Assembly (NCBI RefSeq): GCF_001676055.1
Contig: NZ_LZEX01000006.1
Coordinates: forward strand, 1 to 64,000
DNA length: 64,000 nt
Direction of reading: 5' to 3'
Origin: Morganella psychrotolerans
Lineage (GTDB): Bacteria; Pseudomonadota; Gammaproteobacteria; Enterobacterales; Enterobacteriaceae
Shown here: positions 1 through 64,000 of the stretch, piece by piece
Layout: every line of letters begins with the position of its first letter
How positions within the stretch are numbered: position 1 is the first letter of the stretch
Notes under the pieces: model-generated
What the model saw: only the letters and a program-made list of their open reading frames with translations
Told to the model about the DNA's origin: nothing
Databases searched by the model: none
Translations under genes and position numbers: made by a program

Positions 1-405
1 CGGTTATGACCGATAAGCCTGCCTGAGTTAATTCCTGAGCGCAGGTCTTTTTCTCGGTCATCACCAGCCCTTTTTTGCGAAAAGCTCCTTCATAGCATGA
101 TTTTCCAGACTAACTTCCGCAAACAACCGCTTAAGCCTGGTATTTTCATCCTCAAGTTCTTTAAGCCTTTTAATATCAGCCGCTTCCATACCGCCATATT
201 TTGATTTCCAGTTATAATATGTGGCGTTACTGATCCCGTTCTGACGGCAAATTTCGTCGACCTTCATACCAGAGTCAGCCAGCTTTAAAATACTGACGAT
301 CTGCGTTTCGGTAAAACGTGCTTTTTTCATTATGACCTCTGCTGTTTTCAGGGCAGAAAATCTAATTATAGTTGTTTCATTTTAGGGGAAGTGGACAGAT
401 CGACA
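1..405 (-). mobile_element. IS3-family insertion sequence, partial (runs off the window start). orfA is at 61-330, the A6G slippery heptamer for -1 frameshifting lies at about 73-79, and the start of orfB is at <1-75. The terminal inverted repeat ends near 405 (TG...)
   Basis: OrfA has the HTH/leucine-zipper architecture typical of IS3/IS407-group OrfA proteins (MKKARFTETQIVSIL...YYNWKSKYGG...ENTRLKRL). An AAAAAAG motif sits at the orfA 3' end. The element interrupts an integrase reading frame. Confidence 0.8.
61..330 (-). CDS. IS3 family transposase OrfA (HTH DNA-binding subunit)
   Basis: The 89-aa ORF has strong similarity by eye to IS3/IS407-group OrfA proteins. Confidence 0.85.
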   Translation of the reverse strand: MKKARFTETQIVSILKLADSGMKVDEICRQNGISNATYYNWKSKYGGMEAADIKRLKELEDENTRLKRLFAEVSLENHAMKELFAKKGW

Positions 406-638
406 CCATTAGCTAACAGCTTACGGGCTTCATCTCGGCGTGCCCGGGCATCTGCCAGCGAGACTTCAGGGTATTTCCCCAGCGCCAGCATCTTCTCTTT
501 GCCGCCGAAGCGATAACGAAGTCGCCAGTATTTAGAACCGTTAGGGTGAACCAGCAATACCATACCGTCACTATCAGTGAGCTTATAGGCTTTTGCTTCC
601 GGCTTAGCCGAACGAACTTTCACATCACTCAGAGCCAT
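406..638 (-). pseudogene. P4-type tyrosine integrase, N-terminal ~78-aa fragment truncated by the IS insertion
   Basis: MALSDVKVRSAKPEAKAYKLTDSDG...YWRLRYRFGGKEKMLALGKYPEVSLADARARRDEARKLLANGVD is the canonical P4-integrase arm-binding N-terminus. The frame reads straight into the IS terminal sequence and stops. Confidence 0.8.
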
Positions 639-805
639 GATGAGTATCCTTTCAAGGGTTCTGTGTGGGTACAAACATTATCGAACCGGGATATACCCGC
701 AGATGTACCCACATCAGTAAGTTGATATAGATTGAATCAGGTTGACTTAGGTTGAGTGAAAAAGCGAGGTAAGCCTTGCAGATACTGGATTTTAGATACA
801 AAAAA

Positions 806-829
806 AGACGTCGATTGACGTCTCTTGAT
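806..829 (-). terminator. relic rho-independent terminator of the ancestral leuX copy (7-bp stem AGACGTC/GACGTCT followed by a T-run on the minus strand)
   Basis: A perfect hairpin plus T6 lies immediately 3' of the displaced tRNA 3'-end fragment. Confidence 0.5.
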
Positions 830-836
830 GTTCTTA

Positions 837-857
837 TGGTGCCGAAGGCCGGACTCG
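837..857 (-). repeat. 21-bp tRNA-Leu 3'-end fragment (CGAGTCCGGCCTTCGGCACCA, including the CCA). This is the distal att direct repeat of the leuX island and the proximal att of the next element.
   Basis: It matches the T-arm/acceptor 3' end of tRNA-Leu(CAA). It shares an 18-bp core (17/18 identical) with the intact tRNA at 12414-12431. Confidence 0.75.
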
Positions 858-1139
858 CAAGTGCTGATATCTAATTGATTTAATAGAATATAACTATAAG
901 TCACGTAAAAACGACCAAGATATTGACCTTTCAGATAAAATATTTATGTATCCCTTTTCTATACAAGATAACTCTACTTTCTCTATGATAACTATCTATC
1001 GACACTACAGTTATTTTTTGTAAAAAGTCTTTAAATTAGTTGTTTATACCAAAATAGGGACCTAATTCATTAGACTACTTACAAAAAAAATCAAGATATA
1101 CTATAATAGTATAAGATTATTATATTAAAGGTAGCTAAT

Positions 1140-2629
1140 ATGAACTGGGAACAATTATTATCACCAAAAAGGTTACGTAATCCAACTACAAGCGCTAAAT
1201 TCGATTTAGATTGCAATAGAAATCAATATGAAAGTGATTTTGGTCGAGTAATCTTTAGTCCTGCATTACGCAGAATGCATGATAAAACACAAGTTTTTCC
1301 ATTAAATACAAATGATAATATTCATACAAGGCTGACTCATTCAATGGAAGTTATGTCTGTTGGATATTCACTAGGAATTGGGATCTGCAATCATGCTGAT
1401 TTCTTAAAAAGAATCAGCTCTCTAAAAGGGTCTTTTAATAAGAATATCTATAGAACCATTCCTGTAATATTAAAAAGCAGCTGTTTATTACACGATATTG
1501 GGAATCCCCCTTTTGGTCACTTTGGCGAAACTATAATACAAAATTACTTTCGAGAACTATTTGAAAAAAATAAAACAATATCTAGCGATATGACTTCGGA
1601 AGAAAGAAATGATTTTATAAATTTTGACGGTAATGCACAAGGCTTCCGAGTCATAACTAAGCTCCAAGCCTTAAATGATTTACATGGACTAAATTTAACC
1701 TCAGCAAGTTTAGCCTCATATTTAAAGTATCCAAATACAAATCCTCCAGATAAAAAAAGAATTGAGACAAAGAAAACAGGTGTTTTTTATTCAGAAAAAA
1801 AATACTTAGAGAAAGTATGTAAGGAATGCGGCCTGATAAATGAAGCAGACTTATTTTTGCGTCATCCATTAAGTTATTTAATGGAAGCAGCCGATTCAAT
1901 TTGCTATTCTGTAATTGATATTGAAGATGCTTTCAAAAAAGGAATAATAACTTTAAATGACATTCTAGAAGAGTTTAATAAAACCAAGTGTAAATTTGAA
2001 AAAGAAAACTTTGATTTATCAAACAACTCATTGGAATTAATAAACGAAGCTATTAACTATATAGATAATACAATTAAAAACACAGATGGTGAAAATAAAA
2101 AAAATTGTTGACATTAGAACTTATTTAATTGCTATTCTAGTTGACGACGCACTCAATAACTTCGCTAATAACTTAGATCAAATCGAAGCTGGTAATTATA
2201 ATAAAGAACTACTTGAGGATGGTAGATTAGCACCCTTAACAAAAGCACTACAAAATATAACTTGCTCTATAATCTTCCCATATAGAGAAATTGTTTCTTT
2301 GGAACTCGCTGGAGATTCTATATTAAAAGGAATATTCAATTATTATATTGGTTTGTTATTTTATGAACCTAAAGGGTTCGAAGAAGAAGATACCGAAATT
2401 GAAAAAATGAAAAGGAAGTATGCAAGCAAGGCCGAATCCATGATATCATCAAGCCTTGTACGTGTTGTAAAAAAAAGAACATGCAGAGGAATATGATTGC
2501 AACGAAAATATTCATATCGTTGAATTATCTACATATTTTAAGATAAAGTTAATTGTAGACTATGTTTCTGGAATGACTGATTTATTTGCAATTAATCATT
2601 ATCAAAAATTAAGTGGGCAGAAAATTTAA
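1140..2629 (+). pseudogene. dGTPase-family HD phosphohydrolase (Dgt-like dNTP triphosphohydrolase), read in three frames. It is interrupted twice, each time by a +1 shift inside an A8 run (~2096-2103 and ~2468-2475).
   Basis: The N-terminal part carries FSPALRRMHDKTQVFPL, HTRLTHSMEV, LLHDIGNPPFGHFGE, FDGNAQGFRV and LMEAADSICYSVIDIEDA, near-identical to E. coli Dgt motifs. The downstream frames continue the Dgt alignment through to YVSGMTDLFAINHYQKL (Dgt C-terminus). GC is about 28%. Confidence 0.8.
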
Positions 2630-2634
2630 ATATC

Positions 2635-3368
2635 ATGAAGAAAAACATTATAAAAGCTCATGAAAATGCATTCCATAAATATTTGGTGGATCGATTCCCT
2701 GACTTCACCAGCGAAATTATTGATGTATTATTAGAGGAAAAAAATGATGTTTTTCTTTTTAGTGGAATCATTAGAGATTACTTTTTACATAGAGATACGA
2801 AACTAGACTTCGATGTAAGAGATCTCGATATTGTAGTGCTTGATATTAACAAGTTCCAAAAAACCATTGGAAATAAAATAGAACATAAAAAAAAATTCAT
2901 TTGGTGGTTTGAAATTATATTTCAATGAAATTACTATCGATGTTTGGCAAACAAACTCAACATGGGGATTGAATCCTATAAAGGCGAATAAAATGGATTC
3001 TAATATAATCAACACTCTACCAGAAACGGTTTTTTTTTAATTGCTCATCTATTTTGTTTGACTTTCAAAATAAAACATTTATAGAGGATAATAATAATTA
3101 CTTCCAGTCTTTCATTGAAAGTAAAATATTAGATATCGTTCTAGAAGAAAACCCACTTCCAGAACTATGTATTTTGAATGCCATTTATTATACAAATACA
3201 TATGACTTAAAAATCAGTAAAAAACTAGCTAATTATGTAATGTCTACATTTTCAAAAATAAATAACGAACGATTTATAAAAGCTCAGCACAATCATTTTA
3301 ATAAAGTTATTTATGAAATAAATCAACTACAGAGAGAAATAGACAAATTGCTTACCAAAATAATTTAA
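2635..3368 (+). pseudogene. small Pol-beta superfamily nucleotidyltransferase of the CCA-adding/poly(A)-polymerase head-domain type, ~245 aa when three frames are joined. The frame shifts by +1 at an A9 run (2887-2895) and at a T9 run (3030-3038).
   Basis: The motif SGIIRDYFL...DFDVRDLDIVVLD resembles the GG.VRD...D.DIVT signature of PcnB/Cca head domains. Its start codon lies 5 nt after the dGTPase stop, so the two genes are probably translationally coupled. The call is tentative. Confidence 0.5.
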
Positions 3369-3523
3369 TTTATTATTAAAAGAACACATTAAACCGTACT
3401 ACATAAAATATATCTATATTTAAACACCGTTCTCATAGCTTTATTGATAGAATAAATAATAACATGTCTTTCACTAAAGTATCATTACAGTAAACCATAT
3501 TGCCTTTACCCCCCATAGCGGCT

Positions 3524-3568
3524 ATTCTAATGTTATCCCCCACAGGGGATATCATTGCAATATCCGCC
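3524..3568 (+). promoter_or_regulatory. two perfect HipB operator palindromes TATCC-N8-GGATA (3524-3541 and 3551-3568) just upstream of hipB
   Basis: They match the E. coli hipBA operator consensus exactly and overlap the predicted promoter. Confidence 0.8.
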
Positions 3569-3581
3569 ATAGGGGATAAAA

Positions 3582-3833
3582 ATGAAAGTCACATCACCGG
3601 CCGCACTGGCTAATGCAGTCAGAGATCAGCGAAAAATCAGTAAGATGAGTCAGACTCAGACTGCTGAGCTGATTGGTATCAAACAGACAACCGTTTCTGA
3701 TTTCGAGAACAAACCGGAATCCACTAAGCTGGAAACGTTGTTCAAAATCCTTGCTGCTCTGGACCTAGAGCTTCATGTTACGAAACGAGGCTCAACTCCG
3801 GATGAGAAAAAAACATGGAATAAGGAGTGGTAA
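3582..3833 (+). CDS. hipB: HipB antitoxin (Xre-family HTH)
   Basis: The 83-aa protein has the conserved ELIGIKQTTVSDFENKPE...LETLFKILAALDLEL stretch seen in E. coli HipB. It overlaps or abuts hipA. Confidence 0.9.
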   Translation: MKVTSPAALANAVRDQRKISKMSQTQTAELIGIKQTTVSDFENKPESTKLETLFKILAALDLELHVTKRGSTPDEKKTWNKEW

Positions 3834-3836
3834 GGG

Positions 3837-5147
3837 ATGAAAACACAGGCACTGACAGTCGCCATGAACGGCGATGTGGTAGGCACACTGTATCGGGATG
3901 GTACGGGTGCTATGTCATTCGAATACACGCCGGAATGGCTGTCTGAGCCCGGTTCCCGAGCTATTTCATTATCATTGCCCCTTCAGCACAACAGAATCAG
4001 GGGTAAGGAAGTATTTAATTTCTTCAGTAACCTGCTGCCGGATTCAGAGGTGATTATTGCCAGGATGCAGGCACGGTTCCATGTTGATACAACTCACCCG
4101 TTTGATCTGCTGGCAAGTGTCGGGCGTGACTGCGTGGGCGCAATTCAGTTGTATCCGTCGGGCAGTGACATTCCGTCTGTCATGGAAACACGGGCTGAGC
4201 CGCTGGATGATCATCAGATTGAAACACTGCTTGATGGCTATCAGACGGCACCTTTAGGGATGGAAGAAGGCGCTGATTTCCGGATTTCTTTAGCCGGAGC
4301 TCAGGAAAAAACAGCACTGCTCTGGTATCAGAACTGCTGGCAGCGACCACAAGGCAGTACACCTACCAGTCATATTTTTAAGCTCCCGATTGGGCGGATA
4401 GAACAGAATAATATCGACCTGCGGGAAAGCTGCGAAAATGAATGGCTGTGTTTGCGTATAGCCAAAGCATTTGGATTCCCGGCGGCTGATGCTGAATTAG
4501 CCGTATTTGGTCAGAAAAAGGTACTGATCGTCAGGCGCTTTGATCGGAAGTGGTCAGAGAATGGCTGGCTGATGCGGTTGCCTCAAGAGGATTTTTGCCA
4601 GGCTCTGGGAGTATCTCCGGCACTGAAATATGAGTCACATGGCGGTCCGGGAATAGCGGATGCAATGAATCTGTTGTTGGGCTCCCGCCTTGCCACACAA
4701 GACCGTGAATTATTTTTTAAATCACAGATTCTGTTCTGGATGCTGGCTGCAATTGATGGTCACGGGAAGAATTTCAGCCTGTTTATCGAGCCCGAAACAT
4801 CGTTCCGGATGACACCGCTTTATGATGTGATGTCTGCATTTCCTATTTTTGGCAGCAGGAGTATTCCGCTTAAAAAAGCCAAAATGGCAATGGCGTTATA
4901 CGGGAAAAATAAGCAGTATAATTTTGCGATGATACAGCCCCGGCATTTTATCAGTACCGCCGCACAAGTCGGATTTCCTCAGGATATTGCCCGTAAACTT
5001 ATGCTGGAAATGGCCTCTTACACAGGCACGGTGATCTCCACTGTAGCCACAGAGTTACCGGCTGATTTTCCGCAACACATCAGTGGCGCCATTTTCAAAG
5101 GGTTATCCGGGCAGGCTGCTAAAATCGTTAAATGGGTGCAAAATTAA
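3837..5147 (+). CDS. hipA: HipA serine/threonine-protein kinase toxin
   Basis: The 436-aa protein aligns along its full length with E. coli HipA (FNFFSNLLPDS, GAQEKTALL, RLPQEDFCQA, KYESHGGPGIA, DGHGKNFSLF). Confidence 0.95.
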   Translation: MKTQALTVAMNGDVVGTLYRDGTGAMSFEYTPEWLSEPGSRAISLSLPLQHNRIRGKEVFNFFSNLLPDSEVIIARMQARFHVDTTHPFDLLASVGRDCVGAIQLYPSGSDIPSVMETRAEPLDDHQIETLLDGYQTAPLGMEEGADFRISLAGAQEKTALLWYQNCWQRPQGSTPTSHIFKLPIGRIEQNNIDLRESCENEWLCLRIAKAFGFPAADAELAVFGQKKVLIVRRFDRKWSENGWLMRLPQEDFCQALGVSPALKYESHGGPGIADAMNLLLGSRLATQDRELFFKSQILFWMLAAIDGHGKNFSLFIEPETSFRMTPLYDVMSAFPIFGSRSIPLKKAKMAMALYGKNKQYNFAMIQPRHFISTAAQVGFPQDIARKLMLEMASYTGTVISTVATELPADFPQHISGAIFKGLSGQAAKIVKWVQN

Positions 5148-5254
5148 TCTCGGAGGGTATTGAAATGGGCTACATCGATGAAACGAATATAATTGATTGG
5201 GATAAGACCACCATTATTCAGAAACATTTCGTATATTTCTGAGGAGAAATAGCC

Positions 5255-5656
5255 ATGGTTAAAATAGCCCCTATCAAATTACTCCTTTCGTCTGCATTTT
5301 TATTTCTTTTGGCGGGCTATGGGATATATGTTTCAATAACTCATTATCTGGACTATTTTTTGATGAAGGATAAAATCGAATTTTCATTCTTAACCGGCCT
5401 GTTTGGTTTTGGTTCTCCCCTGATTATCTACTTTGTATATTTTGGATTTATTTTATCACGCGATATAAAACCAACAAAAAGAACAGTAAGCACTGCAAAA
5501 TATCTGGCAGGAATAGCAATATTCGGCATGATTTTTAGTTTGTTTTTTTTAGCCTACGTCAACGTTAACCTGACATCAAAAGGTTATCTGACTTGTGACA
5601 AAAAATCCATATTCGCTCCTAATAAATATGTCCTATCAAAAAATATGTGTAAATAA
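5255..5656 (+). CDS. hypothetical small membrane protein (3-4 predicted TM helices), low-GC island cargo
   Basis: The 133-aa ORF has hydrophobic segments and an RBS (GAGGAGAAATAGCC ATG). There is no recognisable family. Confidence 0.4.
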   Translation: MVKIAPIKLLLSSAFLFLLAGYGIYVSITHYLDYFLMKDKIEFSFLTGLFGFGSPLIIYFVYFGFILSRDIKPTKRTVSTAKYLAGIAIFGMIFSLFFLAYVNVNLTSKGYLTCDKKSIFAPNKYVLSKNMCK

Positions 5657-6146
5657 AGAGTACATGGTTTAATTATTAACCACTTGGCAGTAAAGCAATA
5701 TCACCTCCGGATAGTCCGGCTATTATATCCACTATGAATATAGTGCATAAAATATACTGATGAAGAATGAATATAATGAAAACAGGCAGATTGTTCATAT
5801 CGTTATTGATGCTATATCCGAAGATACTACCCTTTAAATAATTTCTCGGTATAGATACAGATTCCATCTGAATACGCTAATTCTGAATTCTTAATACAAA
5901 TCCCCATCCCAAAAAACTCAATCACCCGATCTACTCCGGAAACCTTCAAAACCCCAAATACAGTTGCTGATACAAATCATTAGCCACCTAATTCCGGGTA
6001 TTTCCTGGCTTTGCGGCAACGTTGCCTTTTTTAGCCATTTTCATGAAACGTAAACCCGCTTGAACCCGTCATCCGTTACCCCTACGTTTATACGCGTAAA
6101 ACCTGCTGTCAGTGACAGCCGCCAATGTTTCAATATCAATAAGATA

Positions 6147-6270
6147 TATACCCAACGTCATTCAAGTTGCAGGCAGGCGGCAAGCTCCGACCGCCGGGGA
6201 GCATACTGGTATGTGACCCGGCGGGTATCGTTCCGCCAACGAACCTGCTGTTTGAATGAATAAGGGTATA
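6147..6270. repeat. MITE-like repeat, copy 1 (~124 bp). It has imperfect terminal inverted repeats TATACCCAACGTCATTCAAG...CTGNTGTTTGAATGAATAAGGGTATA.
   Basis: It is about 85% identical to the copy at 47650-47775. A partial 5' end is also present at 41382-41408. Confidence 0.6.
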
Positions 6271-6772
6271 AGTGACCTGCAAGAAACGCCTTCGGGTGGC
6301 CGCAATACTCTTCCGTAATCCGGAAGAAACACCGTTAAAACCGAATCTCAGTGTCTGATATGTGCAGTTGACTGCGCTTTGCTATGCCTCAAGGGCATCT
6401 GCAAGCGCCTGTCCTGCTGCGCAGTGTTTAAGGCGTCACTTTTACGCCGCCGCACAGACTACTCTCAGCCCCTGAGATACACCGCTTACACAATCCGTCA
6501 TGCCTCTGACACCACAGTCAGCGTCTGATAAATCACCGGAAAGGAGACCACAACCACACTGAACCGATACCGGGAACGGGCTGCTCAGCCCGTGGGGATA
6601 TCCGCTCACGGACAGCCAAAGGCGAAAGCTGCACCCGTGCGGTACTGCGTGACGATATGAAAGCAATGGGATTTGATGTCTCCAAAAAGTTTTCCCGCTG
6701 GCTGGATAAGCTGGAAAAAGACAATCTGATCACATTGCGTGGCGAGGAAATTATCCCGCTGCCGTATCAGAC

Positions 6773-6990
6773 CAAAGTGGGGGACTAAACGGGGGAATGG
6801 TGGGGGAAGCCATCCGGAGCACCATAAAAACCGGTGTTTTCCCCACTTCGCAGTTATATATAGAACCTAAGTGGGGGCGATGCTGTAATTTCATAATAAA
6901 CATGCAGTTACGTTAAATTCCAAAAATGAGGTGGGGGAAGAAGTGGCACCCAGCTATGTGGGGGGCGAAGTGGGGGACGTTCTCACGTTT
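6773..6990. repeat. iteron-like array. It has at least 7 copies of RRGTGGGGG(A/C), one of them inverted, within ~220 bp, followed by an AT-rich tract (7080-7400).
   Basis: Copies are AAGTGGGGGA (6774), GGTGGGGGAAG (6799), inverted CCCCACTTCG (6843), AAGTGGGGGCG (6871), GGTGGGGGAAGAAGTGG (6929) and TGTGGGGGGCGAAGTGGGGGAC (6957-6978). The spacing and the neighbouring AT-rich DNA resemble a replication origin. Confidence 0.55.
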
Positions 6991-7558
6991 TTTCCCTGGC
7001 AGGCGCAGTTAAAACCTCGCTGATTTACAGACAACGCGTCAGTGCCGGTCATCTCAAATTTATAGTTGAGCCAGATATTTTTGATTGAAATTTTTCAGTG
7101 CCTGGGTATTTTATATTAGATTCGTAACGTAGCCGTACTAATCACCATGGATGAGATAATATTGATCGATACCATTTTTTTTTATTTATAAGCGCATTGA
7201 TTTTCTGGCAATTATTGTTTTTTCTCTGCTTGCACTTTGGCTTTCATCCATTTCATCAGGACGAATTTTAAGGCTTGCATTATTTTTGTTAGCGATACTA
7301 ATTATTACCCCTTATATTTTTGCCGCTGCTTATGTATTACTTATAATGTCCGTAAGCCTGATGTTTGCATATAACTAAAAATATACACACATCAATATTG
7401 CGCTTCTGATAGTTTATCTGCCGCTCTACCGCATCCCGTAACCACATAGCTACTTAGTCGTGCTGTATCCAATCTATCTACCCACACTAACAAATTTGCG
7501 CTCAGTCAGGTACCTGACAAAAACGATCACATCCGAAGGTTGTTTTTTATGCATGCAT

Positions 7559-7599
7559 TTGACGATTTATAAATCATGATTTACTATAAACGTAAATCA
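7559..7599 (+). promoter_or_regulatory. sigma70-like promoter (TTGACG-17-TACTAT) overlapped by a perfect 8-bp inverted repeat TGATTTAC-N7-GTAAATCA. This is a probable autoregulatory operator of the Xre-type antitoxin gene.
   Basis: Sequence inspection; it sits about 40 bp upstream of the ATG at 7637. Confidence 0.45.
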
Positions 7600-7636
7600 C
7601 CCCGCTTTGTCACATGCGGAAAAATGGGAGGATCGT

Positions 7637-8278
7637 ATGCATACGCACAGTGCTGAAAGAGAAAGAAAAAAACCGGCTGTTTCATTTCATGCAAATGAGG
7701 TGCTGGCAAGCCGCGTCAGTCATCTTGTTTCATCCCTTTTTGCTGATTTTGACGATAAATCTCTGGTATCTGAAATCATGGTACTGGAAGACCTTGAGTT
7801 GCTGGTTTACGTTGTAAATGCTTATCTGCAAAAGAAAACGCGGATGAATGATCGCGAAATGGAGATGTTCAAAGCCAGAATTCAGGCTACAGTCAGATTT
7901 TATCAGAAGCTGGATAAGCTGGGCGGTACTGTAAAAGCGAAAGAGGTCAGTGAGTTGCTGGGAGTGACACGGCAAACCGTTAATAATCATGTTAACAAAG
8001 GCAAGCTGATTGCAGTACGTCGTGGCGGTGATTATCTGTTCCCTGTCTTTCAGTTTAAGGGGTCAGAAATGCTCCCTCATCTGGACGATATTCTGCTGTG
8101 TCTGCCGCCGGAAACGGATGCAACGGCACGGGTTTCATTCCTGACCAACCCGGTTCGAGTTGATAATAAAAATCCTGTAAAAACACCGCTTGAGATCCTC
8201 AGTGACAATCCTTCCGATGAAAAAATAGCACTGTTACGCCGCGAGGCTACACTTTTCGCCAATCAGATGGCATCATAA
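7637..8278 (+). CDS. Xre/MbcA/ParS-like antitoxin with an HTH plus a C-terminal DUF2384 toxin-binding domain, and an unusually long N-terminal region
   Basis: The HTH is VSELLGVTRQTVNNHVNKGKLIAVRRGGDYLFP. The C-terminal FLTNPVRVDNKNPVKTPLEILSDNPSDEKIALLRREATLFA matches the DUF2384 consensus. The ORF-track start at 7607 uses TTG; the ATG at 7637 has a GGGAGGA RBS. Confidence 0.7.
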   Translation: MHTHSAERERKKPAVSFHANEVLASRVSHLVSSLFADFDDKSLVSEIMVLEDLELLVYVVNAYLQKKTRMNDREMEMFKARIQATVRFYQKLDKLGGTVKAKEVSELLGVTRQTVNNHVNKGKLIAVRRGGDYLFPVFQFKGSEMLPHLDDILLCLPPETDATARVSFLTNPVRVDNKNPVKTPLEILSDNPSDEKIALLRREATLFANQMAS

Positions 8279-8320
8279 AAGGGTTCACCGGCCCAGACAG
8301 ACCGGTGAACCATAACAGCA

Positions 8321-8968
8321 TTAAAGCGTCACATCGAAGTGCAGTATTTTCACCAGCATCTCCTCTGCCGTGATGTCCTTATAAGGCCAGCCGACAGGCA
8401 GAAACTGATGCTCTGTATACTTACTGAGTGATTCACACGCCAGGGTTTTAAACAACTTTCCCTCTTCCGGTTCAAACACTGCGAGGCACATCCCCGCAAG
8501 ATAGTGGCGGCTTGCATAACGGATACCATGGAAATCCCGCTCCGGATCATTTGCCAGACAACCCGTGATAGCCTGCGTCAGTGTGTAGTCAACACCGGTC
8601 AGTTGATCCGCTGTCAAATGCAACATAGACGCAAGAGTCGCCATATCAACCAATCGCAGCGGGAATACCGGATGCAACGTGTACATCTGAGCAATCTCCA
8701 GACTGCTGCCGGATATCGCAAAATGCCCGCGACCATGGTGATACATCCTGCCATAACTTTCTGCCAGTGCTGTCAGGCTGTTCTCTGCGAAATAGCATAC
8801 CCCGGTATTACCGGACAGATCGTTATAGCGCCCCATATCATCCGGTTTTGTTGGTTTCCCGTAATGTTCCGCTGACGGATAGTGTTTTCCCTGAAAGCGC
8901 TTCACATCCAGATCAAAACCTAAAACAGGTAATTTCCCATTATGGCAAAGCTGGGTCAGTTGTTCCAA
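8321..8968 (-). CDS. RES-domain toxin (NAD+-targeting Res/MbcT/ParT family)
   Basis: The protein carries GRYNDLSGNTGVCYFAENSLTALAE and FHGIRYASRH motifs with the conserved R, E and S positions. It is convergent with the DUF2384 gene, 42 bp apart. Confidence 0.75.
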   Translation of the reverse strand: MEQLTQLCHNGKLPVLGFDLDVKRFQGKHYPSAEHYGKPTKPDDMGRYNDLSGNTGVCYFAENSLTALAESYGRMYHHGRGHFAISGSSLEIAQMYTLHPVFPLRLVDMATLASMLHLTADQLTGVDYTLTQAITGCLANDPERDFHGIRYASRHYLAGMCLAVFEPEEGKLFKTLACESLSKYTEHQFLPVGWPYKDITAEEMLVKILHFDVTL

Positions 8969-9209
8969 AACGACGAGATATCTTCCATCACAAATAATTC
9001 CTATATATTTAATATCCTTACTAAATAACGAATGATAGCGATATGCTTCACCCTTCCTGAAAGTTCAGTTCATATTTCTGTATGTGAACTGCCGATCCTG
9101 CCCATAAGCAGGAGCGGCAATCGTTGCACATTTGTTAAATCAGGTTAAGGTTTTTATTGTTATTCTTTGAATTGGATATGAAAAATAGTCTGAACAGAGT
9201 CAAAACTAA

Positions 9210-9243
9210 AAGATGATATACAGTACCGGCCATCTAAAAACAG
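9210..9243 (-). terminator. hairpin with a perfect 11-bp stem (ACAGTACCGGC...GCCGGTACTGT) immediately 3' of the integrase
   Basis: Stem-loop followed by a T-rich tract on the minus strand. Confidence 0.45.
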
Positions 9244-9261
9244 CCGGTACTGTGTTAAATA

Positions 9262-10521
9262 TTATCCGATCTCAAACTCATACGGCACCACAAACTCCCG
9301 GCTGACTGCATCCAGGTAATCACCCCACCATTGCATTATCAGTTTTCGTTCCACAATGTGTTCGGCTTTGTGAATATAGGCGGCGCGGACGGCATTGCGC
9401 TCCTGGTGGCTCATCTGCCGCTCTATCGCATCCCGTGACCATTTTCCTGATTCAATCAGTGCGCTGCACGCCATGGTGCGAAAACCATGACCGCACAGCT
9501 CCTTAGCAGTGTCGTATCCCATCGTCCGCAGGGCATTGTTCACCGTGTTCTCACTCATCGGTTTTATCAGGCTATGGTCGCCCGGGAAGAGCAGCTCGCC
9601 CTCTCCGCTTATTGTCCTGATTTCTGCCAGAACGGCCAGTGTCTGGCGCGACAGCGGCACAATATGCTCTGACTGCATTTTTGCACCACGATAGGAGAAT
9701 TTCACACCGGGAATCGGCGTACGCTCTGCCGGAATTATCCAGATGGCGCGTTCTGTGTCGAATTCAGACCAGCGGGCAAGACGGATTTCACTGGAGCGCG
9801 AAAACGTCAGCAGCGTAAACTGTATCGCCAGTTTGGTTAACCGGCGGCCGTTGTAATAATCCAGCTTTGTCAGCAGCTCCGGCAGCCGTTCCAGCCGCAG
9901 CGCCGGGCGGTGGGTCACACGCGGCGGCATCAGTGCTCCGGCCATGTCCTTCGCAGGATTGCGATCAATCACGCCGCACTGAACCGCATATCCCATGATA
10001 TCCGTGATCCGCTGCTTCAGCCGCGAGGCCAGCTCCAGACGATCATTCGCCTCTACAATCCGCAGCGGTACCAGTAAATCTTTGGTTTTCAGTTCCGCAA
10101 CATGCCGCTGACCTATCGCCGGGAGAATATGCTTTTCCATATCGCGCCAGATACGGTTAGCGTGCGTCTCTGACCAGCGCCGCCGTCTGAGCATCTGCTG
10201 CGACCATTCTCGCGCCATTTTCTCAAAGGTATTCAGCGCATCCTCTTCGGCTTCCTTCTCCGCGATACGCTTCTGCTTCGGGTGAATACCATCCAGTATC
10301 ATCAGACGGGCTTCATCGCGTTTATCACGGGCGCGTGACAGTGAAACCAGCGGATATGCGCCGAATGCTATCCGGCTCTCTTTGCCGTTGTATGCAAACT
10401 TAAAATACCAGCGCTTTGTACCAACCGGATTTACCTGAAGATAAAGGCCGTACTCGTCGGCCAGTTTGTACATCTTTTTACCAGGTTTTGCGTTCCTTGC
10501 TGCCATGTCACTTAATGCCAT
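9262..10521 (-). CDS. int: P4-type tyrosine integrase/recombinase, full length
   Basis: The 419-aa protein has a DUF4102 arm-binding N-terminus (MALSDMAARNAKPGKKMYKLAD...) and a catalytic C-terminal domain. It lies 1.9 kb from tRNA-Leu on the same strand. Confidence 0.95.
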   Translation of the reverse strand: MALSDMAARNAKPGKKMYKLADEYGLYLQVNPVGTKRWYFKFAYNGKESRIAFGAYPLVSLSRARDKRDEARLMILDGIHPKQKRIAEKEAEEDALNTFEKMAREWSQQMLRRRRWSETHANRIWRDMEKHILPAIGQRHVAELKTKDLLVPLRIVEANDRLELASRLKQRITDIMGYAVQCGVIDRNPAKDMAGALMPPRVTHRPALRLERLPELLTKLDYYNGRRLTKLAIQFTLLTFSRSSEIRLARWSEFDTERAIWIIPAERTPIPGVKFSYRGAKMQSEHIVPLSRQTLAVLAEIRTISGEGELLFPGDHSLIKPMSENTVNNALRTMGYDTAKELCGHGFRTMACSALIESGKWSRDAIERQMSHQERNAVRAAYIHKAEHIVERKLIMQWWGDYLDAVSREFVVPYEFEIG

Positions 10522-10971
10522 AAGTCCGGGTCACTCCTTTGTCGAATTGGTTTATCGCATCGTGACTTTTACGTACTCCGGGAACAACAAAGAAATATAT
10601 TCACAAAGTTGAACATTTTAATAAGCAGGTGACATAGGGGTTCATCACTGTGTGGACAACCAAAAACAGTGCAGAATAACGAAACAGGCTGAATTGCCGG
10701 TTGGTATAATTTGAGGGGAAAATTTAATTCGTTGTTTTTATTTGAAAAGATAAATAGTGATATTTTTTATCGGGGTATACAGGTGGCGGTATATATCTAG
10801 GTGAGATATACATGTGATTTATTGGTACTGACTTACCCCTCACTGCATTACTCTGCCATGAGGGTATAACGAGTGAACTACGATAAGAGTAATGAAAATA
10901 TGAAGTTTATTTAAAATATTTCTTTTATGAACATCACCGGAACCACCTGATACACAGGTGGCCAGCTAATA

Positions 10972-11707
10972 TTACCAATTTATATTAAAGATGTATCCTT
11001 CCAGCACAAGGGTAATAATTACAATAAATAATACAACCATTCCGCCAACTCCGAATGTCTTAAATCTACATTTCTGCCCACACTTAAATATAAAAAAGAA
11101 GAAACCAGTTTGGTTTTTATTCGCTAATGCATAGGCTAACTCAATAAAAGAAGATATGTGTATTAAAATAATGGAAATACTTATCAATATTGCAGATGAT
11201 ATTATAGAAAGAGAAAGATTCTTCCCATGTCCATTTAATTTCGCCCAGAATTTACTGGCAGAATCAACCTCCCTGGCAACATTAAGAATATCCTGAGGAA
11301 TTAGCCCATTGACTTTTCCATTTAATGAAAAAATTATCACTGCCAATACACCCATTAATAACCATCTTATAACATCAACACGTTCGGCTTCCTTGTTAGT
11401 AAATAAAATTAATAATCCAATAAATGCTAATACGGGTGACGTTACAGCTCCCCATGTTAATACAGAATATACTTGTTCATAATAACTAAAAAAAAAGCCA
11501 TGCTAAGAGACTGACTATGAATATTACTGCAACGGCACTGCCTACAACGATAGGATTGCCATCACTATCTGTTGATTTTTTGTGATTATTATTGATGGTT
11601 TTGTTAATTACTTGGGTGTTTTGAATATTGTAGCCACCACTGTTACTCTGAACAACGTTAATATTATCTGTGTTATTCTTGATGTTTATATCTGCAAATC
11701 TTCCCAT
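10972..11707 (-). pseudogene. Asn-rich membrane protein of unknown function, given as two ORFs of 73 and 127 aa. The frames fuse into ~245 aa if the A9 run at 11488-11496 were A8.
   Basis: Manual translation shows an open frame linking the two ORFs across the homopolymer. It has an Asn-rich N-terminus and at least 4 hydrophobic helices. Confidence 0.4.
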
Positions 11708-12373
11708 ATTTTTCTATTCCATCTAAGTGGATGACAATAATGAAATACATTTATGCCGTACTAATTATACGAAACACATACCTGTGATGTTACCTTCGAT
11801 ATTAAATAAACACAAAGCATGCCTATTTTTACAAAACAATCAATGAGTTAAAAATAATAAAATGATTAGAACACTAAAAAATCACTCATTAACTACCTTT
11901 ATTAGTAGTCAATCTGGTAACTCATTTTTAGTGAATATAATCTATTAAGGATATCGGAACAATAAATTAAAAGCTCATCAGAGCTAATAATCTAGCTGTA
12001 TATCTTTATGCATCCATGTAACCTGTTTTCTACTCTGAGTTCAATGTCACCAACGCTTCATGCCACTGGTTCCGGATGTTACTTGGCTAGCATGACTATA
12101 TATCCCCAAAGTTTTTAATCCGTATGGACGAAAATATCTAAAAGTAGATGGTTCTTTTTACCTGAATATTTATAACACCAACACCGGGTCAAAAAACCGC
12201 GTCGCAAAGTTGACCCCGTCAAAACCGTTTTTTTGCCCGGATGACGCCCGGACAGCAACAGACCTACCGAAGCGCGTTACACGAACCGGTAATTGGAAAT
12301 TAAAATGTTATTTTACATAAACTTACAAACAAGAAAGGCGGCTAAAAACAGCCGGATAGCGAATTTCAGGCAC

Positions 12374-12396
12374 AAAAAAAGCCACCTCGCGGTAGC
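12374..12396 (-). terminator. rho-independent terminator downstream of tRNA-Leu (stem GCTACC-GCGA-GGTGGC plus T7), supplied by the island
   Basis: Hairpin plus U-run 18 nt past the tRNA 3' end. Confidence 0.45.
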
Positions 12397-12413
12397 TTGA
12401 TTTCACTTAAGAA

Positions 12414-12495
12414 TGCCGAAGGCCGGAATCGAACCGGCACGCCCTAAAGCGGTTGATTTTGAATCAACTGCGTCTACCAATTCCGCCACTCCGGC
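12414..12495 (-). tRNA. leuX: tRNA-Leu (anticodon CAA), the leuX homologue. Its 3' end is reconstituted from island sequence and no CCA is encoded (the 3' trailer is TTC).
   Basis: It is 82 nt and matches E. coli leuX (GCCGGAGTGGCGGAATTGGTAGACGCAGTTGATTCAAAATCAACC...GTGCCGGTTCGATTCCGGCCTTCGGCA). The anticodon loop is TTCAAAA. Confidence 0.9.
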
Positions 12496-12523
12496 ACTGA
12501 AGTGTGTTCTCGATAACGGCGTT

Positions 12524-12553
12524 ATTATACGTGTGGTGCCGGGAGGTGCAAGA
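12524..12553 (-). promoter_or_regulatory. leuX promoter: -35 TTGCAC, 16-nt spacer, -10 TATAAT, and a GC-rich discriminator
   Basis: Near-consensus sigma70 elements 25-60 nt upstream of the tRNA 5' end. Confidence 0.5.
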
Positions 12554-12758
12554 ATTATCATCTCACCGGTCTGTTGAGTGATTAAAAATCCATCATTTCA
12601 GTAGGATGATACTTTATTTTACATCTGCCAAATTTCTGCCCGTTTTTAGCTCTGTGAGTTATTGTCGTTTTATTTATGGAGATTCGTCCCCGGATGAATA
12701 GACATCAATACAATTGCTTATATAATCACCCCCGGCTCCTGATAAATGTGAGGTAGGT

Positions 12759-12839
12759 ATGGGCTTTGCCGGCTGGATTGCAATGGGTATCTTTATTGGT
12801 ATCGCTATTGGTATTTTGTTACGTGTCTTCAAAAAATAA
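12759..12839 (+). CDS. candidate 26-aa hydrophobic small protein (MGFAGWIAMGIFIGIAIGILLRVFKK)
   Basis: It has a good RBS (GAGGTAGGT ATG), a single TM helix and a KK C-terminus. It is too short for the ORF track. Confidence 0.3.
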   Translation: MGFAGWIAMGIFIGIAIGILLRVFKK

Positions 12840-12904
12840 CTGACTTACATTGATTCTCATATTCTTATGTTTTTATGCTTGCACGGAAGGCTTGTTAAAT
12901 CATC

Positions 12905-14128
12905 ATGAGTAAATTACACCGTCATATTGTGCGTCTGCTGCCTTTTTCATTACTGGCCATTGCGCTCTCCGCCTGTTCCTCACAGCCTGCGAAGCAAGCC
13001 GTTTCGCCCGCAGAACGCCCGCCTCTGGACTGGTCCATTATTGATAACAGTACAACACCCCTGAAGCTGGCACCGCAACTTGTAGATGAAGCCGGAGAGA
13101 AAATTTTCTCAGAAACAGATGCCCGCGGTATGTTTATGGTGGTGATTGATAACAACGAAATTTTTCACCGCAGCTATGGTGAGACCCGTCCGGGAAATGG
13201 TGTCAAACCACGGACAGATTCGCTGATCCGTATTGCATCCGTCAGTAAACTGATGACCAGCGAAGTGCTGGTAAAAATGGCGGATGACGGGCTGGTGAAT
13301 CTGAACGATCCGCTGCAAAAATACACTTACGGGCAGACAAAAGTGCCGGCTTATAACGGCAAGCCAATCCGCCTGTTTCATCTGGCGAGTCACACCAGTA
13401 TTCTGCCGCGCGAGCAGCCCGGCGGGAAATGGGGACGTCCGGTGTTTACCTGGCCAAGCCGCGATCAGCGCTGGACATGGCTGAAAACAACAAAACTGAC
13501 TGCCCAGCCGGGAACAGAAGCTGCTTATTCCAATATTGCGTATGACTTACTGGCAGATGCACTCGAAAAAGCCGGAAAACGCCCTTATCCTGAGCTGTTC
13601 AGACAATATGTGACACAGCCTGCGGGTATGAAAGATACGACTTACAATCCGTCTTCCGCTCAGTGTAAGCGCCTGATGGTCGGTTTCAAACCAAGTGATT
13701 GTTACAGCACACTGGCAGCAGTCGGCAGTGGCGGGGTTTACTCTACACCGGCTGATATGCAGAAATGGATGCAGGGATTTCTCTCATCCGGACGTTCAGC
13801 ACGCAAAGCAACGGCTTCCAAAGAACAGACTATCTATTTCAAACGCGGCCATCTTAATGAAATAAAAGGGATGGATGTTGCAGGTAGTGCAGATGGTCTG
13901 GGGCTTGGTTGGGTGTATCTGGCACCTGTCGGGGATATCCCGGCTATTTACCAGAAAACCGGTGGCGGTGGTGGCTTTAATACCTATATGGCTATGATCC
14001 CGGAGAAAAATGTCGGTATCTTTGTGGTAATGACCCGTAAAGACGGCAGTAAATTCAGCCCGTTACCGAATGGTGTCAATGATTTGGTACGCTCTCTGGC
14101 GGATTTACATACCCGTGATTTTCTGTAA
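12905..14128 (+). CDS. ampH: AmpH-like penicillin-binding protein / class C beta-lactamase-fold serine hydrolase lipoprotein
   Basis: The 407-aa protein has a lipobox (LSAC), the SVSKLMTSE (SxxK) motif, and full-length similarity to E. coli AmpH. Confidence 0.85.
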   Translation: MSKLHRHIVRLLPFSLLAIALSACSSQPAKQAVSPAERPPLDWSIIDNSTTPLKLAPQLVDEAGEKIFSETDARGMFMVVIDNNEIFHRSYGETRPGNGVKPRTDSLIRIASVSKLMTSEVLVKMADDGLVNLNDPLQKYTYGQTKVPAYNGKPIRLFHLASHTSILPREQPGGKWGRPVFTWPSRDQRWTWLKTTKLTAQPGTEAAYSNIAYDLLADALEKAGKRPYPELFRQYVTQPAGMKDTTYNPSSAQCKRLMVGFKPSDCYSTLAAVGSGGVYSTPADMQKWMQGFLSSGRSARKATASKEQTIYFKRGHLNEIKGMDVAGSADGLGLGWVYLAPVGDIPAIYQKTGGGGGFNTYMAMIPEKNVGIFVVMTRKDGSKFSPLPNGVNDLVRSLADLHTRDFL

Positions 14129-14150
14129 TACCTGAGTAAAAATGCCCGCT

Positions 14151-14954
14151 TCAGCAGCGGGCATGTTCCAGTACCGTTTTCATTAAAAAAGCATCAAGCG
14201 GCACGCTGTCACGATGCGATGATTTACCCGGAGAGTGTTCCGCGGTTTCTGCCAGCACATCCTGTATCAGTTTATCGATAGCCGGACGCCGTGCACCATA
14301 CAAACTTTCACCGGCTGATTTCTTCAGAGTCACAAGCGCGTTAATTTCATCACGGACTGTATCGTCAGTTACTGTGCCATCCACCAGCGTTTCAAATGCC
14401 ATCGGCGGCAGCCCTTTGCCGGCGGCTATCCAGCGTAGTGCCATTACCGGTCGCAATACATAAAAATACTTTTTCAGCCGGACCTGCTCTGCCAGTAAAT
14501 GCTCTTGCGTGTTGCGTTTTGCCATCGAAAGATAGTGCCAGCGCGCTTTATGTGAGGAATAAAACTGTGCTGCCAGCTCCGTTATTTCCCTGGTGAATGT
14601 TTCATCCTGATAATATATTACCGGAGAGCTGAGCCACTCAATCAGTGCGGGGTTAGAGTTTCTCAGCAGTTTCAGTGCTTTGGATAACTCCCAGCCCGCC
14701 ACATCCAGTTCATCATCTATCGGTTTTTCTATGACATCCCGCTTGCGATCAAGTGCGAGATACCAATCCGGCTGATGCACATAGATAAAACGCACATCAT
14801 AATCACTGTCCGGTGAGGCAAATCCCCATCCGCGACTACCTGATTCACAGGCGTACAACACTTTCACATGATGTGTTTTCTCTATCTCTGCCAATGTTTT
14901 TTTTATCCGCTCCCGCATTACGGCGCAAACGGCTTCATCATCTTTATCCGTCAT
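14151..14954 (-). CDS. Pol-beta superfamily nucleotidyltransferase (GS-X9-DxD motif ESGSRGWGFASPDSDYDVRF), last gene of the rtcB operon
   Basis: The 267-aa protein has a 4-nt gap to rtcB. This NTase family is often encoded next to RNA-repair genes. Confidence 0.75.
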   Translation of the reverse strand: MTDKDDEAVCAVMRERIKKTLAEIEKTHHVKVLYACESGSRGWGFASPDSDYDVRFIYVHQPDWYLALDRKRDVIEKPIDDELDVAGWELSKALKLLRNSNPALIEWLSSPVIYYQDETFTREITELAAQFYSSHKARWHYLSMAKRNTQEHLLAEQVRLKKYFYVLRPVMALRWIAAGKGLPPMAFETLVDGTVTDDTVRDEINALVTLKKSAGESLYGARRPAIDKLIQDVLAETAEHSPGKSSHRDSVPLDAFLMKTVLEHARC

Positions 14955-14958
14955 TTTT

Positions 14959-16185
14959 CTATCCTTTCACACACACTACCTGACGCAGTGTATGAACAAT
15001 TTCAACCAGGGATGACTGTGCGGCCATCACAGCATCAATATCTTTGTAAGCCATCGGGATCTCATCGATCACATCACTGTCTTTACGGCATTCCACATGG
15101 GCGGTGGCCTGTTTCTGGTCTGCGACTGAGAAGCGTTTTTTTGCCTCGGTACGGCTCATTACACGACCCGCTCCGTGGCTGCATGAGCAGAAACTCTCTT
15201 CATTTCCCAACCCGCGCACAATATAGCTTTTGGCACCCATAGAGCCCGGGATAATTCCCATCTGCCCTTTACGGGCGGATACCGCCCCTTTACGTGTAAC
15301 CAGGATTTCCTCACCGAAATGCTGTTCTTTCTGCACATAGTTATGATGGCAATTCACCGCTTCCTGCTGTGTGGTAAAAGGCCTGGTGATTTCACGGGAC
15401 AAGGCTTCCAGCACCCGGTGCATCATCACTTCCCGGTTATGGCGGGCAAAATCCTGTGCCCAGCCGACTGCTTCCATATAATCATTAAAATACACACTTC
15501 CCTCTTCAAAATACGCAAGATCACGATCCGGCAGATTGGCAATATGTGTCTGCATATCTTTCTGTGCCAGCGAGATAAACAAGTTTCCGATAGCATTACC
15601 GACCCCGCGCGAACCGCTGTGTAACATCACCCACACGAAACTGCTTTCATCCAGGCACAGTTCAATAAAATGATTCCCTGTGCCGAGTGTTCCCAGATGC
15701 TTATAGTTATTGGTATTACGTAACGCAGGATATTTATCGCAGATACGTTTAAACCCGGCATCCAGATGCATCCAGTGGCTGTCCACAATGTCCGGTGTAT
15801 CACGCCAGCTTCCTTTATCCCGTCCGTGACGCTGAGTGGTTCGTCCGTGAGGAACCGCCGCTTCAATGGCAAAACGGATATTTTGCAGATTGTCCGGCAG
15901 ATCGGTTGCCGTCAGTGATGTTTTCACTGCAATCATTCCGCAACCGATATCCACCCCGACAGCTGCCGGGATAATCGCACCTTTGGTCGGGATCACGCTG
16001 CCGATAGTTGATCCTTTCCCGACATGCACATCCGGCATCACGGCAAGATGCTTAAAAATAAACGGCATTTTTGCGGTGTTCTGCAACTGAATAACCGCTT
16101 TCGGATCCACCGGAACACCATTGGTCCACAATTTTACCGGCGCACTGTTTTCCTGAATTAATTCATTGAAACCATTACTGAACAT
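14959..16185 (-). CDS. rtcB: RtcB RNA 3'-phosphate/2',3'-cyclic phosphate ligase
   Basis: The 408-aa protein is about 80% identical by eye to E. coli RtcB along its whole length. Confidence 0.95.
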   Translation of the reverse strand: MFSNGFNELIQENSAPVKLWTNGVPVDPKAVIQLQNTAKMPFIFKHLAVMPDVHVGKGSTIGSVIPTKGAIIPAAVGVDIGCGMIAVKTSLTATDLPDNLQNIRFAIEAAVPHGRTTQRHGRDKGSWRDTPDIVDSHWMHLDAGFKRICDKYPALRNTNNYKHLGTLGTGNHFIELCLDESSFVWVMLHSGSRGVGNAIGNLFISLAQKDMQTHIANLPDRDLAYFEEGSVYFNDYMEAVGWAQDFARHNREVMMHRVLEALSREITRPFTTQQEAVNCHHNYVQKEQHFGEEILVTRKGAVSARKGQMGIIPGSMGAKSYIVRGLGNEESFCSCSHGAGRVMSRTEAKKRFSVADQKQATAHVECRKDSDVIDEIPMAYKDIDAVMAAQSSLVEIVHTLRQVVCVKG

Positions 16186-17312
16186 TATTGAACATCCTTA
16201 ATTTTTACCAATCCGTTCATTACCTGATCCAGTCCGCCGTAAACAGAAATCTGATCGATACGATGTGCGATACTTTCCAGCATTTCCAGCTCTTTCAGCC
16301 GTAATGCCACCGGGTTATTTTCCATCACTTTCGCCGTATTGAGCAGCGAGCGTGTCGCAGCAGTCTCTTCACGACGACGGATAACATTGGCCTGAGCTGA
16401 TTTTTCAGCTTCAACGACCTGCGATAAAATAGTGCGCATTTCGCCCGGTAAAATAATATCTTTCACCCCGGCAGACGCAACTTCCAGCCCGAACGGAATG
16501 GTTGAATCTGCTATCTGTGCAAGCACCAGCTCATCAATTAACCGCTTGTTTTCCAACAATTCATCCAGAGTCCGGGTACCGACAACTTCGCGCAGCGCAA
16601 ACTGTAATTCACGATAGAGATGCTCTGCCGGCTTACTCAGCTGTGAAAATGCCTGTAAAATATCGGTATAGCGCCAGTTAGCGGATAAGTTAATCCGCAA
16701 TGTCACTTTATCGCGGGTCAGAATTTCCTGACCACCGACGTCCAGTGATTGCAAACGGGTGTCGATCACATCTGCTTCCGGCTTATGGTCCGTACACCAG
16801 TAACCGTAAGTGCCGGGTGCCAGCAATGAATCCACTTCGCCGTCAATTTTCAGTACGCCCGTATGCCATGCCGGGATCTGAACGATCAGCACAAGTTCTG
16901 ATCCCTTTACTTTCTGTTTTCCGCGGGTCAGGCGGGATAATAATGTGTCATCCACTCTAATATTTCCGGTTACCTGAGTCTCCGCCCGCAAGCTGTTACC
17001 CTTCTTCCAGTACAGACGACGACCGCCGGATGGTAAAATTTCTGTCAATGTATCATGCAGATACAAAAAGCCTGTTTCATCATCTGCCGGACAGAGATCA
17101 ACACAATATTCAGTTACCCATTGCGGATGATACTCGCGCAAGTGCTCCGCCAGTTTTGTATCGATCGGCGCGGCCCCCGGTTCAAAAGTTGTCACTGTCA
17201 GTTTATTGAACCAGTCATTAAGACGGTGCTCTCCTGCCGGTAAAATAGCCTGAAAATTCCCGTTTTTTTCAACTAATGCGATTGTTCCCTGGGCAATTGT
17301 TATTTTTTTCAT
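16185..17312 (-). CDS. SPFH/band-7 (slipin/stomatin-like) domain protein with a ~170-aa N-terminal domain and no obvious TM helix. It is the first gene of the RtcR-controlled operon.
   Basis: The C-terminal half has the SPFH signature (KDIILPGEMRTILSQVVEAEKSAQANVIRRREETAATRSLLNTAKV...LRLKELEMLE). The stop overlaps the rtcB start (ATGA). Confidence 0.8.
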   Translation of the reverse strand: MKKITIAQGTIALVEKNGNFQAILPAGEHRLNDWFNKLTVTTFEPGAAPIDTKLAEHLREYHPQWVTEYCVDLCPADDETGFLYLHDTLTEILPSGGRRLYWKKGNSLRAETQVTGNIRVDDTLLSRLTRGKQKVKGSELVLIVQIPAWHTGVLKIDGEVDSLLAPGTYGYWCTDHKPEADVIDTRLQSLDVGGQEILTRDKVTLRINLSANWRYTDILQAFSQLSKPAEHLYRELQFALREVVGTRTLDELLENKRLIDELVLAQIADSTIPFGLEVASAGVKDIILPGEMRTILSQVVEAEKSAQANVIRRREETAATRSLLNTAKVMENNPVALRLKELEMLESIAHRIDQISVYGGLDQVMNGLVKIKDVQ

Positions 17313-17490
17313 TATTTTTCCTTTTCATTTTATGAGCCACGACCGGACACAAATACAGTATCGCGGGGGAAACCACAGAGGACCGGAGGCTGTCTGTCGT
17401 TCTGCCCGCCACCCGGTATGACAGCCGGGCCGTGGTGTGCGGCTCTGCGTTCAGCCGCGTGAAAACTGCTTTATGTTTACTGCATAAGGA

Positions 17491-17528
17491 GGTGATTCAG
17501 GATTCGAACCTGATAAAGCCATATCACC
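17491..17528 (-). ncRNA. tRNA-like minihelix in the rtc operon leader: GGTGAT-ATGGCTTTA-[TCAGG TTCGAAT CCTGA]-ATCACC (acceptor-like stem plus a perfect T-arm). Possible Y-RNA-like or tRNA-like element.
   Basis: A GGTTCGAATCC T-loop consensus flanked by 5-bp and 6-bp stems, inside a 330-nt untranslated leader between the sigma54 promoter and the first ORF. Confidence 0.3.
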
Positions 17529-17639
17529 GGGAACTGCGCGGACAAAACGGAATACAGATAATGAAACGGCATTGCCGCCACCTCTGCACCGGTCGGGCGT
17601 AAAGCCCAGACAATTTCTGTCAGTGCGGTACAGGTAATA

Positions 17640-17657
17640 TTGCGATAAGCGTGCCAG
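17640..17657 (-). promoter_or_regulatory. sigma54 (-24/-12) promoter TGGCACG-CTTA-TCGCA, driving the SPFH-rtcB-NTase operon
   Basis: One mismatch to TGGCACG-N4-TTGCW. It is divergent from the rtcR start about 170 bp away. Confidence 0.6.
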
Positions 17658-17824
17658 TTTTATAAATTTCAAAAATATTTTTATAACATATTGATATTTA
17701 ACATATATTTATTTTTGTGATTTTATCCGTGCCATTGGGATATAAAATGACTTATGCTTATTACTATCCTGTAATATCGTGTTTTATCCTGAAAAATAAA
17801 TTCCGGTGATTGTGAAAATCAATA

Positions 17825-19403
17825 ATGAAAAAGAAAGTTGTGATAGGGGTTCTGGGTACGGTCTTAGACCGGCGGGGAAAAAGAGCTAACCGCTGGAATA
17901 AGTGGCGGCCGAGTGTCGGATTGTGCCAGCAGCCGGATCTGAATATTGATCGCTTTGAACTTATTTATCAGGCCGATAATTTACAGACAGCGGAACGGGT
18001 AAAAGAGGATATCGGGCAGGTATCATCACAAACAGAAGTGATGCTGCATAAGGTCAATATTGCCGACCCGTGGGACTTTGAACAGGTTTATACCGCGCTC
18101 CGGGATTTCGCCGCACACTATCCGTTCGATACAGAAAATGAAGAGTATCTGGTGCATATCACCACCGGGACGCATGTGGTTCAGATTTGCTGGTTCCTGC
18201 TGACTGAAGCCAGTTATCTGCCCGCCCGGCTTATTCAGACCGCCCCCCGCCATGAATCGGGAGATACCGGCCCCGGGGGTGTGTATACCATTATTGACCT
18301 CGACCTCCGTCGCTATACACAGATAACAGGGCGCTTTCAGAAAGAGCAACAAGCTCAGGTCGCTTTCCTGAAGTCCGGTATCGCCACCCGTAATGCCGCG
18401 TTCAACAAGACAATCGATAAAATTGAACGCGTTGCCCTGCGCTCTGCCGCACCGGTTCTGCTGACCGGACCGACAGGTGCCGGGAAATCATTTCTCGCAA
18501 AACGGATATATGAGCTGCGCCGTAACCGTCATCAGGTAAAAGGTCGCTTTGTGGAAGTCAATTGTGCCACACTGCGCGGCGACAACGCGATGTCCGCACT
18601 GTTCGGTCATGTAAAAGGGGCATTTACCGGGGCTATTCAGGCGCGCGGTGGATTACTGAAAGAGGCTGACGGCGGGATACTGTTTCTCGATGAAATAGCT
18701 GAACTGGGAGCCGATGAGCAGGCCATGCTGCTCAAAGCCATTGAAGAAAAACGTTTTTTTCCCTTACGGATCTGACTATGAGACAGAAAGTGATTTTGCC
18801 CTGATAGCAGGAACTCACCGTAATCTGGCACAAAGGGTCAGTGAAGGGCATTTCCGGGAAGATTTATACGCCCGTATCAATATGTGGACATTTACCCTGC
18901 CCGGATTGGCACATCGGCGGGAAGATATCGAGCCGAATGTCGATTATGAGCTGGCAAAATACAGCCGTGATCAGCAAACAAGCGTCCGCTTTGATAGCGA
19001 TGCCCGGCAAATTTATCTGGCTTTTTCCTGTTCACCGCAGGCTCTGTGGCGCGGTAATTTTCGTGAACTGGGAGCATCTGTCACCCGCATGGCGACCTTT
19101 GCAGAAAGCGGACGAATTACAACGGCGCTGGTGCAGGAAGAGATTGAGAGACTGGAAAGTCAGTGGGAAGGTCTTCAGGAAAACAGCAATCTGCCCGCCG
19201 GGATAGGCGACATTGATCTGTTCGACCGCCGGCAGCTGGAAACCGTGATTGCGGTCTGCCGCCGCTCCCGGACATTGTCAGATGCCGGACGCGCTCTGTT
19301 TGCTGTCTCCCGTCAGCAGAAGAAGCAACCTAATGATGCTGACCGGCTGCGTAAATACCTCGCCCGGTTTAATCTCGACTGGGAACAGATAACAAATAAC
19401 TGA
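17825..19403 (+). pseudogene. rtcR: RtcR sigma54-dependent transcriptional activator (CARF + AAA+ + HTH), split into 316-aa and 229-aa ORFs by a +1 shift in a T7 run (18754-18760)
   Basis: Both halves align with E. coli RtcR (GAFTGA-like VKGAFTGA, ...EEKRFFP | YGSD...DADRLRKYLARF). The true sequence appears to be T6. Confidence 0.85.
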
Positions 19404-19471
19404 AACAACAACGCCGGTCAGTAAATCCTGACCGGCGTTGTTTTATTGCTGTTGCGCAATGACAGATCCCG

Positions 19472-20554
19472 TTACTTACGTTTAATCAGTAAATACAGGC
19501 TGATCGCCAGGAACAGCAGGCTCGGCAGCAATGCACCGAGGAACGGCGGGAATTTATAGGTCAGGCTCAGGGAGCCGAAAATCTCGTTGGAGACATAGAA
19601 CACAAACCCGCAGGCGATCCCCGTGACAATCCGCACCCCCATCGGCACCGAACGCAGCGGCCCGAAGATAAATGACAGTGCCATCAGCATCATCACCGCC
19701 ACAGAGAGCGGCGCGAAGACTTTTTTCCACAGACTAAGCTGATAACGCCCGGCATCCTGCCCGCTCTGCTGCAAATAACTCACATACTGATATAACCCGC
19801 TGATTGACAGTGCTTCCGGGTCCAGCGCCGCCACATTGAGTTTTTCCGGGGTCAGTTTTGTCTGCCAGACCATGGATAACCGCTGCTCACCGGTAATGAC
19901 ATACGTGTCTTTCAGTACTGATTCCCGGATTTGGTTCAGTGTCCAGGTATTGGTGGCACTGTCATAGCCTGCGCTCGCGGCATTCATAACAGAGCTGAGT
20001 TTGTGTTCATCATTCATCCGGTACAGTGTGATGCCATTAAGCTGGTTTTCACTGTCCACACGCTGAATATAGATAAAATCATTACCGTCTTTTGCCCACA
20101 TTCCTTTTTTGGTTGCCAGCAATGACGCGCCGCTTGTCTTCTGAGCACGGTAGTTTCGCGCCCATTGCTCACCGGACGGAGCCAGCCATTCTCCGACCAC
20201 CATCGTGAGGATCACGAGCGGAATAGCCGTTTTCATCACTGAGCTGGCTACCTGTAAACGGCTGTAGCCGGATGCCTGCATTACGACCAGCTCACTGCGT
20301 GATGCCAGTGCGCCCAGCCCCATCAGCGCGCCCAGCAGCGCCGCCATCGGGAAGAAAATCTGAATATCCTTCGGGATACTCATAATGGTATAAAGCCCGG
20401 CATCCAGGGTAGAATACTCTCCCTGTCCGACTTTACGCAGCTGATCGACAAACTTGATTATCCCGGACAACGACACCAGCATGAACAGCGTCATCATAAT
20501 AGATTGCAGGATAGTCCGCCCGATGTAGCGGTCAAGCACAAGCACTTTAAACAT
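19472..20554 (-). CDS. lptG: LPS export ABC permease LptG
   Basis: The 360-aa protein is near-identical to E. coli LptG. Confidence 0.95.
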   Translation of the reverse strand: MFKVLVLDRYIGRTILQSIMMTLFMLVSLSGIIKFVDQLRKVGQGEYSTLDAGLYTIMSIPKDIQIFFPMAALLGALMGLGALASRSELVVMQASGYSRLQVASSVMKTAIPLVILTMVVGEWLAPSGEQWARNYRAQKTSGASLLATKKGMWAKDGNDFIYIQRVDSENQLNGITLYRMNDEHKLSSVMNAASAGYDSATNTWTLNQIRESVLKDTYVITGEQRLSMVWQTKLTPEKLNVAALDPEALSISGLYQYVSYLQQSGQDAGRYQLSLWKKVFAPLSVAVMMLMALSFIFGPLRSVPMGVRIVTGIACGFVFYVSNEIFGSLSLTYKFPPFLGALLPSLLFLAISLYLLIKRK

Positions 20555-21657
20555 CAGGCAACTCCCTGAGAACGTGTGAAGCTAAAACGCAGACGGCGTA
20601 CCGGTGTGGTGTTCCACAGGTTCAGTGCCACCGCCAGTGCCAGATAGCTGATATTCACCATCCACGGCCAGAGAGCCGGGTCCAGCTTGCCTTTCTCACC
20701 GCTTGAGCGCAGCGAACTCTGTAATAAAAAGAAAATAAGATACAGTAACATTGCGGGCAACATACTCAGTACCCGTCCCTGACGCGGGTTCACCTCAGAC
20801 AGAGGAACCACCATCAGAGCCATCACAACGACAGATACGATAAGTGTCAGACGCCAGTGAAATTCTGCGCGGGCGGCATTATCATTTTCCGACCACAGTT
20901 CAAATAAGGTCATCTGCTGATAGTTACTGTCACCCACTTTTGCACTGCGGTGGTCAACAATCGCCTGATAATCAGAAAAATCGGTGATACGGAAATCCCG
21001 CAGGAATGCCGTACCTTCATAGCGGGTGCCTTTATCGAGTGTAACCACCTGATTACCGTTGGCTTTCTCAGTCATGTGTCCGCTTTCGGCAATCACAATT
21101 GACGGGCGTTGCTCATCTTTTGCCCAGAGTTGGGCAATAAAGACATCTTTGAATTCGCTGCCGTTCACATCCCCCAGATAGAGCACCATACTGCCGTCAT
21201 TGGAGGTTTTAAATTGTCCGCCTACCATCGCGGTCACGCCGGGGTTAGCTTTTACTTCAGCCAGAACCTGTTCCTGATACTGAGATGACCACGGAATAAG
21301 CCAGACAACATTGACTGCCGCCACAACTGCGGTAAAGAATGCCAGGATCATCGCAGCTTTTATCAGCACGTTATTACCCAGTCCGCAGGCATGCATCACG
21401 GTAATTTCACTTTCGGTATACAGCTTGCTGTAGGTCATCAGCAGCCCGAGGAAAAGACTCAGCGGCAAAATAAGCTGCGCCATCTCCGGGATACCTAATC
21501 CCAGTAATGACAGCACGAGTCCGGGCGGAATGCTTCCTTCAACAGCAGCACCCAATACTTCAACCAGTTTCTGACAAAAGAAGATCAACAACAGGATAAA
21601 CAGAATCGCAATCTGTGCCTTGAGTGTTTCTCTCACTAGATATCTAATAATGATCAC
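20554..21657 (-). CDS. lptF: LPS export ABC permease LptF
   Basis: The 367-aa protein (MIIIRYLVRETLK...) is near-identical to E. coli LptF. Confidence 0.95.
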   Translation of the reverse strand: MIIIRYLVRETLKAQIAILFILLLIFFCQKLVEVLGAAVEGSIPPGLVLSLLGLGIPEMAQLILPLSLFLGLLMTYSKLYTESEITVMHACGLGNNVLIKAAMILAFFTAVVAAVNVVWLIPWSSQYQEQVLAEVKANPGVTAMVGGQFKTSNDGSMVLYLGDVNGSEFKDVFIAQLWAKDEQRPSIVIAESGHMTEKANGNQVVTLDKGTRYEGTAFLRDFRITDFSDYQAIVDHRSAKVGDSNYQQMTLFELWSENDNAARAEFHWRLTLIVSVVVMALMVVPLSEVNPRQGRVLSMLPAMLLYLIFFLLQSSLRSSGEKGKLDPALWPWMVNISYLALAVALNLWNTTPVRRLRFSFTRSQGVA

Positions 21658-21941
21658 GCTTAATACGCCTGTGAAAACTTGTGTTTTTGCATGAAAATAG
21701 CTAACTTCGTTCTGTGTTGACTATTTTTGTGCATTATTTGCCGGCCTGAGGGTAATTCTGGTATCAAACCACTCTTTTTTTCCTTCCGGTCAGGAAAGAA
21801 AGGGAATATTAGTGCTGTTCAGGACTCATAAAGTGCGCACGTAGCTTATCATAAACTGTTTATAATCGATGGTGCAGATTAGTGCGAACGCTACATTTTA
21901 GCGACAGCAGATGTCTTTGTCTTTAAGATTCAGGAGAGCGC

Positions 21942-23453
21942 ATGGAGTTTAGTGTAAAAAGCGGCAGTCCGGAAAAGCAACGCAGTGCTTGTATTGTGGT
22001 CGGCATTTTCGAACCGCGTCGTCTGTCCCCGGTTGTGGAACAGCTCGATAAAATCAGCGACGGCTACATCAGTGCTCTGCTGCGCCGCGGCGAGCTGGAG
22101 GGCAAGGTCGGGCAGTCTCTGCTTCTGCACCATGTCCCGAATGTCCTGTCCGAGCGCATCCTGTTAATCGGCTGCGGAAAAGAACGCGAGCTGGATGAGC
22201 GCCAGTACAAACAGATTATTCAGAAAACCATCAGCACCCTGAACGAAACCGGGTCGATGGAAGCGGTCTGTTTTTTGACTGAGTTGCATGTCAAAGGACG
22301 CAACAATTACTGGAAAGTAAGACAAGCTGTTGAAACAGCAAAAGAATCTCTCTATGTCTTTGATCAGCTGAAAAGCAATAAAACCGAATTACGCCGCCCG
22401 CTGCGTAAACTGGTCTTCAATGTCCCTACCCGCCGCGAACTGCCTGCCGGTGAGAAAGCGATCAGCCATGGTCTGGCCATTTCTGCCGGTATCAAAGCGG
22501 CAAAAGATCTGGCGAATATGCCGCCGAACATCTGTAACGCGGCTTACCTCGCGTCGCAGGCGCGCCAGCTGGCAGACAATCACTCATCTGTCCTCAGCAC
22601 CCGGGTTATCGGTGAAGAGCAGATGAAAGAGCTGGGAATGCTGGCGTATCTGGCGGTCGGCCAGGGGTCACGCAATGAATCACTGATGTCGGTGATTGAG
22701 TATAAAGGTAATCCGGATCCGGAAGCACGACCGATTGTATTAGTCGGAAAAGGGCTGACGTTCGACTCCGGCGGTATTTCTATCAAACCAGCCGATGGCA
22801 TGGATGAGATGAAATATGACATGTGCGGCGCGGCAACTGTCTACGGCGTAATGCGGATGGTGGCTGAACTGAGTCTGCCGCTCAATGTGGTCGGGATCCT
22901 GGCGGGATGTGAAAACATGCCGGGCAGCAATGCCTATCGTCCGGGGGATATCCTCACCACCATGTCAGGTCAGACTGTCGAAGTGCTTAATACGGATGCA
23001 GAAGGCCGCCTGGTGCTGTGTGATGCGCTGACTTACGTGGAGCGTTTCGAGCCGGAAACCGTGATTGATATCGCGACCCTGACCGGTGCCTGTATGGTCG
23101 CACTGGGTAACCATTTCAGTGGTCTGATGGCAAATCACAATCCGCTGGCGCACGAGTTGCTGAATGCGTCTGAACAAGCCGGTGACCGCGCATGGCGGCT
23201 GCCGCTGGCAGATGAGTTCTACGAGCAAATCGAGTCGAACTTTGCGGATCTTGCCAATACCGGCGGGCGTCTGGGTGGCGCGATTACCGCAGGTTGCTTC
23301 CTGTCACGCTTTACAACGCGCTATAATTGGGCGCACCTGGATATTGCCGGTACGGCATGGCGTTCAGGAAAAAATAAAGGCGCAACAGGTCGTCCGGTTG
23401 CACTGCTGGCACAATTCCTGTTAAATCGTGCGGGTATCAGCACCGACGACTGA
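21942..23453 (+). CDS. pepA: leucyl aminopeptidase / PepA (also a carAB and Xer cofactor)
   Basis: The 503-aa protein is near-identical to E. coli PepA. Confidence 0.95.
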
Positions 23454-23541
23454 CCGGTATTGCAGGACAAATCCGGATAAATAAAGGTAACGGGGATTGT
23501 GATAGTATTGTGCAATCCCCTTTTCTGCTATCAGAGATATT

Positions 23542-23991
23542 ATGAAAAACGCCACCTTCTATCAGATGGAACAGCCATCCCCCTTTGATGACCTTGAAGC
23601 CCATGAGTGGCTGACGTGTCAGTTGGCGGGAGAGGCATGGCGCAACGGGAAACGGGTGCTTATCGCCTGTGAATCGCAACAACAGGCTGAAAAACTCGAC
23701 GAAGCCCTCTGGGCGCGCGAGCCGGATGCATTTGTTCCCCATAATTTAGCAGGTGAAGGGCCGCGTTATGGTGCGCCTGTTGAACTGTGCTGGCCGCAGA
23801 AGCGCGGAAATTCGCCGCGTGATTTACTGATTACATTACTGCCGCAGTTCACAGATTTTGCGACAACCTTCCGGGAAGTGATAGACTTTGTGCCTATCGA
23901 CGAACAATTGAAACAGTTGGCGCGCGAGCGATATAAAATCTATCGCAGCGTCGGCTTTACCCTAACAATGGCCACGCCGCCAACCTACTGA
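23542..23991 (+). CDS. holC: DNA polymerase III chi subunit
   Basis: The 149-aa protein (MKNATFY...) matches HolC. Confidence 0.9.
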
Positions 23992-24007
23992 TAAACAAAG
24001 ATTAAAA

Positions 24008-26905
24008 ATGGAAAAAACAACAGACAACCAACAGACCAACGAACCGTCTCTGGATAAAACCTATAATCCGACGGAAATCGAAGGGCCACTTTACGCGCAC
24101 TGGGAAAAGAGCGGCTATTTCAAACCGAATGGTGATACAGACAAAGAAAGCTTCTGTATTGTTATTCCGCCGCCGAATGTCACCGGTAATCTGCACATGG
24201 GTCACGCGTTCCAGCAAACTATTATGGACACCATGATCCGCTACCAGCGCATGCAGGGTAAAAATACCCTCTGGCAGTCCGGGACTGACCACGCGGGTAT
24301 CGCGACACAAATGGTTGTTGAGCGCAAGATCGCCGCAGAAGAGGGCAAAACCCGCCACGATTACGGCCGTGAAGGCTTTATTGATAAAATCTGGGAATGG
24401 AAAGCGGAATCCGGCGGTAATATCTCAAACCAGATGCGCCGTCTGGGTAACTCTGTGGACTGGGAACGCGAGCGTTTCACCATGGATGAAGGTCTGTCCC
24501 GTGCGGTAAAAGAAGCGTTTGTCCGCCTGTATAAAGATAATCTGATCTATCGCGGTAAGCGCCTGGTCAACTGGGATCCGAAACTGCACACCGCGATTTC
24601 TGATCTCGAAGTGGAAAACCGCGACGTCAAAGGCTCCATGTGGCATATCCGCTATCCGCTGGCTGATGGTGCAAAAACCGCTGATGGTAAAGATTACCTG
24701 GTTGTCGCCACCACCCGTCCGGAAACCATGCTCGGTGATACCGGTGTGGCTGTGAACCCGGAAGATCCGCGTTATAAAGATCTGATCGGCAAAGAAATCA
24801 TTCTGCCGATCGTCAACCGCCGCATTCCGATCCTCGGCGACGAACACGCAGATATGGAAAAAGGCACCGGTTGTGTGAAAATCACCCCGGCGCATGACTT
24901 TAACGACTATGAAGTCGGTAAACGCCACCAGCTCACCATGATCAACATTATGGATTTCGACGGTAATATCCGTACTGAAGCCGAAGTGTTTGATACCAAT
25001 GGTGAAGTATCAACCGCATGCAGCAGCGATATTCCGCAGGCTTACCGTGGCATGGAACGTTTTGCTGCCCGTAAAGCTATCGTAAAAGAATTTGAATCAC
25101 TCGGCCTGCTCGAAGAGATCAAACCGCACGACCTGACTGTCCCTTACGGCGACCGTGGCGGCGTGGTTATCGAGCCGATGCTGACTGACCAGTGGTATGT
25201 GCGCACTGCCCCGCTGGCAAAAGAAGCGATTAAAGCAGTTGAAGACGGCGATATTCAGTTTGTGCCTAAGCAGTACGAAAACATGTACTTCTCCTGGATG
25301 CGCGATATTCAGGACTGGTGTATCTCCCGTCAGTTGTGGTGGGGTCACCGTATCCCTGCCTGGTATGATAACCAGGGCAATGTGTATGTCGGGCGTGATG
25401 AAGATGAAGTCCGCCGCGAAAATAATATCCCGGCGATGGTTGAACTGCGCCAGGATGAAGATGTGCTGGATACCTGGTTCTCCTCCGGTCTGTGGACATT
25501 CTCCACACTGGGCTGGCCGGATAACACGCCGGAACTGAAAACATTCCATCCGACCAATGTGCTGGTCAGTGGCTTTGACATCATTTTCTTCTGGATTGCC
25601 CGCATGATCATGATGACCATGCACTTCATCAAAGATGAAAACGGCAAACCGCAAATTCCGTTCAATACCATCTACATGACGGGTCTGATCCGTGATGATG
25701 AAGGTCAGAAAATGTCGAAATCGAAAGGAAACGTACTTGATCCTCTCGATATGATCGACGGTATTTCACTGCCGGAACTGCTGGAAAAACGTACCGGTAA
25801 CATGATGCAGCCGCAGATGGCAGAGAAAATCGCCAAACGCACAGAAAAACAGTTCCCGGACGGAATTGAAGCTCACGGTACAGATGCCCTGCGCTTCACC
25901 CTGGCGGCACTGGCATCAACCGGGCGTGATATCAACTGGGACATGAAACGTCTGTCCGGCTACCGTAACTTCTGTAACAAGCTGTGGAACGCCAGCCGTT
26001 TCGTGCTGATGAATACAGAAGAACAGGATTGTGGTCAGAACGGCGGTGAGATGGAATTCTCCCTGGCCGACCGCTGGATCCTCGCGGAATATAACAATAC
26101 CGTGAAAGCCTACCGCGAAGCACTGGATACTTTCCGTTTCGACCTGGCATCCAACATTCTGTATGAATTCACCTGGAACCAGTTCTGTGACTGGTATCTG
26201 GAACTGTCCAAACCGGCTGTTCACAAAGGAACGGACGCACAGAAACGTGCAGCGCGCCATACACTGATCACGGTTCTGGAATCACTGCTGCGCCTGGCGC
26301 ACCCGATTATTCCGTTTATCACTGAAACTATCTGGCAGCGTGTGAAAGTCGTGAAAGGCATTGCAGGCGATACCATCATGCTGCAACCGTTCCCTGAATT
26401 CGATGCGGCTCAGGTTGATGAAGCTGCTCTGCGTGACCTGGAATGGATCAAAGACACTATCATTGCTGTCCGTAATATTCGTGCAGAAATGAATATTGCC
26501 CCGGGCAAGCCGCTGGAAGTAATGCTGCGTGGTGCAAGTGCTGATGCACAGCGCCGTGTGGCCGAAAACAGTAACTTCCTTAAAGCAATGGCGCGTCTGG
26601 ATTCCATCCGTATTACTGAAGACGGTGAAACGGTTCCGGTTTGTGTGACCAAGCTGGTGGAAGGTGCTGAAATCCTGATCCCGATGGCTGATCTTATCAA
26701 TAAAGAGGACGAATTAGCGCGTCTGGATAAAGAGCAGGAAAAAACGGAGAAGGAAATCGCGGCTATCGAAGGCAAACTGGCGAACGAAGGCTTTGTCAGC
26801 CGTGCGCCGGAAGCGGTGGTTGCCAAGGAGCGCGAGCGCCTGGCAGCAAACTATGAAGCCAAAGAAAAACTGATTGCTCAGAAAGCCACAATTGCCGCAC
26901 TGTGA
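24008..26905 (+). CDS. valS: valyl-tRNA synthetase
   Basis: The 965-aa protein has HMGH and KMSKS motifs and is full-length ValS, with ~14 extra N-terminal residues relative to E. coli. Confidence 0.95.
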
Positions 26906-26923
26906 TCCTGTCTGAATGACCTG

Positions 26924-26951
26924 AAAACCAGCCTCCGGGCTGGTTTTTTTT
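26924..26951 (+). terminator. valS rho-independent terminator (AACCAGCC-TCCG-GGCTGGTT + T9)
   Basis: Hairpin plus T-run. Confidence 0.6.
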
Positions 26952-27042
26952 ATCCCGTATTTCGCCTGTTTACTTTGCGTGATAATTATTTATTATCATA
27001 TTTATCGTTTCATACGATATCCACAGTAATCGCCCCTCAGGT

Positions 27043-27636
27043 TTGTCCCCCGGCTTTACTTTTCACAATAAAAATAATGAGATAATGATATCCATGACAA
27101 GCAGCACAACAGAAAACTACACTCTCCGTTTGATCCGCCCGGAAGATAACCCCGGTATCGCACAAGTGATCCGCGCAGTTTCCGCAGAGCACGGACTGAC
27201 AGCCGACAAAGGCTTTGCTGTCGCAGACCCGATTTTAGATACCCTGTACGAGGTATACCACCGGCCGCGTGCCGCTTACTGGGTCATTGACGTAAACGGT
27301 GAAATTCTCGGCGGCGGCGGTGTTTCCGCGCTCACCGGGGGTGACGGAAAAACAGCTGAGTTACAAAAGATGTATATTTCTGCCCGCCTGCGCGGAAAAG
27401 GGCTGGCGAAAAAAATTGTCTTACAGGCGCTGGAATTTGCCAAAGCAGAAGGTTACAGCCAGTGTTATCTGGAAACGACCGGCGACCTTCAGGCGGCCAT
27501 TAAATTGTATGAAAAACTCGGATTTAACTTTCTCGATGCCCCGCTGGGTAATACCGGCCACGGCGACTGTGAAGTCCGCATGCTGAAAGTGCTTACAGAT
27601 TGTAAGCCAGACCGGGTCAGTACCTCTGCCCGATAA
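27043..27636 (+). CDS. GNAT family N-acetyltransferase (YjgM-like). The start codon is uncertain (27043, 27085 or 27094).
   Basis: It has the acetyl-CoA-binding motif ARLRGKGLAKK and similarity to E. coli YjgM. Confidence 0.8.
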   Translation: MSPGFTFHNKNNEIMISMTSSTTENYTLRLIRPEDNPGIAQVIRAVSAEHGLTADKGFAVADPILDTLYEVYHRPRAAYWVIDVNGEILGGGGVSALTGGDGKTAELQKMYISARLRGKGLAKKIVLQALEFAKAEGYSQCYLETTGDLQAAIKLYEKLGFNFLDAPLGNTGHGDCEVRMLKVLTDCKPDRVSTSAR

Positions 27637-27716
27637 ACGCGGGATAACAGCACAAATTCACGTCGTGAACGAAACCAGCCACCACCGGCGCTTTCTGCTG
27701 TTCCTGATGAACAGAT

Positions 27717-27745
27717 ACAAAAAAACCTGCCACGGCAGGTTTTTC
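27717..27745. terminator. bidirectional terminator between the GNAT gene and rraB (AACCTGCC-ACG-GCAGGTT flanked by A/T runs)
   Basis: Hairpin with a T-run on both strands. Confidence 0.5.
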
Positions 27746-27759
27746 AGGGGAACGGATAA

Positions 27760-28209
27760 TCAATGCAATGGTGTTTCGCCATGACGTTCGTCATCGCCTT
27801 CATCATCACCTTCGTCATATTCTTCACCGTCTTCGTCTTCACCATCAGGATCTTCGAAATACGTGCCCCAGCCGTCGTAATCCACGTCCATCTTTTCAGC
27901 CAGACGGGCGAGCTGCTCAACCTGAGCATCAATATGTTCTGCTTTCAGGCCGCACTCACTGATAATGTCGCAGCATAATACAACCTGACCGCCTTCCACT
28001 TCCAGCTCTTCAGCATCAGTCACTTCATAGCCCAGTTTAAAGGCTTCAACTGCCGCTTTTTCTAATTTGTCGTAATCTTCGCTCGAAAAATGGTGCTCAA
28101 CAGTATACTGCGCATCAGGATCGCTGCCGTCCTCTAATAACTCAGTAATAATTGCACGGGTTTCTTCGCGCTGTTCTTCTAAAAACGCATCTAATTCTGA
28201 CATGGCCAT
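27760..28209 (-). CDS. rraB: RNase E inhibitor RraB
   Basis: It carries [20 protein letters not shown] and an acidic C-terminus, matching E. coli RraB. Confidence 0.9.
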
Positions 28210-28298
28210 GCCCTCTGATAAGTGATACCCGCGCATTTTCCCACAGCAGGCGTCATTGAGCCACCCATAAAAAAAAAAGAATTTCAGTCCGGTGTTGC

Positions 28299-28339
28299 AA
28301 TTGAATTTTTATTGATTTATGTTGAATATAAATTCATCG
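28299..28339 (+). promoter_or_regulatory. tandem ARG boxes (ArgR operator: TTGAATTTTTATTGA, 3-bp gap, TTGAATATAAATTCA) overlapping the argI promoter
   Basis: They match the TNTGAATWWWWATTCANW consensus at 21-bp spacing. Confidence 0.65.
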
Positions 28340-28350
28340 GAGGAATTACT

Positions 28351-29364
28351 ATGAACCCTTTTTATCAACAATCCTTTCTGCGGTTACTTGACTATAAACC
28401 CGCCGATATTGAAAAACTGCTCAATCTTTCTGCTTATCTGAAAAAGGCGAAAAAATCCGGTACTGAAAAGCCGCTGATGACAGGTAAAAATATTGCGCTG
28501 ATTTTCGAGAAGGACTCCACCCGCACCCGCTGTGCCTTTGAAGTGGGCGCTTACGATCAGGGTGCGCGGGTAACTTACCTCGGTTCATCCGGCAGTCAGA
28601 TGGGCCATAAAGAATCCATTAAAGACACTGCCCGCGTGCTGGGACGGATGTATGACGGTATTCAGTTTCGCGGATATTCACAGAAAGCGGTTGAAGAGCT
28701 GGCAAAATATTCCGGTGTTCCGGTCTGGAACGGACTGACAGATGAGTTTCATCCGACACAACTGCTCGCCGACCTGCTGACTATTCAGGAGCATGTGAAA
28801 AAACCGCTGTCCGAGGTGAAATTTGCATATTTAGGCGATTCCCGTAATAACATGGGAAATACCATTGCAGAGATGGCAGCACTGACCGGGATGGATGTCC
28901 GGCTTGTCGCACCACAAAGTTGCTGGCCGTCTGCATCACTGATTGAAGAGTGCCGTAAAGCCGCAGAACAAACCGGCGGTAAAATTACGCTGACGGAAGA
29001 TGTCGCCGAAGGCGTAAAAGATGCCGATGTACTGTATACCGATGTCTGGGTTTCAATGGGCGAGGCGAAAGAGGTCTGGGCGGAGCGCATCAAACTGCTG
29101 ACACCGTATCAGGTGAATCAGGATGTGATTACTAAAACACAGAATCCGGATGTGATTTTCCTGCATTGCCTGCCTGCATTCCATGATACCGACACCACCA
29201 TCGGACTGGCGCTTGCAAAAGAATATGGTTTTACCAATGGTATTGAAGTCACCAATGATGTGTTTGAGTCAAAACACAGTGTGGTATTTGATCAGGCCGA
29301 AAACCGGCTGCATTCGATTAAAGCTATTATGGTGGCATCTCTTTCAAAAGAAATAGAATTTTAA
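28351..29364 (+). CDS. argI: ornithine carbamoyltransferase
   Basis: The protein has the STRTR motif and is full-length similar to E. coli ArgI/ArgF. The ORF-track 5' extension is spurious. Confidence 0.95.
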
Positions 29365-29471
29365 TTATATCGGGATAATCGCAGGTATTTTGCGTAAAAA
29401 AAAGTGATGCAAACGCTTGCGCAGAATAACAGGTTGCGTATAATCCCCCGCAATTTTGTCGGAAGGGGAAA

Positions 29472-29600
29472 ATGTACAGCGTGACTATTTACACCGCTTA
29501 CATCGCACAGTCGGTGCCGCACAACGCGGCATATCACAGACAGCCACAACGTGGCGCAGTCTGCGTTCCTCCCGTATTTTTTTTGAAAACCCCTCATTGA
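29472..29600 (+). CDS. pyrL: pyrBI operon leader peptide (42 aa)
   Basis: The ORF has an AAGGGGA RBS. It crosses a U-rich pause region and ends inside the attenuator hairpin. Confidence 0.75.
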
Positions 29601-29615
29601 GGGGTTTTTTTTTTG
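29585..29615 (+). terminator. pyrBI attenuator (AAAACCCCTCA-TT-GAGGGGTTTT + T-run), 33 nt before pyrB
   Basis: Classic UTP-sensing attenuator architecture. Confidence 0.8.
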
Positions 29616-29647
29616 CCTGGCCGAACACGAACATGAGGATACCCCCA

Positions 29648-30583
29648 ATGGCGAATCCGTTATACCTGCGCGATATTATCTCGATTAATGACCTTAACCG
29701 CGATGAACTGGAACTGGTATTAAACACAGCCGCACTGCTGAAACAGCGCCCTCGGCCGGAATTACTGAAGCATAAAGTAATTGCCAGCTGCTTCTTCGAG
29801 GCCTCGACGCGTACCCGGCTCTCTTTTGAAACGGCTATCCACCGCCTCGGCGCGTCGGTAGTCGGTTTCTCAGACAGCAGCAACACCTCACTGGGCAAAA
29901 AAGGGGAAACGCTGGCAGATACCATGAGTGTTATCAGTCAGTATGCTGATGCCATCGTGATGCGCCACCCGCAGGAAGGTGCGGCGCGCCTGGTGTCTGA
30001 ATTTTCAGGTACTGTGCCGGTTATCAATGCCGGGGACGGGGCAAACCAGCACCCGACACAGACACTGCTTGATCTCTTTACCATTCAGGAAACCCAGGGA
30101 CGCCTGGAAAACCTGCACATCGCGATGGTCGGGGATCTGAAATACGGGCGCACAGTGCATTCACTGGCACAGGCGCTGTCGAAATTCAGCGGCAACCATC
30201 TGCATTTTATTGCACCAAAGGCGCTGGCGATGCCGGATCATATCCTGCACATGCTGGATGAAAAAGGTGTGGCGTACAGCGAACATAATGCTATCGATGA
30301 TGTGCTGCCGCAGTTGGATATTCTGTACATGACCCGCGTACAGAAAGAGCGTCTTGACCCGTCAGAATACGCCAATGTCAAAGCACAGTTTGTACTGCGC
30401 GCGGCGGATCTGGTGAATGTGAAGCCAAACCTGAAAGTGCTGCACCCGCTGCCGCGCATCGATGAGATCTCTCCGGATGTGGATAAAACGCCTTACGCGT
30501 ACTACTTCCCGCAGGCCGGTAACGGGATTTTTGCCCGTCAGGCGCTGTTATCTCTGGTGTTAAACGAAACCTTCCCGGCTTAA
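29648..30583 (+). CDS. pyrB: aspartate carbamoyltransferase catalytic subunit
   Basis: The 311-aa protein (MANPLY..STRTR..HPTQ..HPLPR) matches PyrB. The 375-aa ORF in the track is a 5' artefact. Confidence 0.95.
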
Positions 30584-30593
30584 GGAGCACATC

Positions 30594-31058
30594 ATGACTC
30601 AGGATCATAAATTACTGGTTGAAGCCATCAAATGCGGTACTGTTATCGACCACATCCCGGCACATGTCGGGTTTAAACTGCTCTCCTTTTTCCGCCTGAC
30701 GGAAACAGACAGCCGCATTACCATCGGGCTGAATCTGCCGTCCGGTAATATGGGCCGTAAGGATTTGATTAAGCTGGAAGATACCTTTCTGACACCGGAG
30801 CAGGCAAACCAGCTCGGGTTTTATGCACCGAAAGCCACAATTAATATTATTGAAGATTATCAGGTGGTTAAAAAACTGCCAATTAATCTGCCTGAACGGA
30901 TAACCGGGGTGATTGTCTGCCCGAACGGGAACTGCATCAGTCACAATGAGCCGGTAGAAAGTAGCTTTACTGTTAAGTCCATTGCGCAGGAAATTGTGTT
31001 AACCTGTAAGTATTGTGAGAAAGAATTTGATCACCACGCCATCATTAATAACGGATAA
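30594..31058 (+). CDS. pyrI: aspartate carbamoyltransferase regulatory subunit
   Basis: The 154-aa protein has a Cys4 zinc domain. Confidence 0.95.
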
Positions 31059-31153
31059 GATAGATCCAGGTCAGTTGCCCGGAGATTTCAGACGATTATA
31101 ATGATCGCGTTTTTAAAAGCTTAACAGCAATAATAATCCTACAGGAGTCCGTA

Positions 31154-31543
31154 ATGACTAAAGTAATCGCAACAGAAAACGCACCAGCAGCAATCGGCCC
31201 ATATGTACAGGCTGTAGACCTGGGTAACATGGTTATGACTTCAGGTCAGATCCCGGTTGACCCTAAAACAGGTCTGGTTGCAGATGACGTTACTGCTCAG
31301 GCCCGCCAATCTCTGGAAAACATCAAGGCAATCATCGAGAAAGCAGGCCTGAAAGTTGCTGATATCGTGAAAACAACTGTTTTCGTTAAAGATCTGAATG
31401 ACTTCACTACTGTGAACGCAGCATACGAAGCCTTCTTCAAAGAGAACAATGCAGCGCACTTCCCTGCTCGTTCTTGCGTTGAAGTTGCCCGTCTGCCAAA
31501 AGATGTGAAATTAGAAATCGAAGCAATCGCAGTCCGTAAATAA
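31154..31543 (+). CDS. ridA: RidA/YjgF enamine-imine deaminase
   Basis: The 129-aa protein is about 85% identical to E. coli RidA. Confidence 0.95.
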   Translation: MTKVIATENAPAAIGPYVQAVDLGNMVMTSGQIPVDPKTGLVADDVTAQARQSLENIKAIIEKAGLKVADIVKTTVFVKDLNDFTTVNAAYEAFFKENNAAHFPARSCVEVARLPKDVKLEIEAIAVRK

Positions 31544-31562
31544 TTACTGCGCTTCAGTTGAT

Positions 31563-31588
31563 AAAAACCGGCGGAAGCCGGTTTTTTT
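31563..31588. terminator. bidirectional terminator (AAAAACCGGC-GGAA-GCCGGTTTTTTT)
   Basis: Hairpin with U-runs on both strands, between ridA and the TetR gene. Confidence 0.7.
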
Positions 31589-31591
31589 GTA

Positions 31592-32179
31592 TCACACCCG
31601 CAGATTCTCCAGTAACTGCTCAAATGAAACCCGCACATTTTTATACGTGATATCCGGTTCATCGCTGTGGACTATCCACATTGCGCATTCATATAACCCG
31701 CCATTAATAAACAGCGCCAGTACCTGCGGTGAAACCTGCTTTATTAAACCTTTTTCCATCAGATGAGTAAGCCGCCGGGTAATTCCCTGCACACACGCCA
31801 GTTCATTAGATTTAAGAATTGAATAATCCAGCACAGATGCCGCATCACGAAACATAATACGCTGCACTTCCGGCTCCAGACTCATTGCCAGATAACCCTG
31901 ACAGCGCGCCTTGAATGCCTGCCATTCATCTGTTGCTTCTTTTTCTGCCATATCCAGGCGCGCATCCAGTTCCTGATCCAGACTCTGCAATACCGCCAGG
32001 AATAGTCCCCGTTTGTCTCCGAAATGATGATAAAGCGCCCCGCGGGTAAGACCCGCCTGTGCGGTCAGGTCATCCATCACTGTCGCAGCATAACCTGCCG
32101 TACCAAACTGCCGGCGGGCAGCAGTAATCAGTTTTGTCCTGGTCTCTTCTATCATCTCTGCGCGTGGTTTATGAACCAT
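31592..32179 (-). CDS. TetR/AcrR family transcriptional regulator
   Basis: The N-terminal HTH is TKLITAARRQFGTAGYAATVMDDLTAQAGLTRGALYHHF. The ATG at 32209 is an alternative start. Confidence 0.8.
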   Translation of the reverse strand: MVHKPRAEMIEETRTKLITAARRQFGTAGYAATVMDDLTAQAGLTRGALYHHFGDKRGLFLAVLQSLDQELDARLDMAEKEATDEWQAFKARCQGYLAMSLEPEVQRIMFRDAASVLDYSILKSNELACVQGITRRLTHLMEKGLIKQVSPQVLALFINGGLYECAMWIVHSDEPDITYKNVRVSFEQLLENLRV

Positions 32180-32235
32180 CTTGTCACTCCGGGGGTTAAC
32201 ACATTTCATCTGCTCACTATATCACTTTTTAATTG

Positions 32236-32279
32236 ACATACATCGCGTATATCAATAGATTCACATACGCAATGTATGT
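32236..32279. promoter_or_regulatory. inverted repeat ACATACATCGCGTAT-N12-ACATACGCAATGTATGT in the TetR/MFS divergent intergenic region, a probable TetR operator
   Basis: Near-perfect dyad symmetry. Confidence 0.45.
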
Positions 32280-32384
32280 TAATTACCTATCCATTGAATC
32301 CTGTTACCTCCGGTGACGGCGGCAGTGACAAAATATATTTATCCCCCTGACGGCGAAAAAGGGCGGATATTCTGTGAGGTTGTT

Positions 32385-33584
32385 ATGTTTAGTTCCTATC
32401 GCGTCATCTTTCAGCATCCCGGCTCCCGGGCTTTCTCCGGTGCGGGTTTCATCGCACGGATGACCGTCGCCATGATGGGGATCGGGATCATTACGATGAT
32501 TGCGCAGCTGCGTGACTCTTTCTTTATGGCAGGGATCACCGCCGCTGTTTATACCTTTTCTGCTGCTTTCTGTGCACCGATGATAGCCCGCCTGGTAGAT
32601 CGCTACGGACAAAGCCGCATTCTGCCAAAAAGTATTATCATCAGTGTGCTCGGTACCACCGCACTATTGTTATGTACGGTTTATGACGCGCCGGACTGGG
32701 CTATCTGGCTTTCCGCTGTATTTGTCGGGGCTATCCCGAGCATGCCGGCCATGATCCGCGCCCGCTGGACGCACATCTATAAAGGCGATCCGCGTCTGCA
32801 AACCGCGTATTCTTTTGAGTCCGTACTGGATGAAATCAGCTTTATTATCGGCCCGCCGCTTTCCGTCACACTGAGTATTGCGCTCTTCCCGCAGGCAGGT
32901 CCGCTGGTTGCGATTATTTTTCTGGTCGTCGGCACACTCCTGGTGGTCAGCCAGAAACGCACCGAGCCGCCGGTACATAAGCGGGACGGACTGGCAAAAG
33001 GCACCGTACTGCGCCTGCCGGCGATTCAGTTGCTGATGCTGGCACTGCTCGCGCTCGGTGTGATTGTCGGAACAGTCGATGTGCTGGCGGTGGCATTCGC
33101 CAATGCGCAGGGATATCCGGAAGGTGCCAGTTATGTATTATCGGTTTACGCCGCCGGTTCCTGTATTGCCGGGTTTATCTTCGGCGCAGTCCGCCTGCCC
33201 TTCAGTTATACAAAACAATTTGTTTTCACCGCCGCGGCAACACTGTTAACCACTCTGCCGCTGCTGCTGGTCACTGATCTTACCGGGTTGGGGCTGACGA
33301 TGTTTGTCGCCGGTTTCTTCTTTTCGCCAACCATGATCCTGGCTATCGGATTTGTCGAACGGGAAGCGCCGCCTAACATGCTGACAGAAGGCTTCACCTG
33401 GCTTATCACCGGGCTGGCTGTCGGGGTTGCTCTCGGCTCTGCCGGTGTCGGGATGATCATTGATACCTATGGTATCGATACCGGTTTCTTACTTGCTATC
33501 GGTGCCGGTGTCTGTGTCCTGCTCATTGCTGTTGCCGGTTATGTTTTCGTCTTCAAAAATGATAAAAATACCAGCGATAAGTAA
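32385..33584 (+). CDS. MFS transporter (12 TM), probably an efflux pump controlled by the divergent TetR
   Basis: About 400 aa and hydrophobic. An RBS (GAGG) precedes the ATG at 32385. Confidence 0.85.
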   Translation: MFSSYRVIFQHPGSRAFSGAGFIARMTVAMMGIGIITMIAQLRDSFFMAGITAAVYTFSAAFCAPMIARLVDRYGQSRILPKSIIISVLGTTALLLCTVYDAPDWAIWLSAVFVGAIPSMPAMIRARWTHIYKGDPRLQTAYSFESVLDEISFIIGPPLSVTLSIALFPQAGPLVAIIFLVVGTLLVVSQKRTEPPVHKRDGLAKGTVLRLPAIQLLMLALLALGVIVGTVDVLAVAFANAQGYPEGASYVLSVYAAGSCIAGFIFGAVRLPFSYTKQFVFTAAATLLTTLPLLLVTDLTGLGLTMFVAGFFFSPTMILAIGFVEREAPPNMLTEGFTWLITGLAVGVALGSAGVGMIIDTYGIDTGFLLAIGAGVCVLLIAVAGYVFVFKNDKNTSDK

Positions 33585-33676
33585 CAAAAATAACTTTTAG
33601 CATAATCTTTGTCACCAGACCGCACATTTTTACACTTCACCGGAGTGTGCGGTTTCTCTGATGTCACCGAAATTCT

Positions 33677-33690
33677 TTGACACAGGTCAA
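33677..33690 (+). promoter_or_regulatory. FNR-like site TTGAC-N4-GTCAA upstream of nrdD. Possible NrdR boxes lie at 33750-33790.
   Basis: It matches 8 of 10 positions of TTGAT-N4-ATCAA. nrdDG is FNR-activated in E. coli. Confidence 0.4.
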
Positions 33691-33848
33691 TTTTAAACGC
33701 CTTATTCCGGAGGAAATCTATATCTAGTGCTATATAATACAAAGCACACAAGATATAGTATTTATTCACAGTGTTATCCACACCCCCCGAAAGTGGCATT
33801 ATTGCTGGCTTTTGCCTGTGGATAACCAAATTTCCGGAGAGAAGCAAA

Positions 33849-35987
33849 GTGCACACTATCGTGATTAAGCGTGATGGATGTCAGGTCAATTTTGATGAAT
33901 CACGCATCCGGGATGCCATTAAAAAAGCAGCTGAAGCCGCGCAAATTAATGATAATGACTACTGCTCTCAGGTTGCTTCTCATGTCACTTCATTAATGAA
34001 AAACCGGGAAAATGTTGATATCCGTGAAATCCAGGACGCGGTTGAAAACCAGTTAATGTCCGGTGATTACAAAGAGTTAGCACGAACCTATATCGAATAC
34101 CGTCATGATCGTGATGTCGAGCGTGAGCTGCGTGGCCGCCTGAATAATGAGATCCGCGGGCTGGTCGAGCAAAGTGATATGTCCATTCTCAATGAGAATG
34201 CTAATAAAGACAGCAAGGTTATTCCGACACAGCGCGACCTGCTGGCGGGCATTGTGGCTAAACACTATGCAAAACAGCATATTTTACCGCGTGATGTTGT
34301 TATTTCACATGAACGTGGTGAAATTCACTATCACGATCTGGATTACGCGCCATTCTTTCCGATGTTTAACTGTATGCTGATCGATTTGAAAGGCATGCTG
34401 ACTCATGGCTTTAAAATGGGTAATGCCGAGATAGAGCAACCTAAGTCCATCTCTACCGCGACTGCGGTAACAGCACAAATTATCGCGCAGGTTGCCAGCC
34501 ATATTTACGGCGGCACCACCATTAACCGGATAGATGAAATTCTGGCGCCGTTTGTCGCCGCCAGCTACAACAAGCATCTGAAAACCGCTGAAGAATGGCA
34601 AATTCCGGATGCGAAAGGTTATGCCGATGCCCGCACCGAAAAAGAGTGCTATGACGCATTCCAGTCACTGGAATATGAAGTCAACACCCTGCACACCGCC
34701 AACGGACAAACCCCGTTTGTCACCTTTGGTTTCGGGCTGGGAACCTCTGAAGAATCGCGGATGATCCAACAGGCAATTTTGCGTAACCGCATTGCCGGGC
34801 TGGGTAAAAATCATAAAACAGCGGTCTTCCCGAAACTGGTGTTTGCCATTAAAAAAGGGCTGAATCATCAGTACGGTGATCCGAATTATGACATCAAACG
34901 CCTCGCATTAGAGTGTGCCAGCAAACGCATGTATCCGGATATTCTGAACTACGACCAGGTCGTAAAAGTCACCGGATCGTTTAAAACGCCGATGGGCTGC
35001 CGCAGTTTCCTCGGCGTATACGAAGAGAACGGCGAGCAAATTCATGACGGGCGTAATAACCTCGGCGTTATCAGCCTGAACCTGCCGCGTATTGCGATTG
35101 AAGCACACGCTGACGAAGAGCAGTTCTGGACGCTGCTGGATGAACGCCTGGCTATCGCCAAAAAAGCGCTGATGACCCGCATTGCCCGGCTGGAAAATGT
35201 CAAAGCCCGTGTCGCGCCGATCCTATATATGGAAGGCGCCTGCGGCGTGCGGCTGAAAGCAGATGACTCCGTAACGGAGATCTTTAAAAACGGTCGCGCA
35301 TCCATTTCCCTGGGTTATATCGGCATCAACGAAACCATTAATGCGCTGGCGGGTACCGATACCCATATGTATGACGATGAACAGCAGCGCGCGCTGGGTG
35401 TGGCGATTATTGAACGTTTACGCCGTGCAACAGATGAATGGAAAGCGGAAACCGGCTACGCCTTCAGCCTGTACAGCACACCAAGTGAGAATCTGTGCGA
35501 CCGCTTCTGCCGTCTGGATACCGCCGAGTTCGGTGTGATCCCGGGCGTGACAGACAAAGGCTATTACACCAACAGCTTCCATCTGGATGTTGAGAAAAAA
35601 GTGAATCCGTACGACAAACTGGATTTCGAAGCTCCGTATCCGCCACTGGCGAACGGTGGTTTTATCTGTTACGGCGAATACCCGAATCTTCAGCATAACC
35701 TGAAAGCCCTGGAAGATGTCTGGGACTACAGTTATGACCGCGTTCCGTATTATGGCACCAACACACCGATTGATGAGTGTTATGAATGCGGCTTTAACGG
35801 GGAATTTAACTGTACCAGCAAAGGATTTGTCTGCCCGAAATGCGGCAACCATGATGCCGCCCGCGTGTCTGTGATCCGCCGTGTATGCGGTTATCTGGGC
35901 AGCCCGGATGCACGTCCGTTCAATGCCGGGAAGCAGGAAGAAGTAAAACGCCGCGTGAAACATCTGTCAAACGGGCAGCTAGGCTGA
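33849..35987 (+). CDS. nrdD: anaerobic ribonucleoside-triphosphate reductase (GTG start)
   Basis: The protein is about 85% identical to E. coli NrdD from VHTIVIKRDG onward. The upstream residues in the 738-aa track ORF are not conserved. Confidence 0.95.
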   Translation: MHTIVIKRDGCQVNFDESRIRDAIKKAAEAAQINDNDYCSQVASHVTSLMKNRENVDIREIQDAVENQLMSGDYKELARTYIEYRHDRDVERELRGRLNNEIRGLVEQSDMSILNENANKDSKVIPTQRDLLAGIVAKHYAKQHILPRDVVISHERGEIHYHDLDYAPFFPMFNCMLIDLKGMLTHGFKMGNAEIEQPKSISTATAVTAQIIAQVASHIYGGTTINRIDEILAPFVAASYNKHLKTAEEWQIPDAKGYADARTEKECYDAFQSLEYEVNTLHTANGQTPFVTFGFGLGTSEESRMIQQAILRNRIAGLGKNHKTAVFPKLVFAIKKGLNHQYGDPNYDIKRLALECASKRMYPDILNYDQVVKVTGSFKTPMGCRSFLGVYEENGEQIHDGRNNLGVISLNLPRIAIEAHADEEQFWTLLDERLAIAKKALMTRIARLENVKARVAPILYMEGACGVRLKADDSVTEIFKNGRASISLGYIGINETINALAGTDTHMYDDEQQRALGVAIIERLRRATDEWKAETGYAFSLYSTPSENLCDRFCRLDTAEFGVIPGVTDKGYYTNSFHLDVEKKVNPYDKLDFEAPYPPLANGGFICYGEYPNLQHNLKALEDVWDYSYDRVPYYGTNTPIDECYECGFNGEFNCTSKGFVCPKCGNHDAARVSVIRRVCGYLGSPDARPFNAGKQEEVKRRVKHLSNGQLG

Positions 35988-35991
35988 GTAT

Positions 35992-36459
35992 ATGAATTAT
36001 CATCAGTACTATCCCGTTGATGTCGTCAACGGGCCGGGTACACGCTGTACATTGTTTGTTTCAGGCTGCGTGCATCAGTGCCGCGGCTGCTATAACCAGA
36101 GCACCTGGCGCACCGATTCCGGTGCGCTTTATACACCGGAACTGGAAGCGCAGATTATCGCCGACCTCTGTGATGAACGGATTAAGCGTCAGGGAATTAC
36201 ACTGTCAGGCGGTGATCCGCTGCATCCGCAGAATATCCCGGTGATTTTGGCACTGGTGCAGCGCATCCGCCGGGAATGCCCGCCGGAGAAAGATATCTGG
36301 ATGTGGACCGGCTATAAGCTGGATGAGCTGAATGATGCTCAGAGGGAAGTCATTGAGCACATCAATGTATTAGTCGACGGGAAATTTGTGCAGGCGCTGC
36401 ATGACCCGATGATTATCTGGCGCGGCAGTTCAAATCAGGTTATTCACTATCTGCGCTGA
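35992..36459 (+). CDS. nrdG: anaerobic RNR activating protein (radical SAM)
   Basis: The 155-aa protein has the CxxxCxxC motif. Confidence 0.95.
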   Translation: MNYHQYYPVDVVNGPGTRCTLFVSGCVHQCRGCYNQSTWRTDSGALYTPELEAQIIADLCDERIKRQGITLSGGDPLHPQNIPVILALVQRIRRECPPEKDIWMWTGYKLDELNDAQREVIEHINVLVDGKFVQALHDPMIIWRGSSNQVIHYLR

Positions 36460-36889
36460 TCCGCGACCAGTGCAGTTTCTTACCAAAACCCAGTGTGTTA
36501 TTAACCATTTTTATCTCATCGAGCCGCAGACCCCAGACCGGGGTCTTTGCTGCAATGGCAACCGGGAACCGCCGGCAATATTGTGCCCGCGCCTGTTTTG
36601 CGGCCTCATCTGACAGAGCAATCACTTCACCACGAAATTGTATCCCGCGAATTTTTGCGACCGTGACTGTCTGCGCAGAAACGGTGCCCGCGACCTGCGG
36701 GTTCTGCTGCATCATGGTGCCGTGTTGTGTATGGGGTTCAGTGAGGAAATACAGCAGCATGGCGTCGGTATCAGCCACATAGAAGCAACTCGCGCACCAA
36801 AGCTCACTATCCGCCGTGGTACATAATGTAAAAACATGATTTTTCTTCAGATAGCGCCGGATCTCTGATAAATCGTGCTGCCCGTCCAT
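36440..36889 (-). CDS. yhbP: pyridoxamine 5'-phosphate oxidase-like FMN-binding protein YhbP
   Basis: It is similar to E. coli YhbP (HVFTLCT...LTEPHTQHG...RRFPVA). Confidence 0.8.
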   Translation of the reverse strand: MDGQHDLSEIRRYLKKNHVFTLCTTADSELWCASCFYVADTDAMLLYFLTEPHTQHGTMMQQNPQVAGTVSAQTVTVAKIRGIQFRGEVIALSDEAAKQARAQYCRRFPVAIAAKTPVWGLRLDEIKMVNNTLGFGKKLHWSRISADSE

Positions 36890-36989
36890 ATTGATCCCCA
36901 AATAAAACCACACCGGGTGATAGTATATCATCCGGTGCTGGTTCAGACAGTCCCGGATATCCGGGCTGTTTTATGGCAGATTTCAGTAA

Positions 36990-37241
36990 TTATTTATAAA
37001 TTTCCGCAGTACCACCCATCAGGTTTTCACCACCAGCGGAGATAATACGGAAGGATGCCGCACCTGATTCATCAGCTTTTTTGGATAAGGCGGCAGTCAC
37101 ATCAGCCAGGGTGTCAATATTGCTGACAGATACCACACCAGCCGGTGCCTGAGTACTGATTTGTACTTCAGTCGCAGCCATTGAACCAAATGAAACAGCA
37201 CTTAACGCTAAAACAGCAGGGATGATTGCAGACATTTTCAT
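36990..37241 (-). CDS. YdgH/BhsA/McbA (DUF1471) family stress-induced periplasmic protein
   Basis: The 83-aa protein has a signal peptide. Confidence 0.7.
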   Translation of the reverse strand: MKMSAIIPAVLALSAVSFGSMAATEVQISTQAPAGVVSVSNIDTLADVTAALSKKADESGAASFRIISAGGENLMGGTAEIYK

Positions 37242-37540
37242 AATATAGTTCCTTAGATTTTTAATAATATTGTGAGACGTTTTTGGTCTCTCTCTGTGAT
37301 GTGAGTCATACTATGCGCTTCCTGCAGAAAAGAAAATTAGCTATTTTTGCCATAGTTATTCAAAATAATTGATGATAATAAAATTAATTAATCACCGGAA
37401 AGAATTACTCTGTAGAATATCATTGATTAATTAGTTACTTGCGTGACTATAACCCGGCTAAAATCAACAAAATATTCGCCTTTCATATAAACATTAAAAC
37501 GCACGATTAAACAAAAATGACCAGTAATCCAGATATAAAA

Positions 37541-37837
37541 ATGTGGTTTCTTTACATAATCAGGACAGAATCCGGCTCGCTTTATACCGGGATCACCCGG
37601 GATGTCGCAAAACGGTTCGCCACACATCAGTCCGGGAAAGGGGCTAAATACCTGCGGGGAAAAACGGGTCTGGAGGTGGTTTATCAGGCAGCACTGGCTG
37701 ATCGCGCCTGTGCGTCAAAGGAAGAGTACAGAGTTAAGCAACTGACTAAAAAGAAAAAAGAAAGGCTGGTCACTGACCAGCCTTCTGATTTAACCGCATA
37801 TCTTAACGGCGGTGATTATTCACAACTGTCAAAGTGA
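37541..37837 (+). CDS. yhbQ: GIY-YIG nuclease superfamily protein YhbQ
   Basis: It is similar to YhbQ (WFLYIIRT...[22 protein letters not shown]...[14 protein letters not shown]). Confidence 0.85.
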
Positions 37838-38322
37838 TCTGAGTAATTGACTAAGCCATGGTAATTATCGGTGGCATCGTTATCCAGCGGATGAATGAGA
37901 AAGTATGCCTCACAGTCCGGCCATTTACAGTGCAAATCAAATTCTGCTGCCGGTTTAAAGCCCCATTTGCTGTACATTGCCGGGTCACCAAGCACCACAA
38001 CCGCGCCATAACCAAACTCATTGAGGCTGTCCAGCCCTTCGTAAACGAGCTGGCGGGCAATGCCCTGAGCGCGGTACTCTTCTGCCACGGCAAGCGGAGC
38101 AAGCCCCACCCACTGACAATCCTCACCTTCCACATCAACCGGGGTAAACCCGGCATAGCCGATTACCTGCCCGTTATCATCGGTTGCCACCACGCCTAAA
38201 GTCAGCAGTGCATCCTCACGCAGGGTATGCAGCAGATCAGCTTCATTATCACGACCAAACGCCGTGCGCAGCAATGCATCAATACCGGCGGCATCAACCG
38301 GGATCTCTGTGCGGATCAACAT
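37816..38322 (-). CDS. yhbS: GNAT acetyltransferase YhbS
   Basis: The 168-aa protein is similar to E. coli YhbS. Confidence 0.85.
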
Positions 38323-38837
38323 GACGGCACCGCGGTGTGTGATTGCGCGGCCTCCGCTTCCATACCCGCCTGAATAAATTCAGCCAGTTGCATTAATGCA
38401 CTGCGCAGCAACGCAGGCATGGCATCAAGATCAATCGAGTCCATCAGATTCTTAACATACAGCCCCAGCTCAGTATCACCTTCAATACGCAGGCGGCGCT
38501 GGAAAAACAAGGTATCCGGGTCTTCTTTACGGGCGGCAATCAGGACCAAATCATTGGCATTACCACTAAAGCTGACATCTTCCTGTTCATCCGCACTGAC
38601 CACCAGCCGGCCATTCTGATTACTGATAAACCAGCACAGCGCCATATCGCGGACTTCCACTTTCAGCCACTTGTCTTCCAGAAAATCGAGATCACCTTCT
38701 GTCATCGCCTCTTCAAACTGACGCGCCAGAACTTGCTGAAGAACCTGTTTTTGCAGGGTAAACGGCGTTAATTTCAGCGGAAACCGCAATAACGCAGGCC
38801 CGTTTTGCACGAGCGAGGAACGAATTTTGGCAAACAC
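38316..38837 (-). CDS. ubiT: SCP2-domain ubiquinone biosynthesis accessory factor UbiT (YhbT)
   Basis: The 173-aa protein is similar to YhbT. Confidence 0.85.
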   Translation of the reverse strand: MFAKIRSSLVQNGPALLRFPLKLTPFTLQKQVLQQVLARQFEEAMTEGDLDFLEDKWLKVEVRDMALCWFISNQNGRLVVSADEQEDVSFSGNANDLVLIAARKEDPDTLFFQRRLRIEGDTELGLYVKNLMDSIDLDAMPALLRSALMQLAEFIQAGMEAEAAQSHTAVPSC

Positions 38838-39123
38838 CGTACTGACTCCTTAATCTGAATTCCTGCGTCATTGTGCCAGAAGATTGCGTAATAACTCAGG
38901 CTTCCGGTCAAATTTTCGCATTATTCACTCATTATATACTCTAAATAATTTCGGATACATACAGGCAGGCGGGCGGAGCTGCAGAGAACATTCTGCCTTT
39001 ATACACAAAAACGATATTATTTTTTGCGACAAATTGTTCACTAACCTGCCTCAGGTCAATACCTTTTTTAGCCTGCCATTTACAATTTCCGATCATTTTA
39101 TTATTCAGTCTGAGAGTCTCACC

Positions 39124-40119
39124 ATGGAACTGTTGTGTCCCGCCGGTAACTTACCCGCACTGAAAGCCGCCGTCGACAACGGCGCAGATGCGGTTTATAT
39201 CGGTTTAAAAGATGATACCAATGCCCGTCATTTCGCCGGTCTGAATTTTACTGAAAAAAAACTCGAACAGGCGGTGGAGTATGTTCACCGTCATCAGCGC
39301 CATCTGCATATTGCGATTAATACCTTTGCACATCCGGATGGATTCAGCCGCTGGCAGCGTGCCGTGGATATGGCAGCCGATTTGGGTGCCGATGCGCTGA
39401 TCCTTGCAGATATTGCCATGCTCGAATATGCCGCAGAGCGCTATCCGCATATTGAGCGTCATGTCTCCGTTCAGGCGTCTGCCACGAATACCGAAGCTAT
39501 CCGCTTCTATCAGCGTAACTTTGCCGTACACCGCATTGTGCTGCCGCGTGTGCTCTCCATTCAACAGGTCAAACAACTTGCCCGCACCAGTCCGGTGCCG
39601 CTGGAAGTCTTTGCTTTCGGCAGCCTCTGCATTATGGCGGAAGGCCGCTGTTATCTCTCCTCCTACCTGACCGGCGAATCGCCGAATACCGTCGGTGCCT
39701 GTTCACCGGCACGATTTGTCCGCTGGCAGGAAACGCCGCAGGGGCTGGAATCCCGCCTCAATGATGTGTTGATTGACCGCTACGGTGCTGATGAAAATGC
39801 CGGTTATCCGACGCTGTGCAAAGGCCGCTACTGTGTGGACAGCAAGCCTTATCATGCCCTTGAGGAGCCAACCAGTCTGAATACCCTGGAATTACTGCCG
39901 GAGCTGATGGCGGCAAATATTGCTTCCGTGAAAATTGAGGGTCGTCAGCGCAGCCCGGCGTATGTTACTGATGTGGCAAAAGTCTGGCGCCAGGCGATAG
40001 ATCGCTGTAAAGCCGATCCGGAAAATTATGCTCCGGATGACGCCTGGATGCAGACACTGGGCAGTATGTCTGAAGGGCGTCAGACCACACTCGGCGCTTA
40101 TCACCGCAAATGGCAGTAA
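39124..40119 (+). CDS. ubiU: U32 peptidase-family protein UbiU (O2-independent UQ hydroxylase subunit)
   Basis: It is similar to YhbU from MELLCPAGN onward. The 5' part of the track ORF is spurious. Confidence 0.9.
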   Translation: MELLCPAGNLPALKAAVDNGADAVYIGLKDDTNARHFAGLNFTEKKLEQAVEYVHRHQRHLHIAINTFAHPDGFSRWQRAVDMAADLGADALILADIAMLEYAAERYPHIERHVSVQASATNTEAIRFYQRNFAVHRIVLPRVLSIQQVKQLARTSPVPLEVFAFGSLCIMAEGRCYLSSYLTGESPNTVGACSPARFVRWQETPQGLESRLNDVLIDRYGADENAGYPTLCKGRYCVDSKPYHALEEPTSLNTLELLPELMAANIASVKIEGRQRSPAYVTDVAKVWRQAIDRCKADPENYAPDDAWMQTLGSMSEGRQTTLGAYHRKWQ

Positions 40120-40133
40120 CGGGGAGAAAAACA

Positions 40134-41012
40134 ATGCAATTTTCATTAGGTTCAGTCCTCTATTACTGGCCGAACGCAACACTGGAACAGTTCTATCAGC
40201 AGGCGGTGCAAAGCAGTGCCGATATTATCTATCTCGGGGAAACCGTGTGCAGCAAGCGCCGGGAAATGAAACCGGATAACTGGATAGATCTCGCCAAAAC
40301 AATAGCGAAAAGCGGCAAACAAGTGGTTATCTCCACCCTGGCCATGTTACAGGCGCCTTCCGAACTGAAAGAGATAACCAAACTGGTGGATAACGGCGAA
40401 TTTATGCTGGAAGCCCATGATTTTGGTGTGATTAATATGCTGCATGAGCGCGGACTGCCTTTTGTGGCAGGACACGGGCTGAACTGTTATAACGCGCCCG
40501 CGCTGAAAATCCTGCAAAAACAAGGCATGATGCGCTGGTGTATGCCGGTTGAGCTATCCCGCGACTGGCTGGTTAATTTGCTGAAGCAATGCGAAGAGCT
40601 GGGGATCCGCGACAAATTTGAAGTGGAAGTGATGAGCTACGGGCATCTGCCGCTGGCCTATTCCGCCCGCTGCTTTACAGCTCGTTCAGAAAACCGCGGC
40701 AAAGATGAATGTGAAACCTGCTGTATTAAGTACCCGCAGGGGCGCAAAGTACTCTCACAGGAAAATCAGCAGGTCTTTGTGCTCAACGGCACACAAACCC
40801 AGAGCGGCTACTGTTATAACCTCGGTAACGATCTGCGTTCAATGCAGGGATTGGTGGATATTGTACGCATCTCCCCTGATGCTCCGGAAGATTTATCGGT
40901 TATCGATGCTTTCCGCCGCAACCGGGACGGTACACAGCCACTGGATCTGACACAGGCAAAAGACTGTAACGGTTACTGGCGCAATATTGCAGGTCTTGAA
41001 TTGGTGGAGTGA
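40134..41012 (+). CDS. ubiV: U32 peptidase-family protein UbiV
   Basis: It is similar to YhbV (MQFSLGSVLYYWP...). Confidence 0.9.
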   Translation: MQFSLGSVLYYWPNATLEQFYQQAVQSSADIIYLGETVCSKRREMKPDNWIDLAKTIAKSGKQVVISTLAMLQAPSELKEITKLVDNGEFMLEAHDFGVINMLHERGLPFVAGHGLNCYNAPALKILQKQGMMRWCMPVELSRDWLVNLLKQCEELGIRDKFEVEVMSYGHLPLAYSARCFTARSENRGKDECETCCIKYPQGRKVLSQENQQVFVLNGTQTQSGYCYNLGNDLRSMQGLVDIVRISPDAPEDLSVIDAFRRNRDGTQPLDLTQAKDCNGYWRNIAGLELVE

Positions 41013-41064
41013 TATCGCATTCATCCCGTAATGACAGTGAAGAACACATTATTCACTGTCATTT

Positions 41065-41274
41065 TCATTTCCCGAACCGGTCATTAAACCGCTGATAACT
41101 GACCCTTCTTGTCATCCTTGAATTACAATGGGGACAAAGATGTTCTTTTTTACCCTCTATCGTCCATGTATGATATTTCTTTTTAAAACCTTGTCCGCAT
41201 ACATCGCAGCGCCTTGGTTTAAAAATCGTATTAATAACAGCGAGAAAGATAATAATACCAATCACCCATTCCAT
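41065..41274 (-). CDS. small membrane-anchored zinc-ribbon protein (N-terminal TM helix followed by CxxC-X16-CxxC), in an AT-rich islet
   Basis: 69-aa ORF with no recognisable family. Confidence 0.45.
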   Translation of the reverse strand: MEWVIGIIIFLAVINTIFKPRRCDVCGQGFKKKYHTWTIEGKKEHLCPHCNSRMTRRVSYQRFNDRFGK

Positions 41275-41381
41275 GAATCTGCCCCTGAAATACCTGAAAC
41301 TGAAAATTTAACTTTAATAAAAAAAAATAATGTATTAAAGTGTTCTGTGTACCAATAATACTTAAATTATATTTAAGTTAC

Positions 41382-41408
41382 ATACCCAGCATCATTCAAG
41401 ATACAGGA
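41382..41408. repeat. partial (5'-end) copy of the MITE-like repeat
   Basis: About 25 of 30 positions match TATACCCAACGTCATTCAAGATGCAGG. Confidence 0.35.
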
Positions 41409-41416
41409 GCTTTATA

Positions 41417-41548
41417 ATGGGAATCAAACCAGGACCAAAACCTGTTGCTGATACAACAGGAAAAGAAGATAAAAGACAGCGTGTTACCCCTGAAAATAAA
41501 GGAAAACACCCTGGTCTTAAACCACATGAACATAAGAAAGGCGATTAA
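41417..41548 (+). CDS. candidate 43-aa Lys/Pro-rich small protein (MGIKPGPKPVADTTGKEDKRQRVTPENKGKHPGLKPHEHKKGD)
   Basis: It has an RBS (CAGGAGC) supplied by the repeat fragment. Low confidence. Confidence 0.25.
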   Translation: MGIKPGPKPVADTTGKEDKRQRVTPENKGKHPGLKPHEHKKGD

Positions 41549-41686
41549 TATCTGCCTGTCATTGATTAAACCATCAATGGATAATGTTTATTATTATAAA
41601 TAAATCATAAAGTTAAAATTTATTTATAAAAAAGGGCGAACCCTTATCGTTTCGCCCGTTTGTTTATTACTTTTACCTGCTTTATA

Positions 41687-42853
41687 TCATACTGATTTCT
41701 TATGCTTTCGCCGGAACATCCGCCGCAACACCTGAGTTATATGCCGCAGCTCGCCGTCGCGTAGCATGCCGATAAACACGCCGATCACTGTATAAATAAT
41801 CCCCAGCACCAGCATCATAATAATATCGCCCTGCACACTGCTGAACGGCAGATCAAGCTGGTTAATCCCCGCAATAGCTTTTGTCGCCCAGGTGGACGGC
41901 AGCGCCGAGGCAATAAAACGTACCCATTCCGGCATCGCCTGTAACGGCCAGATAGTCCCGGACATGTAAAACACCGGCGTGGTGACAAACGCCAGTGTCA
42001 GGTAAATCATCTCCACGCTGCGCAGACATTCTGTCACCAGTTTTCCCAGCCCGAGAACGGCCAGCAGGAACGGGAACGTCAGCAGCCACAATTCATACAT
42101 CGGCGCTTCCTGCCGGTAGCCCAGCACCCACGGCCAGAGCGCAAAGAAGACCGTCGAGAGAAACAGCCATATCGGCAGCAGCGCGCTCAGAGCGCCGAGA
42201 TAGACCGCCAGCGGAGGTTTCCCTTTCGGTGTGCCGCGCACCGCGATACTGACCCGCACACAGGCAATCAGCAGGGAGTGCTGCAATAACATCACCAGCA
42301 AACCCGGAAAAACAATCGCTGCAAAACTGACGCCCGGGTTATACATCGCCACTGTCTCTGCCTGAATAGGCGAGATAATCAGTGCTGCCTGCTCCGGGCT
42401 GTATCCGGCATTCTGTAAAATCCGCGTATTGTAACCCGCCAGCAATTCCTGATACGCCTTACCCAACTCCTGTTGGATCTGCCCGCTGGCAAGGCGGTTT
42501 GTCGCATCCCCGAAAACCGGTACTGTAATATTTTTACCCTGAAGGACATTCTTTTCGAAATCAGCCGGAATGATAATAATGGCGAATAGCTCACGCATTA
42601 TCATATCCTGACGCGCAGTATTGAGATTATCGTAACTGTGTAATTCTACTTTTGCGGTTGCATCAAGATTACGGATAAGCGAACGGCTGGCAGCAGAGTG
42701 ATCCTGGTCTATTACAGCAACCGGCAAATCCCACAGTACCGGGCGGACATACACCAGGCTCATCACACAGAGTGATACCACCAGCAGCATCCACATGGGT
42801 TTTGCCAACATTCCGAGCAGGACTTTCACGAAGGTCTGAAAATAGAGTTTCAC
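41687..42853 (-). CDS. ABC-2 type transporter permease (YhhJ/YbhR-like)
   Basis: The 388-aa protein has 6 TM helices and the ABC-2 family pattern. Confidence 0.85.
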   Translation of the reverse strand: MKLYFQTFVKVLLGMLAKPMWMLLVVSLCVMSLVYVRPVLWDLPVAVIDQDHSAASRSLIRNLDATAKVELHSYDNLNTARQDMIMRELFAIIIIPADFEKNVLQGKNITVPVFGDATNRLASGQIQQELGKAYQELLAGYNTRILQNAGYSPEQAALIISPIQAETVAMYNPGVSFAAIVFPGLLVMLLQHSLLIACVRVSIAVRGTPKGKPPLAVYLGALSALLPIWLFLSTVFFALWPWVLGYRQEAPMYELWLLTFPFLLAVLGLGKLVTECLRSVEMIYLTLAFVTTPVFYMSGTIWPLQAMPEWVRFIASALPSTWATKAIAGINQLDLPFSSVQGDIIMMLVLGIIYTVIGVFIGMLRDGELRHITQVLRRMFRRKHKKSV

Positions 42854-43995
42854 GCCGCACCTCCCTGCAATGCCAGCCGTTTCGGCAGCCGGTTACGGAC
42901 AAAAAACGCATTCACCACCGGATAAATCAGTAATACCGAGCAGACATACAAAATATGCGCAAATGATACTTCGCGCAGAAAGATATCAAACATCGCATTA
43001 AGGGCATGGGTCAGCGGCTCAAGATTAGAAATAATCCGTGCCGGTAAAATCATCGACAGCTCAGGCACCGCCATCCCGGAAAACGCCATCGCGATACTCA
43101 CCAGCATCCCGATCATACTGTAAGCCATAATCGCATTGCTGGTGAAGGTATACAGCAGCAGCCCGACACTCTGTGCCGCCATCACATAAAAGAAACCGAT
43201 AAGTAACATATACAGTGGGTTACCTGCCATTTTCGCACCGGAAAATGTCACCAGAGCGGCGAGTTCAATCATCAGGAGGGTGGTGAAGAAAAAAGTATAA
43301 GGTGCCAGTTTTCCGAGCACGCCGCTGAACAGCGGTTTAATGGATAACAGCATGGTTCCGCGTGACATACTGTAGATAGTGAGGGTGACCACAAATAATT
43401 GCAGCATGTGGATAGTCGCCGCAAACTGCTGATAATAAATGTAACTGCCGCTGGCATTAAACAGACTGTCATAAGTCATTGTCACCTGCGCCAGCCTTGG
43501 TACCGTTTTTCCCATCTCAGTGGCAAGTGTGGCGCGGTACTGTGCATTCAGTTCTGCAATCAGCCCGCTGAAATCCTGGATAGCATAGCTGCCGGAGGCA
43601 TAAAACAGCGCGTTGTAATACATCCTGACTGTCGGTTGTTTTCCTGATAACACATCACTTTCAAAGCGTGAAGGGATCATCAGCATGGCGTAATCTTCCG
43701 CGCTGCCTATCCGCTCCAGTGCGACAGACGGATCATCGTGCGATGTGACACTGGCATGAGAGCCCGCATTCAGATTACGCACCAGCGTGCGGGACAACGG
43801 ACTGTGATCGTAATCAACAGACGAAACCGGCAGGTTCAGCAATGTACCTTCCGAAAAGTTGGCACTGATAAGCGTAAACAGAATCAGCGGAAACAGCCAG
43901 CTCAGCCAGTGAAAAACGGGGCTGCGGACAGCCTGGCGTGTTTCTTGTGAAAAGGCGCTGCGAAAGCCGCGCCAGATTGACGGGAATCTCATCAC
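42850..43995 (-). CDS. ABC-2 type transporter permease (YbhS-like)
   Basis: 381-aa protein whose stop overlaps the start of the downstream permease. Confidence 0.85.
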   Translation of the reverse strand: MMRFPSIWRGFRSAFSQETRQAVRSPVFHWLSWLFPLILFTLISANFSEGTLLNLPVSSVDYDHSPLSRTLVRNLNAGSHASVTSHDDPSVALERIGSAEDYAMLMIPSRFESDVLSGKQPTVRMYYNALFYASGSYAIQDFSGLIAELNAQYRATLATEMGKTVPRLAQVTMTYDSLFNASGSYIYYQQFAATIHMLQLFVVTLTIYSMSRGTMLLSIKPLFSGVLGKLAPYTFFFTTLLMIELAALVTFSGAKMAGNPLYMLLIGFFYVMAAQSVGLLLYTFTSNAIMAYSMIGMLVSIAMAFSGMAVPELSMILPARIISNLEPLTHALNAMFDIFLREVSFAHILYVCSVLLIYPVVNAFFVRNRLPKRLALQGGAA

Positions 43996-44002
43996 AGCAA
44001 CC

Positions 44003-44974
44003 TTATTTATCCCAACGCCATAATGCGCTCATTCCCGGTCTTAACCCGTCAACCGGCTCCGCCGGATACAGGCGTACCTCAAAGGTTTTCAGGTCAAAAT
44101 CCCCGGTGGCACGGGTGGCGCGCTTAGTGGCGTAATCCCCCATCGGCGCGATATAGCGGATTTCAGCTTCAATTTCCTGATTATTCAGGGCAGGAACCGT
44201 CAGCGTGATTTTGTCGCCTTTCTTCACATTTGCCAGGATATCTTCGCGCAGGTTATAAACAAAATAGGCTTCCGGAAGACGGATAATCGTCACCAGCGGG
44301 CTGCCGGCGTTAAATAATTCACCAATTTCTGCCGGTATCGGGCCAATTTCTCCGGTCACCGGGGCTGTCACGGTTAATTCATCCTGCTGTACTTTCAGTT
44401 CAGTCAGCTTTTGTTCTGCCTGACGCAGTGCAGCTTCATAGCGCTGGCGCTGCTCGCTCCGGTCACCATTTTTTGCCTGATCAAGCTGCGCTTTCGCTGC
44501 CAGCACACGCTGCTGTGCCACATCACGCACACGGCGTGATTGGTCCAGCTCGGTTTTTGAGACATATCCCTTGCCGGACATACTGCTCATGCGCTGAAAA
44601 TCCCGCTGTGCATTTGCCAGCTCAGCCTGAGCCTGTGCCAGTTGTGCAGCATAGTTACGGACACTTTCTTCACGGGTGCCGTTCAGCGATTCGGTTAACT
44701 GTGCCTGTGCCTGATCACGCGCTGCGACCAGCGATGCAATTTGAGCATCAAGCTCCGGGCTGACCAGCCGGATCAGTGTCTGCCCTTGTTTCACATCATC
44801 ACCACGTTCAATCAGCCGGTCAATTACACGCCCTTTGGCTTTAGAGGCAACAATCACTTCAGGTGCATCAACTTCTCCCTGCAATAAAAGATACTGGTTA
44901 TGCGCACGGAAAAGTGCAGCCATCGCAATCAGTACCAGCATCAGAAGGATCAGGAAAATGGTTCTTTTTTTCAT
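44003..44974 (-). CDS. HlyD-family membrane fusion protein (YbhG/YhiI-like)
   Basis: The 323-aa protein has an N-terminal TM helix, coiled coils and a C-terminal beta-barrel pattern. Confidence 0.85.
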   Translation of the reverse strand: MKKRTIFLILLMLVLIAMAALFRAHNQYLLLQGEVDAPEVIVASKAKGRVIDRLIERGDDVKQGQTLIRLVSPELDAQIASLVAARDQAQAQLTESLNGTREESVRNYAAQLAQAQAELANAQRDFQRMSSMSGKGYVSKTELDQSRRVRDVAQQRVLAAKAQLDQAKNGDRSEQRQRYEAALRQAEQKLTELKVQQDELTVTAPVTGEIGPIPAEIGELFNAGSPLVTIIRLPEAYFVYNLREDILANVKKGDKITLTVPALNNQEIEAEIRYIAPMGDYATKRATRATGDFDLKTFEVRLYPAEPVDGLRPGMSALWRWDK

Positions 44975-45189
44975 TATTAATTTCGACCTTAATTATCACG
45001 CTGGAAACTATAAGACGGGGAACGCATCAGTATTACTGACTTTTCGATAAACCGTTAAGATATTTGTGCGCCGGATCACAACATATAAGCAATAATATTA
45101 ACCTTAGCCCTCAGCTGTACAACTACTTTTGATATAAAATCTCAGTTAGTTACAAATAATCTTTCCCGGACGAGCAATCTGACAGCGAA

Positions 45190-46899
45190 ATGTATGATCC
45201 TAATCTGATTTTCCTGCTACTCCAGCAGATGTGTGTGTATCTGGTCATTGCCTGGGTACTCAGTAAAACGCCCCTGGTGCTGCCTGTATTGCAGGTAACC
45301 GTCCGCCTGCCGCATAAACTGATGTGCTATCTGATTTTTTCCGTTTTCTGTGTCATGGGCACCTATTTCGGGCTGAATATCAATGACTCAATCGCCAATA
45401 CCCGGGCCATCGGATCTGTGCTCGGCGGGCTTCTGGGTGGCCCGTCAGTCGGGCTGTTAGTCGGGTTTACCGGTGGACTGCACCGTTATTCTCTCGGCGG
45501 AATGACCGCGTTCAGCTGTATGATTTCCACCATTGTGGAGGGGCTGATTGGCGGGCTGGTTCACCGCTACTATATGAAGCGCGGGCAAATTAATAAATTA
45601 TTTAATCCCTGGACTGCCGCGGGTGTCACCTTTGTCGCCGAGCTGGCGCAGATGGCCATTATTCTGTTACTCGCCCGCCCGTTTAATGAGGCACTGAACC
45701 TGGTAAAAGATATCGCCGCGCCGATGATTATCGCCAATACCATTGGTGCCGCCATGTTTATCCGTATTCTCCTGGACAGGCGTGCTATCTTTGAAAAATA
45801 CACCAGTGCGTTTTCCGCCCAGGCACTGAAACTGGCGATCAGCACTGATGGCGTGCTGCGCCAGGGGTTTAATGAAACCAACAGCCGCCAGGTGGCACAG
45901 GTTCTGTATGACGAACTGAATGTTGCCGCCGTGGCAATCACAGACAGAGAAAAACTGCTGACATTCATTGGTGTCGGTGATGATCACCATCTGCCGGGCA
46001 CGCCTATTGCTTCTCCCTACTCCCGCCGGGCTATTATCAACAATGAAGTTGTTTATGCCGATGGTAATGAAACACCTTATTGCTGCTCGATTAATCCGCA
46101 TTGTAAACTCGGATCCACCTTGGTTATCCCGCTTACAGGGGAGAACAATCAGGTGGTCGGCACCATTAAGCTGTATGAAGTTAAAAACCGTCTGTTCAGC
46201 TCCATTAACCGGACGCTGGGAGAAGGGATAGCCAGCCTGTTATCAGCACAAATTCTGGCCGGGCAGTTTGAACGGAGTAAGCAATCTCTACTGGAAACAG
46301 AGGTAAAACTGCTGCACGCGCAGGTGAATCCGCATTTCCTGTTCAATGCCCTGAATACGCTTCAGGCGGTGATCCGCAGAGATGCCGGACAAGCCGGAAA
46401 CCTGGTTCAGAATCTCTCGACATTCTTCCGTAAAAATTTAAAACGTCCGGGAGAAATTGCGACACTGGCTGCCGAGATTGAGCATGTGAATGCTTACTTA
46501 CAAATAGAGAAAGCCCGCTTCCGCGAGCAGTTATGTGTGGAGATAGCCATCCCCGATACATTGAAACACACCAGACTGCCGGTCTTTTCTTTGCAGCCTA
46601 TCGTCGAAAATGCAATAAAACACGGCACGTCACAGATATTTGAGCAGGGAAAAATTACCCTGGCAGCACACACAGAAGATAATCTTCTTATCGTCAGTAT
46701 CACTGACAACGCCGGGCTGTATTGTCCGGACGGAATAAGCGACGGACTGGGAATGGGTCTGGTCGATAAACGCATCAAAGTCCGCTATGGTAAGCAATAC
46801 GGTCTTAGTGTTCACTGTGTGCCCGAAGTACAAACAACGATTACGCTGACCTTACCTCTCGATTCATCGGCAGGTACCACTGTGCCGCCTGATAACTAA
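45190..46899 (+). CDS. btsS: LytS-type sensor histidine kinase BtsS (YehU), pyruvate-sensing
   Basis: The 569-aa protein is about 75% identical to E. coli BtsS across the 5TM-Lyt, GAF and His_kinase domains. Confidence 0.9.
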   Translation: MYDPNLIFLLLQQMCVYLVIAWVLSKTPLVLPVLQVTVRLPHKLMCYLIFSVFCVMGTYFGLNINDSIANTRAIGSVLGGLLGGPSVGLLVGFTGGLHRYSLGGMTAFSCMISTIVEGLIGGLVHRYYMKRGQINKLFNPWTAAGVTFVAELAQMAIILLLARPFNEALNLVKDIAAPMIIANTIGAAMFIRILLDRRAIFEKYTSAFSAQALKLAISTDGVLRQGFNETNSRQVAQVLYDELNVAAVAITDREKLLTFIGVGDDHHLPGTPIASPYSRRAIINNEVVYADGNETPYCCSINPHCKLGSTLVIPLTGENNQVVGTIKLYEVKNRLFSSINRTLGEGIASLLSAQILAGQFERSKQSLLETEVKLLHAQVNPHFLFNALNTLQAVIRRDAGQAGNLVQNLSTFFRKNLKRPGEIATLAAEIEHVNAYLQIEKARFREQLCVEIAIPDTLKHTRLPVFSLQPIVENAIKHGTSQIFEQGKITLAAHTEDNLLIVSITDNAGLYCPDGISDGLGMGLVDKRIKVRYGKQYGLSVHCVPEVQTTITLTLPLDSSAGTTVPPDN

Positions 46900-46917
46900 A
46901 AAAATGATAATGACACA

Positions 46918-47631
46918 ATGAATGTTTTAATTGTTGATGATGAACCGCTGGCCCGTGAAAACCTGCGCTTATTGCTTGATGCGCACCCTGACATCCATAT
47001 TTTGGGTGAATGTACCAATGCCATTGATGCGATAGGTAAAATCCATCGTCTGAAACCGGATGTGGTATTTCTGGATATTCAGATGCCGCGCGTTACCGGG
47101 CTGGAAATGGTGGGCATGCTTGATCCCGGCCACCGCCCGGCGATTGTCTTCCTGACCGCCTTTGAAGAGTATGCATTACAGGCGTTTGAGGAAGATGCAT
47201 TTGATTATCTGCTCAAACCGGTGGAAAAAGAGCGTCTGGATAAAACCCTGAACCGGCTGCGCCAGGGACAAATCCGTCCGGCAGAATTACCGGGGCAGAT
47301 GGAGCAACTGCGCTATATTCCGTGCAGCGGGCACAACCGTATCTGGCTGATGCCGGTTGAAGATGTGGTGTATGTTAATTCGCGTATCAGTGGTGTGTTT
47401 GTGATGAGCTCACAAGGCCAGGAAGGCTTTACCGAACTGACGCTGCGCACCCTTGAAACCCGTACACCGCTGCTGCGCTGCCACCGGCAGTATCTGGTTA
47501 ATCTGACCCGGCTGCGGGAAATTCTGCTGGGCGATAACAGTCTGGCAGAGCTGATTTTGAGTAACGGTGAAACTATCCCGGTCAGCCGCCGCTATCTCAA
47601 GCCGCTGAAAGAAGCACTGGGGCTGGTTTAG
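46918..47631 (+). CDS. btsR: LytTR response regulator BtsR (YehT)
   Basis: The 237-aa protein is about 75% identical to E. coli BtsR. Confidence 0.9.
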
Positions 47632-47649
47632 TATTGACTTGTCCTGATA

Positions 47650-47775
47650 TATACCCAACGTCATTCAAGATGCAGGCAGGCGGCAAGGGAAGATAGACGA
47701 GGAGCATACACAAGTATGTGACCCGGCGGGCGTAGTACCGCCAACGAACCTGCAGTTTGAATGAATAAGGGTATA
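47650..47775. repeat. MITE-like repeat, copy 2 (~126 bp)
   Basis: It is about 85% identical to 6147-6270, with identical termini. Confidence 0.6.
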
Positions 47776-47778
47776 CAT

Positions 47779-47816
47779 AAAAAAAGCCCGGCGGAGAATT
47801 TCCTGCCGGGCTTTTT
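47779..47816. terminator. bidirectional terminator (AAAAAAGCCCGGC-GGAGAATTTCCT-GCCGGGCTTTTT) serving btsR and deaD
   Basis: Stem-loop with A/T runs on both sides. Confidence 0.7.
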
Positions 47817-47833
47817 ATGATTCAGAGAATCAA

Positions 47834-49798
47834 TTATGCATTGTTACCGCTGTTGTTGCTGCTGCGACGACGCGGAGCGGCGCTGCCGCCTTCATCGCGA
47901 CGGAAGCTGCGGCGCTCGCCGTTACCACGGTCACCCGCAGGACGATCAGAACCACCTTTACCGCCACCGAAGCTACGACCACCATTTCCGCCATTACCAC
48001 CAGTGCTGCCGCCAGGGCGACGCTCACGGGTAAATGGTTTTGCATCACCGACTAATGTCATGTTCATTGGTTTGTTCATAACACGGGTACGGGTGAAATG
48101 CTGCAACATATCAGTTGGCATGCCTTTCGGCAGTTCAATCGTTGAGTGCGTATCAAACAGTTTGATGTTACCGATATAACGGCTGTTAATATCACCTTCG
48201 TTAGCAATCGCGCCCACGATATGACGAACTTCAACACCATCTGTACGGCCCACTTCAATACGATACAGTTCCATATCGCCAACGTCACGACGTTCACGAC
48301 GTGGTGCAGAAGATGCGCCACGATCAGCCGCAGAACGGTCGCTGAAACGATCACCACCACGGTCGCCACGATCATTACGATCGCCACGACGACGATCATC
48401 GCCACGGTCATTGCGATCATTACGGTCATTGAATTCACGACGCGGACGACGTGGTGCATCTGGTGGCAGAATCAGCTTGCGCTCACCTTCAGCCATTTTC
48501 AGCAGCGCTGCTGCCAGTGTTTCCATATCGATATCAACTTCAGTCTCATCACCTTCAGATGAAACCAGTTTCTTCAGCAGGCCACGGTACTGATCCAGAT
48601 CACTGCTTTCCAGCTGTGTACGGATAGTTTCAGCAAATTTAGCCTGACGGCGCTGACCAATCAGGTCTGCATTTGGTAACTCAACCTCAGGAATAGTCAG
48701 CTTCATGGTGCGTTCAATGTTGCGCAGCAGACGACGTTCGCGGTTTTCCACGAACAGCAGTGCACGACCCGCACGGCCCGCACGACCGGTACGGCCGATA
48801 CGGTGAACATAAGACTCTGCATCCATAGGGATGTCATAGTTAACAACCAGGCTGATACGCTCAACGTCCAGACCACGGGCAGCAACATCCGTTGCGATCA
48901 GGATATCCAGACGACCATCTTTCAGGCGCTCCAGAGTCTGCTCACGCAGTGACTGATTCATATCACCGTTCAGTGCTGCACTGTTGTAACCATTACGCTC
49001 TAAGCTTTCAGCTACTTCCAGGGTCGCATTTTTAGTACGGACGAAGATAATTGCCGCATCAAAATCTTCTGCTTCCAGGAAACGTACCAGTGCTTCACTT
49101 TTACGCGCACCGAATGCAGTCCAGTAGCTCTGGCTGATGTCCGGACGGGTTGTTACGCTGCTCTGAATGCGTACTTCCTGCGGATCTTTCATGAAACGAC
49201 GGGTAATACGACGAATCGCTTCCGGCATTGTTGCAGAGAACAGTGCAGTCTGGTGATCAGCAGGGATCTGACTCATGATGGTTTCAACATCTTCGATGAA
49301 GCCCATGCGCAGCATTTCATCTGCTTCGTCCAGAACCAGACCTTTCAGTTTGGATAAATCTAATGTGCCGCGTTTTAAGTGATCCAACAGACGGCCCGGT
49401 GTACCGACAACAATCTGTGGTCCCTGACGCAGGGCACGTAACTGCACGTCATAACGCTGGCCGCCATACAGGGCAACCACATTAACGTTACGCATGTGTT
49501 TTGAAAAATCAGTAAATGCTTCTGCAACCTGAACCGCTAATTCGCGGGTCGGAGCCAGCACCAGGATCTGTGGCGCTTTCAGTGATGCATCAATATTGTG
49601 CAGTAATGGCAGGCCAAATGCCGCCGTTTTACCACTCCCCGTCTGAGCCATACCCAGAACATCACGGCCGGCGAGTAAGTGTGGAATACATTGTTGCTGG
49701 ATTGGGGACGGTTTCTCGTAACCCAGATCATCCAGTGCAGTCAAAAGATCAGCTGATAAACCAATGTCAGCAAAAGAGAGTTCAGTCTCAGTAGTCAT
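47834..49798 (-). CDS. deaD: DEAD-box ATP-dependent RNA helicase DeaD/CsdA with an RGG/RD-rich C-terminal tail
   Basis: It is near-identical to E. coli DeaD over the helicase core. The probable start is [14 protein letters not shown]. Confidence 0.95.
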
Positions 49799-49968
49799 GT
49801 AAAGGTGCCTCATACAAAATGGCGGCCAGTCTACACAACCCTTTGGAACGCATGTCGGTTGTTTTCATTTAAAAGTGTGAACTGGCTCAAATAAGATTAT
49901 TAAACGAACAAATAATCCCCCCATCACATCAGCGATGGTGAAAAAAATGGGTTGAAGTTTGTTCGTAG

Positions 49969-50856
49969 CTATTGTGGATCTGAATCCGTCAGGTCCTGTT
50001 CTTCATCACCTAACAGAGCTAATTCCAACAATGCGTAGCGGTGCTCAACAAAACTGTGTGCGTTGTTGGCAACCGTCAGCTTGAATAGCGTTTCAGCGCT
50101 ATCCGTATCCCCCAGACTTAGGTAATATTTACCTAAATAGAAGTAGGTTTCACTGAGATGTTCAGCGAGCGAAGTGTTATCCGTTGAGAATTCTCTTACA
50201 CGTGCCAACAGTGTTTTTTCACTGATGTCACCCAGATAGAATTCAGCAATATTCCAGCCCCATTGTCCGCCTTTCGCCTGTTCATAGCGCTGGCGTAAAT
50301 CAACCAGTGCTTTCTTCGGATCTATCTCTTTGTCGACCAGATAGAGCCACAGCGAGCGAAACGGATCGTTTGGATCATCTTGATAAAACGCCTGCAGATC
50401 ATCCCGCGCTACCGGATACCGGCCCCCGTAATACAGAGCGATACCGCGATTCATACGCGCGTAGTTATAAGTTGGATCAAGCTCTAATACAGAATCATAC
50501 GCTTCATAGGCCGCATCAAAGTTGCCCGCCTGCGTAAAATAAATGCCCAGGTAATTAAATATCTCCGGAATATCCGGACGCATTGATAACGCAACGGTAA
50601 AATCATTACGCGCCAATGCCTGCAATCCGAGGCTGTCATACAATACACCACGCTGATAAAGCAGCTGGGCGTATTCGTCCTCAGTCAATGACCGGCTTGC
50701 CAGGATTTGCTCCATACGGGCGAGGATCACTTCCTGCTGCAAAGATGGTTGCAAGGGTACTGCAAGAGGCTCCCTGAGGTGCCAATTTTTACCGCCGCTA
50801 CATCCTGCGATAAAAAGTATAGCCGCAATGCTCCACCAACGCAGAAAAAAATTCAT
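49969..50856 (-). CDS. nlpI: TPR lipoprotein NlpI
   Basis: The 295-aa protein has a lipobox (IAGCSG) and is about 80% identical to E. coli NlpI. Confidence 0.95.
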
Positions 50857-50978
50857 TTCCTACTCCCGAAGTCAGATCCTTTTAAAGGAAAATCCTCTGA
50901 CTGACAATAACCGAGTGCATTTTTGCTTTTTTGCCGAATGGCGCCCTTTTTACAGGACGCCATGCCTTACGTCAAATT

Positions 50979-53135
50979 TTATTCAGCGTTATTCATATCA
51001 GGGGTTGCATCAGAGGCAGGTGCAGCATCTTCGCTGACCGCTTCTTTCATGCTCAGGCGAATACGACCCTGACGGTCGATTTCCAGTACTTTAACCGGAA
51101 CTTCCTGGCCCATCTGTAAATAATCTGACACTTTTTCAACGCGCTTGTCTGCGATCTGAGAGATATGCACCAGACCTTCTTTGCCGCCGCCGATAGCAAC
51201 GAACGCACCGAAATCAACGATACGTACAACTTTACCACTGTAGATACGACCGACTTCAACTTCTGCGGTAATTTCTTCAATGCGGCGGATAGCCATTTTC
51301 GCTTTGTCGCCGTCAGTTGCAGCAATTTTCACCGTACCGTCATCTTCGATTTCGATAGTTGTACCGGTTTCTTCAGTCAGCGCACGGATAACAGAACCAC
51401 CTTTACCGATCACATCCTTGATTTTGTCCGGACTGATCTTGATGGTGTGAATACGTGGAGCGAACTGAGAAATATCAGCACGTGGTGAATTGATAGCCTG
51501 TTCCATGACACCCAGGATGTGCAGACGTGCACCTTTAGCCTGGTTCAGAGCGGCCTGCATGATTTCGCTGGTGATACCTTCGATTTTGATATCCATCTGC
51601 AGAGCACTGATCCCATCGCGGCTACCTGCCACTTTGAAATCCATGTCGCCGAGGTGATCTTCATCACCGAGGATGTCAGACAGAACAACGTATTTATCAT
51701 CTTCTTTAACCAGACCCATTGCGATACCCGCAACAGCTGATTTAATCGGAACACCGGCGTCCATCAGTGCAAGAGACGCACCACAGACTGATGCCATAGA
51801 AGAAGAACCGTTGGATTCTGTAATTTCAGATACCACACGGATGGTGTACGGGAATTCTTCGGCTGATGGCATAACTGCCAGCACGCCGCGTTTTGCCAGA
51901 CGACCGTGACCAATTTCACGACGCTTAGGCGAACCGACCATACCCGTTTCACCTACGCAGTACGGAGGGAAATTGTAATGGAATAAGAAGGTATCAGTGT
52001 ACTCGCCCATAACCTGGTCGAGAGTCTGTGCATCACGCGCAGTACCCAGTGTTGCGGTAACCAGCGCCTGTGTTTCACCACGGGTGAACAGTGCGGAACC
52101 GTGGGTACGCGGCAGCAGACCGGTACGGACATCCAGTGCACGTACCATGTCTTTTTCACGACCATCGATACGTGGTTCGCCGTTCAGAACACGGGTACGG
52201 ACAACTGATTTCTCAACCGCTGCCAGGATATCAGACACTTCATGTTTCAGTTCGCTGGTCAGCTCTTCGCCGCGCGCAGCATAATCCTGCTCCAGTGCGC
52301 TGATGGTTGTATCTTTAATGATATCAACCTGAGCATAACGCTCTTGTTTTTCAGTGATACGGTAAGCATCACCCAGGGCTTTTTCAGACAGCTCAGCCAC
52401 ACGGTCGTGCAGTGCCTGATTAACAGGCTCTGCCTGCCAGTCCCATTTGTCTTTACCGACTTCAGCTGCTAATGCATTGATGTTGTCGATAACAACTTGT
52501 TGTTGTTCATGACCAAATACAACTGCGCCTAACATTTGTTCTTCAGTCAGCAGCTCAGCTTCTGACTCAACCATCAGCACAGCACCTTTGGTACCGGCAA
52601 CCATTAAGTTCAGGCGGCTTACAGCCAGCTCATCAGTTGTCGGGTTCAGCACATACTGGTCATTGATAAAACCAACGCGCGCAGCACCAATCGGGCCATT
52701 GAACGGAATACCGGACAGTGCCAGCACCGCAGATGCACCGATCATTGCCACCACATCAGGGTTAACCTGCGGGTTAACAGAAACAACGGTTGCGATGATC
52801 TGAACTTCGTTCAGGAAACCTTCCGGGAACAGAGGACGTAACGGACGGTCAATCAGACGTGCGATCAGTGTTTCGCCTTCGCCCGGACGGCCTTCACGAC
52901 GGAAGAAACTTCCCGGAATACGGCCGGCTGCGTAAGTACGCTCCTGATAGTTAACCGTCAGCGGGAAAAAGTCCTGGCCCGGTTTCATTTTTTTCTGGCC
53001 GACAACGGTAACAAATACCGCGGTGTCGTCCATGTTAACCATAACAGCAGCTGTCGCCTGGCGAGCCATCATACCGGTTTCGATAGTGACAGAGTGCTGA
53101 CCATACTGGAATTTACGAATTGTCGGATTTAACAA
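50979..53135 (-). CDS. pnp: polynucleotide phosphorylase
   Basis: The 718-aa protein is about 90% identical to E. coli PNPase. Confidence 0.95.
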
Positions 53136-53202
53136 AATAATATCCTTCTGGGTCTCTCACCCCGGCAGGGGCAAGCGATGAAATGGTCTCTTCAGATACA
53201 TC

Positions 53203-53258
53203 CTCGCGACTAATGACAGCCTTTTCCGTTTGCCGGAAAGCGCTGTCATTAGTCGCGC
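53203..53258 (-). promoter_or_regulatory. long stem-loop in the pnp leader (GCGACTAATGACAGC...GCTGTCATTAGTCGC), the RNase III autoregulatory processing site
   Basis: A 15-bp or longer perfect stem, conserved in enterobacterial rpsO-pnp intergenic regions. Confidence 0.55.
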
Positions 53259-53320
53259 GAATCGCTGTATTTAAAGAGTCGTTGTAAGCGGATAACAGCG
53301 GGATATACCGCTTTCAGAAG

Positions 53321-53347
53321 AAAAGGGGCCAACTTCGGCCCCTTTCC
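53321..53347 (-). terminator. rpsO terminator (GGGGCCGAAGTTGGCCCC + T-run)
   Basis: Hairpin plus U-run 3' of rpsO. Confidence 0.7.
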
Positions 53348-53363
53348 ACTGAAACTTGTCGAA

Positions 53364-53633
53364 TTAGCGACGCAGACCAAGACGCTGAAGAATCGAGGTG
53401 TAGCTGGCTAAATCTTTACGCTTCAGGTAGGTCAGCAGTTTACGACGCTGAGCAACCATACGCAGCAGACCACGACGGCTGTGGTGATCTTTTTTGTGCT
53501 CTGTGAAGTGACCTTGCAGATGGTTAATCTGTGCAGTCAGCAGCGCGATCTGAACTTCGCTTGAACCGGTGTCGTTTTCAGTACGACCAAAATCAGCGAT
53601 AATTTTCGCTGTTGCTTCAGTGCTTAGAGACAT
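53364..53633 (-). CDS. rpsO: 30S ribosomal protein S15
   Basis: The 89-aa protein ([12 protein letters not shown]...) matches S15. Confidence 0.95.
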
Positions 53634-53756
53634 AAAAAACTCCAATATACATTGATTGATAAACAAAATGAGTGCCGATCTCTAATTCAGCATCTCAAGG
53701 AAATTGCCGCACTATTCTACGCCGCAACGCACCCGAACGCAAGATGCGTCCGGTGC

Positions 53757-54713
53757 TTATTCTGCCTGTTCCGGCGTGTGTTCAACCACCAGACGGCGCG
53801 GTGCAACCAATCCTTCATCACTGATGACAGCAAGACCGATAAAGCAGGCATCATCACCTTGCGTTACGCGCGTTAATGTCTGTGCCGCAAGCTCATGCTG
53901 AGCCCGTACCGGCTGTCCCTGCTTAAAATAAGCCGCCGTCACATCCGTCAGATTAACCTGCGGAAAATGTGACACTGCGGTATCCATCGGCAGCAAAAGC
54001 GGATCTAACGCCATTTCAAGCGGGGTTTCTGTTTCATCAGCATTGCTGCGCAGTGCCTGTAACTGCTCCAGGGTAACCATCCGTTCTGCCGGATACGTTG
54101 CCACCTGTAAACGGCGCAGGAAAATAACATGCGCACCACAGCCGAGCATTTCACCGAGATCATCAATGATCGTGCGGATATATGTGCCTTTCGAACAATG
54201 GATTTCCAGCTCCAGTTCATTCTCTTCCCGGCGGATGAACAACAATTCATATACCGTGATCGGGCGGGCTTCGCGCTCAATGGTTATCCCCTTACGGGCA
54301 TACTCATACAGCGGGCGTCCCTGATGTTTGAGCGCCGAATACATGGACGGCACCTGTAAGGTATCGCCTCTGAATGTATCCAGAGCAACATCAAGCTGTT
54401 CCTGTGTGAAAGTCAGCGGGCGTTCGCTTATCACTTCACCATGCGCATCTGAGGTGTCTGTACGCTGCCCTAAACGGGCGATCACACGGTAACGCTTATC
54501 CGAATCGAGCAGAAACTGAGAAAATTTAGTCGCTTCGCCCAGACAGATCGGTAACATCCCGGTCGCCAGCGGATCCAGCGCCCCGGTATGCCCGGCTTTG
54601 CTGGCATTAAAAAGGCGGCGGACTTTTTGCAGCGCATCATTTGATGAAATATCCTGCGGTTTATCCAGCAGGAAGATGCCGTTGATTTCACGGCCACGAC
54701 GACGGCGCGCCAT
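53757..54713 (-). CDS. truB: tRNA pseudouridine55 synthase
   Basis: The 318-aa protein is near-identical to E. coli TruB. Confidence 0.95.
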
Positions 54714-55123
54714 CAGTTATCCTCTTTGTCGTCCGCAGATTTGCGTCGGTCTTCGTCATGTTTAATCACATCAGAAACGAGATTGGACATACGCATCCCT
54801 TCGACAAGGGAACTGTCATATTCAAATTTAAGCTCCGGGATAATGCGTAAACGCATCTCTTTCCCGAGCAAAGAGCGGATATAACCGGAAATATCATTTA
54901 AGACTCTGATACCCAATTTGACCTGTTCTGAATTATGATCTTCACCTATAAAATTCAGAAAAGTAACAAATACAGTGGCATAAGCCATATCACGGGATAA
55001 ATCAACACCGGATACTGTTGCCATGCCCACACGGGGATCTTTAATTTCGCGTTGCAGGATAATCGCAATTTCTTTCTGAATTTCCTGTGAAACGCGCTGA
55101 GACCGGCTGAATTCTCTTGCCAT
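54713..55123 (-). CDS. rbfA: ribosome-binding factor A
   Basis: The protein ([11 protein letters not shown]...) is similar to RbfA. Confidence 0.95.
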
Positions 55124-55195
55124 AGTTTCATCTCCTGAAAAGTAAGGGGGCAATAAGCCCCCTGATATATCATGTATTGTAATACCGTCAGGCGA

Positions 55196-57928
55196 TTAGA
55201 TAGTCCGTTTGACTTCAATCACCTGGAAGACTTCAATCATGTCGCCCGGGCGAACATCATTGTAGTTCTTCACACCGATACCACATTCCATCCCGTTACG
55301 GACTTCGGCAACGTCATCTTTGAAGCGGCGCAGAGATTCCAGCTCGCCTTCATAGATAACCACGTTGTCACGCAGAACACGGATTGGGTTATTACGCTTG
55401 ATGTTACCCTCTGTCACCATACAACCGGCGATTGCGCCGAATTTAGGTGAACGGAAGACATCACGGACTTCTGCCAGACCCATAATTTCTTGTCTGTACT
55501 CAGGTTCCAGCATCCCGCTCATCGCCTGTTTGATTTCATCAATCAGGCTATAGATTACAGAGTAATAACGCAGATCAACACTTTCGCTTTCAATTACGCG
55601 GCGTGCAGATGCATCAGCACGGACGTTGAAGCCAAGGATAATTGCGTTAGATGCCGCAGCAAGTGTTGCGTCAGTTTCGGTGATACCACCTACGCCGGAA
55701 CCGATAATTTTCACTTTGACTTCGTCAGTAGACAATTTCATCAGTGAGTCAGTAATCGCTTCACATGTACCCTGAACGTCAGTTTTCAGTACGATGTTCA
55801 GTTCAGAAACTTTACCGCTTTCCATGTTCGCAAACATGTTTTCCAGTTTAGATTTCTGCTGGCGAGCCAGTTTCACGTCACGGAATTTACCCTGACGATA
55901 GAGCGCCACTTCACGGGCTTTCTTCTCATCACGGACAACCGTTGCTTCATCACCGGCTGACGGTACGCTGGACAGACCCAGAATCTCGACCGGCATAGAA
56001 GGACCTGCTTCAGTCACATCCTGACCCAGTTCGTTGCGCATCGCACGAATACGGCCATATTCAAAGCCACACAGTACGATATCGCCCTTATTCAGGGTGC
56101 CGCTCTGAACCAGAATGGTCGCAACCGGACCACGACCTTTGTCGAGGTAAGATTCGATAACCACACCGCTGGCCATACCTGTACGAACCGCTTTCAGTTC
56201 CAGAACTTCAGCCTGGAGCAGAATCGCATCGAGCAGGTCATCAATACCCAGTCCCTGCTTCGCAGAAACACTGATGAACTGGTTTTCACCACCCCATTCT
56301 TCAGAAAGGATGCCGTACTGAGACAGCTCACTTCTTACGCGTTCAGGGTCTGAATCAGGTTTATCAATTTTGTTCACGGCAACCACAACCGGCACACCAG
56401 CGGCTTTCGCATGCTGGATAGCTTCGACGGTTTGCGGCATTACGCCATCGTCTGCCGCAACAACCAGAACAACGATATCCGTTGCCTGTGCACCACGTGC
56501 ACGCATTGAGGTAAACGCGGCGTGTCCCGGAGTATCCAGGAATGTAATCGCGCCTTTATCCGTTTTAACGTGATAAGCACCGATATGCTGGGTGATACCA
56601 CCCGCTTCGCCGGACGCTACTTTCGTTGAACGGATATAGTCCAGTAATGAGGTTTTACCATGGTCAACGTGACCCATGATAGTCACAACCGGTGCACGGG
56701 ACTCAGCAGATGCGCCGCCCATATCACGGTCGCTCAGAATCGCCTCTTCCAGTTCGTTTTCACGACGCAGGATAACTTTGTGACCCATTTCCTCAGCAAC
56801 CAGCTGTGCAGTTTCCTGGTCAATTACCTGATTGATAGTCGCCATGGCGCCCATCTTCATCATGGTTTTAATAACCTGGGAACCTTTTACTGCCATTTTG
56901 TTGGCTAATTCGCCGACAGAAATGGTTTCGCCGATAACCACATCACGGGTAACAGCTGCAACCGGCTTGGTAAAGCTCTGCTGCAGTGAGCTGCCTTTAC
57001 GCTGTTTCTTACCGCGTGGCTGTTGCGCACGGGCTTCTTCGCGATCGGCTTTCTCGGAATGACGGTTATTTTTCTTCTGGCGGACATTTTTAGCCGGACG
57101 GGTACGGGCGCGGTTTTCACCTTCAACTTTCGCATCACTTTCATCTTCAGCTTCACGGGCGTGAGCGGAAGTGGTGGTGTGATAGTCAGCGCTCTCGGTT
57201 TCGTCACCAGGAGTTGCAGACCATTTCTCTGCGTTTTGTTCTGCCAGAAGACGGGTTTCTTCTGCTGTACGTTTTACTTCAGCTTCCAGTTTACGTTGCA
57301 TTTCTTCTTCGGCTTTACGCTTTAACTCAGCGGCCTCAGCTTCGCGACGTACTTTCTCGCTGTGTTCCCGTGTATCAGCCGGTGCTGATTTCGTTTTATT
57401 TTCTTTCACGTTATTCTTTTCCGCTACTTCACGCTTAGCCGTATCTGCTGCTTTATCAGTTGCCTGCGCTGCTGCCACTTCGCGTTTTGCCTTTTCTTCA
57501 GCGTCACGTTTCGCTTTCGCGTCCTGTTTGGCTTTTTCTTCAGCTTCACGACGGGCCTGTTCTTCAGCTTCGCGTCTTGCCTGCTCTTCCGCTTCACGCT
57601 GCGCCTGCTCTTCCGCGGCTTTCGCCTGTTCTACGGTATCGCTGTTGACATAAGTGCGTTTTTTGCGGACTTCAATATTAACCGATTTACTCTTACCACC
57701 GGTTACCGGAACACTCAACGTACTGCGTGTTTTGCGCTGAAGTGTTAATTTACCCGACTGACTTGCACCGCCTTGTTCACGGTTCAGATGGGCCAGCAGG
57801 GCCTCTTTTTCTTGCTGAGAGACGTTATCCGACGCAGTTTTTTCAATGCCTGCATCAGCAAATTGCTGTACCAGGCGCTCTACTGAAGTCTGAATTTCAT
57901 CTGCCAGTGTTTTTACTGATTCTGTCAT
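55196..57928 (-). CDS. infB: translation initiation factor IF-2
   Basis: The 910-aa protein has a repetitive A/E/K-rich N-domain and a GTPase domain. Confidence 0.95.
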
Positions 57929-57949
57929 GCTGCTCCTTCCCGCTACAAA

Positions 57950-59482
<1,533 letters not shown>

Positions 59483-59487
59483 TTATA

Positions 59488-59940
59488 TTAAAAGTGGGGT
59501 ACCAGGTTAGCTTTCTGGATGTTGCCAAGTGCGAACACTTCGTCTTTGCCATCCACTGTAACCGTGATCATTTCGCCGTCAACAGCTTTAATAATACCCT
59601 GCCATCTGCGACGGTTCTGCATAGCGATACGTAAAGTCAGACTAGCTTCTTCACCTGTGAACCGCTGATAATGCTCTGCCGTAAATAACGGACGCTCCAT
59701 ACCCGGAGACGACACTTCAAGGTTATAAACGACGGTAATAGGATCTTCAACATCAAGAACGGCACTGACCTGATGGCTGACGTCCGCGCAATTATCAACA
59801 GTGATACCCTCATCACTATCAATATAAATACGCAGTGTTGAGACACGACCACGAATAAATTCCAGGCCGACAAGCTCAAAACCGAGTGCTTCGACAGGTG
59901 CTGTGACCATCTCTGTTAATTTCTGCTCTAATGTGGACAA
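59488..59940 (-). CDS. rimP: ribosome maturation factor RimP (TTG start)
   Basis: The 150-aa protein ([10 protein letters not shown]...) is about 85% identical to E. coli RimP. The 5' extension in the track is spurious. Confidence 0.9.
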
Positions 59941-60143
59941 GACCACCCCCAGGACATAAAAAAAGGGCATAACGCCCAGTAGTTCTGTTGTTTTATAACA
60001 AAAAACCCCGAAATTTCGGGGCTTTAAGCAACAACTGGACCCTGTATACTTCTCACTTCTTAATCGCTTTTCCAAATCAGGGGATAACTTCAAAGAGTTG
60101 TTGATTTAATCAACCTAGGAAAAAACGATTCGTTTTTAAGAAG

Positions 60144-60220
<77 letters not shown>

Positions 60221-60277
60221 TTCGAAACGTGAAAAATTCTACGCCGATCACCTGCAAAACGCAAGCTTCAAACAAAA

Positions 60278-60369
60278 ATGGTGCCGAGGACGGGACTTGA
60301 ACCCGTACGCCTGTTTTGTAGGCACTACCACCTCAAGGTAGCGTGTATACCAATTTCACCACCTCGGCA
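60278..60369 (-). tRNA. leuU: tRNA-Leu (anticodon GAG)
   Basis: The sequence (GCCGAGGTGGTGAAATTGGTA...CCTTGAGGTGGTAG...GGGTTCAAGTCCCGTCCTCGGCACCA) is similar to E. coli leuU. The exact 5' end is accurate to within ±2 nt. Confidence 0.85.
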
Positions 60370-60450
60370 CTGATTACTCTGACGGAACTGACTGATGGTG
60401 TCATATCAATCCCGTTTTTAAAACGTTACTACTTTCCGGTCCTGCAACAA

Positions 60451-60792
60451 TCAGCGTGGAATATCGCTGTTAGGTGCTGCTGGTGCTACGGGTACATCCG
60501 TTTTCTGTTCTGTCTGCGCCGGCACAGCGAGATTATCAAACTTGCTGCCTGTTCCGACTTTGTTGCTGGTCATGTTGCCCAGAACTAAACTCAGCACAAA
60601 AAACAGTGTTCCTAAAATGCCGGTGGTACGGGTCATGAAGTTACCTGAACCCGAAGAACCAAACAGAGTTGCAGAAGCGCCTGCACCGAACGAAGCACCC
60701 ATGTCCGCACCTTTACCCTGCTGCATTAATACCATGCCGACTAAGGCAATCGCAACAAGTAAGAAAACGACTAAGAGTATTGTATAATACAT
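60451..60792 (-). CDS. secG: preprotein translocase subunit SecG
   Basis: The ~113-aa protein from MYYTILLVVFLL onward is Gly-rich and similar to SecG. Confidence 0.9.
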   Translation of the reverse strand: MYYTILLVVFLLVAIALVGMVLMQQGKGADMGASFGAGASATLFGSSGSGNFMTRTTGILGTLFFVLSLVLGNMTSNKVGTGSKFDNLAVPAQTEQKTDVPVAPAAPNSDIPR

Positions 60793-61089
60793 AATATGTA
60801 CCTGTTCCTCGTACGGTATACCGACTGATTCGGTATTAATCTGCACACTCACAGATAAAATGAATTACCTTGCTGAGCGGGTCAGAATACTAACCAAACA
60901 AACGCTGACACGCAAGTCTATTTTCAGCCTGCCGCATCAGTTGCGGAAAAAAACAACAACAAGGGGCGGATTCTGACAGAGCCGGCACAAAATCTCAATA
61001 ATTTTTTCCGGCAAAACCATTCACACCCCTGATAATAATTACGGGTTTATCACATTATAAATAAGATAAGGATAAATAATGTAAGGTAA

Positions 61090-62424
61090 CTACACCCGCT
61101 TTACCGCATCGGCGATACGATTCGCCATTGCAGTAACCTGAGCTTCATCCTCACCTTCCACCATAACGCGGATCAGTGGCTCTGTACCGGATTTACGTAA
61201 CAACACGCGACCTTTGCCATTCAGTTCTTTTTCAACCTCCTGCGTCACGCGGATAACCTCGTCAGAGGATAGCGGGTCGTGTTGCCCGGTAAAGCGGACA
61301 TTGATAAGGATCTGCGGCAGCAGTTTCATGCCGCTGCACAGGTCATGCAGGCTCATATTATTACGCACCATCGCGCTGAGTACCTGCAGGCCCGCCACAA
61401 TACCGTCTCCGGTTGTGGTTTTATCCAGCAAAATAATATGTCCGGAGTTTTCCGCACCTAAACGCCAACCTTTTTCCTGTAATTTTTCCAGCACATAGCG
61501 GTCACCGACTTTCGCGCGTTCAAACGGAATACCCAGCTGTTTCAGTGCCAGTTCCAGACCCATATTACTCATCAGTGTACCTACCGCACCACCGCGCAGC
61601 TGCCCCTGACGTAACGCTTCACGCGCGATAATATAAAGGATCTGGTCGCCATCCACTTTTTCACCGAGGTGGTCGACCATGATCAGGCGGTCACCGTCAC
61701 CGTCAAACGCCAGTCCGACACTCGCACCTTCTGCGATAACGCGTTCCTGCAACTGACGGACATCCGTCGCGCCACACTCTTCGTTAATATTGATCCCGTT
61801 AGGATCACAGCCGATAGCAATAACCTCTGCACCCAGCTCGCGCAGAACATTCGGCGCAATGTGATACGTTGCACCGTGCGCGCAGTCGATCACCATTTTC
61901 AGCCCGTTCAGGCTCTGTTCGTTCGGGAAAGTACCTTTACAAAATTCGATATAGCGCCCGGCTGCATCCACGATGCGGTTTGCACGGCCTAATTCAGCGG
62001 ATTCCACACAGGTCAGCGGTTTTTCCATTTCAGCTTCAATGGCTTCTTCCACGTGATCAGGTAATTTTGTACCGTCGATCGAGAAAAATTTAATACCATT
62101 GTCATAAAACGGATTATGAGATGCAGAGATAACAATACCGGCTTCTGCACGGAAAGTACGGGTCAGATAAGCAACCGCCGGTGTCGGCATAGGGCCGGTG
62201 AATGAGGCGGATAATCCGGCTGCAGCCAGTCCGGCTTCAAGGGCGGATTCCAGCATATAACCGGAAATACGGGTATCTTTGCCGATAATAATTTTCCGCG
62301 AACCATGACGTGCCAGCACTTTCCCGGCAGCCCAGCCCAGCTTAAGCACAAAGTCAGGGGTAATCGGGCTGTCGCCCACTTTTCCGCGGATACCATCAGT
62401 ACCAAAGTATTTGCGATCACTCAT
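61090..62424 (-). CDS. glmM: phosphoglucosamine mutase
   Basis: The 444-aa protein has the active-site motif [10 protein letters not shown]. Confidence 0.95.
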
Positions 62425-63265
62425 TGTCGTTTTTTTCCTTTGCTAAACGGGTTGCTTCCACCACTTTCATGGCCTGAACAGTCTCTTTTACATCATGGAC
62501 ACGAATGATTTGTGCCCCTTTCATTGCGGCAATCACCGCACAAGCCACACTGCCGGCAACCCGTTCATCAGGGGGAAGATCCATCAGCTGACCAATCATT
62601 GATTTACGTGACATTCCGGCAAGAACCGGTAATCCCAGTTTATGAAATTCGTCTAATTTATCTAACAGCTGGTAATTATGCGCTAAAGATTTACCAAAAC
62701 CGAAGCCCGGATCGAGAATTATGTGATTTTTTTCAATACCGGCAGCCATACAGCGTGCTACCTGCGCTTCAAGGTACGCATAAACATCATGTACCACATT
62801 TTGGTAATGCGGCGCCTGCTGCATTGTACGCGGCTCGCCCTGCATGTGCATGACACAAACAGGCAAACCACTTATGGCGGCGGCCTGAAGGGCTCCCGGC
62901 TCCGTTAATGAGCGGATATCATTGATAATATGCGCACCGGCTTTCGCGGCTTCACGGATAACCAGTGCTTTCGAGGTATCGACCGAGATCCAGACATCTG
63001 ATTCACGGGCAATTGCTTCAACAACAGGTATTACGCGTTCTGCTTCCTGCTCAGGGCTGACTTCCGCCGCCCCGGGACGGGTTGATTCACCACCGATATC
63101 AATAATTACAGCACCTTCCAGGATCATCCGCCGGGCATGTGCGAGTGCTTGTACAGGGGTGTTATGTGTGCCGCCGTCAGAGAACGAATCCGGGGTTACA
63201 TTAAGTATCCCCATTACTTGCGGCGTTGCCAGGGAGAGTGTCTGACCGCGTGCGGTAAGTTTCAT
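62417..63265 (-). CDS. folP: dihydropteroate synthase
   Basis: The 282-aa protein is near-identical to E. coli FolP. Confidence 0.95.
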
Positions 63266-63340
63266 AATCCGGCCTTCTTACTATTTTTAATCAATACGTG
63301 AACTGATTGTAATGCCTGACCCCGGCGGGATAAAGACATA

Positions 63341-63375
63341 AAAAAACCCGGCTGATGTTCCCGCCGGGTTTTTGT
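63341..63375 (-). terminator. ftsH terminator (CCCGGCGGGAACATCAGCCGGG + T-run)
   Basis: Hairpin plus U-run 3' of ftsH on the minus strand. Confidence 0.6.
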
Positions 63376-63413
63376 TATAAAAATTTATACCGTTGATACA
63401 ACCATAGTGATGA

Positions 63414-64000
63414 TTAAGGCTGCTTATCGTTTTCAGGCGATTGTGCATCCGCATCATCAGAACCGGTATTTTCCTGAACCGGCACCTGGTTGCTGCTTTC
63501 CGGCGGACGGGTATCCGCTTTCGGCTTATCACCTTCCCAACCGGCAGGCTCACGCACTGGTACGCGGTTCATCAGGTCATCAATCTGTGGTGCATCAATG
63601 GTTTCATACTTCATTAATGCATCTTTCATGGTGTGCAGAACATCTAAGTTATCCATCAGGATCTGGCGGGCGCGTTTATAGTTGCGCTCGACTAACTCAC
63701 GGATTTCCTCATCGATGGTCCGGGCGGTTTCATCAGACATGTGCTGTGCTTTCGACATAGAGCGGCCTAAGAACACTTCACCTTCTTCATCCGCATACAG
63801 TAATGGTCCCAGTTTTTCTGAGAAGCCCCACTGTGTCACCATGCTGCGGGCAATGTTAGTTGCCACTTTGATATCATTTGATGCGCCTGTTGAGACATGT
63901 TCCGGCCCGTAAATGATTTCTTCAGCCAGACGACCACCGTACAGAGTCGAAATCTGACTTTCGAGTTTCTGACGGCTGGCACTGATCTGATCACCTTCCG
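63414..64000 (-). CDS. ftsH: ATP-dependent zinc metalloprotease FtsH, C-terminal part (the gene continues beyond the window)
   Basis: The C-terminal 150 aa are similar to the FtsH tail. The open frame continues to the window edge. Confidence 0.9.

What the first reader, a model, noticed from the sequence alone, without database searches (positions are those of the whole stretch)
1..12553. Composite leuX island: two P4-type integrases in tandem, the outer one cut by an IS3 element, and the ancestral tRNA 3' end plus its terminator displaced 11.6 kb
The intact tRNA-Leu(CAA) at 12414-12495 has an island-derived 3' end. A 21-bp copy of the canonical tRNA 3' end, including the CCA, sits at 837-857. 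It is still followed by a perfect terminator hairpin plus T-run (806-829), which is the fossil of the pre-integration leuX. About 200 bp further lies a second P4-type integrase (406-638) that has been truncated by an IS3-family element. Its N-terminus is only ~45% identical to the int at 9262-10521. This is the signature of serial accretion of two different integrative elements at one tRNA. The outer element is immobilised by the IS and by loss of its distal att.
Basis: seen in the sequence. Interest (0 to 1): 0.6.

Follow-up and report, generated by a model that had tools for sequence, protein, structure and literature searches.

The report
Tandem P4-type islands at Morganella leuX
Two mobile islands sit one after the other in the leucine tRNA gene leuX of a Morganella chromosome, an ordinary and well-known arrangement; the "fossil" tRNA end and terminator belong to the outer island rather than to the ancestral chromosome.

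Summary
These are an intact tRNA-Leu(CAA), a 21-bp tRNA 3' end copy 11.6 kb away, a hairpin terminator beside it, a P4-type integrase stub cut by an IS3 element, and a full integrase further in.

The host is Morganella psychrotolerans or a close relative. Serial accretion at leuX is supported. The "ancestral 3' end plus terminator" reading is not. Window 398-857 is one contiguous block holding the integrase start, about 200 bp of arm with the hairpin, and the 21-bp core. It is 91-95% identical to the tRNA-proximal junction of leuX islands in E. coli, M. morganii, Xenorhabdus and Photorhabdus, whereas the neighbouring core gene ampH matches E. coli at only about 64%. Its first 20 bp are identical to the phage P4 attP core. 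The hairpin is therefore the outer island's own arm.

The inner island is a decayed relative of a satellite-like element family. It has lost the primase, Ash and AlpA genes, and its integrase-side arm is split by a 1.4-kb insert. It gives leuX a 3' end with no encoded CCA. The order of the two integrations cannot be resolved, and the outer island's far end lies outside the window. This is a new member of a known kind and of low interest.

The parts
1..397 (-). Left end of an IS3-family insertion sequence. The terminal repeat ends at 397 and OrfA is at 61-330. The rest runs off the window.
   Evidence: HTH_Tnp_1 E 4e-24. transpos_IS3. 80-83% identical to IS3 copies in Proteus, Moellerella and Providencia. 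Similarity to intact integrases stops at 397/398.
398..638 (-). 5' stub (codons 1-80) of the outer P4-type integrase (int2).
   Evidence: Arm-DNA-bind_3 domain. 93-97% aa identity to the integrase N-termini of L008, L051, L056, L058 and L060. The full-length E. coli A41 homologue is 59% identical to P4 Int.
639..836 (-). P' arm of the outer element. It includes the hairpin terminator (stem 826->803, T-run 806-800) that served leuX before the inner element arrived.
   Evidence: Terminator scan. The arm is contiguous with int2 and 91-95% identical to E. coli, M. morganii, Xenorhabdus and Photorhabdus junctions.
837..857 (-). Displaced leuX 3' fragment. It is attR of the inner island and also the core of the outer island's attL.
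   Evidence: 17/18 match to the resident tRNA, none expected by chance. 837-856 is identical to the P4 attP core.
858..960 (-). P arm of the inner element.
   Evidence: The core-proximal ~25 nt (AATCAATTAGATAyCArCAC..GCGAG), which are the best-conserved stretch, recur next to a displaced leuX fragment in an independent contig (L074), followed there by a different downstream arm. GC drops to 24-30% from 858 onward.
1140..2496 (+). Cargo: a dGTPase of the anti-phage type. It reads as two ORFs (1140-2111 and 2086-2496) because of an A-run length at about 2090-2097.
   Evidence: PADLOC dGTPase E 3e-56. NCBIfam dGTP triphosphohydrolase hits on both halves. L073 has A7 instead of A8 at that run, which restores the frame there.
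3582..5147 (+). Cargo: HipB (3582-3833) and HipA (3837-5147) toxin-antitoxin pair.
   Evidence: HTH_3, Couple_hipA and HipA_C domains. The pair is shared with L005 and L074 at 89-97%.
5255..5656 (+). Cargo: DUF1240 membrane protein.
   Evidence: Pfam E 3e-21.
5910..7360 (.). ORF-poor backbone DNA of the inner element family. It contains a sub-threshold STAXI-like RNA motif (6104-6329, plus strand). It also contains the junction (6596-6603) where the primase-helicase, Ash, AlpA and Integrase_1-like module of intact relatives has been deleted.
   Evidence: Rfam STAXI 33.9 bits against a gathering score of 40.5. The two sides of the junction lie about 4.1 kb apart in L005. The module is present in L005, L075 and L077.
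7361..7521 (-). Decayed C-terminal vestige of a third P4-type integrase.
   Evidence: tblastn to int1 residues 318-388, E 6e-5. 48 nt are 85% identical to int1. The frame contains stop codons. The same vestige lies in the homologous block of L001, L003 and L077.
7607..8968 (.). HTH/excisionase-domain protein (7607-8278, plus strand) and RES-domain protein (8321-8968, minus strand). This is the cargo slot behind int1.
   Evidence: HTH_17, TIGR01764 excise domain (below cutoff) and RES domain. Relatives carry Hcp plus DUF4225, or DUF4268, in this slot.
9262..10521 (-). Full-length inner P4-type integrase (int1).
   Evidence: Arm-DNA-bind_3, Phage_int_M and Phage_integrase domains. 53% identical to P4 Int over residues 1-411. 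90-98% identical to Morganella homologues.
10522..10798 (-). Integrase-proximal part of the inner P' arm.
   Evidence: Conserved with L001, L003, L005 and L074.
10799..12174 (-). Strain-specific AT-rich insert that splits the inner P' arm. It has small ORFs at 10972-11355 and 11486-11707 with no family match.
   Evidence: Only about 126 bp lie here in L005. Different 1.9-2.0 kb inserts lie here in L001 and L003. No Pfam or PADLOC hits.
12175..12413 (-). tRNA-proximal part of the inner P' arm. It supplies the terminator now used by leuX (stem 12398->12379) and TTC in place of CCA.
   Evidence: Terminator scan. 98.7% identical in L001 and 92% in L074, where it follows a displaced fragment rather than the tRNA.
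12414..12495 (-). Intact tRNA-Leu(CAA), leuX. Its last ~14-18 nt are island-derived and there is no encoded CCA.
   Evidence: ARAGORN and Rfam. Sequence GGCA|TTC. The two other tRNAs in the window encode CCA.

Best explanation
The left 12.5 kb of the window is a tandem array of two P4-type integrative islands in leuX of a Morganella psychrotolerans-like chromosome.

How these elements integrate: each carries an attP made of a copy of the tRNA 3' end, followed by its own terminator hairpin, about 200 bp of arm, and then its integrase gene. Integration crosses over inside the shared 14-nt stretch TCCGGCCTTCGGCA. The tRNA is rebuilt with the element's 3' end and terminator, and the previous 3' end is pushed to the far side of the element.

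Outer element: it belongs to a widely travelled E. coli/Morganellaceae leuX island family. Its core is identical to P4's, with CCA and a GACGTC hairpin. An IS3 insertion at codon 80 of its integrase has inactivated it.

Inner element (858-12413): it belongs to a Morganella family that, when intact, carries integrase, primase-helicase, Ash and AlpA. Here it has lost that module, retains an old integrase vestige, and has a 1.4-kb insert inside its P' arm. It is probably poorly mobile or immobile.

Shown: the junction sequences, their homologies, the domain content and the deletions. Inferred: the recombination events themselves, their order (outer first is the simpler reading) and the loss of mobility.
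For: - Core repeat: 17/18 match, none expected by chance.
- Independent assembly: L073 reproduces the junction.
- Mobile block: 398-857 is 91-95% identical to the leuX-to-integrase junction in E. coli A41, M. morganii CYJ1 and MMsCG, X. vietnamensis and P. viridis. ampH is about 64% to E. coli, and AmpH protein is 57-62% to Xenorhabdus and Photorhabdus.
- P4 link: 837-856 equals the P4 attP core. Both integrase types are 53-59% identical to P4 Int over the full length.
- Arms travel with integrases: arm identity tracks integrase type, Spearman 0.76, partial 0.72 given host, against 0.22 for host given integrase.
- Site occupancy: 48 of the 60 junction sets with a tRNA-Leu(CAA) (59 fetched Morganellaceae loci plus the window itself) have a P4-type integrase or remnant next to leuX.
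- Second example of the junction: the inner P arm recurs beside a displaced fragment with a different downstream arm in L074.
- Decay of the inner island: relatives L005, L075 and L077 show the intact gene order. The window has a deletion junction at 6596-6603.
- Own terminators: each arm has one.
Against: - The distal end of the outer island and the first chromosomal gene beyond it are outside the window. The outer element therefore has no demonstrated second att site.
- No empty leuX site was found in any Morganellaceae species representative, so the true ancestral 3' end and terminator remain unknown.
- No shared arm-type repeats were found between the inner P and P' arms.
- Excision was not tested.
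- The order of integration is not determined by the local sequence.
Confidence: 0.8

Rival explanations
1. One reading: the 21-bp CCA end and the hairpin at 806-829 are the ancestral chromosomal end and terminator of Morganella leuX, displaced by the inner island. The second integrase merely lies beyond them.
For: The fragment carries CCA and a clean terminator, as a native tRNA end would. The resident tRNA end lacks CCA.
Against: - The hairpin is embedded in a block (398-857) that continues without a break into the integrase. That block is 91-95% identical across genera whose core genes are 57-64% identical.
- In five other genomes the same block lies between an intact leuX and its integrase, that is, inside the island.
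- Arm type follows integrase type and not host.
Confidence: 0.04
2. Same two elements, opposite order. The inner island integrated first. The outer island later used the core copy at the inner island's attR as its attB.
For: - The final sequence would be identical to what is seen, because attR keeps the full 21-bp core.
- int1-type islands are widespread in M. psychrotolerans and M. morganii, which hints at long residence.
Against: - The complete tRNA is the canonical target.
- The int2-type block sits directly on the intact tRNA in M. morganii and the other genera.
- The outer element looks more decayed at its integrase, which is cut by an IS.

None of this is decisive.
Confidence: 0.13
3. 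There is no separate outer island here. The block 398-857 was carried in as the tail of a composite element, for example a tandem pair excised together from an earlier host, whose real far end lies further left.
For: - The block is more similar to E. coli copies (92-95%) than to M. morganii copies (91%).
- The inner P-side base G in CGAG is the E. coli/Providencia type and not the Morganella type.
Against: - An independent tandem array (L074) has the same inner P arm joined to a different downstream arm. The junction is therefore a recombination site and not a fixed part of one element.
- No other genome was found with this exact pairing apart from the near-identical L073.
Confidence: 0.03

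Closest known systems
Satellite phage P4 integration at E. coli leuX
   Same: - The 20-bp attP core of P4 is identical to window 837-856.
- Both integrases are 53-59% identical to P4 Int over the full length, with the same three-domain layout.
- The integrase gene lies next to the core on the tRNA-proximal side.

Sources.
   Different: - No P4 morphogenesis-control genes (sid, delta, psu) were seen in the window or in relatives.
- The arms differ from P4's annotated 12-bp arm repeats.
- The inner element's core copy lacks CCA.
leuX pathogenicity/genomic islands with P4-like integrases, such as PAI II536 of E. coli 536
   Same: - A P4-like integrase, flanking direct repeats and site-specific insertion that restores leuX. 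PMC3202238 describes excision, transfer and reintegration at leuX.
- The outer block is found at this position in thousands of E. coli genomes.
   Different: - The host is Morganella.
- The visible cargo is small defence and toxin-antitoxin genes, not virulence operons.
- The outer integrase is destroyed by an IS.
Tandem arrays of tDNA islands as defined by Islander
   Same: Islander defines an array as one where each member has its own integrase and its own tDNA fragment. It reports 125 such arrays among 3919 islands (PMC4383910). The inner island meets the definition fully.
   Different: The outer member's own tDNA fragment is not visible in the window and its integrase is truncated.
Satellite-like islands of Gram-negative bacteria carrying integrase, AlpA and primase (from my own knowledge: P4-like and PICI-like elements)
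   Same: Intact relatives of the inner island (L005, L075, L077) carry integrase, a primase-helicase (Zn_Ribbon_Prim, Toprim_3, AAA_25), Ash and AlpA in one block.
   Different: The window copy has lost exactly that block, so it works at most as a passive integrated island. Capsid-redirecting or packaging genes were not looked for in relatives.

Membership tests
P4-family tyrosine integrase | Arm-binding N-terminal domain, central domain and catalytic tyrosine-recombinase domain. | tested here: met
   int1 has all three Pfam domains. int2 keeps only the arm-binding domain (codons 1-80), so it is a fragment of such a gene.
P4-family tyrosine integrase | Full-length sequence similarity to P4 Int. 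| tested here: met
   int1 is 53% identical over residues 1-411. The intact E. coli homologue of int2 is 59% identical over residues 1-409.
P4-family tyrosine integrase | Recombination activity at the leuX core. | not testable with these tools
   Only junction sequences are available. No excision or integration assay was possible.
tRNA-integrated genomic island | An intact tRNA at one end, a displaced 3' tDNA fragment in the same orientation at the other, and an integrase inside. | tested here: met
   Inner island: tRNA at 12414-12495, fragment at 837-857, int1 at 9262-10521, all on the minus strand.
Tandem island array (Islander definition) | Every member has its own integrase and its own tDNA fragment. 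| tested here: inconclusive
   The inner member meets it. The outer member has an integrase stub, but its distal fragment would lie left of the window.
P4-like / PICI-like phage satellite | Replication module (primase-helicase) and AlpA-type regulator next to the integrase. | tested here: not met
   Absent from the window. Present in relatives L005, L075 and L077. A deletion junction lies at 6596-6603. The window copy is a decayed derivative and not a functional member.
P4-like / PICI-like phage satellite | Helper-exploitation genes (capsid size control, packaging). | not tested
   Not searched for in relatives. None appears among the window ORFs that were scanned.
IS3-family insertion sequence | OrfA with HTH_Tnp_1, followed by a frameshifted OrfB DDE transposase, terminal inverted repeats and a short target duplication. 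| tested here: inconclusive
   OrfA and one terminus are present. OrfB, the other end and the target duplication are outside the window.

The most novel reading that the evidence does not exclude
The Morganella int1-type element family rebuilds leuX with a 3' end that has lost its encoded CCA (GGCA followed by TTC or ATC). This is seen in nine independent assemblies besides the window (L001, L002, L004, L005, L007, L075 and L078 on the resident tRNA, L003 with a 1-nt gap in the T-stem, and L074 on a displaced fragment). Every other leuX junction examined encodes CCA, as do the two other tRNAs in the window. If this matters, tRNA-Leu(CAA) maturation would depend on 3' trimming and on the CCA-adding enzyme. 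The element could thereby tune or hold hostage UUG decoding. The same family also uses the interior of its own P' arm as a slot for strain-specific AT-rich cargo.
Probability: 0.15. Interest if true: 0.45.

Novelty: new member of a known kind. Interest (0 to 1): 0.2.

Why it matters
The main value is as a worked example and a caution. A displaced tRNA end with a tidy terminator next to an island is not necessarily ancestral. In tandem arrays it is the previous element's own arm, and leuX-targeting P4-type islands each bring a terminator with them.

The analysis also shows that leuX is almost never empty in Morganellaceae. It defines an int1-type element family in Morganella, with an intact form and several decayed forms. 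It flags a CCA-less leuX that could be checked by tRNA sequencing. None of this changes current understanding of island biology.

Tried and rejected
- Empty leuX site for comparison: 68 loci around AmpH homologues were fetched from one genome per species. Almost all Morganellaceae have an integrase or remnant at leuX, and no conserved far-flank gene appears within 10 kb. The ancestral end could not be read directly.
- Second core copy in relatives: none within 10 kb of leuX in L001-L060.
- Arm-type repeats shared by the inner P and P' arms: only one AT-rich 10-11-mer was found, which is not convincing.
- Exact-protein look-ups: the dGTPase, HipA and int1 of the window are not on record.
- Metagenome scan for the inner attR junction and viral-contig scan for int1: nothing.
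- Morganella chromosomes in the plasmid collection, to walk beyond 10 kb: none.
- Chance or artefact explanation for the repeat: rejected.
- The T-loop G/T difference as a marker of foreign origin for the displaced fragment: rejected as uninformative. That base lies on the P side of the crossover and is also G in L074.


Full report
**1. What is in the sequence**

ARAGORN and Rfam find one tRNA-Leu(CAA) on the minus strand at 12414-12495. Its 3' part reads ...GGTTCGATTCCGGCCTTCGGCA and is followed by TTC, not CCA.

A second copy of the 3' end lies at 837-857. On the tRNA strand it reads CGAGTCCGGCCTTCGGCACCA. Over 840-857 it matches the resident tRNA at 17 of 18 positions. It is the only other match in 64 kb, and none occurred in 100 shuffles.

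Directly downstream of it on the minus strand is a hairpin with a T-run (stem 826->803). A further 198 bp on, at 638, an ORF starts that has a P4-type arm-binding domain. This ORF is 46.7% identical to the first 90 residues of the full integrase at 9262-10521.

Alignment with intact relatives shows that the stub ends at 398. There the terminus of an IS3-family element begins, with OrfA at 61-330. A Logan contig from another sequencing run (L073) matches window 368-2744 with no mismatches and four homopolymer-length differences.

**2. Host and setting**

The flanking gene at 12905-14128 is ampH. Its product is 97-98% identical to Morganella psychrotolerans, 88-90% to M. morganii and 57-62% to Providencia, Xenorhabdus and Photorhabdus.

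I examined 60 leuX junctions: 59 fetched Morganellaceae loci with a tRNA-Leu(CAA), plus the window itself. Of these, 48 have a P4-type integrase or a remnant, most of them within about 200-600 bp downstream of leuX. No other gene is conserved across genera in the 10 kb downstream. leuX is thus a permanently occupied hot spot in this family. No empty site was available for comparison.

**3. The "fossil" end belongs to the outer element**

Window 398-857 runs without a break from the integrase start through about 200 bp of non-coding arm and the hairpin to the 21-bp core.
- It matches 4682 of 5426 E. coli genomes, the best at 92-95% identity. The match always lies under the annotations "integrase | tRNA-Leu".
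- In E. coli A41 the block sits between an intact leuX and a 420-aa integrase that is followed by a type I restriction system.
- The same block is 91% identical in M. morganii CYJ1 and MMsCG. The integrase start (93-97% aa) and the first 120 nt of the arm (89-91%) are as close in X. vietnamensis and P. viridis. In each case it abuts the intact tRNA.
- Core DNA is much more diverged. ampH is about 64% identical to E. coli, and megablast finds nothing but the tRNA in the 4 kb flank.
- Positions 837-856 are identical to the annotated 20-bp attP core of phage P4.

As a general test, I compared 43 leuX junctions pairwise. Identity of the first 120 nt after the discriminator base correlates with identity of the integrase N-terminus (Spearman 0.76; partial 0.72 controlling for AmpH identity). 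It correlates only weakly with host relatedness (partial 0.22).

The arm, hairpin included, therefore travels with the integrase. It is the outer element's P' arm. It was the working end of leuX only in the interval before the inner element arrived.

**4. The inner island**

From 858 the GC content falls to 24-30%. In tRNA orientation the inner island reads as follows:
- **tRNA-proximal P' arm** (12413-12175). It has its own terminator, stem 12398->12379.
- **AT-rich insert** of 1.4 kb (12174-10799). It is strain-specific. L005 has about 126 bp here, and L001 and L003 have different inserts of about 2 kb.
- **Integrase-proximal arm** (10798-10522).
- **int1.** It is full length, has three domains and is 53% identical to P4 Int.
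- **RES-domain gene and an HTH/excisionase-domain gene**.
- **Decayed vestige of a third integrase** at 7361-7521.
- **ORF-poor backbone** with a sub-threshold STAXI-like motif.
- **Cargo:** DUF1240, HipBA, two small AT-rich ORFs and an anti-phage-type dGTPase.
- **P arm and core.**

Intact relatives in M. morganii and M. psychrotolerans (L005, L075, L077) place a primase-helicase, Ash, AlpA and an Integrase_1-like gene between the integrase region and the STAXI-like backbone. In the window the two sides of that module are fused at 6596-6603. The replication and excision-control genes have therefore been deleted.

The integrase vestige is also present in L001, L003 and L077. It is an old feature of the M. 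psychrotolerans branch of the family and not a recent event in this strain.

**5. 857/858 is a recombination junction**

An ENA metagenome contig (L074) encodes an integrase 96% identical to int1. It holds a displaced leuX fragment preceded by a sequence homologous to the window's inner P arm (AATCAATTAGATAyCArCAC..GCGAG). That fragment is followed not by the CCA-hairpin arm but by the CCA-less int1-type arm and its integrase.

The same P arm joined through the same core to a different downstream arm is what site-specific integration into differently pre-occupied leuX genes predicts. It also shows that tandem arrays are recurrent at this site.

**6. Mechanism and order**

Established knowledge of P4 and of leuX islands such as PAI II536 (PMC3202238) is that the integrase recombines attP with the 3' end of leuX, which regenerates the gene. 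Here the only stretch identical in both copies is TCCGGCCTTCGGCA, so the crossover lies within it.

The G of CGAG at the displaced copy belongs to the inner element's P side. The CCA and the hairpin belong to whatever was downstream of leuX before. The TTC and the second hairpin belong to the inner element's P' side.

The simplest history is outer element first, then inner element into the tRNA. An outer element integrating into the inner island's attR would give the same sequence and cannot be excluded.

The outer element is dead as an autonomous unit because its integrase is cut at codon 80. The inner one has an intact integrase and near-perfect repeats. It lacks AlpA, and its arm is split by 1.4 kb, so I infer low or no excision. 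This was not tested.

**7. CCA-less leuX**

Every int1-type arm seen lacks CCA after the discriminator and has TTC or ATC instead. On the resident tRNA these are the window, L001, L002, L004, L005, L007, L075 and L078. L003 reads the same but has a 1-nt gap in the T-stem, and in L074 the arm follows a displaced fragment. All other leuX junctions encode CCA, as do the tRNA-Met and tRNA-Leu(GAG) genes in the window.

The closest related arms, in Providencia, read CCA-CTTAAGTGAAAA against TT-CTTAAGTGAAAT here. The tRNA still scores as intact. Presumably it is matured by 3' trimming and the CCA-adding enzyme; this rests on general knowledge and was not tested.

**8. Comparison and novelty**

This is a textbook tDNA tandem array. 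Islander defines such arrays and counts 125 among 3919 islands (PMC4383910). The integrases are close kin of P4 Int, and the site is P4's own target.

What is new is only the particular host and element family, the correction of the "ancestral terminator" reading, and the CCA-less detail. Interest is low.

**9. Limits**

- The far end of the outer island, the rest of the IS, and the ancestral chromosome beyond them lie outside the window.
- No unoccupied Morganella leuX was found.
- No arm-type repeats could be defined for the inner element.
- Scans of metagenome and viral collections found nothing.

Noticed in passing
window 2090-2097 (also 800-806, 1076-1083, 1787-1794): The dGTPase reads as two ORFs because of an A8 run. 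The near-identical contig L073 has A7 there, which restores that frame, but A9 at 1787-1794, which breaks it elsewhere. All four differences between the two assemblies are A-run lengths. They are likely homopolymer sequencing errors, and the gene is probably intact at about 459 aa.
   Followed up: yes
window 12411-12413: leuX has TTC where CCA is expected. The same holds in every Morganella assembly with the int1-type arm. The other two tRNA genes in the window (60144-60220 and 60279-60368) encode CCA.
   Followed up: partly
window 6104-6329 (+): Sub-threshold match to the STAXI RNA motif (33.9 bits, gathering score 40.5, E 4e-5). The conserved stems are intact but one loop is enlarged. It lies in about 1.7 kb of ORF-poor, 51% GC backbone that is conserved in related islands just downstream of their Integrase_1-like gene.
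   Followed up: partly
window 7361-7521 (-): Decayed C-terminal vestige of a third P4-type integrase. It is shared with L001, L003 and L077, which suggests an older replacement of the integrase-proximal module in this element family.
   Followed up: yes
window 10799-12174: The interior of the inner element's P' arm, between the tRNA-proximal ~240 bp and the integrase-proximal ~275 bp, holds different AT-rich inserts of 0.1-2 kb in different strains. In the window it holds two small membrane-like ORFs with no family match. In L074 it holds an amidase gene and a 40-bp IS3 end.
   Followed up: partly
window 2635-3368: Two short AT-rich ORFs (97 and 104 aa) next to the dGTPase. One has a weak DUF5644 hit and the other has none. 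They could be one broken gene or a partner of the dGTPase.
   Followed up: no
window 8321-8968 (-) and 7607-8278 (+): A RES-domain toxin-like gene with no antitoxin ORF upstream. The neighbouring HTH/excisionase-domain gene is convergent with it and not co-oriented.
   Followed up: partly
window 14126-19403: The rlaP-rtcB-band7-rtcR block next to ampH is absent from M. psychrotolerans DSM 17886 and MIP2488 (L003, L004). It is present in L001 and L002, and partly in M. morganii. It is a presence/absence polymorphism of the RNA-repair locus.
   Followed up: no
L074 (ENA ERZ24828769 contig k141_153604) 7606-11260 and 13945-14396: An independent tandem array of two int1-family elements. The distal one carries a HipA fragment fused to an HTH gene fragment, followed by a Fec-like iron ABC transporter.
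   Followed up: partly
L014 and L058 (record titles): A contig labelled Phytomonospora sp. (an actinomycete) carries a Providencia-like ampH locus, which is likely contamination. A 774-kb M. morganii scaffold labelled 'plasmid' carries the chromosomal leuX-ampH region.
   Followed up: no

Follow-up and report, generated by a model that had tools for sequence, protein, structure and literature searches.

A probable Clover-type dGTPase–nucleotidyltransferase operon in a tRNA-Leu-associated island of Morganella psychrotolerans

Stand-alone dGTPases, for example SpdGTPase of Shewanella putrefaciens (PADLOC "dGTPase", NCBIfam NF041026), reportedly act against phage, as Tal et al. are said to have described in 2022. 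The two-gene system Clover, characterised in Salmonella enterica SA20044414 and E. coli H5, combines a dGTPase, CloA, with a nucleotidyltransferase (NTase), CloB (Yamaguchi et al., bioRxiv 2025, PMC12265719; its Nature 2026 version is Nature 652:978, as cited in PMC13434031). CloA is activated by dTTP, which phage infection raises, and is inhibited by the CloB product p3diT, a small dinucleotide that binds CloA and restrains its dGTPase activity; loss of CloB alone is toxic (PMC12265719). About 650 CloB homologues have been published. Hailong and Panoptes/MISS are also defences held off by an inhibitory nucleotide, oligodeoxyadenylate in the first case and 2′3′-c-di-AMP in the second (PMC12265719). 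A 2026 study of octameric dGTPases (PMC13519002) makes no reference to Clover or to NTases.

We analysed a 64,000-nucleotide stretch of the Morganella psychrotolerans genome (the window), near the start of which a dGTPase gene is followed by a small NTase gene. The original prediction described these as a low-GC (~28%) two-gene block in an island with two toxin-antitoxin systems. The composition computed from the sequence agrees, with a GC content of 0.289 at 1140–3368 and 0.287 at 860–3570, compared with 0.478 for the entire window and 0.483 for the neighbouring hipBA, and both toxin-antitoxin systems (hipBA and RES/HTH, the latter spanning 7607–8968) are real. The features of the island are as follows.

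840–853 (strand not assigned): copy of the tRNA-Leu 3′ end, 14 nt exact and 18/20 when extended; likely an att remnant bounding the island
860–3570 (strand not assigned): low-GC block (28.7% GC) with the two-gene module, from the composition profile; distal end of the tRNA-Leu-associated genomic island
1078–1107, + strand: promoter-like site 5′ of the dGTPase gene (CTTACA, 18-nt spacer, TATAAT); consensus match only, 10/12
1140–2629, + strand: CloA-like dGTP triphosphohydrolase, 495 aa after repair (one A removed from each of the runs 2097–2104 and 2469–2476)
2097–2104, + strand: A8 run, A7 in intact homologues; first +1 shift of the dGTPase gene
2469–2476, + strand: A8 run, A7 in the closest homologue; second +1 shift of the dGTPase gene
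2635–3368, + strand: CloB-like minimal NTase, 243 aa after repair (one base removed from each of the runs 2887–2895 and 3030–3038)
2887–2895, + strand: A9 run, A8 in intact homologues; first +1 shift of the NTase gene, within the conserved KKNSFGG
3030–3038, + strand: T9 run, T8 in the closest homologue; second +1 shift of the NTase gene, within the conserved TVFFN
3582–5147: hipBA toxin-antitoxin system, adjacent to the module
8321–8968, − strand: RES toxin, with an HTH partner at 7607–8278
9262–10521, − strand: integrase, in the same island as the module
12413–12496: tRNA-Leu(CAA), the 3′ end of which is copied at 840–853

The match between 840–853 and the 3′ end of tRNA-Leu(CAA) had an E-value of 2.7e-4 (blastn-short, 300 × 300 nt). 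The island of the module also contains an integrase, hipBA and a RES toxin, a setting of the defence-island or mobile-element kind associated with Clover. An Rfam scan gave no match within the island, and megablast of 900–3560 against complete E. coli genomes gave none either. Promoter-like sites in the region are no more numerous than expected from shuffled sequence. The spacer of the one upstream of the dGTPase gene contains an A8 run (1083–1090) that is A7 in the closest homologue; with A7 here, the spacer would be 17 nt. Taken as a whole, the best explanation, to which we assign a probability of roughly 0.75, is that the block represents a diverged operon of the Clover type, serving defence against phage, which reached a tRNA-Leu-associated island of M. 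psychrotolerans by horizontal transfer.

The dGTPase gene is spread over three frames by +1 shifts at its two A8 runs. As originally proposed, the repaired protein is a Dgt-family dGTPase with intact catalytic HD motifs: it scored 325.6 bits against TIGR01353 (cut-off 152.35, E 6e-97), matched the PADLOC dGTPase model with E 5.6e-66, and its metal ligands and HE dyad (H67, H118, D119, H127, E130 and D252) are invariant in 64/64 members of its clade. Residues H67, H118, D119, D252, H127 and E130 align to H69, H117, D118, D242, H126 and E129 of CloA. The best sequence match in the PDB is Salmonella CloA (9p8t; octamer entries 9p8s–v) with E 1.9e-65 and 32% identity, and SpdGTPase (9p8w) is a far weaker match (E 2.8e-25). 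The bit scores are 224.8 for CloA, 212.8 for 3bg2 and 212.3 for E. coli Dgt, and on sequence the protein is no nearer to CloA than to stand-alone dGTPases. It is 24 aa longer than CloA and has N273 in place of H263 of the CloA octamer interface, a position that varies in the clade.

Against NCBIfam, the protein reached 177.7 bits for the anti-phage dGTPase model NF041026 (cut-off 400), 392.5 bits for the housekeeping equivalog NF002205 (cut-off 439) and 351.4 bits for NF003429 (cut-off 405), so we file it under none of them. Like the stand-alone anti-phage enzymes, it belongs to the HD-domain dGTP triphosphohydrolases, lies in a defence context and would act by dNTP depletion; unlike them, its family always comes with an NTase, as a neighbour or as a fusion partner, and its NF041026 score is less than half of the cut-off. 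The resemblance to housekeeping dGTPases (E. coli Dgt, 4x9e; Leeuwenhoekiella blandensis, 3bg2/7tu0) extends to TIGR01353 membership, fold, catalytic residues and scores close to that of CloA. We nevertheless rejected a housekeeping role, given the scores below the equivalog cut-offs, the low-GC island and the obligate linkage to a CloB-like NTase.

The NTase gene is also spread over three frames, and its intact homologues are 243–248 aa long. The head signature predicted earlier, GG.(V/I)RD...D.DIVV, is right as to a head-type Pol-beta NTase but not as to the GG, which reads SG (FSGIIRD...RDLDIVV). D63, D65 and D102 are the predicted catalytic carboxylates. In the homologue alignment the invariant residues are G44, D63, D65, N87, G90, G91, K93, D102 and W104, with D63 and D65 present in 42/42. 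An AF2 model of the joined protein (pLDDT 89.1, pTM 0.87) has the Pol-beta fold that had been anticipated, in the form of a CCA-enzyme head: the top Foldseek matches in the PDB are 3h3a/3h39 (E 5e-10, TM 0.66 on the query), and the best 45 comprise only class II CCA-adding enzymes and poly(A) polymerase. The model covers only the head and neck of these 342–517 aa targets (415–425 aa for the eight best). The protein shares with the CCA-adding enzymes and poly(A) polymerase (PF01743) the Pol-beta head and neck fold and the GxxRD and DxD signature. It differs from class II CCA-adding enzymes in having no body or tail, no significant Pfam match, about 15% identity, and a different partner and context.

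Searches of the repaired NTase gave nothing at E ≤ 1 in Pfam, no meaningful match in PADLOC 2.0.0, NCBIfam or PHROGs, and nothing significant among PDB sequences with either the single sequence or the profile; no CloB chain surfaced there. Direct comparison with Salmonella CloB (L078:6370-7203, catalytic D71/D73) was clear. The family profile (A1) aligned to it over 200 columns (hhalign 99.6%, E 5e-24), the family HMM scored 123 bits (E 1.1e-30, Z = 1.84e9), and pairwise BLASTP gave 26% identity with E 4e-16. By these profile and pairwise comparisons the window NTase family is homologous to CloB. The homology covers nearly the full length, and the GxIRD, DxD, KNxFGG and IDxW motifs are common to both. 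At 50% identity and E ≤ 1e-3, the CloB family comprises about 1,800 clusters, including a big Bacteroidota-centred clade. Salmonella CloB itself has no match in PADLOC, which is therefore blind to Clover beyond the dGTPase.

The combination of a dGTPase with an NTase, which the original prediction did not recognise from any described system, is already known: it is the CloA and CloB pair of Clover. The hunch that the two genes form a defence module was right. With Clover meanwhile described and its structure determined, what the window contributes is one more member and no new principle. The arrangement is that of Clover, with two co-oriented genes, dGTPase then NTase, in a mobile or defence island. 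Differences are the low identity (26% to CloB, 32% to CloA) and the gene junction, which is a 5-nt spacer between the dGTPase TAA and the NTase ATG here, a 17–20 nt overlap in Bacteroidota relatives and a 47-nt overlap in Salmonella Clover. The two genes, originally described as translationally coupled, thus lie close together with no overlap. The window clade is dominated by Bacteroidota, absent from the taxa named in the Clover preprint.

Linkage of the two genes, for which a survey of other genomes had been proposed, proved to be nearly universal. A co-oriented dGTPase gene adjoins the NTase homologue in 76/77 loci, from Bacteroidota, Ignavibacteria, Chlorobiaceae, Acidobacteriota, Spirochaetota, Lachnospiraceae and Morganellaceae. 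Overlaps of 17–20 nt are found in most pairs, two loci have the genes in the opposite order, and in L057 and L064 NTase and dGTPase are fused as one ORF. The closest intact pair (L080) encodes proteins of exactly 495 and 243 aa. Some lineages carry the NTase as part of a fusion with a complete type IIG restriction-methyltransferase. These natural fusions, to the dGTPase and to type IIG RM enzymes, are independent genetic evidence for a regulator–effector relationship and also hint at coupling to restriction-modification. The relatives, too, lie in a defence context, with type I RM, Abi_2, a P4-like integrase/primase, a Bil-type ubiquitin-like system, dCTP deaminase, type II MTases and MADS among their neighbours. 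We compared 112 nearest-neighbour ORFs with PADLOC and Pfam, as counts per family. Immediate neighbours in the Bacteroidota loci are mixed, with RM, MADS and IS recurrent, but peptidase S46 and DnaA recur too, and some of these loci have housekeeping neighbours.

By analogy with the Salmonella and E. coli systems, the CloB-like NTase would be the regulator, constitutively making a short 5′-triphosphorylated deoxy-dinucleotide. Bound in an allosteric pocket at the CloA dimer interface, this dinucleotide would keep the dGTPase inactive as long as the cell is uninfected. Once a phage raises the level of a dNTP (dTTP in the systems characterised so far), that dNTP would fill the adjacent activator pocket, override the inhibitor and switch on the dGTPase, the presumed effector, which would hydrolyse dGTP and starve phage DNA replication. 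The anti-phage activity, the regulatory logic and the ligand identity of the window pair are thus proposed by homology only. This logic, in which a constitutive NTase product holds an effector off, would resemble that of Hailong and Panoptes/MISS, which have other NTase families, effectors and triggers.

We compared the ligand pockets of CloA with the window dGTPase and its clade, using an alignment of 32% identity. In the activator (dTTP) pocket, CloA R47/D61/Q172/K256/S418/N420/A444/T449/Y452 correspond to R45/D59/Q176/K266/S436/S438/Y474/T479/F482 of the window. R47, D61, Q172, S418 and T449 (CloA numbering) are invariant in the clade, most members of which have N at K256, S at N420 and F or Y at A444, a main-chain contact in CloA; Y452 is F or Y. 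E. coli Dgt differs from CloA at 61 and 172, where the window dGTPase, like CloA, has D and Q. The inhibitor (p3diT) pocket of CloA is formed by T25, R29, R34, D37, R38, F41, N75, N181, Q311 and R314. The clade keeps R29, R38, F41, N181 and R314, and replaces R34 by S and D37 by G (each in 61/64), and Q311 by V and N75 by S or A (each in 51/64). In E. coli Dgt the sites equivalent to 34, 37, 38, 181 and 314 are occupied by S, G, R, N and R. Dgt therefore shares the S and G of the window clade, and as it also has R38, N181 and R314, their conservation tells little.

The window dGTPase resembles CloA in its metal ligands and HE dyad and, going by this alignment, would keep most dTTP-pocket residues and the phosphate half of the p3diT pocket. 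Q311, D37 and N75 read the two thymine bases of p3diT in CloA; with these base-specific contacts replaced, binding of p3diT by the window dGTPase is unsupported, and with four pocket residues replaced across the clade the signal may differ. It is conceivable, if somewhat unlikely, that the pair has the architecture and logic of Clover with different chemistry, in which the inhibitor is not p3diT and the activator perhaps not dTTP. Replacement of Q311, D37, N75 and R34 next to the conserved phosphate-binding R29, R38, N181 and R314 points this way, as do the 26% identity to CloB and the changes at K256, N420 and A444 of the activator pocket. Against it, D61 and T449, which read thymine in the activator pocket, do not vary, nor do R47, Q172 and S418, and inference about pockets from an alignment of 32% identity is weak. 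We would put forward with similar caution that the pair represents a distinct, mainly Bacteroidota-borne Clover subtype that moved into Morganellaceae, in which the NTase makes and the dGTPase reads a non-p3diT inhibitor, some lineages having been wired into other immunity by fusion. The Bacteroidota-centred CloB clade, with its differing predicted inhibitor pocket, is a lead to a second Clover signal.

The reading of the block as a Clover-type operon concerns two genes that are interrupted in the assembly as given. The interruptions are, as first described, solely +1 shifts in A8/A9/T9 runs, two per gene. Once a single base is taken out of each run, the two ORFs become continuous, with 495 and 243 aa, and align end to end with intact homologues, and the invariant motifs KNSFGG and FFN span repaired junctions. 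Draft genomes of M. psychrotolerans were sequenced with Ion PGM only (PMC5026451). A fifth +1 shift, at 11488–11496, is the sole difference over 1,439 aligned positions from an independent Logan contig with an unbroken ORF. Compared with L080, the dN/dS values are 0.10 and 0.12 and hold evenly for the segments that precede, separate and follow the shifts, which indicates that both genes are under purifying selection. On this indirect evidence, the four +1 frameshifts are most likely Ion Torrent homopolymer over-calls, and the operon is probably intact in the organism.

The alternative is genuine decay, in which real slipped-strand insertions recently inactivated a Clover pair, leaving pseudogenes with no phenotype in this strain. 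The two frameshifts per gene in the assembly would be taken at face value, and the fragments are annotated publicly as separate hypothetical proteins. In exact look-ups, neither the repaired 495-aa nor the 243-aa protein occurred in any independent assembly of the collection, and the window dGTPase fragment and HipA returned nothing on record in the contig index. Moreover, other runs of at least 8 nt in apparently coding sequence are in frame (1795, 5543 and 39254), so over-calling is not universal. However, each of the five frameshifts in the 12-kb island is a +1 shift within a homopolymer of 8 nt or more, an independent contig that otherwise matches perfectly lacks one of them, and Ion PGM was the sole platform. 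The genes contain no nonsense codons or other lesions, and dN/dS stays near 0.1 beyond the shifts. As loss of CloB alone is reported to be toxic (PMC12265719), stepwise decay would also need to strike the dGTPase gene first. We consider decay improbable. Ion Torrent drafts can split genes of low-GC islands by homopolymer over-calls and leave them annotated as fragments, and such annotations call for caution.

Phase variation, with the A/T tracts as contingency tracts that toggle the operon by slippage, is very improbable. Long homopolymers do lie within both genes, with one more in the promoter spacer, and the close homologue L080 keeps A7–A8 and T8 tracts. Four tracts are simultaneously out of frame, unlike contingency loci; they encode lysine and phenylalanine in a gene of 29% GC; and distant homologues break the A runs (CAAAAAA, TAAAAAA, AATAAAAA) and the T run (TGTTTTTT, TTTTCTTT). 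The Ion PGM data offer a technical explanation as well.

The earlier suggestion of a defence role had named both the nucleotide pool and RNA 3′ ends as targets. Nucleotide-pool defence is the best reading, and none of the results favours RNA tailing. That the small NTase is an abortive-infection toxin tailing the 3′ ends of tRNA or mRNA, with the dGTPase as a second, independent effector, has hardly any probability: its fold is nearest to tRNA CCA-adding enzymes and poly(A) polymerase, and UniRef labels one homologue and one of the window fragments "Poly A polymerase head domain-containing", but it lacks the tRNA-binding body and tail domains (243 versus ~400 aa), it is specifically homologous to CloB (E 1e-30) when the best CCA-enzyme match of its profile in the PDB is 3h37 at E 0.19, and loss of CloB in Clover is toxic rather than protective, its product being a CloA-bound dinucleotide (PMC12265719). 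The obligate pairing and fusion with the dGTPase fit a regulator–effector pair.

The module lies in a block of low GC content (0.289 over 1140-3368 and 0.287 over 860-3570, against 0.478 for the whole window and 0.483 for the neighboring hipBA), as the original prediction had stated. ORF listing and three-frame translation also bear out the predicted gene calls and the +1 shifts in A8, A9 and T9 runs:

1140-2629 (+), gene 1, dGTPase, in three frames, with +1 shifts at A8 2097-2104 and A8 2469-2476
2635-3368 (+), gene 2, nucleotidyltransferase (NTase), in three frames, with +1 shifts at A9 2887-2895 and T9 3030-3038

Five nucleotides separate the TAA of gene 1 from the ATG of gene 2. Removal of one base per run yields uninterrupted ORFs of 495 aa (gene 1) and 243 aa (gene 2), fragments of which, by exact protein look-up, stand as separate hypothetical proteins in the annotation of the source draft, from Morganella psychrotolerans (locus tags AYY17_).

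Judged by its sequence, the repaired gene 1 product is a dGTP triphosphohydrolase, matching TIGR01353 with 325.6 bits (cut-off 152, E = 6e-97) and the PADLOC dGTPase model with E = 5.6e-66. The metal ligands and HE dyad (H67, H118, D119, D252, H127 and E130) are unchanged in 64 of 64 relatives, in keeping with the Dgt-family enzyme with catalytic residues that had been proposed. The protein scores below the curated thresholds of the two housekeeping equivalogs and also of the anti-phage dGTPase model in NCBIfam, and is thus a separate lineage.

No Pfam, PADLOC, NCBIfam or PHROGs model matches the repaired 243-aa NTase. However, intact full-length homologs of 243-248 aa exist, with identities of 90% (one metagenomic sequence), 83% (Morganella morganii), 65% (Providencia) and about 40% (many Bacteroidota), and a full-library profile search with the family recovered 1,799 cluster representatives at E ≤ 1e-3 and 370 at E ≤ 1e-30. 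Residues unchanged in an alignment of 42 sequences include G44, D63, D65, N87, G90, G91, K93, D102 and W104. Both repaired junctions fall within conserved motifs of this alignment, KNSFGG and FFN, which validates the repair. The AlphaFold2 model built from the alignment (pLDDT 89.1, pTM 0.87) matched class II CCA-adding enzymes and poly(A) polymerase in a Foldseek search of the PDB, so the predicted "minimal CCA/poly(A)-polymerase-head" NTase is correct as a statement of fold. The best match was 3h3a (E = 4.5e-10, TM 0.66 on the query, ~15% identity). Coverage was limited to the head and neck regions of the targets, which are 342-517 aa long (the eight best, 415-425 aa).

The predicted pairing recurs in other genomes. 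Among 77 loci (69 from a conserved-peptide scan with one genome per species, and eight from exact proteins), a dGTPase homolog directly adjoins the NTase on the same strand in 76; at the sole unpaired locus, L061, a contig end cuts the NTase. The genes overlap by 17 or 20 nt in most Bacteroidota and are separated by 5 nt in Morganellaceae, as in the window, and their order is flipped in L018 and L038. Single polypeptides with the NTase first occur in two Bacteroidales MAGs (L057:5869-8097, 742 aa; L064:434-2590, 718 aa), giving Rosetta-stone support for the two activities acting together. Together, adjacency kept across phyla, variation in gene order and the fusions give strong evidence that dGTPase and NTase form a functional unit.

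In four genomes of Flavobacteriia or other Bacteroidota, the NTase (first ~240 aa) is instead fused in one ORF of 1,257-1,277 aa to a full-length type IIG restriction enzyme-methyltransferase (PADLOC REase_MTase_IIG, E = 1.7e-197):

L011:5920-9693, NTase-type IIG fusion
L017:5875-9690, NTase-type IIG fusion
L029:5890-9723, NTase-type IIG fusion
L051:5890-9720, NTase-type IIG fusion

All four overlap the dGTPase gene upstream of them by 20 nt, and a ~210-aa ORF without a family match occupies a conserved position downstream of them.

The two-gene Clover operon pairs the dGTPase CloA with an accessory NTase, CloB (PMC12265719; later published as Nature 652:978, as cited in PMC13434031). CloA by itself is inactive, and its activator is dTTP, whose level is raised by T5-like phages; the CloB product p3diT (5'-triphosphothymidyl-3'5'-thymidine) occupies an adjacent allosteric pocket and suppresses CloA, and inactivation of CloB leads to toxicity (PMC12265719). 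The top PDB sequence match of the window dGTPase is to the eight-chain entries 9p8s-v (E = 1.9e-65), whose sequence is that of Salmonella CloA (100% match to P0044). On a Salmonella contig, the gene downstream of cloA encodes 277 aa with the D71 and D73 given for CloB (PMC12265719). The window NTase aligns with this CloB at 26% identity over 212 residues (BLASTP, E = 4e-16), its family profile matches CloB with 99.6% probability (hhalign, E = 5e-24, 200 columns), and its HMM scores CloB at 123 bits (E = 1.1e-30 in a library of 1.84 billion proteins). The two NTases share the motifs (F/Y)xFxG(I/L)IRD, D(I/L)D(I/L)V, KNxFGGx(K/R), IDxW and TW(A/G). The window dGTPase is 32% identical to CloA but about as near to E. 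coli Dgt or 3bg2, so it is mainly the NTase and the architecture that support assignment to Clover. On these comparisons we assign the module to the known Clover kind, as a new and divergent member. The original prediction was right to propose a defense module, but its view of the gene combination as unrecognized has been overtaken by the Clover work, and the suggested targeting of RNA 3' ends is unsupported.

We mapped the CloA ligand-contact residues (PMC12265719) onto an alignment of 64 members of the clade of Bacteroidota and Morganellaceae relatives, eight canonical CloA relatives and E. coli Dgt. In the activator pocket, R47, D61, Q172, S418 and T449 are unchanged across the clade, whereas E. 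coli Dgt has A at position 61 and M at 172. At position 452 (Y in CloA) the clade has F or Y; N and S mostly take the place of K256 and N420, although the window retains K at 256. In the inhibitor pocket, the clade retains F41 and the phosphate-binding R29, R38, N181 and R314, but R34 is S in 61 of 64 members and the thymine-reading residues are swapped (D37 to G in 61 of 64, Q311 to V in 51 of 64, N75 to S or A). The combination of S34 and G37 is also seen in E. coli Dgt. Because the activator residues are largely kept and the thymine readers replaced, a Clover-type regulatory logic is plausible for the window's module, but recognition of p3diT specifically by the clade's dGTPase is not supported. 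The most interesting remaining point, on which the NTase fusions also bear, is whether the clade uses a different nucleotide signal; at present we regard a signal other than p3diT as a tentative proposal, less likely than not.

The frameshifts are most likely a technical artifact (probability about 0.85), judging the four module runs from homologs and from a fifth run in the window. Each of the four coding runs is longer by exactly one base in the window than in L080, the contig with the closest intact pair (88% DNA identity). Beyond these and one extra base in the non-coding A run at 1083-1090, there are only two indels, a 3-nt in-frame difference in the NTase gene and a 1-nt difference at ~3422, past its stop codon, and they shift no frame. 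The fifth +1 shift, in the 9-nt run at 11488-11496, splits a 244-aa predicted membrane protein (10972-11710, minus strand). The repaired protein was found exactly, with its ORF intact, in an independent Logan assembly (L082, SRR28822593), whose 1,438-nt contig differs from the window only in having this run one base shorter. Ion Torrent sequencing is prone to homopolymer-length errors. The M. psychrotolerans drafts were assembled with SPAdes from Ion PGM 400-bp reads only (PMC5026451), and the species, 2016-style accessions and locus tags suggest that the window comes from one of the three drafts of that study. Genuine recent decay at the four module runs is improbable; relative to L080, the dGTPase has a dN/dS of 0.10 and the NTase one of 0.12, and the values are alike before, between and after the shifts.

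Ahead of the dGTPase gene, the best promoter-like site has in its spacer the non-coding A8 run at 1083-1090, which again exceeds its L080 counterpart by one base; should the extra base be an over-call, 17 nt instead of 18 would separate the -35 and -10 elements. Three long runs (A10 28269-28278, T8 29577-29584 and T10 29605-29614) precede the conserved domains of two carbamoyltransferase genes:

28222-29364, OTCase-family ORF
29456-30583, OTCase-family ORF

These runs are probably in leader or attenuator regions rather than coding sequence, and so do not test the idea of homopolymer error.

The island that holds the module at its far end is delimited by a tRNA gene and a likely att remnant:

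840-853, 14-nt exact copy of the tRNA-Leu(CAA) 3' end
7607-8278 (+), HTH_17-domain protein
8321-8968 (-), RES-domain (NAD+ phosphorylase) toxin, convergent with the preceding gene
9262-10521 (-), integrase
12413-12496, tRNA-Leu(CAA)

The island also carries hipBA and a DUF1240 protein; with the convergent HTH_17/RES pair, hipBA accounts for the two predicted toxin-antitoxin systems. The 29% GC content of the module and its Bacteroidota-dominated family suggest horizontal acquisition. Neighbors of its relatives include type I restriction-modification, Abi_2, a P4-like integrase/AlpA/primase module and a Bil-type ubiquitin-like system. In L080, a 545-aa dCTP deaminase defense gene (L080:668-2305, minus strand; PADLOC dCTPase, E = 3e-165) adjoins the pair, placing two nucleotide-depletion systems side by side. 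Among the 112 nearest flanking ORFs of species-level loci, restriction-modification subunits, MADS and IS21 genes recur, but so do peptidase S46 and DnaA; the defense-island signal is thus clear but not universal.

To the left of 840-853, an integrase N-terminal fragment and an IS3-type transposase orfA-like ORF, at 61-330 (-) and 366-674 (-), suggest tandem or decayed islands at tRNA-Leu(CAA). Within a stretch of 50-54% GC that lacks a long ORF (~5,960-7,000), about seven iteron-like GTGGGGG(A/C) direct repeats occur at 6770-6980. An Rfam scan found no match at these repeats, which adjoin a 43-aa ORF (6657-6788) and may be what is left of a replication origin of the satellite or plasmid type.

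What the first reader, a model, noticed from the sequence alone, without database searches (positions are those of the whole stretch)
1140..19403. All six disrupted genes are broken by a single extra base inside a homopolymer of 7 nt or longer
There are six interruptions. Two are in the dGTPase (A8, A8). Two are in the small NTase (A9, T9). One is in the Asn-rich membrane protein (A9 at 11488-11496). One is in rtcR (T7 at 18754-18760, where the conserved protein needs T6). Every downstream frame is +1 relative to the upstream frame. Six of six events of the same sign at long mononucleotide runs are unlikely to be independent biology. The likely explanations are homopolymer over-calling by the sequencing platform, or less likely a slipped-strand (phase-variation) hotspot. 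This affects whether the accessory genes should be treated as pseudogenes.
Basis: seen in the sequence. Interest (0 to 1): 0.55.

Follow-up and report, generated by a model that had tools for sequence, protein, structure and literature searches.

The report
Sequencing-error frameshifts at long A/T runs
The six frame breaks are real in the deposited sequence, but they are almost certainly one-base over-calls of long A/T runs in an Ion Torrent draft genome of Morganella psychrotolerans, so the four affected genes should be treated as intact, not as pseudogenes.

Summary
Observation confirmed. Six +1 frame breaks lie exactly in A8, A8, A9, T9, A9 and T7 runs. They affect four genes, not six.

Removing one base at each site restores:
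- a full-length dGTP triphosphohydrolase;
- its conserved 243-aa partner;
- a 244-aa membrane protein;
- a 525-aa RtcR.

At all six sites the relatives carry the same run one base shorter. One independent contig matches the window at 1438 of 1439 bases and differs only by that base.

The window is a 2016 Morganella psychrotolerans draft. Its proteins are GenBank OBU099xx, and its sister draft from the same batch is LZEY01. The genome announcement says these drafts were made from Ion PGM 400-bp reads assembled with SPAdes.

Across about 55 kb of comparable sequence I found ten run-length differences, four of them non-coding. In all ten the window is longer. The frequency rises with run length.

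The sister draft has its own private 1-nt indels, including one inside nrdD. dN/dS is about 0.1 before and after the breaks, and the window lineage shows no excess of non-synonymous changes.

Verdict: sequencing artefact (about 0.9). Real recent slippage mutations or phase variation remain minor possibilities. Low interest, apart from the annotation fix.

The parts
1140..2629 (+). dGTP triphosphohydrolase gene, read in three frames in the window. It is 495 aa once one A is removed from each of the two A8 runs.
   Evidence: translations. (100% coverage of 488-504 aa homologues, conserved across both junctions). (TIGR01353, 325.6 bits against a cutoff of 152). (PADLOC dGTPase, 5.6e-66).
2097..2104 (+). 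A8 run. Orthologues have A7. First frame break in the dGTPase.
   Evidence: L085 and L086: identical flanks, A7. (M. morganii L084: A7).
2469..2476 (+). A8 run. Orthologues have A7. Second frame break in the dGTPase.
   Evidence: L085 and L086: A7. (M. morganii: A6, in frame).
2635..3368 (+). It is 243 aa after correction and matches no Pfam family above threshold.
   Evidence: 243-248 aa homologues at 65-90% identity; some sources call it 'Poly A polymerase head domain-containing'. (always directly downstream of the dGTPase). (no Pfam hit above cutoff).
2887..2895 (+). A9 run. Orthologues have A8. First frame break in the partner gene.
   Evidence: L085 and L086: A8. (M. morganii: A8).
3030..3038 (+). 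T9 run. Orthologues have T8. Second frame break in the partner gene.
   Evidence: L085 and L086: T8. (M. morganii: T6, in frame).
10972..11707 (-). Asn-rich membrane protein gene, 244 aa after correction.
   Evidence: corrected translation. (P0302, 244 aa, identical to it). (homologues of about 240-245 aa matched in one stretch over residues 1-244).
11488..11496 (+). A9 run (T9 on the coding strand). An independent contig has 8.
   Evidence: L089 (Logan SRR28822593) matches window 10769-12207 at 1438 of 1439 positions. The single difference is this base.
17825..19403 (+). rtcR (RNA repair transcriptional activator), 525 aa after correction.
   Evidence: P0164: 99% identity, 525 aa, M. psychrotolerans. 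(all 11 cluster members are 525-528 aa). (P0164 matches NF038308, 828 bits).
18754..18760 (+). T7 run. Conspecific and M. morganii genomes have T6. Frame break in rtcR.
   Evidence: L003: CGTTTTTTCCC. (L087: the only indel in 14,776 aligned bases). (the Logan contig of SRR3184980 also reads T7).
1083..1090 (+). Intergenic A8 upstream of the dGTPase. The orthologous locus has A7.
   Evidence: comparison with L085.
10763..10768 (+). Intergenic T6 upstream of the island integrase. The conspecific has T5, in a region of only 94% identity, so this is the weakest case.
28269..28278 (+). Intergenic A10 upstream of the first OTCase-family gene (probably argI). Two other strains have A9.
   Evidence: L087/L091 and L090 both have A9.
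29605..29614 (+). Intergenic T10 upstream of the OTCase-family gene that precedes pyrI (probably pyrB). Two other strains have T9.
   Evidence: L091 and L090 both have T9.

Best explanation
The extra bases are consensus errors of the deposited assembly, not features of the organism.

The window comes from one of the three 2016 Morganella psychrotolerans drafts made from Ion Torrent PGM 400-bp reads assembled with SPAdes. Ion Torrent infers the length of a mononucleotide run from the size of one pH signal. In this data set, long A/T runs were called one base too long in enough reads that the consensus kept the extra base.

Where such a run lies inside a gene, the result is an apparent +1 frameshift. 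Where it lies between genes, it goes unnoticed.

Shown here: the provenance, the one-base excess at every site, the uniform direction, the dependence on run length, and the lack of any sign of gene decay. Inferred: that the reads themselves are heterogeneous or biased at these sites. I could not see the raw reads.

The biological consequence is that the dGTPase, its partner, the membrane protein and RtcR are most likely intact and functional in this strain.
For: 1. Provenance.
- The window's ORF fragments are GenBank OBU09922, OBU09923, OBU09924, OBU09930 and OBU09931 (M. psychrotolerans, AYY17_ locus tags, 108,739-bp contig).
- The parallel series OBU02xxx lies on LZEY01000061.1.
- Logan contigs of SRR3184918 are exact substrings of LZEY, and four Logan contigs of SRR3184980 are exact substrings of the window. 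The two strains therefore belong to one run batch.
- PMC5026451 states that LZEW, LZEX and LZEY were sequenced on Ion PGM with 400-bp reads and assembled with SPAdes.

2. Near-identical independent sequence. L089 matches the window at 1438 of 1439 bases. The only difference is the run at 11488, and the L089 ORF equals my corrected protein.

3. Conspecific comparison. GCA_965118675.1 is 98.3-98.9% identical to the window over 12,175-64,000. The only 1-nt indels are 18754, 28269 and 29605, and the window is longer at each.

4. All comparisons pooled. There are 10 run-length differences and the window is longer in all 10 (sign test p = 0.002). Frequency by reference run length: 9 nt, 2 of 2; 8 nt, 3 of 8; 7 nt, 3 of 25; 6 nt, 1 of 44; 5 nt, 1 of 154. 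No G/C run is affected. Four of the ten are non-coding.

5. Sister draft. The LZEY draft has six private 1-nt indels in 20 kb. One lies inside nrdD and one inside an MFS gene; nrdD is not called there and the MFS product is shorter. Its two changes at A/T runs of 5 nt or more in the other strains (A7 to A8, T5 to T6) are also +1.

6. Contig breaks. Six of eight ends of the SRR3184980 Logan contigs lie within 31 nt of a run of 5 nt or more. The background is 25% (p = 0.005).

7. No decay.
- dN/dS is 0.09-0.14 in every segment before, between and after the breaks of the dGTPase and its partner, and 0.03 and 0.15 for rtcR.
- Window-lineage changes are 51 synonymous and 14 non-synonymous, against 41 and 15 in the intact orthologue (Fisher p = 0.53).
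- There are no stop codons or other frame-breaking indels.
Against: 1. The k-mer assembly of the strain's own run (Logan SRR3184980) also reads T7 in rtcR. The extra base is therefore abundant in the reads and is not an assembler quirk. This is equally what a real mutation would give.

2. Bragg et al. 2013 (PMC3623719) found that PGM reads from the 100-200 bp kits over-call short runs and under-call long ones. The errors proposed here are over-calls of long runs. A different kit, base-caller or error-correction behaviour has to be assumed.

3. Runs of 7-8 nt are changed in 6 of 9 cases in the AT-rich island but in 0 of 24 cases in the core (Fisher p = 8e-5). This needs a context or coverage effect that I could not test. 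Selection against real frameshifts in core genes would also produce part of it.

4. None of the comparison sequences is proven to be the same strain.
Confidence: 0.9

Rival explanations
1. The extra bases are real, recent slipped-strand insertions in this isolate, for example in a mismatch-repair-deficient or long-passaged culture. The four genes would then be very young pseudogenes.
For: - The strain's own reads, as assembled by Logan, give T7 in rtcR.
- All affected genes are dispensable: island cargo and rtcR.
- No essential core gene is hit, although 24 core runs of 7-8 nt exist.
- Long A/T runs are known mutational hot spots. One example is a 9-bp A.T run that collected 7 indels in mismatch-repair-defective E. 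coli lines (PMC8510543).
Against: - All 10 differences are insertions, including four non-coding sites. From general knowledge, natural slippage yields both signs. I did not retrieve a ratio.
- Four hits fall in two adjacent genes with no excess of non-synonymous change on this lineage and no other lesion.
- There are zero substitutions alongside the one indel in 1.4 kb against L089.
- The sister draft from the same platform shows the same kind of private indels, even inside nrdD.
- The platform is known for exactly this class of error.
Confidence: 0.06
2. The runs are phase-variable contingency tracts that switch the genes on and off by reversible slippage. The sequenced culture happened to be in the OFF state at all of them.
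For: - The tracts are 7-9 nt long.
- Three of the four genes are accessory. Two are likely defence-related and one is a membrane protein.
Against: - Every relative examined has the in-frame length at every site. No strain shows an alternative OFF length.
- Two tracts per gene would make switching back ON improbable.
- rtcR's tract is only T6 in the intact state.
- The same +1 appears at non-coding runs with no ORF to switch.
Confidence: 0.03
3. The frameshifts are real but are decoded through transcriptional or ribosomal slippage on the A/T runs, as in some AT-rich endosymbionts. Full-length proteins would still be made.
For: A8-A9 tracts are long enough for RNA polymerase slippage (general knowledge, not tested here).
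Against: - No relative uses the shifted arrangement.
- Two shifts per gene would need two independent slippage events per transcript.
- Nothing distinguishes these tracts from the non-coding ones that show the same +1.
Confidence: 0.01

Closest known systems
Flow-chemistry (Ion Torrent PGM / 454) homopolymer indel errors that create false frameshifts in draft genomes
   Same: - Single-base length errors confined to mononucleotide runs.
- The probability rises with run length.
- A/T flows are the most error-prone (PMC3623719).
- Frameshifted ORFs appear in assemblies.
- The source genome was made on this platform.
   Different: Bragg et al. report that long runs are mostly under-called in 100-200 bp kits. 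Here all ten differences are over-calls, in a data set made with the 400-bp kit and SPAdes.
PacBio RS II under-called homopolymers in the first finished Clostridium autoethanogenum genome (PMC4687164)
   Same: A one-directional, platform-specific run-length bias produced about 240 false indels and many 'frameshifted' genes. It was revealed by comparison with Illumina and Sanger data. This is the same logic and the same kind of evidence as here.
   Different: The direction is opposite (deletions), the platform differs, and that case was confirmed by Sanger sequencing. That confirmation is missing here.
Phase-variable contingency loci (slipped-strand mispairing at homopolymeric tracts, e.g. Haemophilus, Neisseria, Campylobacter)
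   Same: Frame breaks lie at homopolymeric tracts in accessory or surface genes.
   Different: - There is no tract-length polymorphism among relatives.
- Two of the genes carry two tracts each.
- The same change occurs at non-coding runs.
- One tract is only 6 nt in its intact state.
Genuine pseudogenes from homopolymer frameshifts in host-restricted pathogens (e.g. Yersinia pestis; from general knowledge)
   Same: Single-base frameshifts in mononucleotide runs that inactivate dispensable genes.
   Different: Such genomes also show IS insertions, deletions, nonsense mutations and relaxed dN/dS. Here the four genes carry no other lesion and show dN/dS of about 0.1.

Membership tests
Sequencing/assembly homopolymer artefact | The genome was produced on a platform that infers run length from signal amplitude. 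| tested here: met
   The OBU099xx/AYY17 proteins equal the window ORFs. The sister OBU02xxx series lies on LZEY01. SRR3184918 matches LZEY and SRR3184980 matches the window. PMC5026451 states Ion PGM 400-bp reads plus SPAdes for LZEW, LZEX and LZEY. The link of this window to LZEW or LZEX is inferred from the accession series, not read from the record.
Sequencing/assembly homopolymer artefact | Independent sequence of the same or a near-identical genome differs only in run length. | tested here: met
   L089 matches at 1438 of 1439 bases, and the only difference is the run at 11488. For the other five sites only 88-99% identical relatives were available. The same strain was not available.
Sequencing/assembly homopolymer artefact | The differences are one-directional, depend on run length, and ignore coding status. 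| tested here: met
   All 10 differences are longer in the window, and 4 are non-coding. Rates are 2/2, 3/8, 3/25, 1/44 and 1/154 for reference lengths 9, 8, 7, 6 and 5. Caveat: 6 of 9 in the island against 0 of 24 in the core for lengths 7-8.
Sequencing/assembly homopolymer artefact | Other assemblies from the same study and platform show comparable private indels. | tested here: met
   LZEY (L090) has six private 1-nt indels in 20 kb. One lies inside nrdD and one inside an MFS gene; nrdD is not called there and the MFS product is shorter.
Sequencing/assembly homopolymer artefact | Raw reads show mixed or strand-biased run lengths at the sites. | not testable with these tools
   Only indirect evidence: 6 of 8 Logan contig ends of SRR3184980 lie within one k-mer of a run of 5 nt or more (p = 0.005). 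The k = 31 setting for Logan is from my own knowledge.
Phase-variable contingency locus | Tract length varies among strains or within a population, in both directions. | tested here: not met
   All relatives carry the in-frame length at all six sites. All 11 RtcR cluster members are full length.
Phase-variable contingency locus | A single switch tract per gene, located where it controls expression of that gene. | tested here: not met
   The dGTPase and its partner carry two shifted tracts each. The same +1 occurs at intergenic runs.
Genuine pseudogene | Relaxed selective constraint or additional lesions (stops, other indels, truncation). | tested here: not met
   dN/dS is 0.09-0.14 in all segments of the dGTPase and its partner. 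The window lineage has 51 synonymous and 14 non-synonymous changes, against 41 and 15 in the intact orthologue. There are no other frame-breaking indels.
Genuine pseudogene | The lesion is reproduced by accurate resequencing of the same isolate. | not testable with these tools
   Only the original run (Logan SRR3184980) was found for this strain. It reproduces T7 in rtcR but is not independent of the assembly.

The most novel reading that the evidence does not exclude
The extra bases are real. This M. psychrotolerans isolate would then have an insertion-biased instability of long A/T runs, for example a mismatch-repair or polymerase defect. That defect would have just knocked out a dGTPase-type defence pair, a membrane protein and RtcR, possibly with partial rescue by transcriptional slippage on the A8-A9 tracts.
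Probability: 0.05. Interest if true: 0.4.

Novelty: not a real feature. Interest (0 to 1): 0.1.

Why it matters
The main value is for annotation. In this draft, four genes are split into 'hypothetical protein' fragments or left without a protein record: OBU09922-09924 and OBU09930-09931 exist as fragments, and no full-length dGTPase or RtcR product is on record. They should be merged and counted as present. They comprise a dGTPase-type candidate anti-phage gene with its conserved partner, a membrane protein, and the RtcR activator of the RNA-repair operon.

The result also flags the three LZE* M. psychrotolerans drafts as carrying platform-specific indels. In this 64-kb window there is about one per 6 kb, counting the ten run-length differences. 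This will inflate pseudogene counts, distort pan-genome and defence-system inventories, and spread fragment proteins into UniRef/nr clusters.

If the breaks were real, they would show an unusual insertion-only mutational burst, but the evidence is against that.

Tried and rejected
- Megablast of 1000-20000 against E. coli genomes found only the tRNA-Leu gene, so the window is not E. coli.
- Exact-protein look-ups failed for HipA, the 323-aa dGTPase fragment, NusA and the ORF at 38884-40119, probably because of start-codon choice.
- The ORF-merging scan flagged 62430 (T7) and 42901 (A6) as possible further frameshifts. Both sit at ORF pairs that overlap anyway: dihydropteroate synthase/phosphoglucosamine mutase, and two ABC-transporter permeases. 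I rejected both. The flags at 17303 and 14185 are small extensions at gene ends, and the conspecific has the same run lengths there.
- None of the 11 RtcR cluster members is identical to the corrected window protein, so no same-strain resequencing of rtcR was found.
- No near-identical intact copy of the dGTPase or its partner exists in the protein collection. The best matches are 76% and 90%.
- Pfam, NCBIfam and PADLOC gave nothing above threshold for the partner protein or the membrane protein.
- I looked for a published insertion:deletion ratio at A/T runs in E. coli mutation-accumulation lines and did not find it in the passages read. The statement that natural slippage goes both ways rests on general knowledge.
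- A literature search for SRR3184980 found nothing.

Full report
**What is in the sequence**

The window has 47.8% G+C. It holds 49 long mononucleotide runs (A/T of 7 or more, G/C of 6 or more).

ORF coordinates and three-frame translations show that the reading frame moves by +1 at each run. The pieces are:
- 1140-2111, then 2086-2496, then on to 2629;
- 2635-2928, then 2909-3040, then 3054-3368;
- 11707-11486, then 11355-10972, on the minus strand;
- 17825-18775, then 18714-19403.

Removing one base from each run gives clean ORFs of 495, 243, 244 and 525 aa. There are therefore six interruptions in four genes.

**The corrected proteins are real, conserved proteins**

- *dGTPase.* The 495-aa product covers 100% of 488-504 aa dGTP triphosphohydrolases from M. 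morganii, Providencia and Proteus. It is conserved straight across both junctions (...ENKKIVDIRTYL......VRVVKKE...). It passes the TIGR01353 cutoff and matches the PADLOC dGTPase model.
- *Partner.* The 243-aa product has 243-248 aa homologues that always sit directly downstream of that dGTPase.
- *Membrane protein.* The 244-aa protein matches homologues of about 240-245 aa in a single stretch over residues 1-244.
- *RtcR.* The 525-aa product is 99% identical to M. psychrotolerans RtcR. All 11 members of that 90% cluster are 525-528 aa.

**Direct DNA comparison at the six sites**

- Two independent Logan contigs (L085 from ERR11042323 and L086 from SRR25224555) are 88-90% identical to the window. 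They carry the same flanks with A7, A7, A8 and T8 where the window has A8, A8, A9 and T9. The only other indels are an in-frame 3-nt difference and the gene end.
- M. morganii has in-frame lengths as well.
- For rtcR, M. morganii L003 and the conspecific L087 read CG-T6-CCC against T7 in the window.
- For the membrane protein, L089 (SRR28822593) matches window 10769-12207 at 1438 of 1439 positions. The single difference is the run, 8 against 9. Its ORF (P0302) is identical to my corrected protein.

**Where the window comes from**

- RtcR relatives place it in Morganella, and the 99% hit names M. psychrotolerans.
- Exact look-ups show that the window's ORF fragments are GenBank proteins OBU09922, OBU09923, OBU09924 (AYY17_17015), OBU09930 and OBU09931. 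Its intact genes run from OBU09932 to OBU09970. All lie on a 108,739-bp contig.
- Two parallel M. psychrotolerans series exist, OBU02xxx and OBU05xxx. OBU02xxx lies on LZEY01000061.1.
- A Logan contig of SRR3184918 is an exact substring of the LZEY contig. Four Logan contigs of SRR3184980 are exact substrings of the window.
- The genome announcement for LZEW, LZEX and LZEY calls them the first three M. psychrotolerans drafts. It says they were sequenced on an Ion PGM with 400-bp reads and assembled with SPAdes (PMC5026451).

I therefore take the window to be LZEW or LZEX. That last step is inferred from the accession series and the run batch, not read from the record.

**A wider survey of run lengths**

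I fetched the conspecific assembly GCA_965118675.1 (L087, L091, L099). It is identical to long Logan contigs of ERR14205329. It covers window 12,175-64,000 at 98.3-98.9% identity.

In about 51 kb the only single-base indels are:
- 18754 (T7 against T6, rtcR);
- 28269 (A10 against A9, intergenic);
- 29605 (T10 against T9, intergenic).

At the last two, the LZEY strain agrees with the shorter length.

Pooling all references gives ten run-length differences, and the window is longer in all ten (sign test p = 0.002). Four are non-coding.

| Reference run length (A/T) | Window longer | Runs compared |
|---|---|---|
| 9 | 2 | 2 |
| 8 | 3 | 8 |
| 7 | 3 | 25 |
| 6 | 1 | 44 |
| 5 | 1 | 154 |

No G/C run is affected, and none of the 24 runs compared differs. 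An ORF-merging scan found no other homopolymer frameshift in the window. Its two hits in the core sit at ORF pairs that overlap anyway: dihydropteroate synthase/phosphoglucosamine mutase, and two ABC-transporter permeases.

**Evidence that the platform, not the organism, is responsible**

- The sister draft LZEY has six private 1-nt indels in 20 kb relative to both the window and the conspecific assembly. One lies inside nrdD and one inside an MFS transporter gene. In the LZEY locus nrdD is not called and the MFS product is shorter. Its two changes at A/T runs of 5 nt or more in the other strains are also +1.
- Logan contigs of SRR3184980 and SRR3184918 are 1.4-3.4 kb, against 12-38 kb for ERR14205329.
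- Six of eight SRR3184980 contig ends lie within 31 nt of a run of 5 nt or more. The background is 25% (p = 0.005). This is what length-heterogeneous reads do to a k-mer graph. That Logan uses k = 31 is from my own knowledge.

**No trace of gene decay**

- Against the intact orthologue L085, dN/dS is 0.09-0.14 in every segment before, between and after the breaks of the dGTPase and its partner.
- For rtcR against the conspecific it is 0.03 upstream and 0.15 downstream, based on 1 and 4 non-synonymous changes.
- With M. morganii as outgroup, the window lineage has 51 synonymous and 14 non-synonymous unique codon changes. The intact orthologue has 41 and 15 (p = 0.53).

If four or five neutral slippage events had accumulated in 2.2 kb, a matching load of unconstrained substitutions would be expected. 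None is seen.

**Points that do not fit neatly**

1. The k-mer assembly of the strain's own reads also gives T7 in rtcR. The extra base is therefore common in the reads. This is compatible with a systematic flow-call bias, but also with a real mutation.
2. Bragg et al. found that PGM reads from the 100-200 bp kits under-call long runs (PMC3623719). The present pattern is over-calling. A one-directional platform bias has a precedent in PacBio under-calling in C. autoethanogenum (PMC4687164). The direction here still has to be attributed to kit, base-caller or error-correction behaviour that I could not examine.
3. Runs of 7-8 nt are changed in 6 of 9 cases in the 29-31% G+C island but in 0 of 24 cases in the core (p = 8e-5). 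A low-coverage or AT-rich context effect is plausible but untested.

**Comparison with known things**

The best match is the well-known class of flow-chemistry homopolymer artefacts.

Phase variation fails its defining tests. There is no length polymorphism among relatives, there are two tracts per gene, and the same change occurs at non-coding runs.

Genuine pseudogenisation fails the test for relaxed constraint and extra lesions. Truly decayed genes do lie nearby: a truncated integrase at 366-674 and P4-like remnants at 6600-7047. They are decayed by truncation or deletion, not by run-length changes.

**Verdict**

I put about 0.9 on a sequencing artefact, about 0.06 on real recent slippage mutations, and about 0.03 on phase variation. 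Novelty: not a real feature. Interest is low beyond the annotation fix and the warning about these three drafts.

Noticed in passing
window 1-12500: The first 12.4 kb is a mosaic genomic island next to tRNA-Leu(CAA) (12413-12496, minus strand). It holds an intact P4-type integrase (9262-10521), an IS transposase HTH ORF (61-330), a truncated second integrase (366-674, Arm-DNA-binding domain only), hipBA (3582-5147), a DUF1240 gene, an HTH_17 protein next to a RES-domain protein (7607-8968), and remnants of P4-like genes (6600-7047). G+C falls to 29-31% in the segments that carry five of the six frame breaks.
   Followed up: partly
window 1140-3368; L083/L084 10001-12267; L085 668-5064: The dGTPase and the 243-aa partner form a conserved two-gene unit in Morganella, Providencia and Proteus, and both proteins have homologues in Bacteroidota. 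In L085 a 545-aa cytidine/dCMP-deaminase-domain protein lies divergently upstream. The dGTPase matches the PADLOC dGTPase model, but the partner matches no Pfam, NCBIfam or PADLOC family above threshold. This may be an undescribed accessory component of a nucleotide-depletion defence module.
   Followed up: partly
window 28269-28278 and 29605-29614: The A10 and T10 runs lie upstream of two OTCase-family genes, probably argI and pyrB. Two other strains have A9 and T9. If the T run is part of a pyrBI-type leader, its annotated length matters for any attenuation model. It is probably T9.
   Followed up: partly
L090 (LZEY01000061.1), positions equivalent to window 32195, 32420, 34408, 39020, 46898, 47817: The sister Ion Torrent draft has six private single-base indels in 20 kb. 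One lies inside nrdD, which is not called as a gene there. One lies inside an MFS transporter gene, whose product is 374 aa against 399 aa. Four are deletions: three at short G/C runs (G5 to G4, C3 to C2, G2 to G1) and one at a T run (T6 to T5). Two are insertions at A/T runs.
   Followed up: partly
window 61057-61071: There is a 15-nt insertion (ATAAATAAGATAAGG) relative to the conspecific, in the intergenic region between the secG and glmM genes. It looks like an imperfect tandem duplication of the following ATAAATAATGTAAG, and is probably natural variation.
   Followed up: no
window 47846-48369 (DEAD-box helicase gene, 47834-49813, minus strand): There are in-frame indels of 3, 9, 3 and 9 nt relative to the LZEY strain in the C-terminal repetitive part of the helicase. 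These are natural length variation, unlike the 1-nt run changes.
   Followed up: no
window 26950-27070 and 41014-41681: Two short intergenic segments do not align with the conspecific genome, although the flanks are 98-99% identical. The second contains the A9 run at 41319-41327, whose true length could therefore not be checked. The T9 run at 7175-7183 could not be checked either.
   Followed up: no
window 14151-19403: The RNA-repair locus is rtcR, divergent from a Band_7/SPFH gene (16185-17312), rtcB (14959-16185) and an RlaP-family nucleotidyltransferase gene (14151-14954). No rtcA is present.
   Followed up: no

What the first reader, a model, noticed from the sequence alone, without database searches (positions are those of the whole stretch)
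6507..7400. Vestigial replication module: a short rep-like C-terminal ORF, then at least 7 GTGGGGG iterons and an AT-rich tract
An array of RRGTGGGGG(A/C) repeats, six direct and one inverted, occupies 6773-6990. It begins exactly at the stop codon of a short open frame that ends ...MKAMGFDVSKKFSRWLDKLEKDNLITLRGEEIIPLPYQTKVGD, and it is followed by ~300 bp of A/T-rich DNA. The layout of rep 3' end, then iterons, then an AT-rich DNA-unwinding element is that of a theta-replicon or PICI/satellite origin. The upstream part of the putative rep gene is destroyed: there is a stop at 6507 and no long ORF. This looks like the remnant of an integrated plasmid-like or phage-inducible element within the leuX island. 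Alternatively it could be an array of binding sites for an unidentified regulator.
Basis: seen in the sequence. Interest (0 to 1): 0.5.

Follow-up and report, generated by a model that had tools for sequence, protein, structure and literature searches.

The report
Orphan replication origin of decayed island
This is the leftover replication origin (a cluster of initiator-binding repeats) plus the last 62 codons of the primase-helicase gene of a small mobile island inserted at the leuX tRNA gene of a Morganella; a 3.6-kb deletion removed the rest of the module, so it is a correctly spotted relic of a well-understood kind.

Summary
Six exact GTGGGGG repeats lie on one strand within 200 bp, out of only seven in the whole window. 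One imperfect inverted copy and two degenerate copies accompany them. The array starts inside the last codons of a short open frame.

That frame is the final 62 codons, a predicted winged-helix domain, of a 677-aa primase-helicase (Pri-Rep). The gene is intact at the same leuX site in Morganella psychrotolerans DSM 17886 and in relatives from M. morganii, Serratia, Chania, Edaphovirga and Dickeya. In all of them the same iteron layout follows the gene's stop codon. Iteron positions are about 95% conserved while the spacers are about 54% conserved.

E. coli PICI-type and M. morganii capsid-forming PICI elements carry homologous RepA helicases. Their origins have the same layout but different iteron words (GTGGGG, GTGCGGC).

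The window lacks 3,577 bp present in an intact relative. The missing genes are an MpsA-like recombinase, AlpA, Ash and Pri-Rep codons 1-615. The module was therefore deleted, not eroded by point mutations.

The 300-bp AT-rich tract downstream is variable cargo holding a frameshifted small membrane-protein ORF. It is not the unwinding element. The likely melting sites lie inside the array.

Verdict: an orphan, probably inert origin. It is a new member of a known kind and of low interest.

The parts
6600..6788 (+). 3' stub of the pri-rep gene: codons 616-677 plus the stop codon. It encodes a predicted winged-helix origin-binding domain. The called ORF 6657-6788 (43 aa) starts at an internal Met.
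   Evidence: tblastn of the L008 Pri-Rep gives 61/62 identity. Identity to the E. coli RepA tail is 52%. The AF2 model has pLDDT 84 with an H-H-H-beta-hairpin topology. Foldseek top hits are all winged-helix DNA-binding domains, but with E>0.5.
6596..6600 (.). Deletion junction at the microhomology GATA(T/A)C. It joins the non-coding DNA that lies upstream of the PF12835 gene to pri-rep codon ~615. The 3,577 bp lost correspond to L015 8265-11841.
6272..6598 (+). Remnant of the non-coding leader that precedes the PF12835-alpA-ash-pri-rep module in intact relatives. It contains a conserved hairpin-dense block (6335-6525), here with a 14-nt loss in the main hairpin. It is a candidate oriT or regulatory region (inference only).
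   Evidence: 88% identity to L015 7913-8264. 72% identity to Serratia, Chania and Edaphovirga loci. Consensus fold.
6777..6878 (+). Iteron set 1. Direct GTGGGGGA at 6777-6784 and 6800-6807. Half-site CGGGGGA at 6790-6796. Inverted copy at 6840-6848 (TCCCCACTT, one C short). Direct GTGGGGGC at 6871-6878.
6849..6870 (.). 22-bp AT-rich spacer (GC 0.32) between the convergent iteron pair. Its T-TATA core (T98, T100-A103 of A1; in the window TATATA at about 6857-6862) is invariant in all 12 aligned origins, including E. coli. It is a candidate first melting point.
   Evidence: (invariant columns T98, T100-A103)
6879..6930 (.). Central AT-rich spacer (GC 0.30) between the two iteron sets. It is the counterpart of the AT-rich melting region described for PICI and SaPI origins.
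   Evidence: PMC6092414 Fig. 2a legend; PMC9371898
6931..6977 (+). Iteron set 2. GTGGGGGA at 6931-6938. Degenerate AAGTGGCAC at 6941-6949. GTGGGGGG at 6958-6965 (A>G relative to the intact Morganella copies). GTGGGGGA at 6970-6977.
6978..7051 (+). Distal flank of the origin, conserved only within Morganella. It includes a weak terminator-like hairpin formed by the last iteron (6970-6986) followed by T6.
9262..10521 (-). Intact P4-type tyrosine integrase of the island (419 aa), convergent with the rep stub.
12413..12496 (-). tRNA-Leu(CAA), leuX: the integration site of this island family.
837..858 (+). Partial direct repeat of the tRNA-Leu 3' end (TGGTGCCGAAGGCCGGACTCG). It is the probable distal att site and bounds an island of about 11.6 kb.

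Best explanation
Region 6600-7051 is the orphaned replication origin (oriV) and the 3' stub of the initiator gene of a small mobile island integrated at leuX.

In the intact element a 677-aa Pri-Rep protein combines four parts: a zinc-ribbon, a Toprim primase, a RepA/DnaB-like AAA_25 hexameric helicase, and a C-terminal winged helix. By analogy with SaPI and PICI Rep proteins, the winged helix would bind the GTGGGGGA iterons that begin within its own last codons. Helicase would then load on either side of an internal AT-rich segment, melt it, and prime replication of the excised circle. No DnaA box is needed.

In this genome a single illegitimate deletion of 3,577 bp occurred at a 4-5-bp microhomology. 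It removed the MpsA-like PF12835 gene, alpA, ash and Pri-Rep codons 1-615. The stub cannot make a helicase, and the origin has no initiator in cis. It is most likely inert and drifting.

Shown here: the homology, the deletion, the conservation of the iterons, and the co-variation of iteron word with Rep tail. Inferred: iteron binding by the winged helix, the melting site, and present-day inactivity.
For: The repeats are clustered far beyond chance. The stub equals residues 616-677 of the intact Pri-Rep of M. psychrotolerans DSM 17886. That protein has Pfam domains Zn_Ribbon_Prim, Toprim_3 and AAA_25. Its helicase is related to RSF1010 RepA, PDB 1G8Y.

Six of seven genomes found with an iteron pattern carry a full rep gene directly upstream of the array. 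All examined are at tRNA-Leu(CAA).

Alignment of 12 origins shows iteron columns 53-55/56 identical between the window and distant genera, against 77-80/145 for the spacers.

Homologous RepA helicases of an E. coli PICI-type element and an M. morganii cf-PICI have the same origin layout. Their iteron words are AAAGTGGGG and AAGTGCGGC, so the word co-varies with the Rep tail.

The deletion is mapped to the nucleotide against L015. No other Pri-Rep sequence exists in the window.

The published PICI and SaPI origin organisation and the functional rep-ori test match this layout (PMC6092414; PMC9371898). The stub folds as a winged helix.
Against: No experiment shows that this Pri-Rep binds GTGGGGGA or that this array ever fired. 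The Foldseek matches to winged-helix domains are not statistically significant (E 0.5-1.6).

Inactivity is inferred from the window only. A cognate Pri-Rep could be encoded elsewhere in the genome.

Signs of relaxed constraint are weak. The window shows one lost C in the inverted iteron and one A>G change, but the intact L015 also shows homopolymer-length differences.

The class of the parent element, phage satellite or conjugatively mobilised island, is unresolved.
Confidence: 0.85

Rival explanations
1. The origin is not dead. It remains a working cis site that is fired in trans by a sibling island or another Pri-Rep with the same winged-helix specificity. This would cause in-situ amplification of the leuX island and its defence cargo. 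If AlpA is also supplied, the defective island would replicate and hitch-hike after excision.
For: All six direct iterons and both AT-rich spacers are still present. The island keeps an intact integrase and both att repeats. The truncated allele persists in at least two further samples, L002 and L003, and a third lineage (L001) also retains the array. Islands occur in tandem at leuX.
Against: No cognate Pri-Rep exists in the 64-kb window. The Morganella cf-PICI RepA uses a different iteron word, GTGCGGC. The inverted iteron has lost a base and iteron 5 is mutated. Retention may simply reflect a recent deletion.
Confidence: 0.1
2. The array is a set of operator sites for a host or island transcription factor that regulates neighbouring genes.
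For: The repeats are short, G-rich, and occur in both direct and inverted orientation, which can also describe operators. The window holds HTH proteins nearby (7607-8278).
Against: In every relative the array sits exactly at the rep stop codon, whatever gene follows it. The neighbouring cargo differs between elements while the array is constant. The iteron word changes together with the Rep C-terminal domain.
Confidence: 0.02
3. It is the remnant of an integrated iteron-type theta plasmid, with a Rep_3/RepA_C initiator and a DnaA-dependent oriV, rather than of a chromosomal island or satellite.
For: The layout of iterons plus AT-rich DNA downstream of rep also occurs in plasmids and in SGI1. 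Partial RepA-helicase homologues exist on some plasmids at 52-59% identity over half the protein.
Against: The initiator is a primase-helicase, not a Rep_3/RepA_C protein. There is no DnaA box with <=1 mismatch and no IHF site in 6600-7450. No plasmid record covers >=80% of Pri-Rep, and the DNA has no plasmid match. All relatives examined lie next to a P4-type integrase at tRNA-Leu.
Confidence: 0.02
4. It is a chance G-rich low-complexity patch.
For: The whole-window count of GTGGGGG (7) is not above the shuffle expectation of 5.5.
Against: Six of the seven copies lie within 200 bp on one strand (P about 5e-16). The positions are conserved across six genera.
Confidence: 0.005

Closest known systems
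Gram-negative PICI replication module (pri-rep + ori of EcCICFT073 and other E. coli PICIs; Fillol-Salom et al. 2018, PMC6092414)
   Same: The origin lies immediately 3' of the initiator gene. Two sets of short iterons flank an AT-rich region. The initiator is a (primase-)helicase with allelic variants that have matching iterons. AlpA is encoded upstream in intact relatives. An E. coli PICI-type element (L007) has a RepA whose tail is 52% identical to the stub, with the same origin layout.
   Different: Here only the last 62 codons survive. In the intact Morganella and Serratia relatives the rep module is transcribed towards the integrase, not unidirectionally away from it. No packaging or capsid-remodelling genes were seen. 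A PF12835 MpsA-like gene heads the module.
Capsid-forming PICI (cf-PICI) RepA-ori, e.g. M. morganii L018/L019
   Same: It has a homologous AAA_25 helicase plus C-terminal domain (56% identity in the tail). The origin architecture is identical: direct x3, inverted, TATA, direct, AT-rich, direct xN.
   Different: The cf-PICI RepA lacks the primase half (458 aa). Its iteron word is GTGCGGC. The element carries capsid, portal, protease, connector and TerS/TerL genes that the leuX island lacks.
SaPI Rep / PriRep5 self-loading helicases and SaPI ori (PMC9371898)
   Same: The logic is the same. A C-terminal winged helix reads penta- to octanucleotide iterons located just after the rep ORF. An AT-rich centre is present. 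Iterons of opposite orientation are present. No loader or DnaA is needed.
   Different: SaPI Reps are SF3/MCM-like AAA+ helicases unrelated in sequence. Here the motor is RepA/DnaB-like (AAA_25, related to RSF1010 RepA).
Satellite phage P4 alpha protein with ori/crr
   Same: The integration site (leuX) and the integrase type are the same. The N-terminal zinc-ribbon and Toprim primase half of Pri-Rep is 36% identical to P4 alpha residues ~1-324. AlpA(Vis)- and Ash-family genes are upstream. From general knowledge, the P4 alpha C-terminus binds iterons.
   Different: The helicase and DNA-binding halves are not homologous to P4 alpha. From general knowledge, the P4 iteron is TGTTCACC and is split between ori and crr. 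No sid, delta or psu genes were found.
SGI1-type integrative mobilizable elements (rep-oriV plus mpsA/oriT; PMC7433901, PMC6414798)
   Same: It is an island with its own iteron oriV directly downstream of rep, used transiently after excision. A PF12835 tyrosine-recombinase-like gene, the signature used for MpsA-type relaxases (PMC10484663), is preceded by a GC-rich region dense in inverted repeats.
   Different: The SGI1 Rep is a RepA_C initiator with 17-bp iterons and a DnaA box, and SGI1 integrates at trmE. No relaxase activity or oriT has been shown for the Morganella family, so the resemblance is an inference.

Membership tests
PICI/SaPI-type Rep-ori replication module | The origin lies immediately 3' of the initiator (rep / pri-rep) gene. 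| tested here: met
   The first iteron overlaps the last four codons of the rep stub. The same holds in 10 related loci.
PICI/SaPI-type Rep-ori replication module | Two sets of short iterons flank an AT-rich region, and at least one iteron is in opposite orientation. | tested here: met
   Set 1 spans 6777-6878 and includes the inverted copy at 6840-6848. The AT-rich spacer 6879-6930 has GC 0.30. Set 2 spans 6931-6977.
PICI/SaPI-type Rep-ori replication module | An intact initiator-helicase gene is present in cis. | tested here: not met
   Only codons 616-677 remain, and there is no other Pri-Rep or RepA match in the window.
PICI/SaPI-type Rep-ori replication module | The rep-ori segment drives autonomous replication, and Rep binds its iterons specifically. 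| not testable with these tools
   This needs plasmid-maintenance and EMSA assays. Only the co-variation of iteron word and Rep tail was seen.
Gram-negative PICI (whole element) | int, alpA and pri-rep are co-localised. | tested here: not met
   In the window int is present while alpA and pri-rep are deleted. The intact relatives L015, L017 and L020 have all three.
Gram-negative PICI (whole element) | Transcription is unidirectional and rightward from int, and the element carries packaging or capsid-morphogenesis genes (terS, rpp, ppi-like). | tested here: not met
   The rep module converges on int. No packaging or capsid Pfam hit was found in the window island or in L015, L017 or L020.
Gram-negative PICI (whole element) | The element is induced and packaged by a helper phage. 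| not testable with these tools
   This requires experiment.
P4-like satellite (SatelliteFinder core: int, alpA, epsilon, alpha, sid, delta, psu; PMC10085698) | At least five of the seven core genes are present, including sid, delta and psu. | tested here: not met
   The window has only int. The relatives have int, alpA, an Ash-family gene and a protein sharing only the primase half of alpha. No sid, delta or psu domains were found.
Iteron-type theta plasmid replicon | A Rep_3/RepA_C-type initiator is present, with DnaA box(es) in oriV. | tested here: not met
   The initiator is a primase-helicase. There is no DnaA box with <=1 mismatch in 6600-7450.
SGI1-like integrative mobilizable element | An MpsA-type relaxase with an adjacent oriT is present, and the element is mobilised by a conjugative helper. 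| tested here: inconclusive
   A PF12835 gene heads the module in intact relatives. A conserved hairpin-dense upstream block is also present. Plasmid homologues are annotated only as 'integrase domain-containing protein'. The gene is deleted in the window.

The most novel reading that the evidence does not exclude
The parent of this relic may be an undescribed class of leuX island in Morganellaceae, Yersiniaceae and Pectobacteriaceae. It would combine a PICI-type Pri-Rep/iteron replicon and AlpA/Ash with an MpsA-like tyrosine-recombinase 'relaxase' and a candidate oriT. Such an element would be a replicative, defence-carrying island able to hitch on conjugative elements rather than, or as well as, phages.

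The window copy keeps only the two cis sites (candidate oriT remnant and oriV), the integrase and the att repeats. It could then survive as a cis-only hitcher, replicated and moved in trans by intact siblings.
Probability: 0.12. Interest if true: 0.5.

Novelty: new member of a known kind. Interest (0 to 1): 0.2.

Why it matters
The finding explains an odd-looking G-rich repeat cluster as the footprint of a decayed mobile element. It also dates the decay to one mapped deletion.

It documents that one origin architecture is shared by minimal leuX islands, E. coli PICI-type elements and Morganella cf-PICIs. Three different iteron words are matched to the initiator's winged-helix tail. This gives a convenient natural series for studying Rep-iteron specificity.

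For genome annotation, the GTGGGGGA array after a '...KVGD' or '...NVGE' stop codon is a usable marker of this island family and of its defective derivatives.

It does not open a new biological question by itself.

Tried and rejected
- **DNA searches of 6000-7600.** Megablast against complete E. coli genomes found nothing, so the window is not E. coli despite the leuX context. blastn against the phage collection found nothing. blastn against plasmids gave only a 100-bp ERIC-like hit in Moellerella.
- **IMG/VR.** The iteron-pattern scan found nothing.
- **E. coli RepA tblastn.** It found no other rep fragments in the window, so there is no scattered pseudogene.
- **PDB sequence search with Pri-Rep.** It found only the RSF1010 RepA helicase and nothing for the C-terminal domain. 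Foldseek of the stub model gave only non-significant winged-helix hits, and P4 alpha's origin-binding domain was not among the top 50.
- **Rfam on 5500-7700.** The only hit was a sub-threshold STAXI/ERIC-like match at 6104-6329, unrelated to the iterons.
- **Promoter and terminator scan.** Counts were at chance level.
- **DnaA-box and IHF consensus searches.** Both were negative.
- **NCBIfam.** It gave no informative names for Pri-Rep, AlpA, Ash or the PF12835 protein.
- **Relaxed selection on iterons in truncated copies.** The idea is only weakly supported, because an intact copy also shows homopolymer changes.
- **A Salmonella 11-kb 'plasmid' record carrying the PF12835 gene.** It turned out to be a linear draft contig, not evidence of an episome.
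- **Literature search for PF12835/Integrase_1.** It added nothing beyond PMC10484663.

Full report
**Observation**

Region 6773-6990 contains six exact GTGGGGG words on the + strand, at 6777, 6800, 6871, 6931, 6958 and 6970. The whole 64-kb window has only one other copy on either strand, at 3537. With 5.47 copies expected per window from dinucleotide shuffles, a given 200-bp stretch of one strand expects 0.0085, so six copies has P about 5e-16.

There are three further partial copies. An inverted copy at 6840-6848 reads TCCCCACTT, one C short of the TCCCCCAC found in all relatives. A half-site CGGGGGA lies at 6790-6796. A degenerate AAGTGGCAC lies at 6941-6949. The first iteron is read as codons K-V-G-D of ORF 6657-6788, just before its TAA.

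**What the short ORF is**

The frame upstream of the repeats has homologues annotated 'DNA primase' and 'helicase, partial [E. coli]'. Tracing those into complete E. coli genomes leads to a 471-aa 'helicase RepA family protein'. It sits in a PICI-type element with this gene order: int, HTH regulator, Icd-like, RepA, SSB, major capsid, decoration, TerS. Its last 55 residues are 52% identical to window 6594-6761. No other part of that protein matches anywhere in the window.

A pattern built from three iterons was scanned over one genome per species. It returned seven loci, from Morganella psychrotolerans, two M. morganii, two Serratia, Chania and Edaphovirga. Six of them carry a full-length rep gene directly upstream of the array.

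The closest is M. psychrotolerans DSM 17886 (L008), 94-96% identical to the window across 6596-10809. It encodes a 677-aa protein with Zn_Ribbon_Prim, Toprim_3 and AAA_25 domains. Window 6600-6785 matches residues 616-677 at 61/62. The helicase part is related to RSF1010 RepA. The primase half is 36% identical to P4 alpha residues 1-324, but the remainder is not related to P4 alpha.

An AlphaFold model of the 62-residue stub has pLDDT 84 and an H-H-H-beta-hairpin topology. All top Foldseek matches are winged-helix DNA-binding domains (DtxR/IdeR, CRP, RovA, histone H1, MCM WH). Their E-values are not significant for so small a domain.

**How the module was lost**

The comparison is with an intact relative, L015, a Morganella metagenome contig that has the same HipBA cargo and the same AmpC/RtcB chromosomal flank. 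Window 6272-6610 aligns to L015 7913-8264 and window 6596-7397 aligns to L015 11842-12644.

The 3,577 bp between those two blocks are absent from the window. They hold a PF12835 'Integrase_1' gene, alpA, a Phage_ASH gene and Pri-Rep codons 1-~615. The junction lies at a GATA(T/A)C microhomology at 6596-6600.

Two further samples (L002, L003) share this junction and carry a second deletion of window 6074-6599. In a third lineage (L001) the gene is cut by the end of an IS3-type transposase gene. These look like independent or successive decay steps, and all of them still retain the iteron array.

**The origin**

Twelve origins from six genera were aligned. They share one architecture:
- stop codon and iteron 1, then a half-site, then iteron 2;
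- a spacer of about 32 bp, then an inverted iteron;
- a 22-bp spacer whose T-TATA core is invariant in all 12, then iteron 3;
- an AT-rich spacer of about 50 bp (GC 0.30 in the window);
- iteron 4, a degenerate copy, then iterons 5 and 6.

Between the window and the Serratia, Chania and Edaphovirga loci, 53-54 of 56 iteron columns are identical, against 77-80 of 145 spacer columns. Dickeya has the same array, with the first iteron overlapping its N-V-G-E stop.

E. coli uses the same layout with AAAGTGGGG(A). A canonical M. morganii cf-PICI has capsid, protease, portal, connector, HNH, TerS and TerL genes. It also uses the same layout, with AAGTGCGGCA. The iteron word therefore changes together with the Rep C-terminal domain, as expected if that domain reads the iterons.

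[quoted passage not shown] It was shown functionally for EcCICFT073 (PMC6092414). It also matches SaPI Reps, whose C-terminal winged helix binds iterons just after the rep ORF and which self-load without a loader (PMC9371898). No DnaA box (<=1 mismatch) or IHF consensus is present in 6600-7450. That fits a helicase-type initiator rather than a DnaA-dependent theta plasmid.

**The AT-rich tract at 7052-7400**

This tract is not part of the origin. M. morganii homology ends at 7051 and resumes at window 9221. The Serratia-group homology ends near 6977.

The tract contains a 76-codon small hydrophobic ORF (7147-7378). It is intact in L015 and L016, where the homopolymer is T8. It is frameshifted in the window and in L008, where it is T9 at 7175-7183. 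The plausible unwinding elements are the two internal AT-rich spacers, 6849-6870 and 6879-6930.

**Mechanism and present state**

In the intact element, Pri-Rep presumably binds the iterons through its winged helix. It would assemble helicase on both sides of the AT-rich centre, melt it, and prime synthesis on the excised circle.

In the window nothing can do this in cis. The stub lacks the primase and the helicase, and its only start codon is an internal Met. No other Pri-Rep is present in 64 kb. The Morganella cf-PICI RepA recognises a different word.

I therefore consider the array an orphan, most likely inert origin (confidence 0.85 for identity, somewhat less for inactivity). Trans-activation by a sibling island encoded elsewhere in the genome cannot be excluded (about 0.1).

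**Element class**

All relatives sit beside a P4-type integrase at tRNA-Leu(CAA). They carry variable cargo rich in toxin-antitoxin and defence genes. The window island is bounded by the tRNA and a 21-nt repeat of its 3' end at 837-858, giving about 11.6 kb.

The intact elements have int, alpA and pri-rep. They lack packaging or capsid genes and sid/delta/psu, and the rep module converges on int. By the SatelliteFinder criteria (PMC10085698) they would be at best 'Type C PICI-like', not P4-like.

The first gene of the module is a PF12835 protein, the signature used for MpsA-type atypical relaxases (PMC10484663; PMC6414798). It is preceded by a conserved, GC-rich, hairpin-dense non-coding block (window 6335-6525). 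This resembles the SGI1 arrangement of oriT next to mpsA, and SGI1 also has a rep-iteron oriV (PMC7433901). Whether the family is moved by phages, by conjugative elements, or by both is unresolved. This is the only part with some novelty potential.

**Verdict**

It is a new member of a known kind, with low interest (0.2).

Noticed in passing
window 6144-6255 (Rfam hit 6104-6329): An ERIC-like repeat is inserted here and is absent from the otherwise collinear L015. It gives a sub-threshold STAXI RNA match (33.9 bits against a gathering score of 40.5) and 77% identity to an unannotated stretch of a Moellerella plasmid.
   Followed up: partly
window 6335-6525; L015 7976-8178; L017 7961-8165: This is a conserved, GC-rich, hairpin-dense non-coding block lying 250-430 bp upstream of the PF12835 (MpsA-like) gene in intact relatives. 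The consensus fold has 53 pairs, 4 of them with compensatory changes. The 13-bp main hairpin has lost 14 nt in the window. It could be an oriT or a regulatory RNA and has no Rfam match.
   Followed up: partly
window 7147-7378: A 76-codon small hydrophobic (membrane-like) ORF lies here. It is intact in L015 and L016 (T8) but frameshifted in the window and in M. psychrotolerans L008 (T9 run at 7175-7183). The cause could be phase variation, a pseudogene or a homopolymer sequencing error. The ORF accounts for most of the 'AT-rich tract'.
   Followed up: partly
window 7607-8278 (+) and 8321-8968 (-): An HTH_17/Xre-like protein (223 aa) and a RES-domain protein (215 aa) are arranged convergently rather than as the usual Xre-RES operon. 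This cargo is present in L008 but absent from M. morganii and L015.
   Followed up: no
window 366-674 (-) and 837-858: Just beyond the distal att repeat lies a 102-aa ORF with the Arm-DNA-bind_3 domain of another P4-type integrase. This suggests a second island in tandem at leuX, as in Serratia oryzae L017, which has two integrases.
   Followed up: partly
window 1140-2111, 3582-5147, 5255-5656: The island cargo includes a dGTPase-type anti-phage defence gene (PADLOC 3e-56, HD domain), a HipB/HipA toxin-antitoxin pair and a DUF1240 membrane protein. Two ORFs have no family match (2086-2496, 3054-3368).
   Followed up: partly
window 10797-12227: About 1.4 kb of low-GC DNA lies between the integrase promoter region and tRNA-Leu. 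It is replaced by about 126 bp in M. morganii L010 and L012. It holds an ORF (10972-11355, 127 aa) with no Pfam or PADLOC hit.
   Followed up: no
L018 7378-7590, L019 7378-7590: The M. morganii cf-PICI origin has the same architecture as the window array but is built from AAGTGCGGCA iterons. This is a natural specificity variant of the same Rep-ori system.
   Followed up: yes
L001 1-110: In GCA_046712565.1 the homologous pri-rep is interrupted by the 3' end of an IS3-family transposase gene (...DYIEMFYNCRRRHGSSNQMPPAEYENQYYQRLESV*). This is an independent inactivation that also leaves the iteron array intact.
   Followed up: partly
window 6970-6995: The last iteron forms a 7-bp hairpin (GTGGGGGACGTTCTCAC) followed by T6, which looks like an intrinsic terminator. 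It is conserved in Morganella only, and the scan count is at chance level.
   Followed up: no
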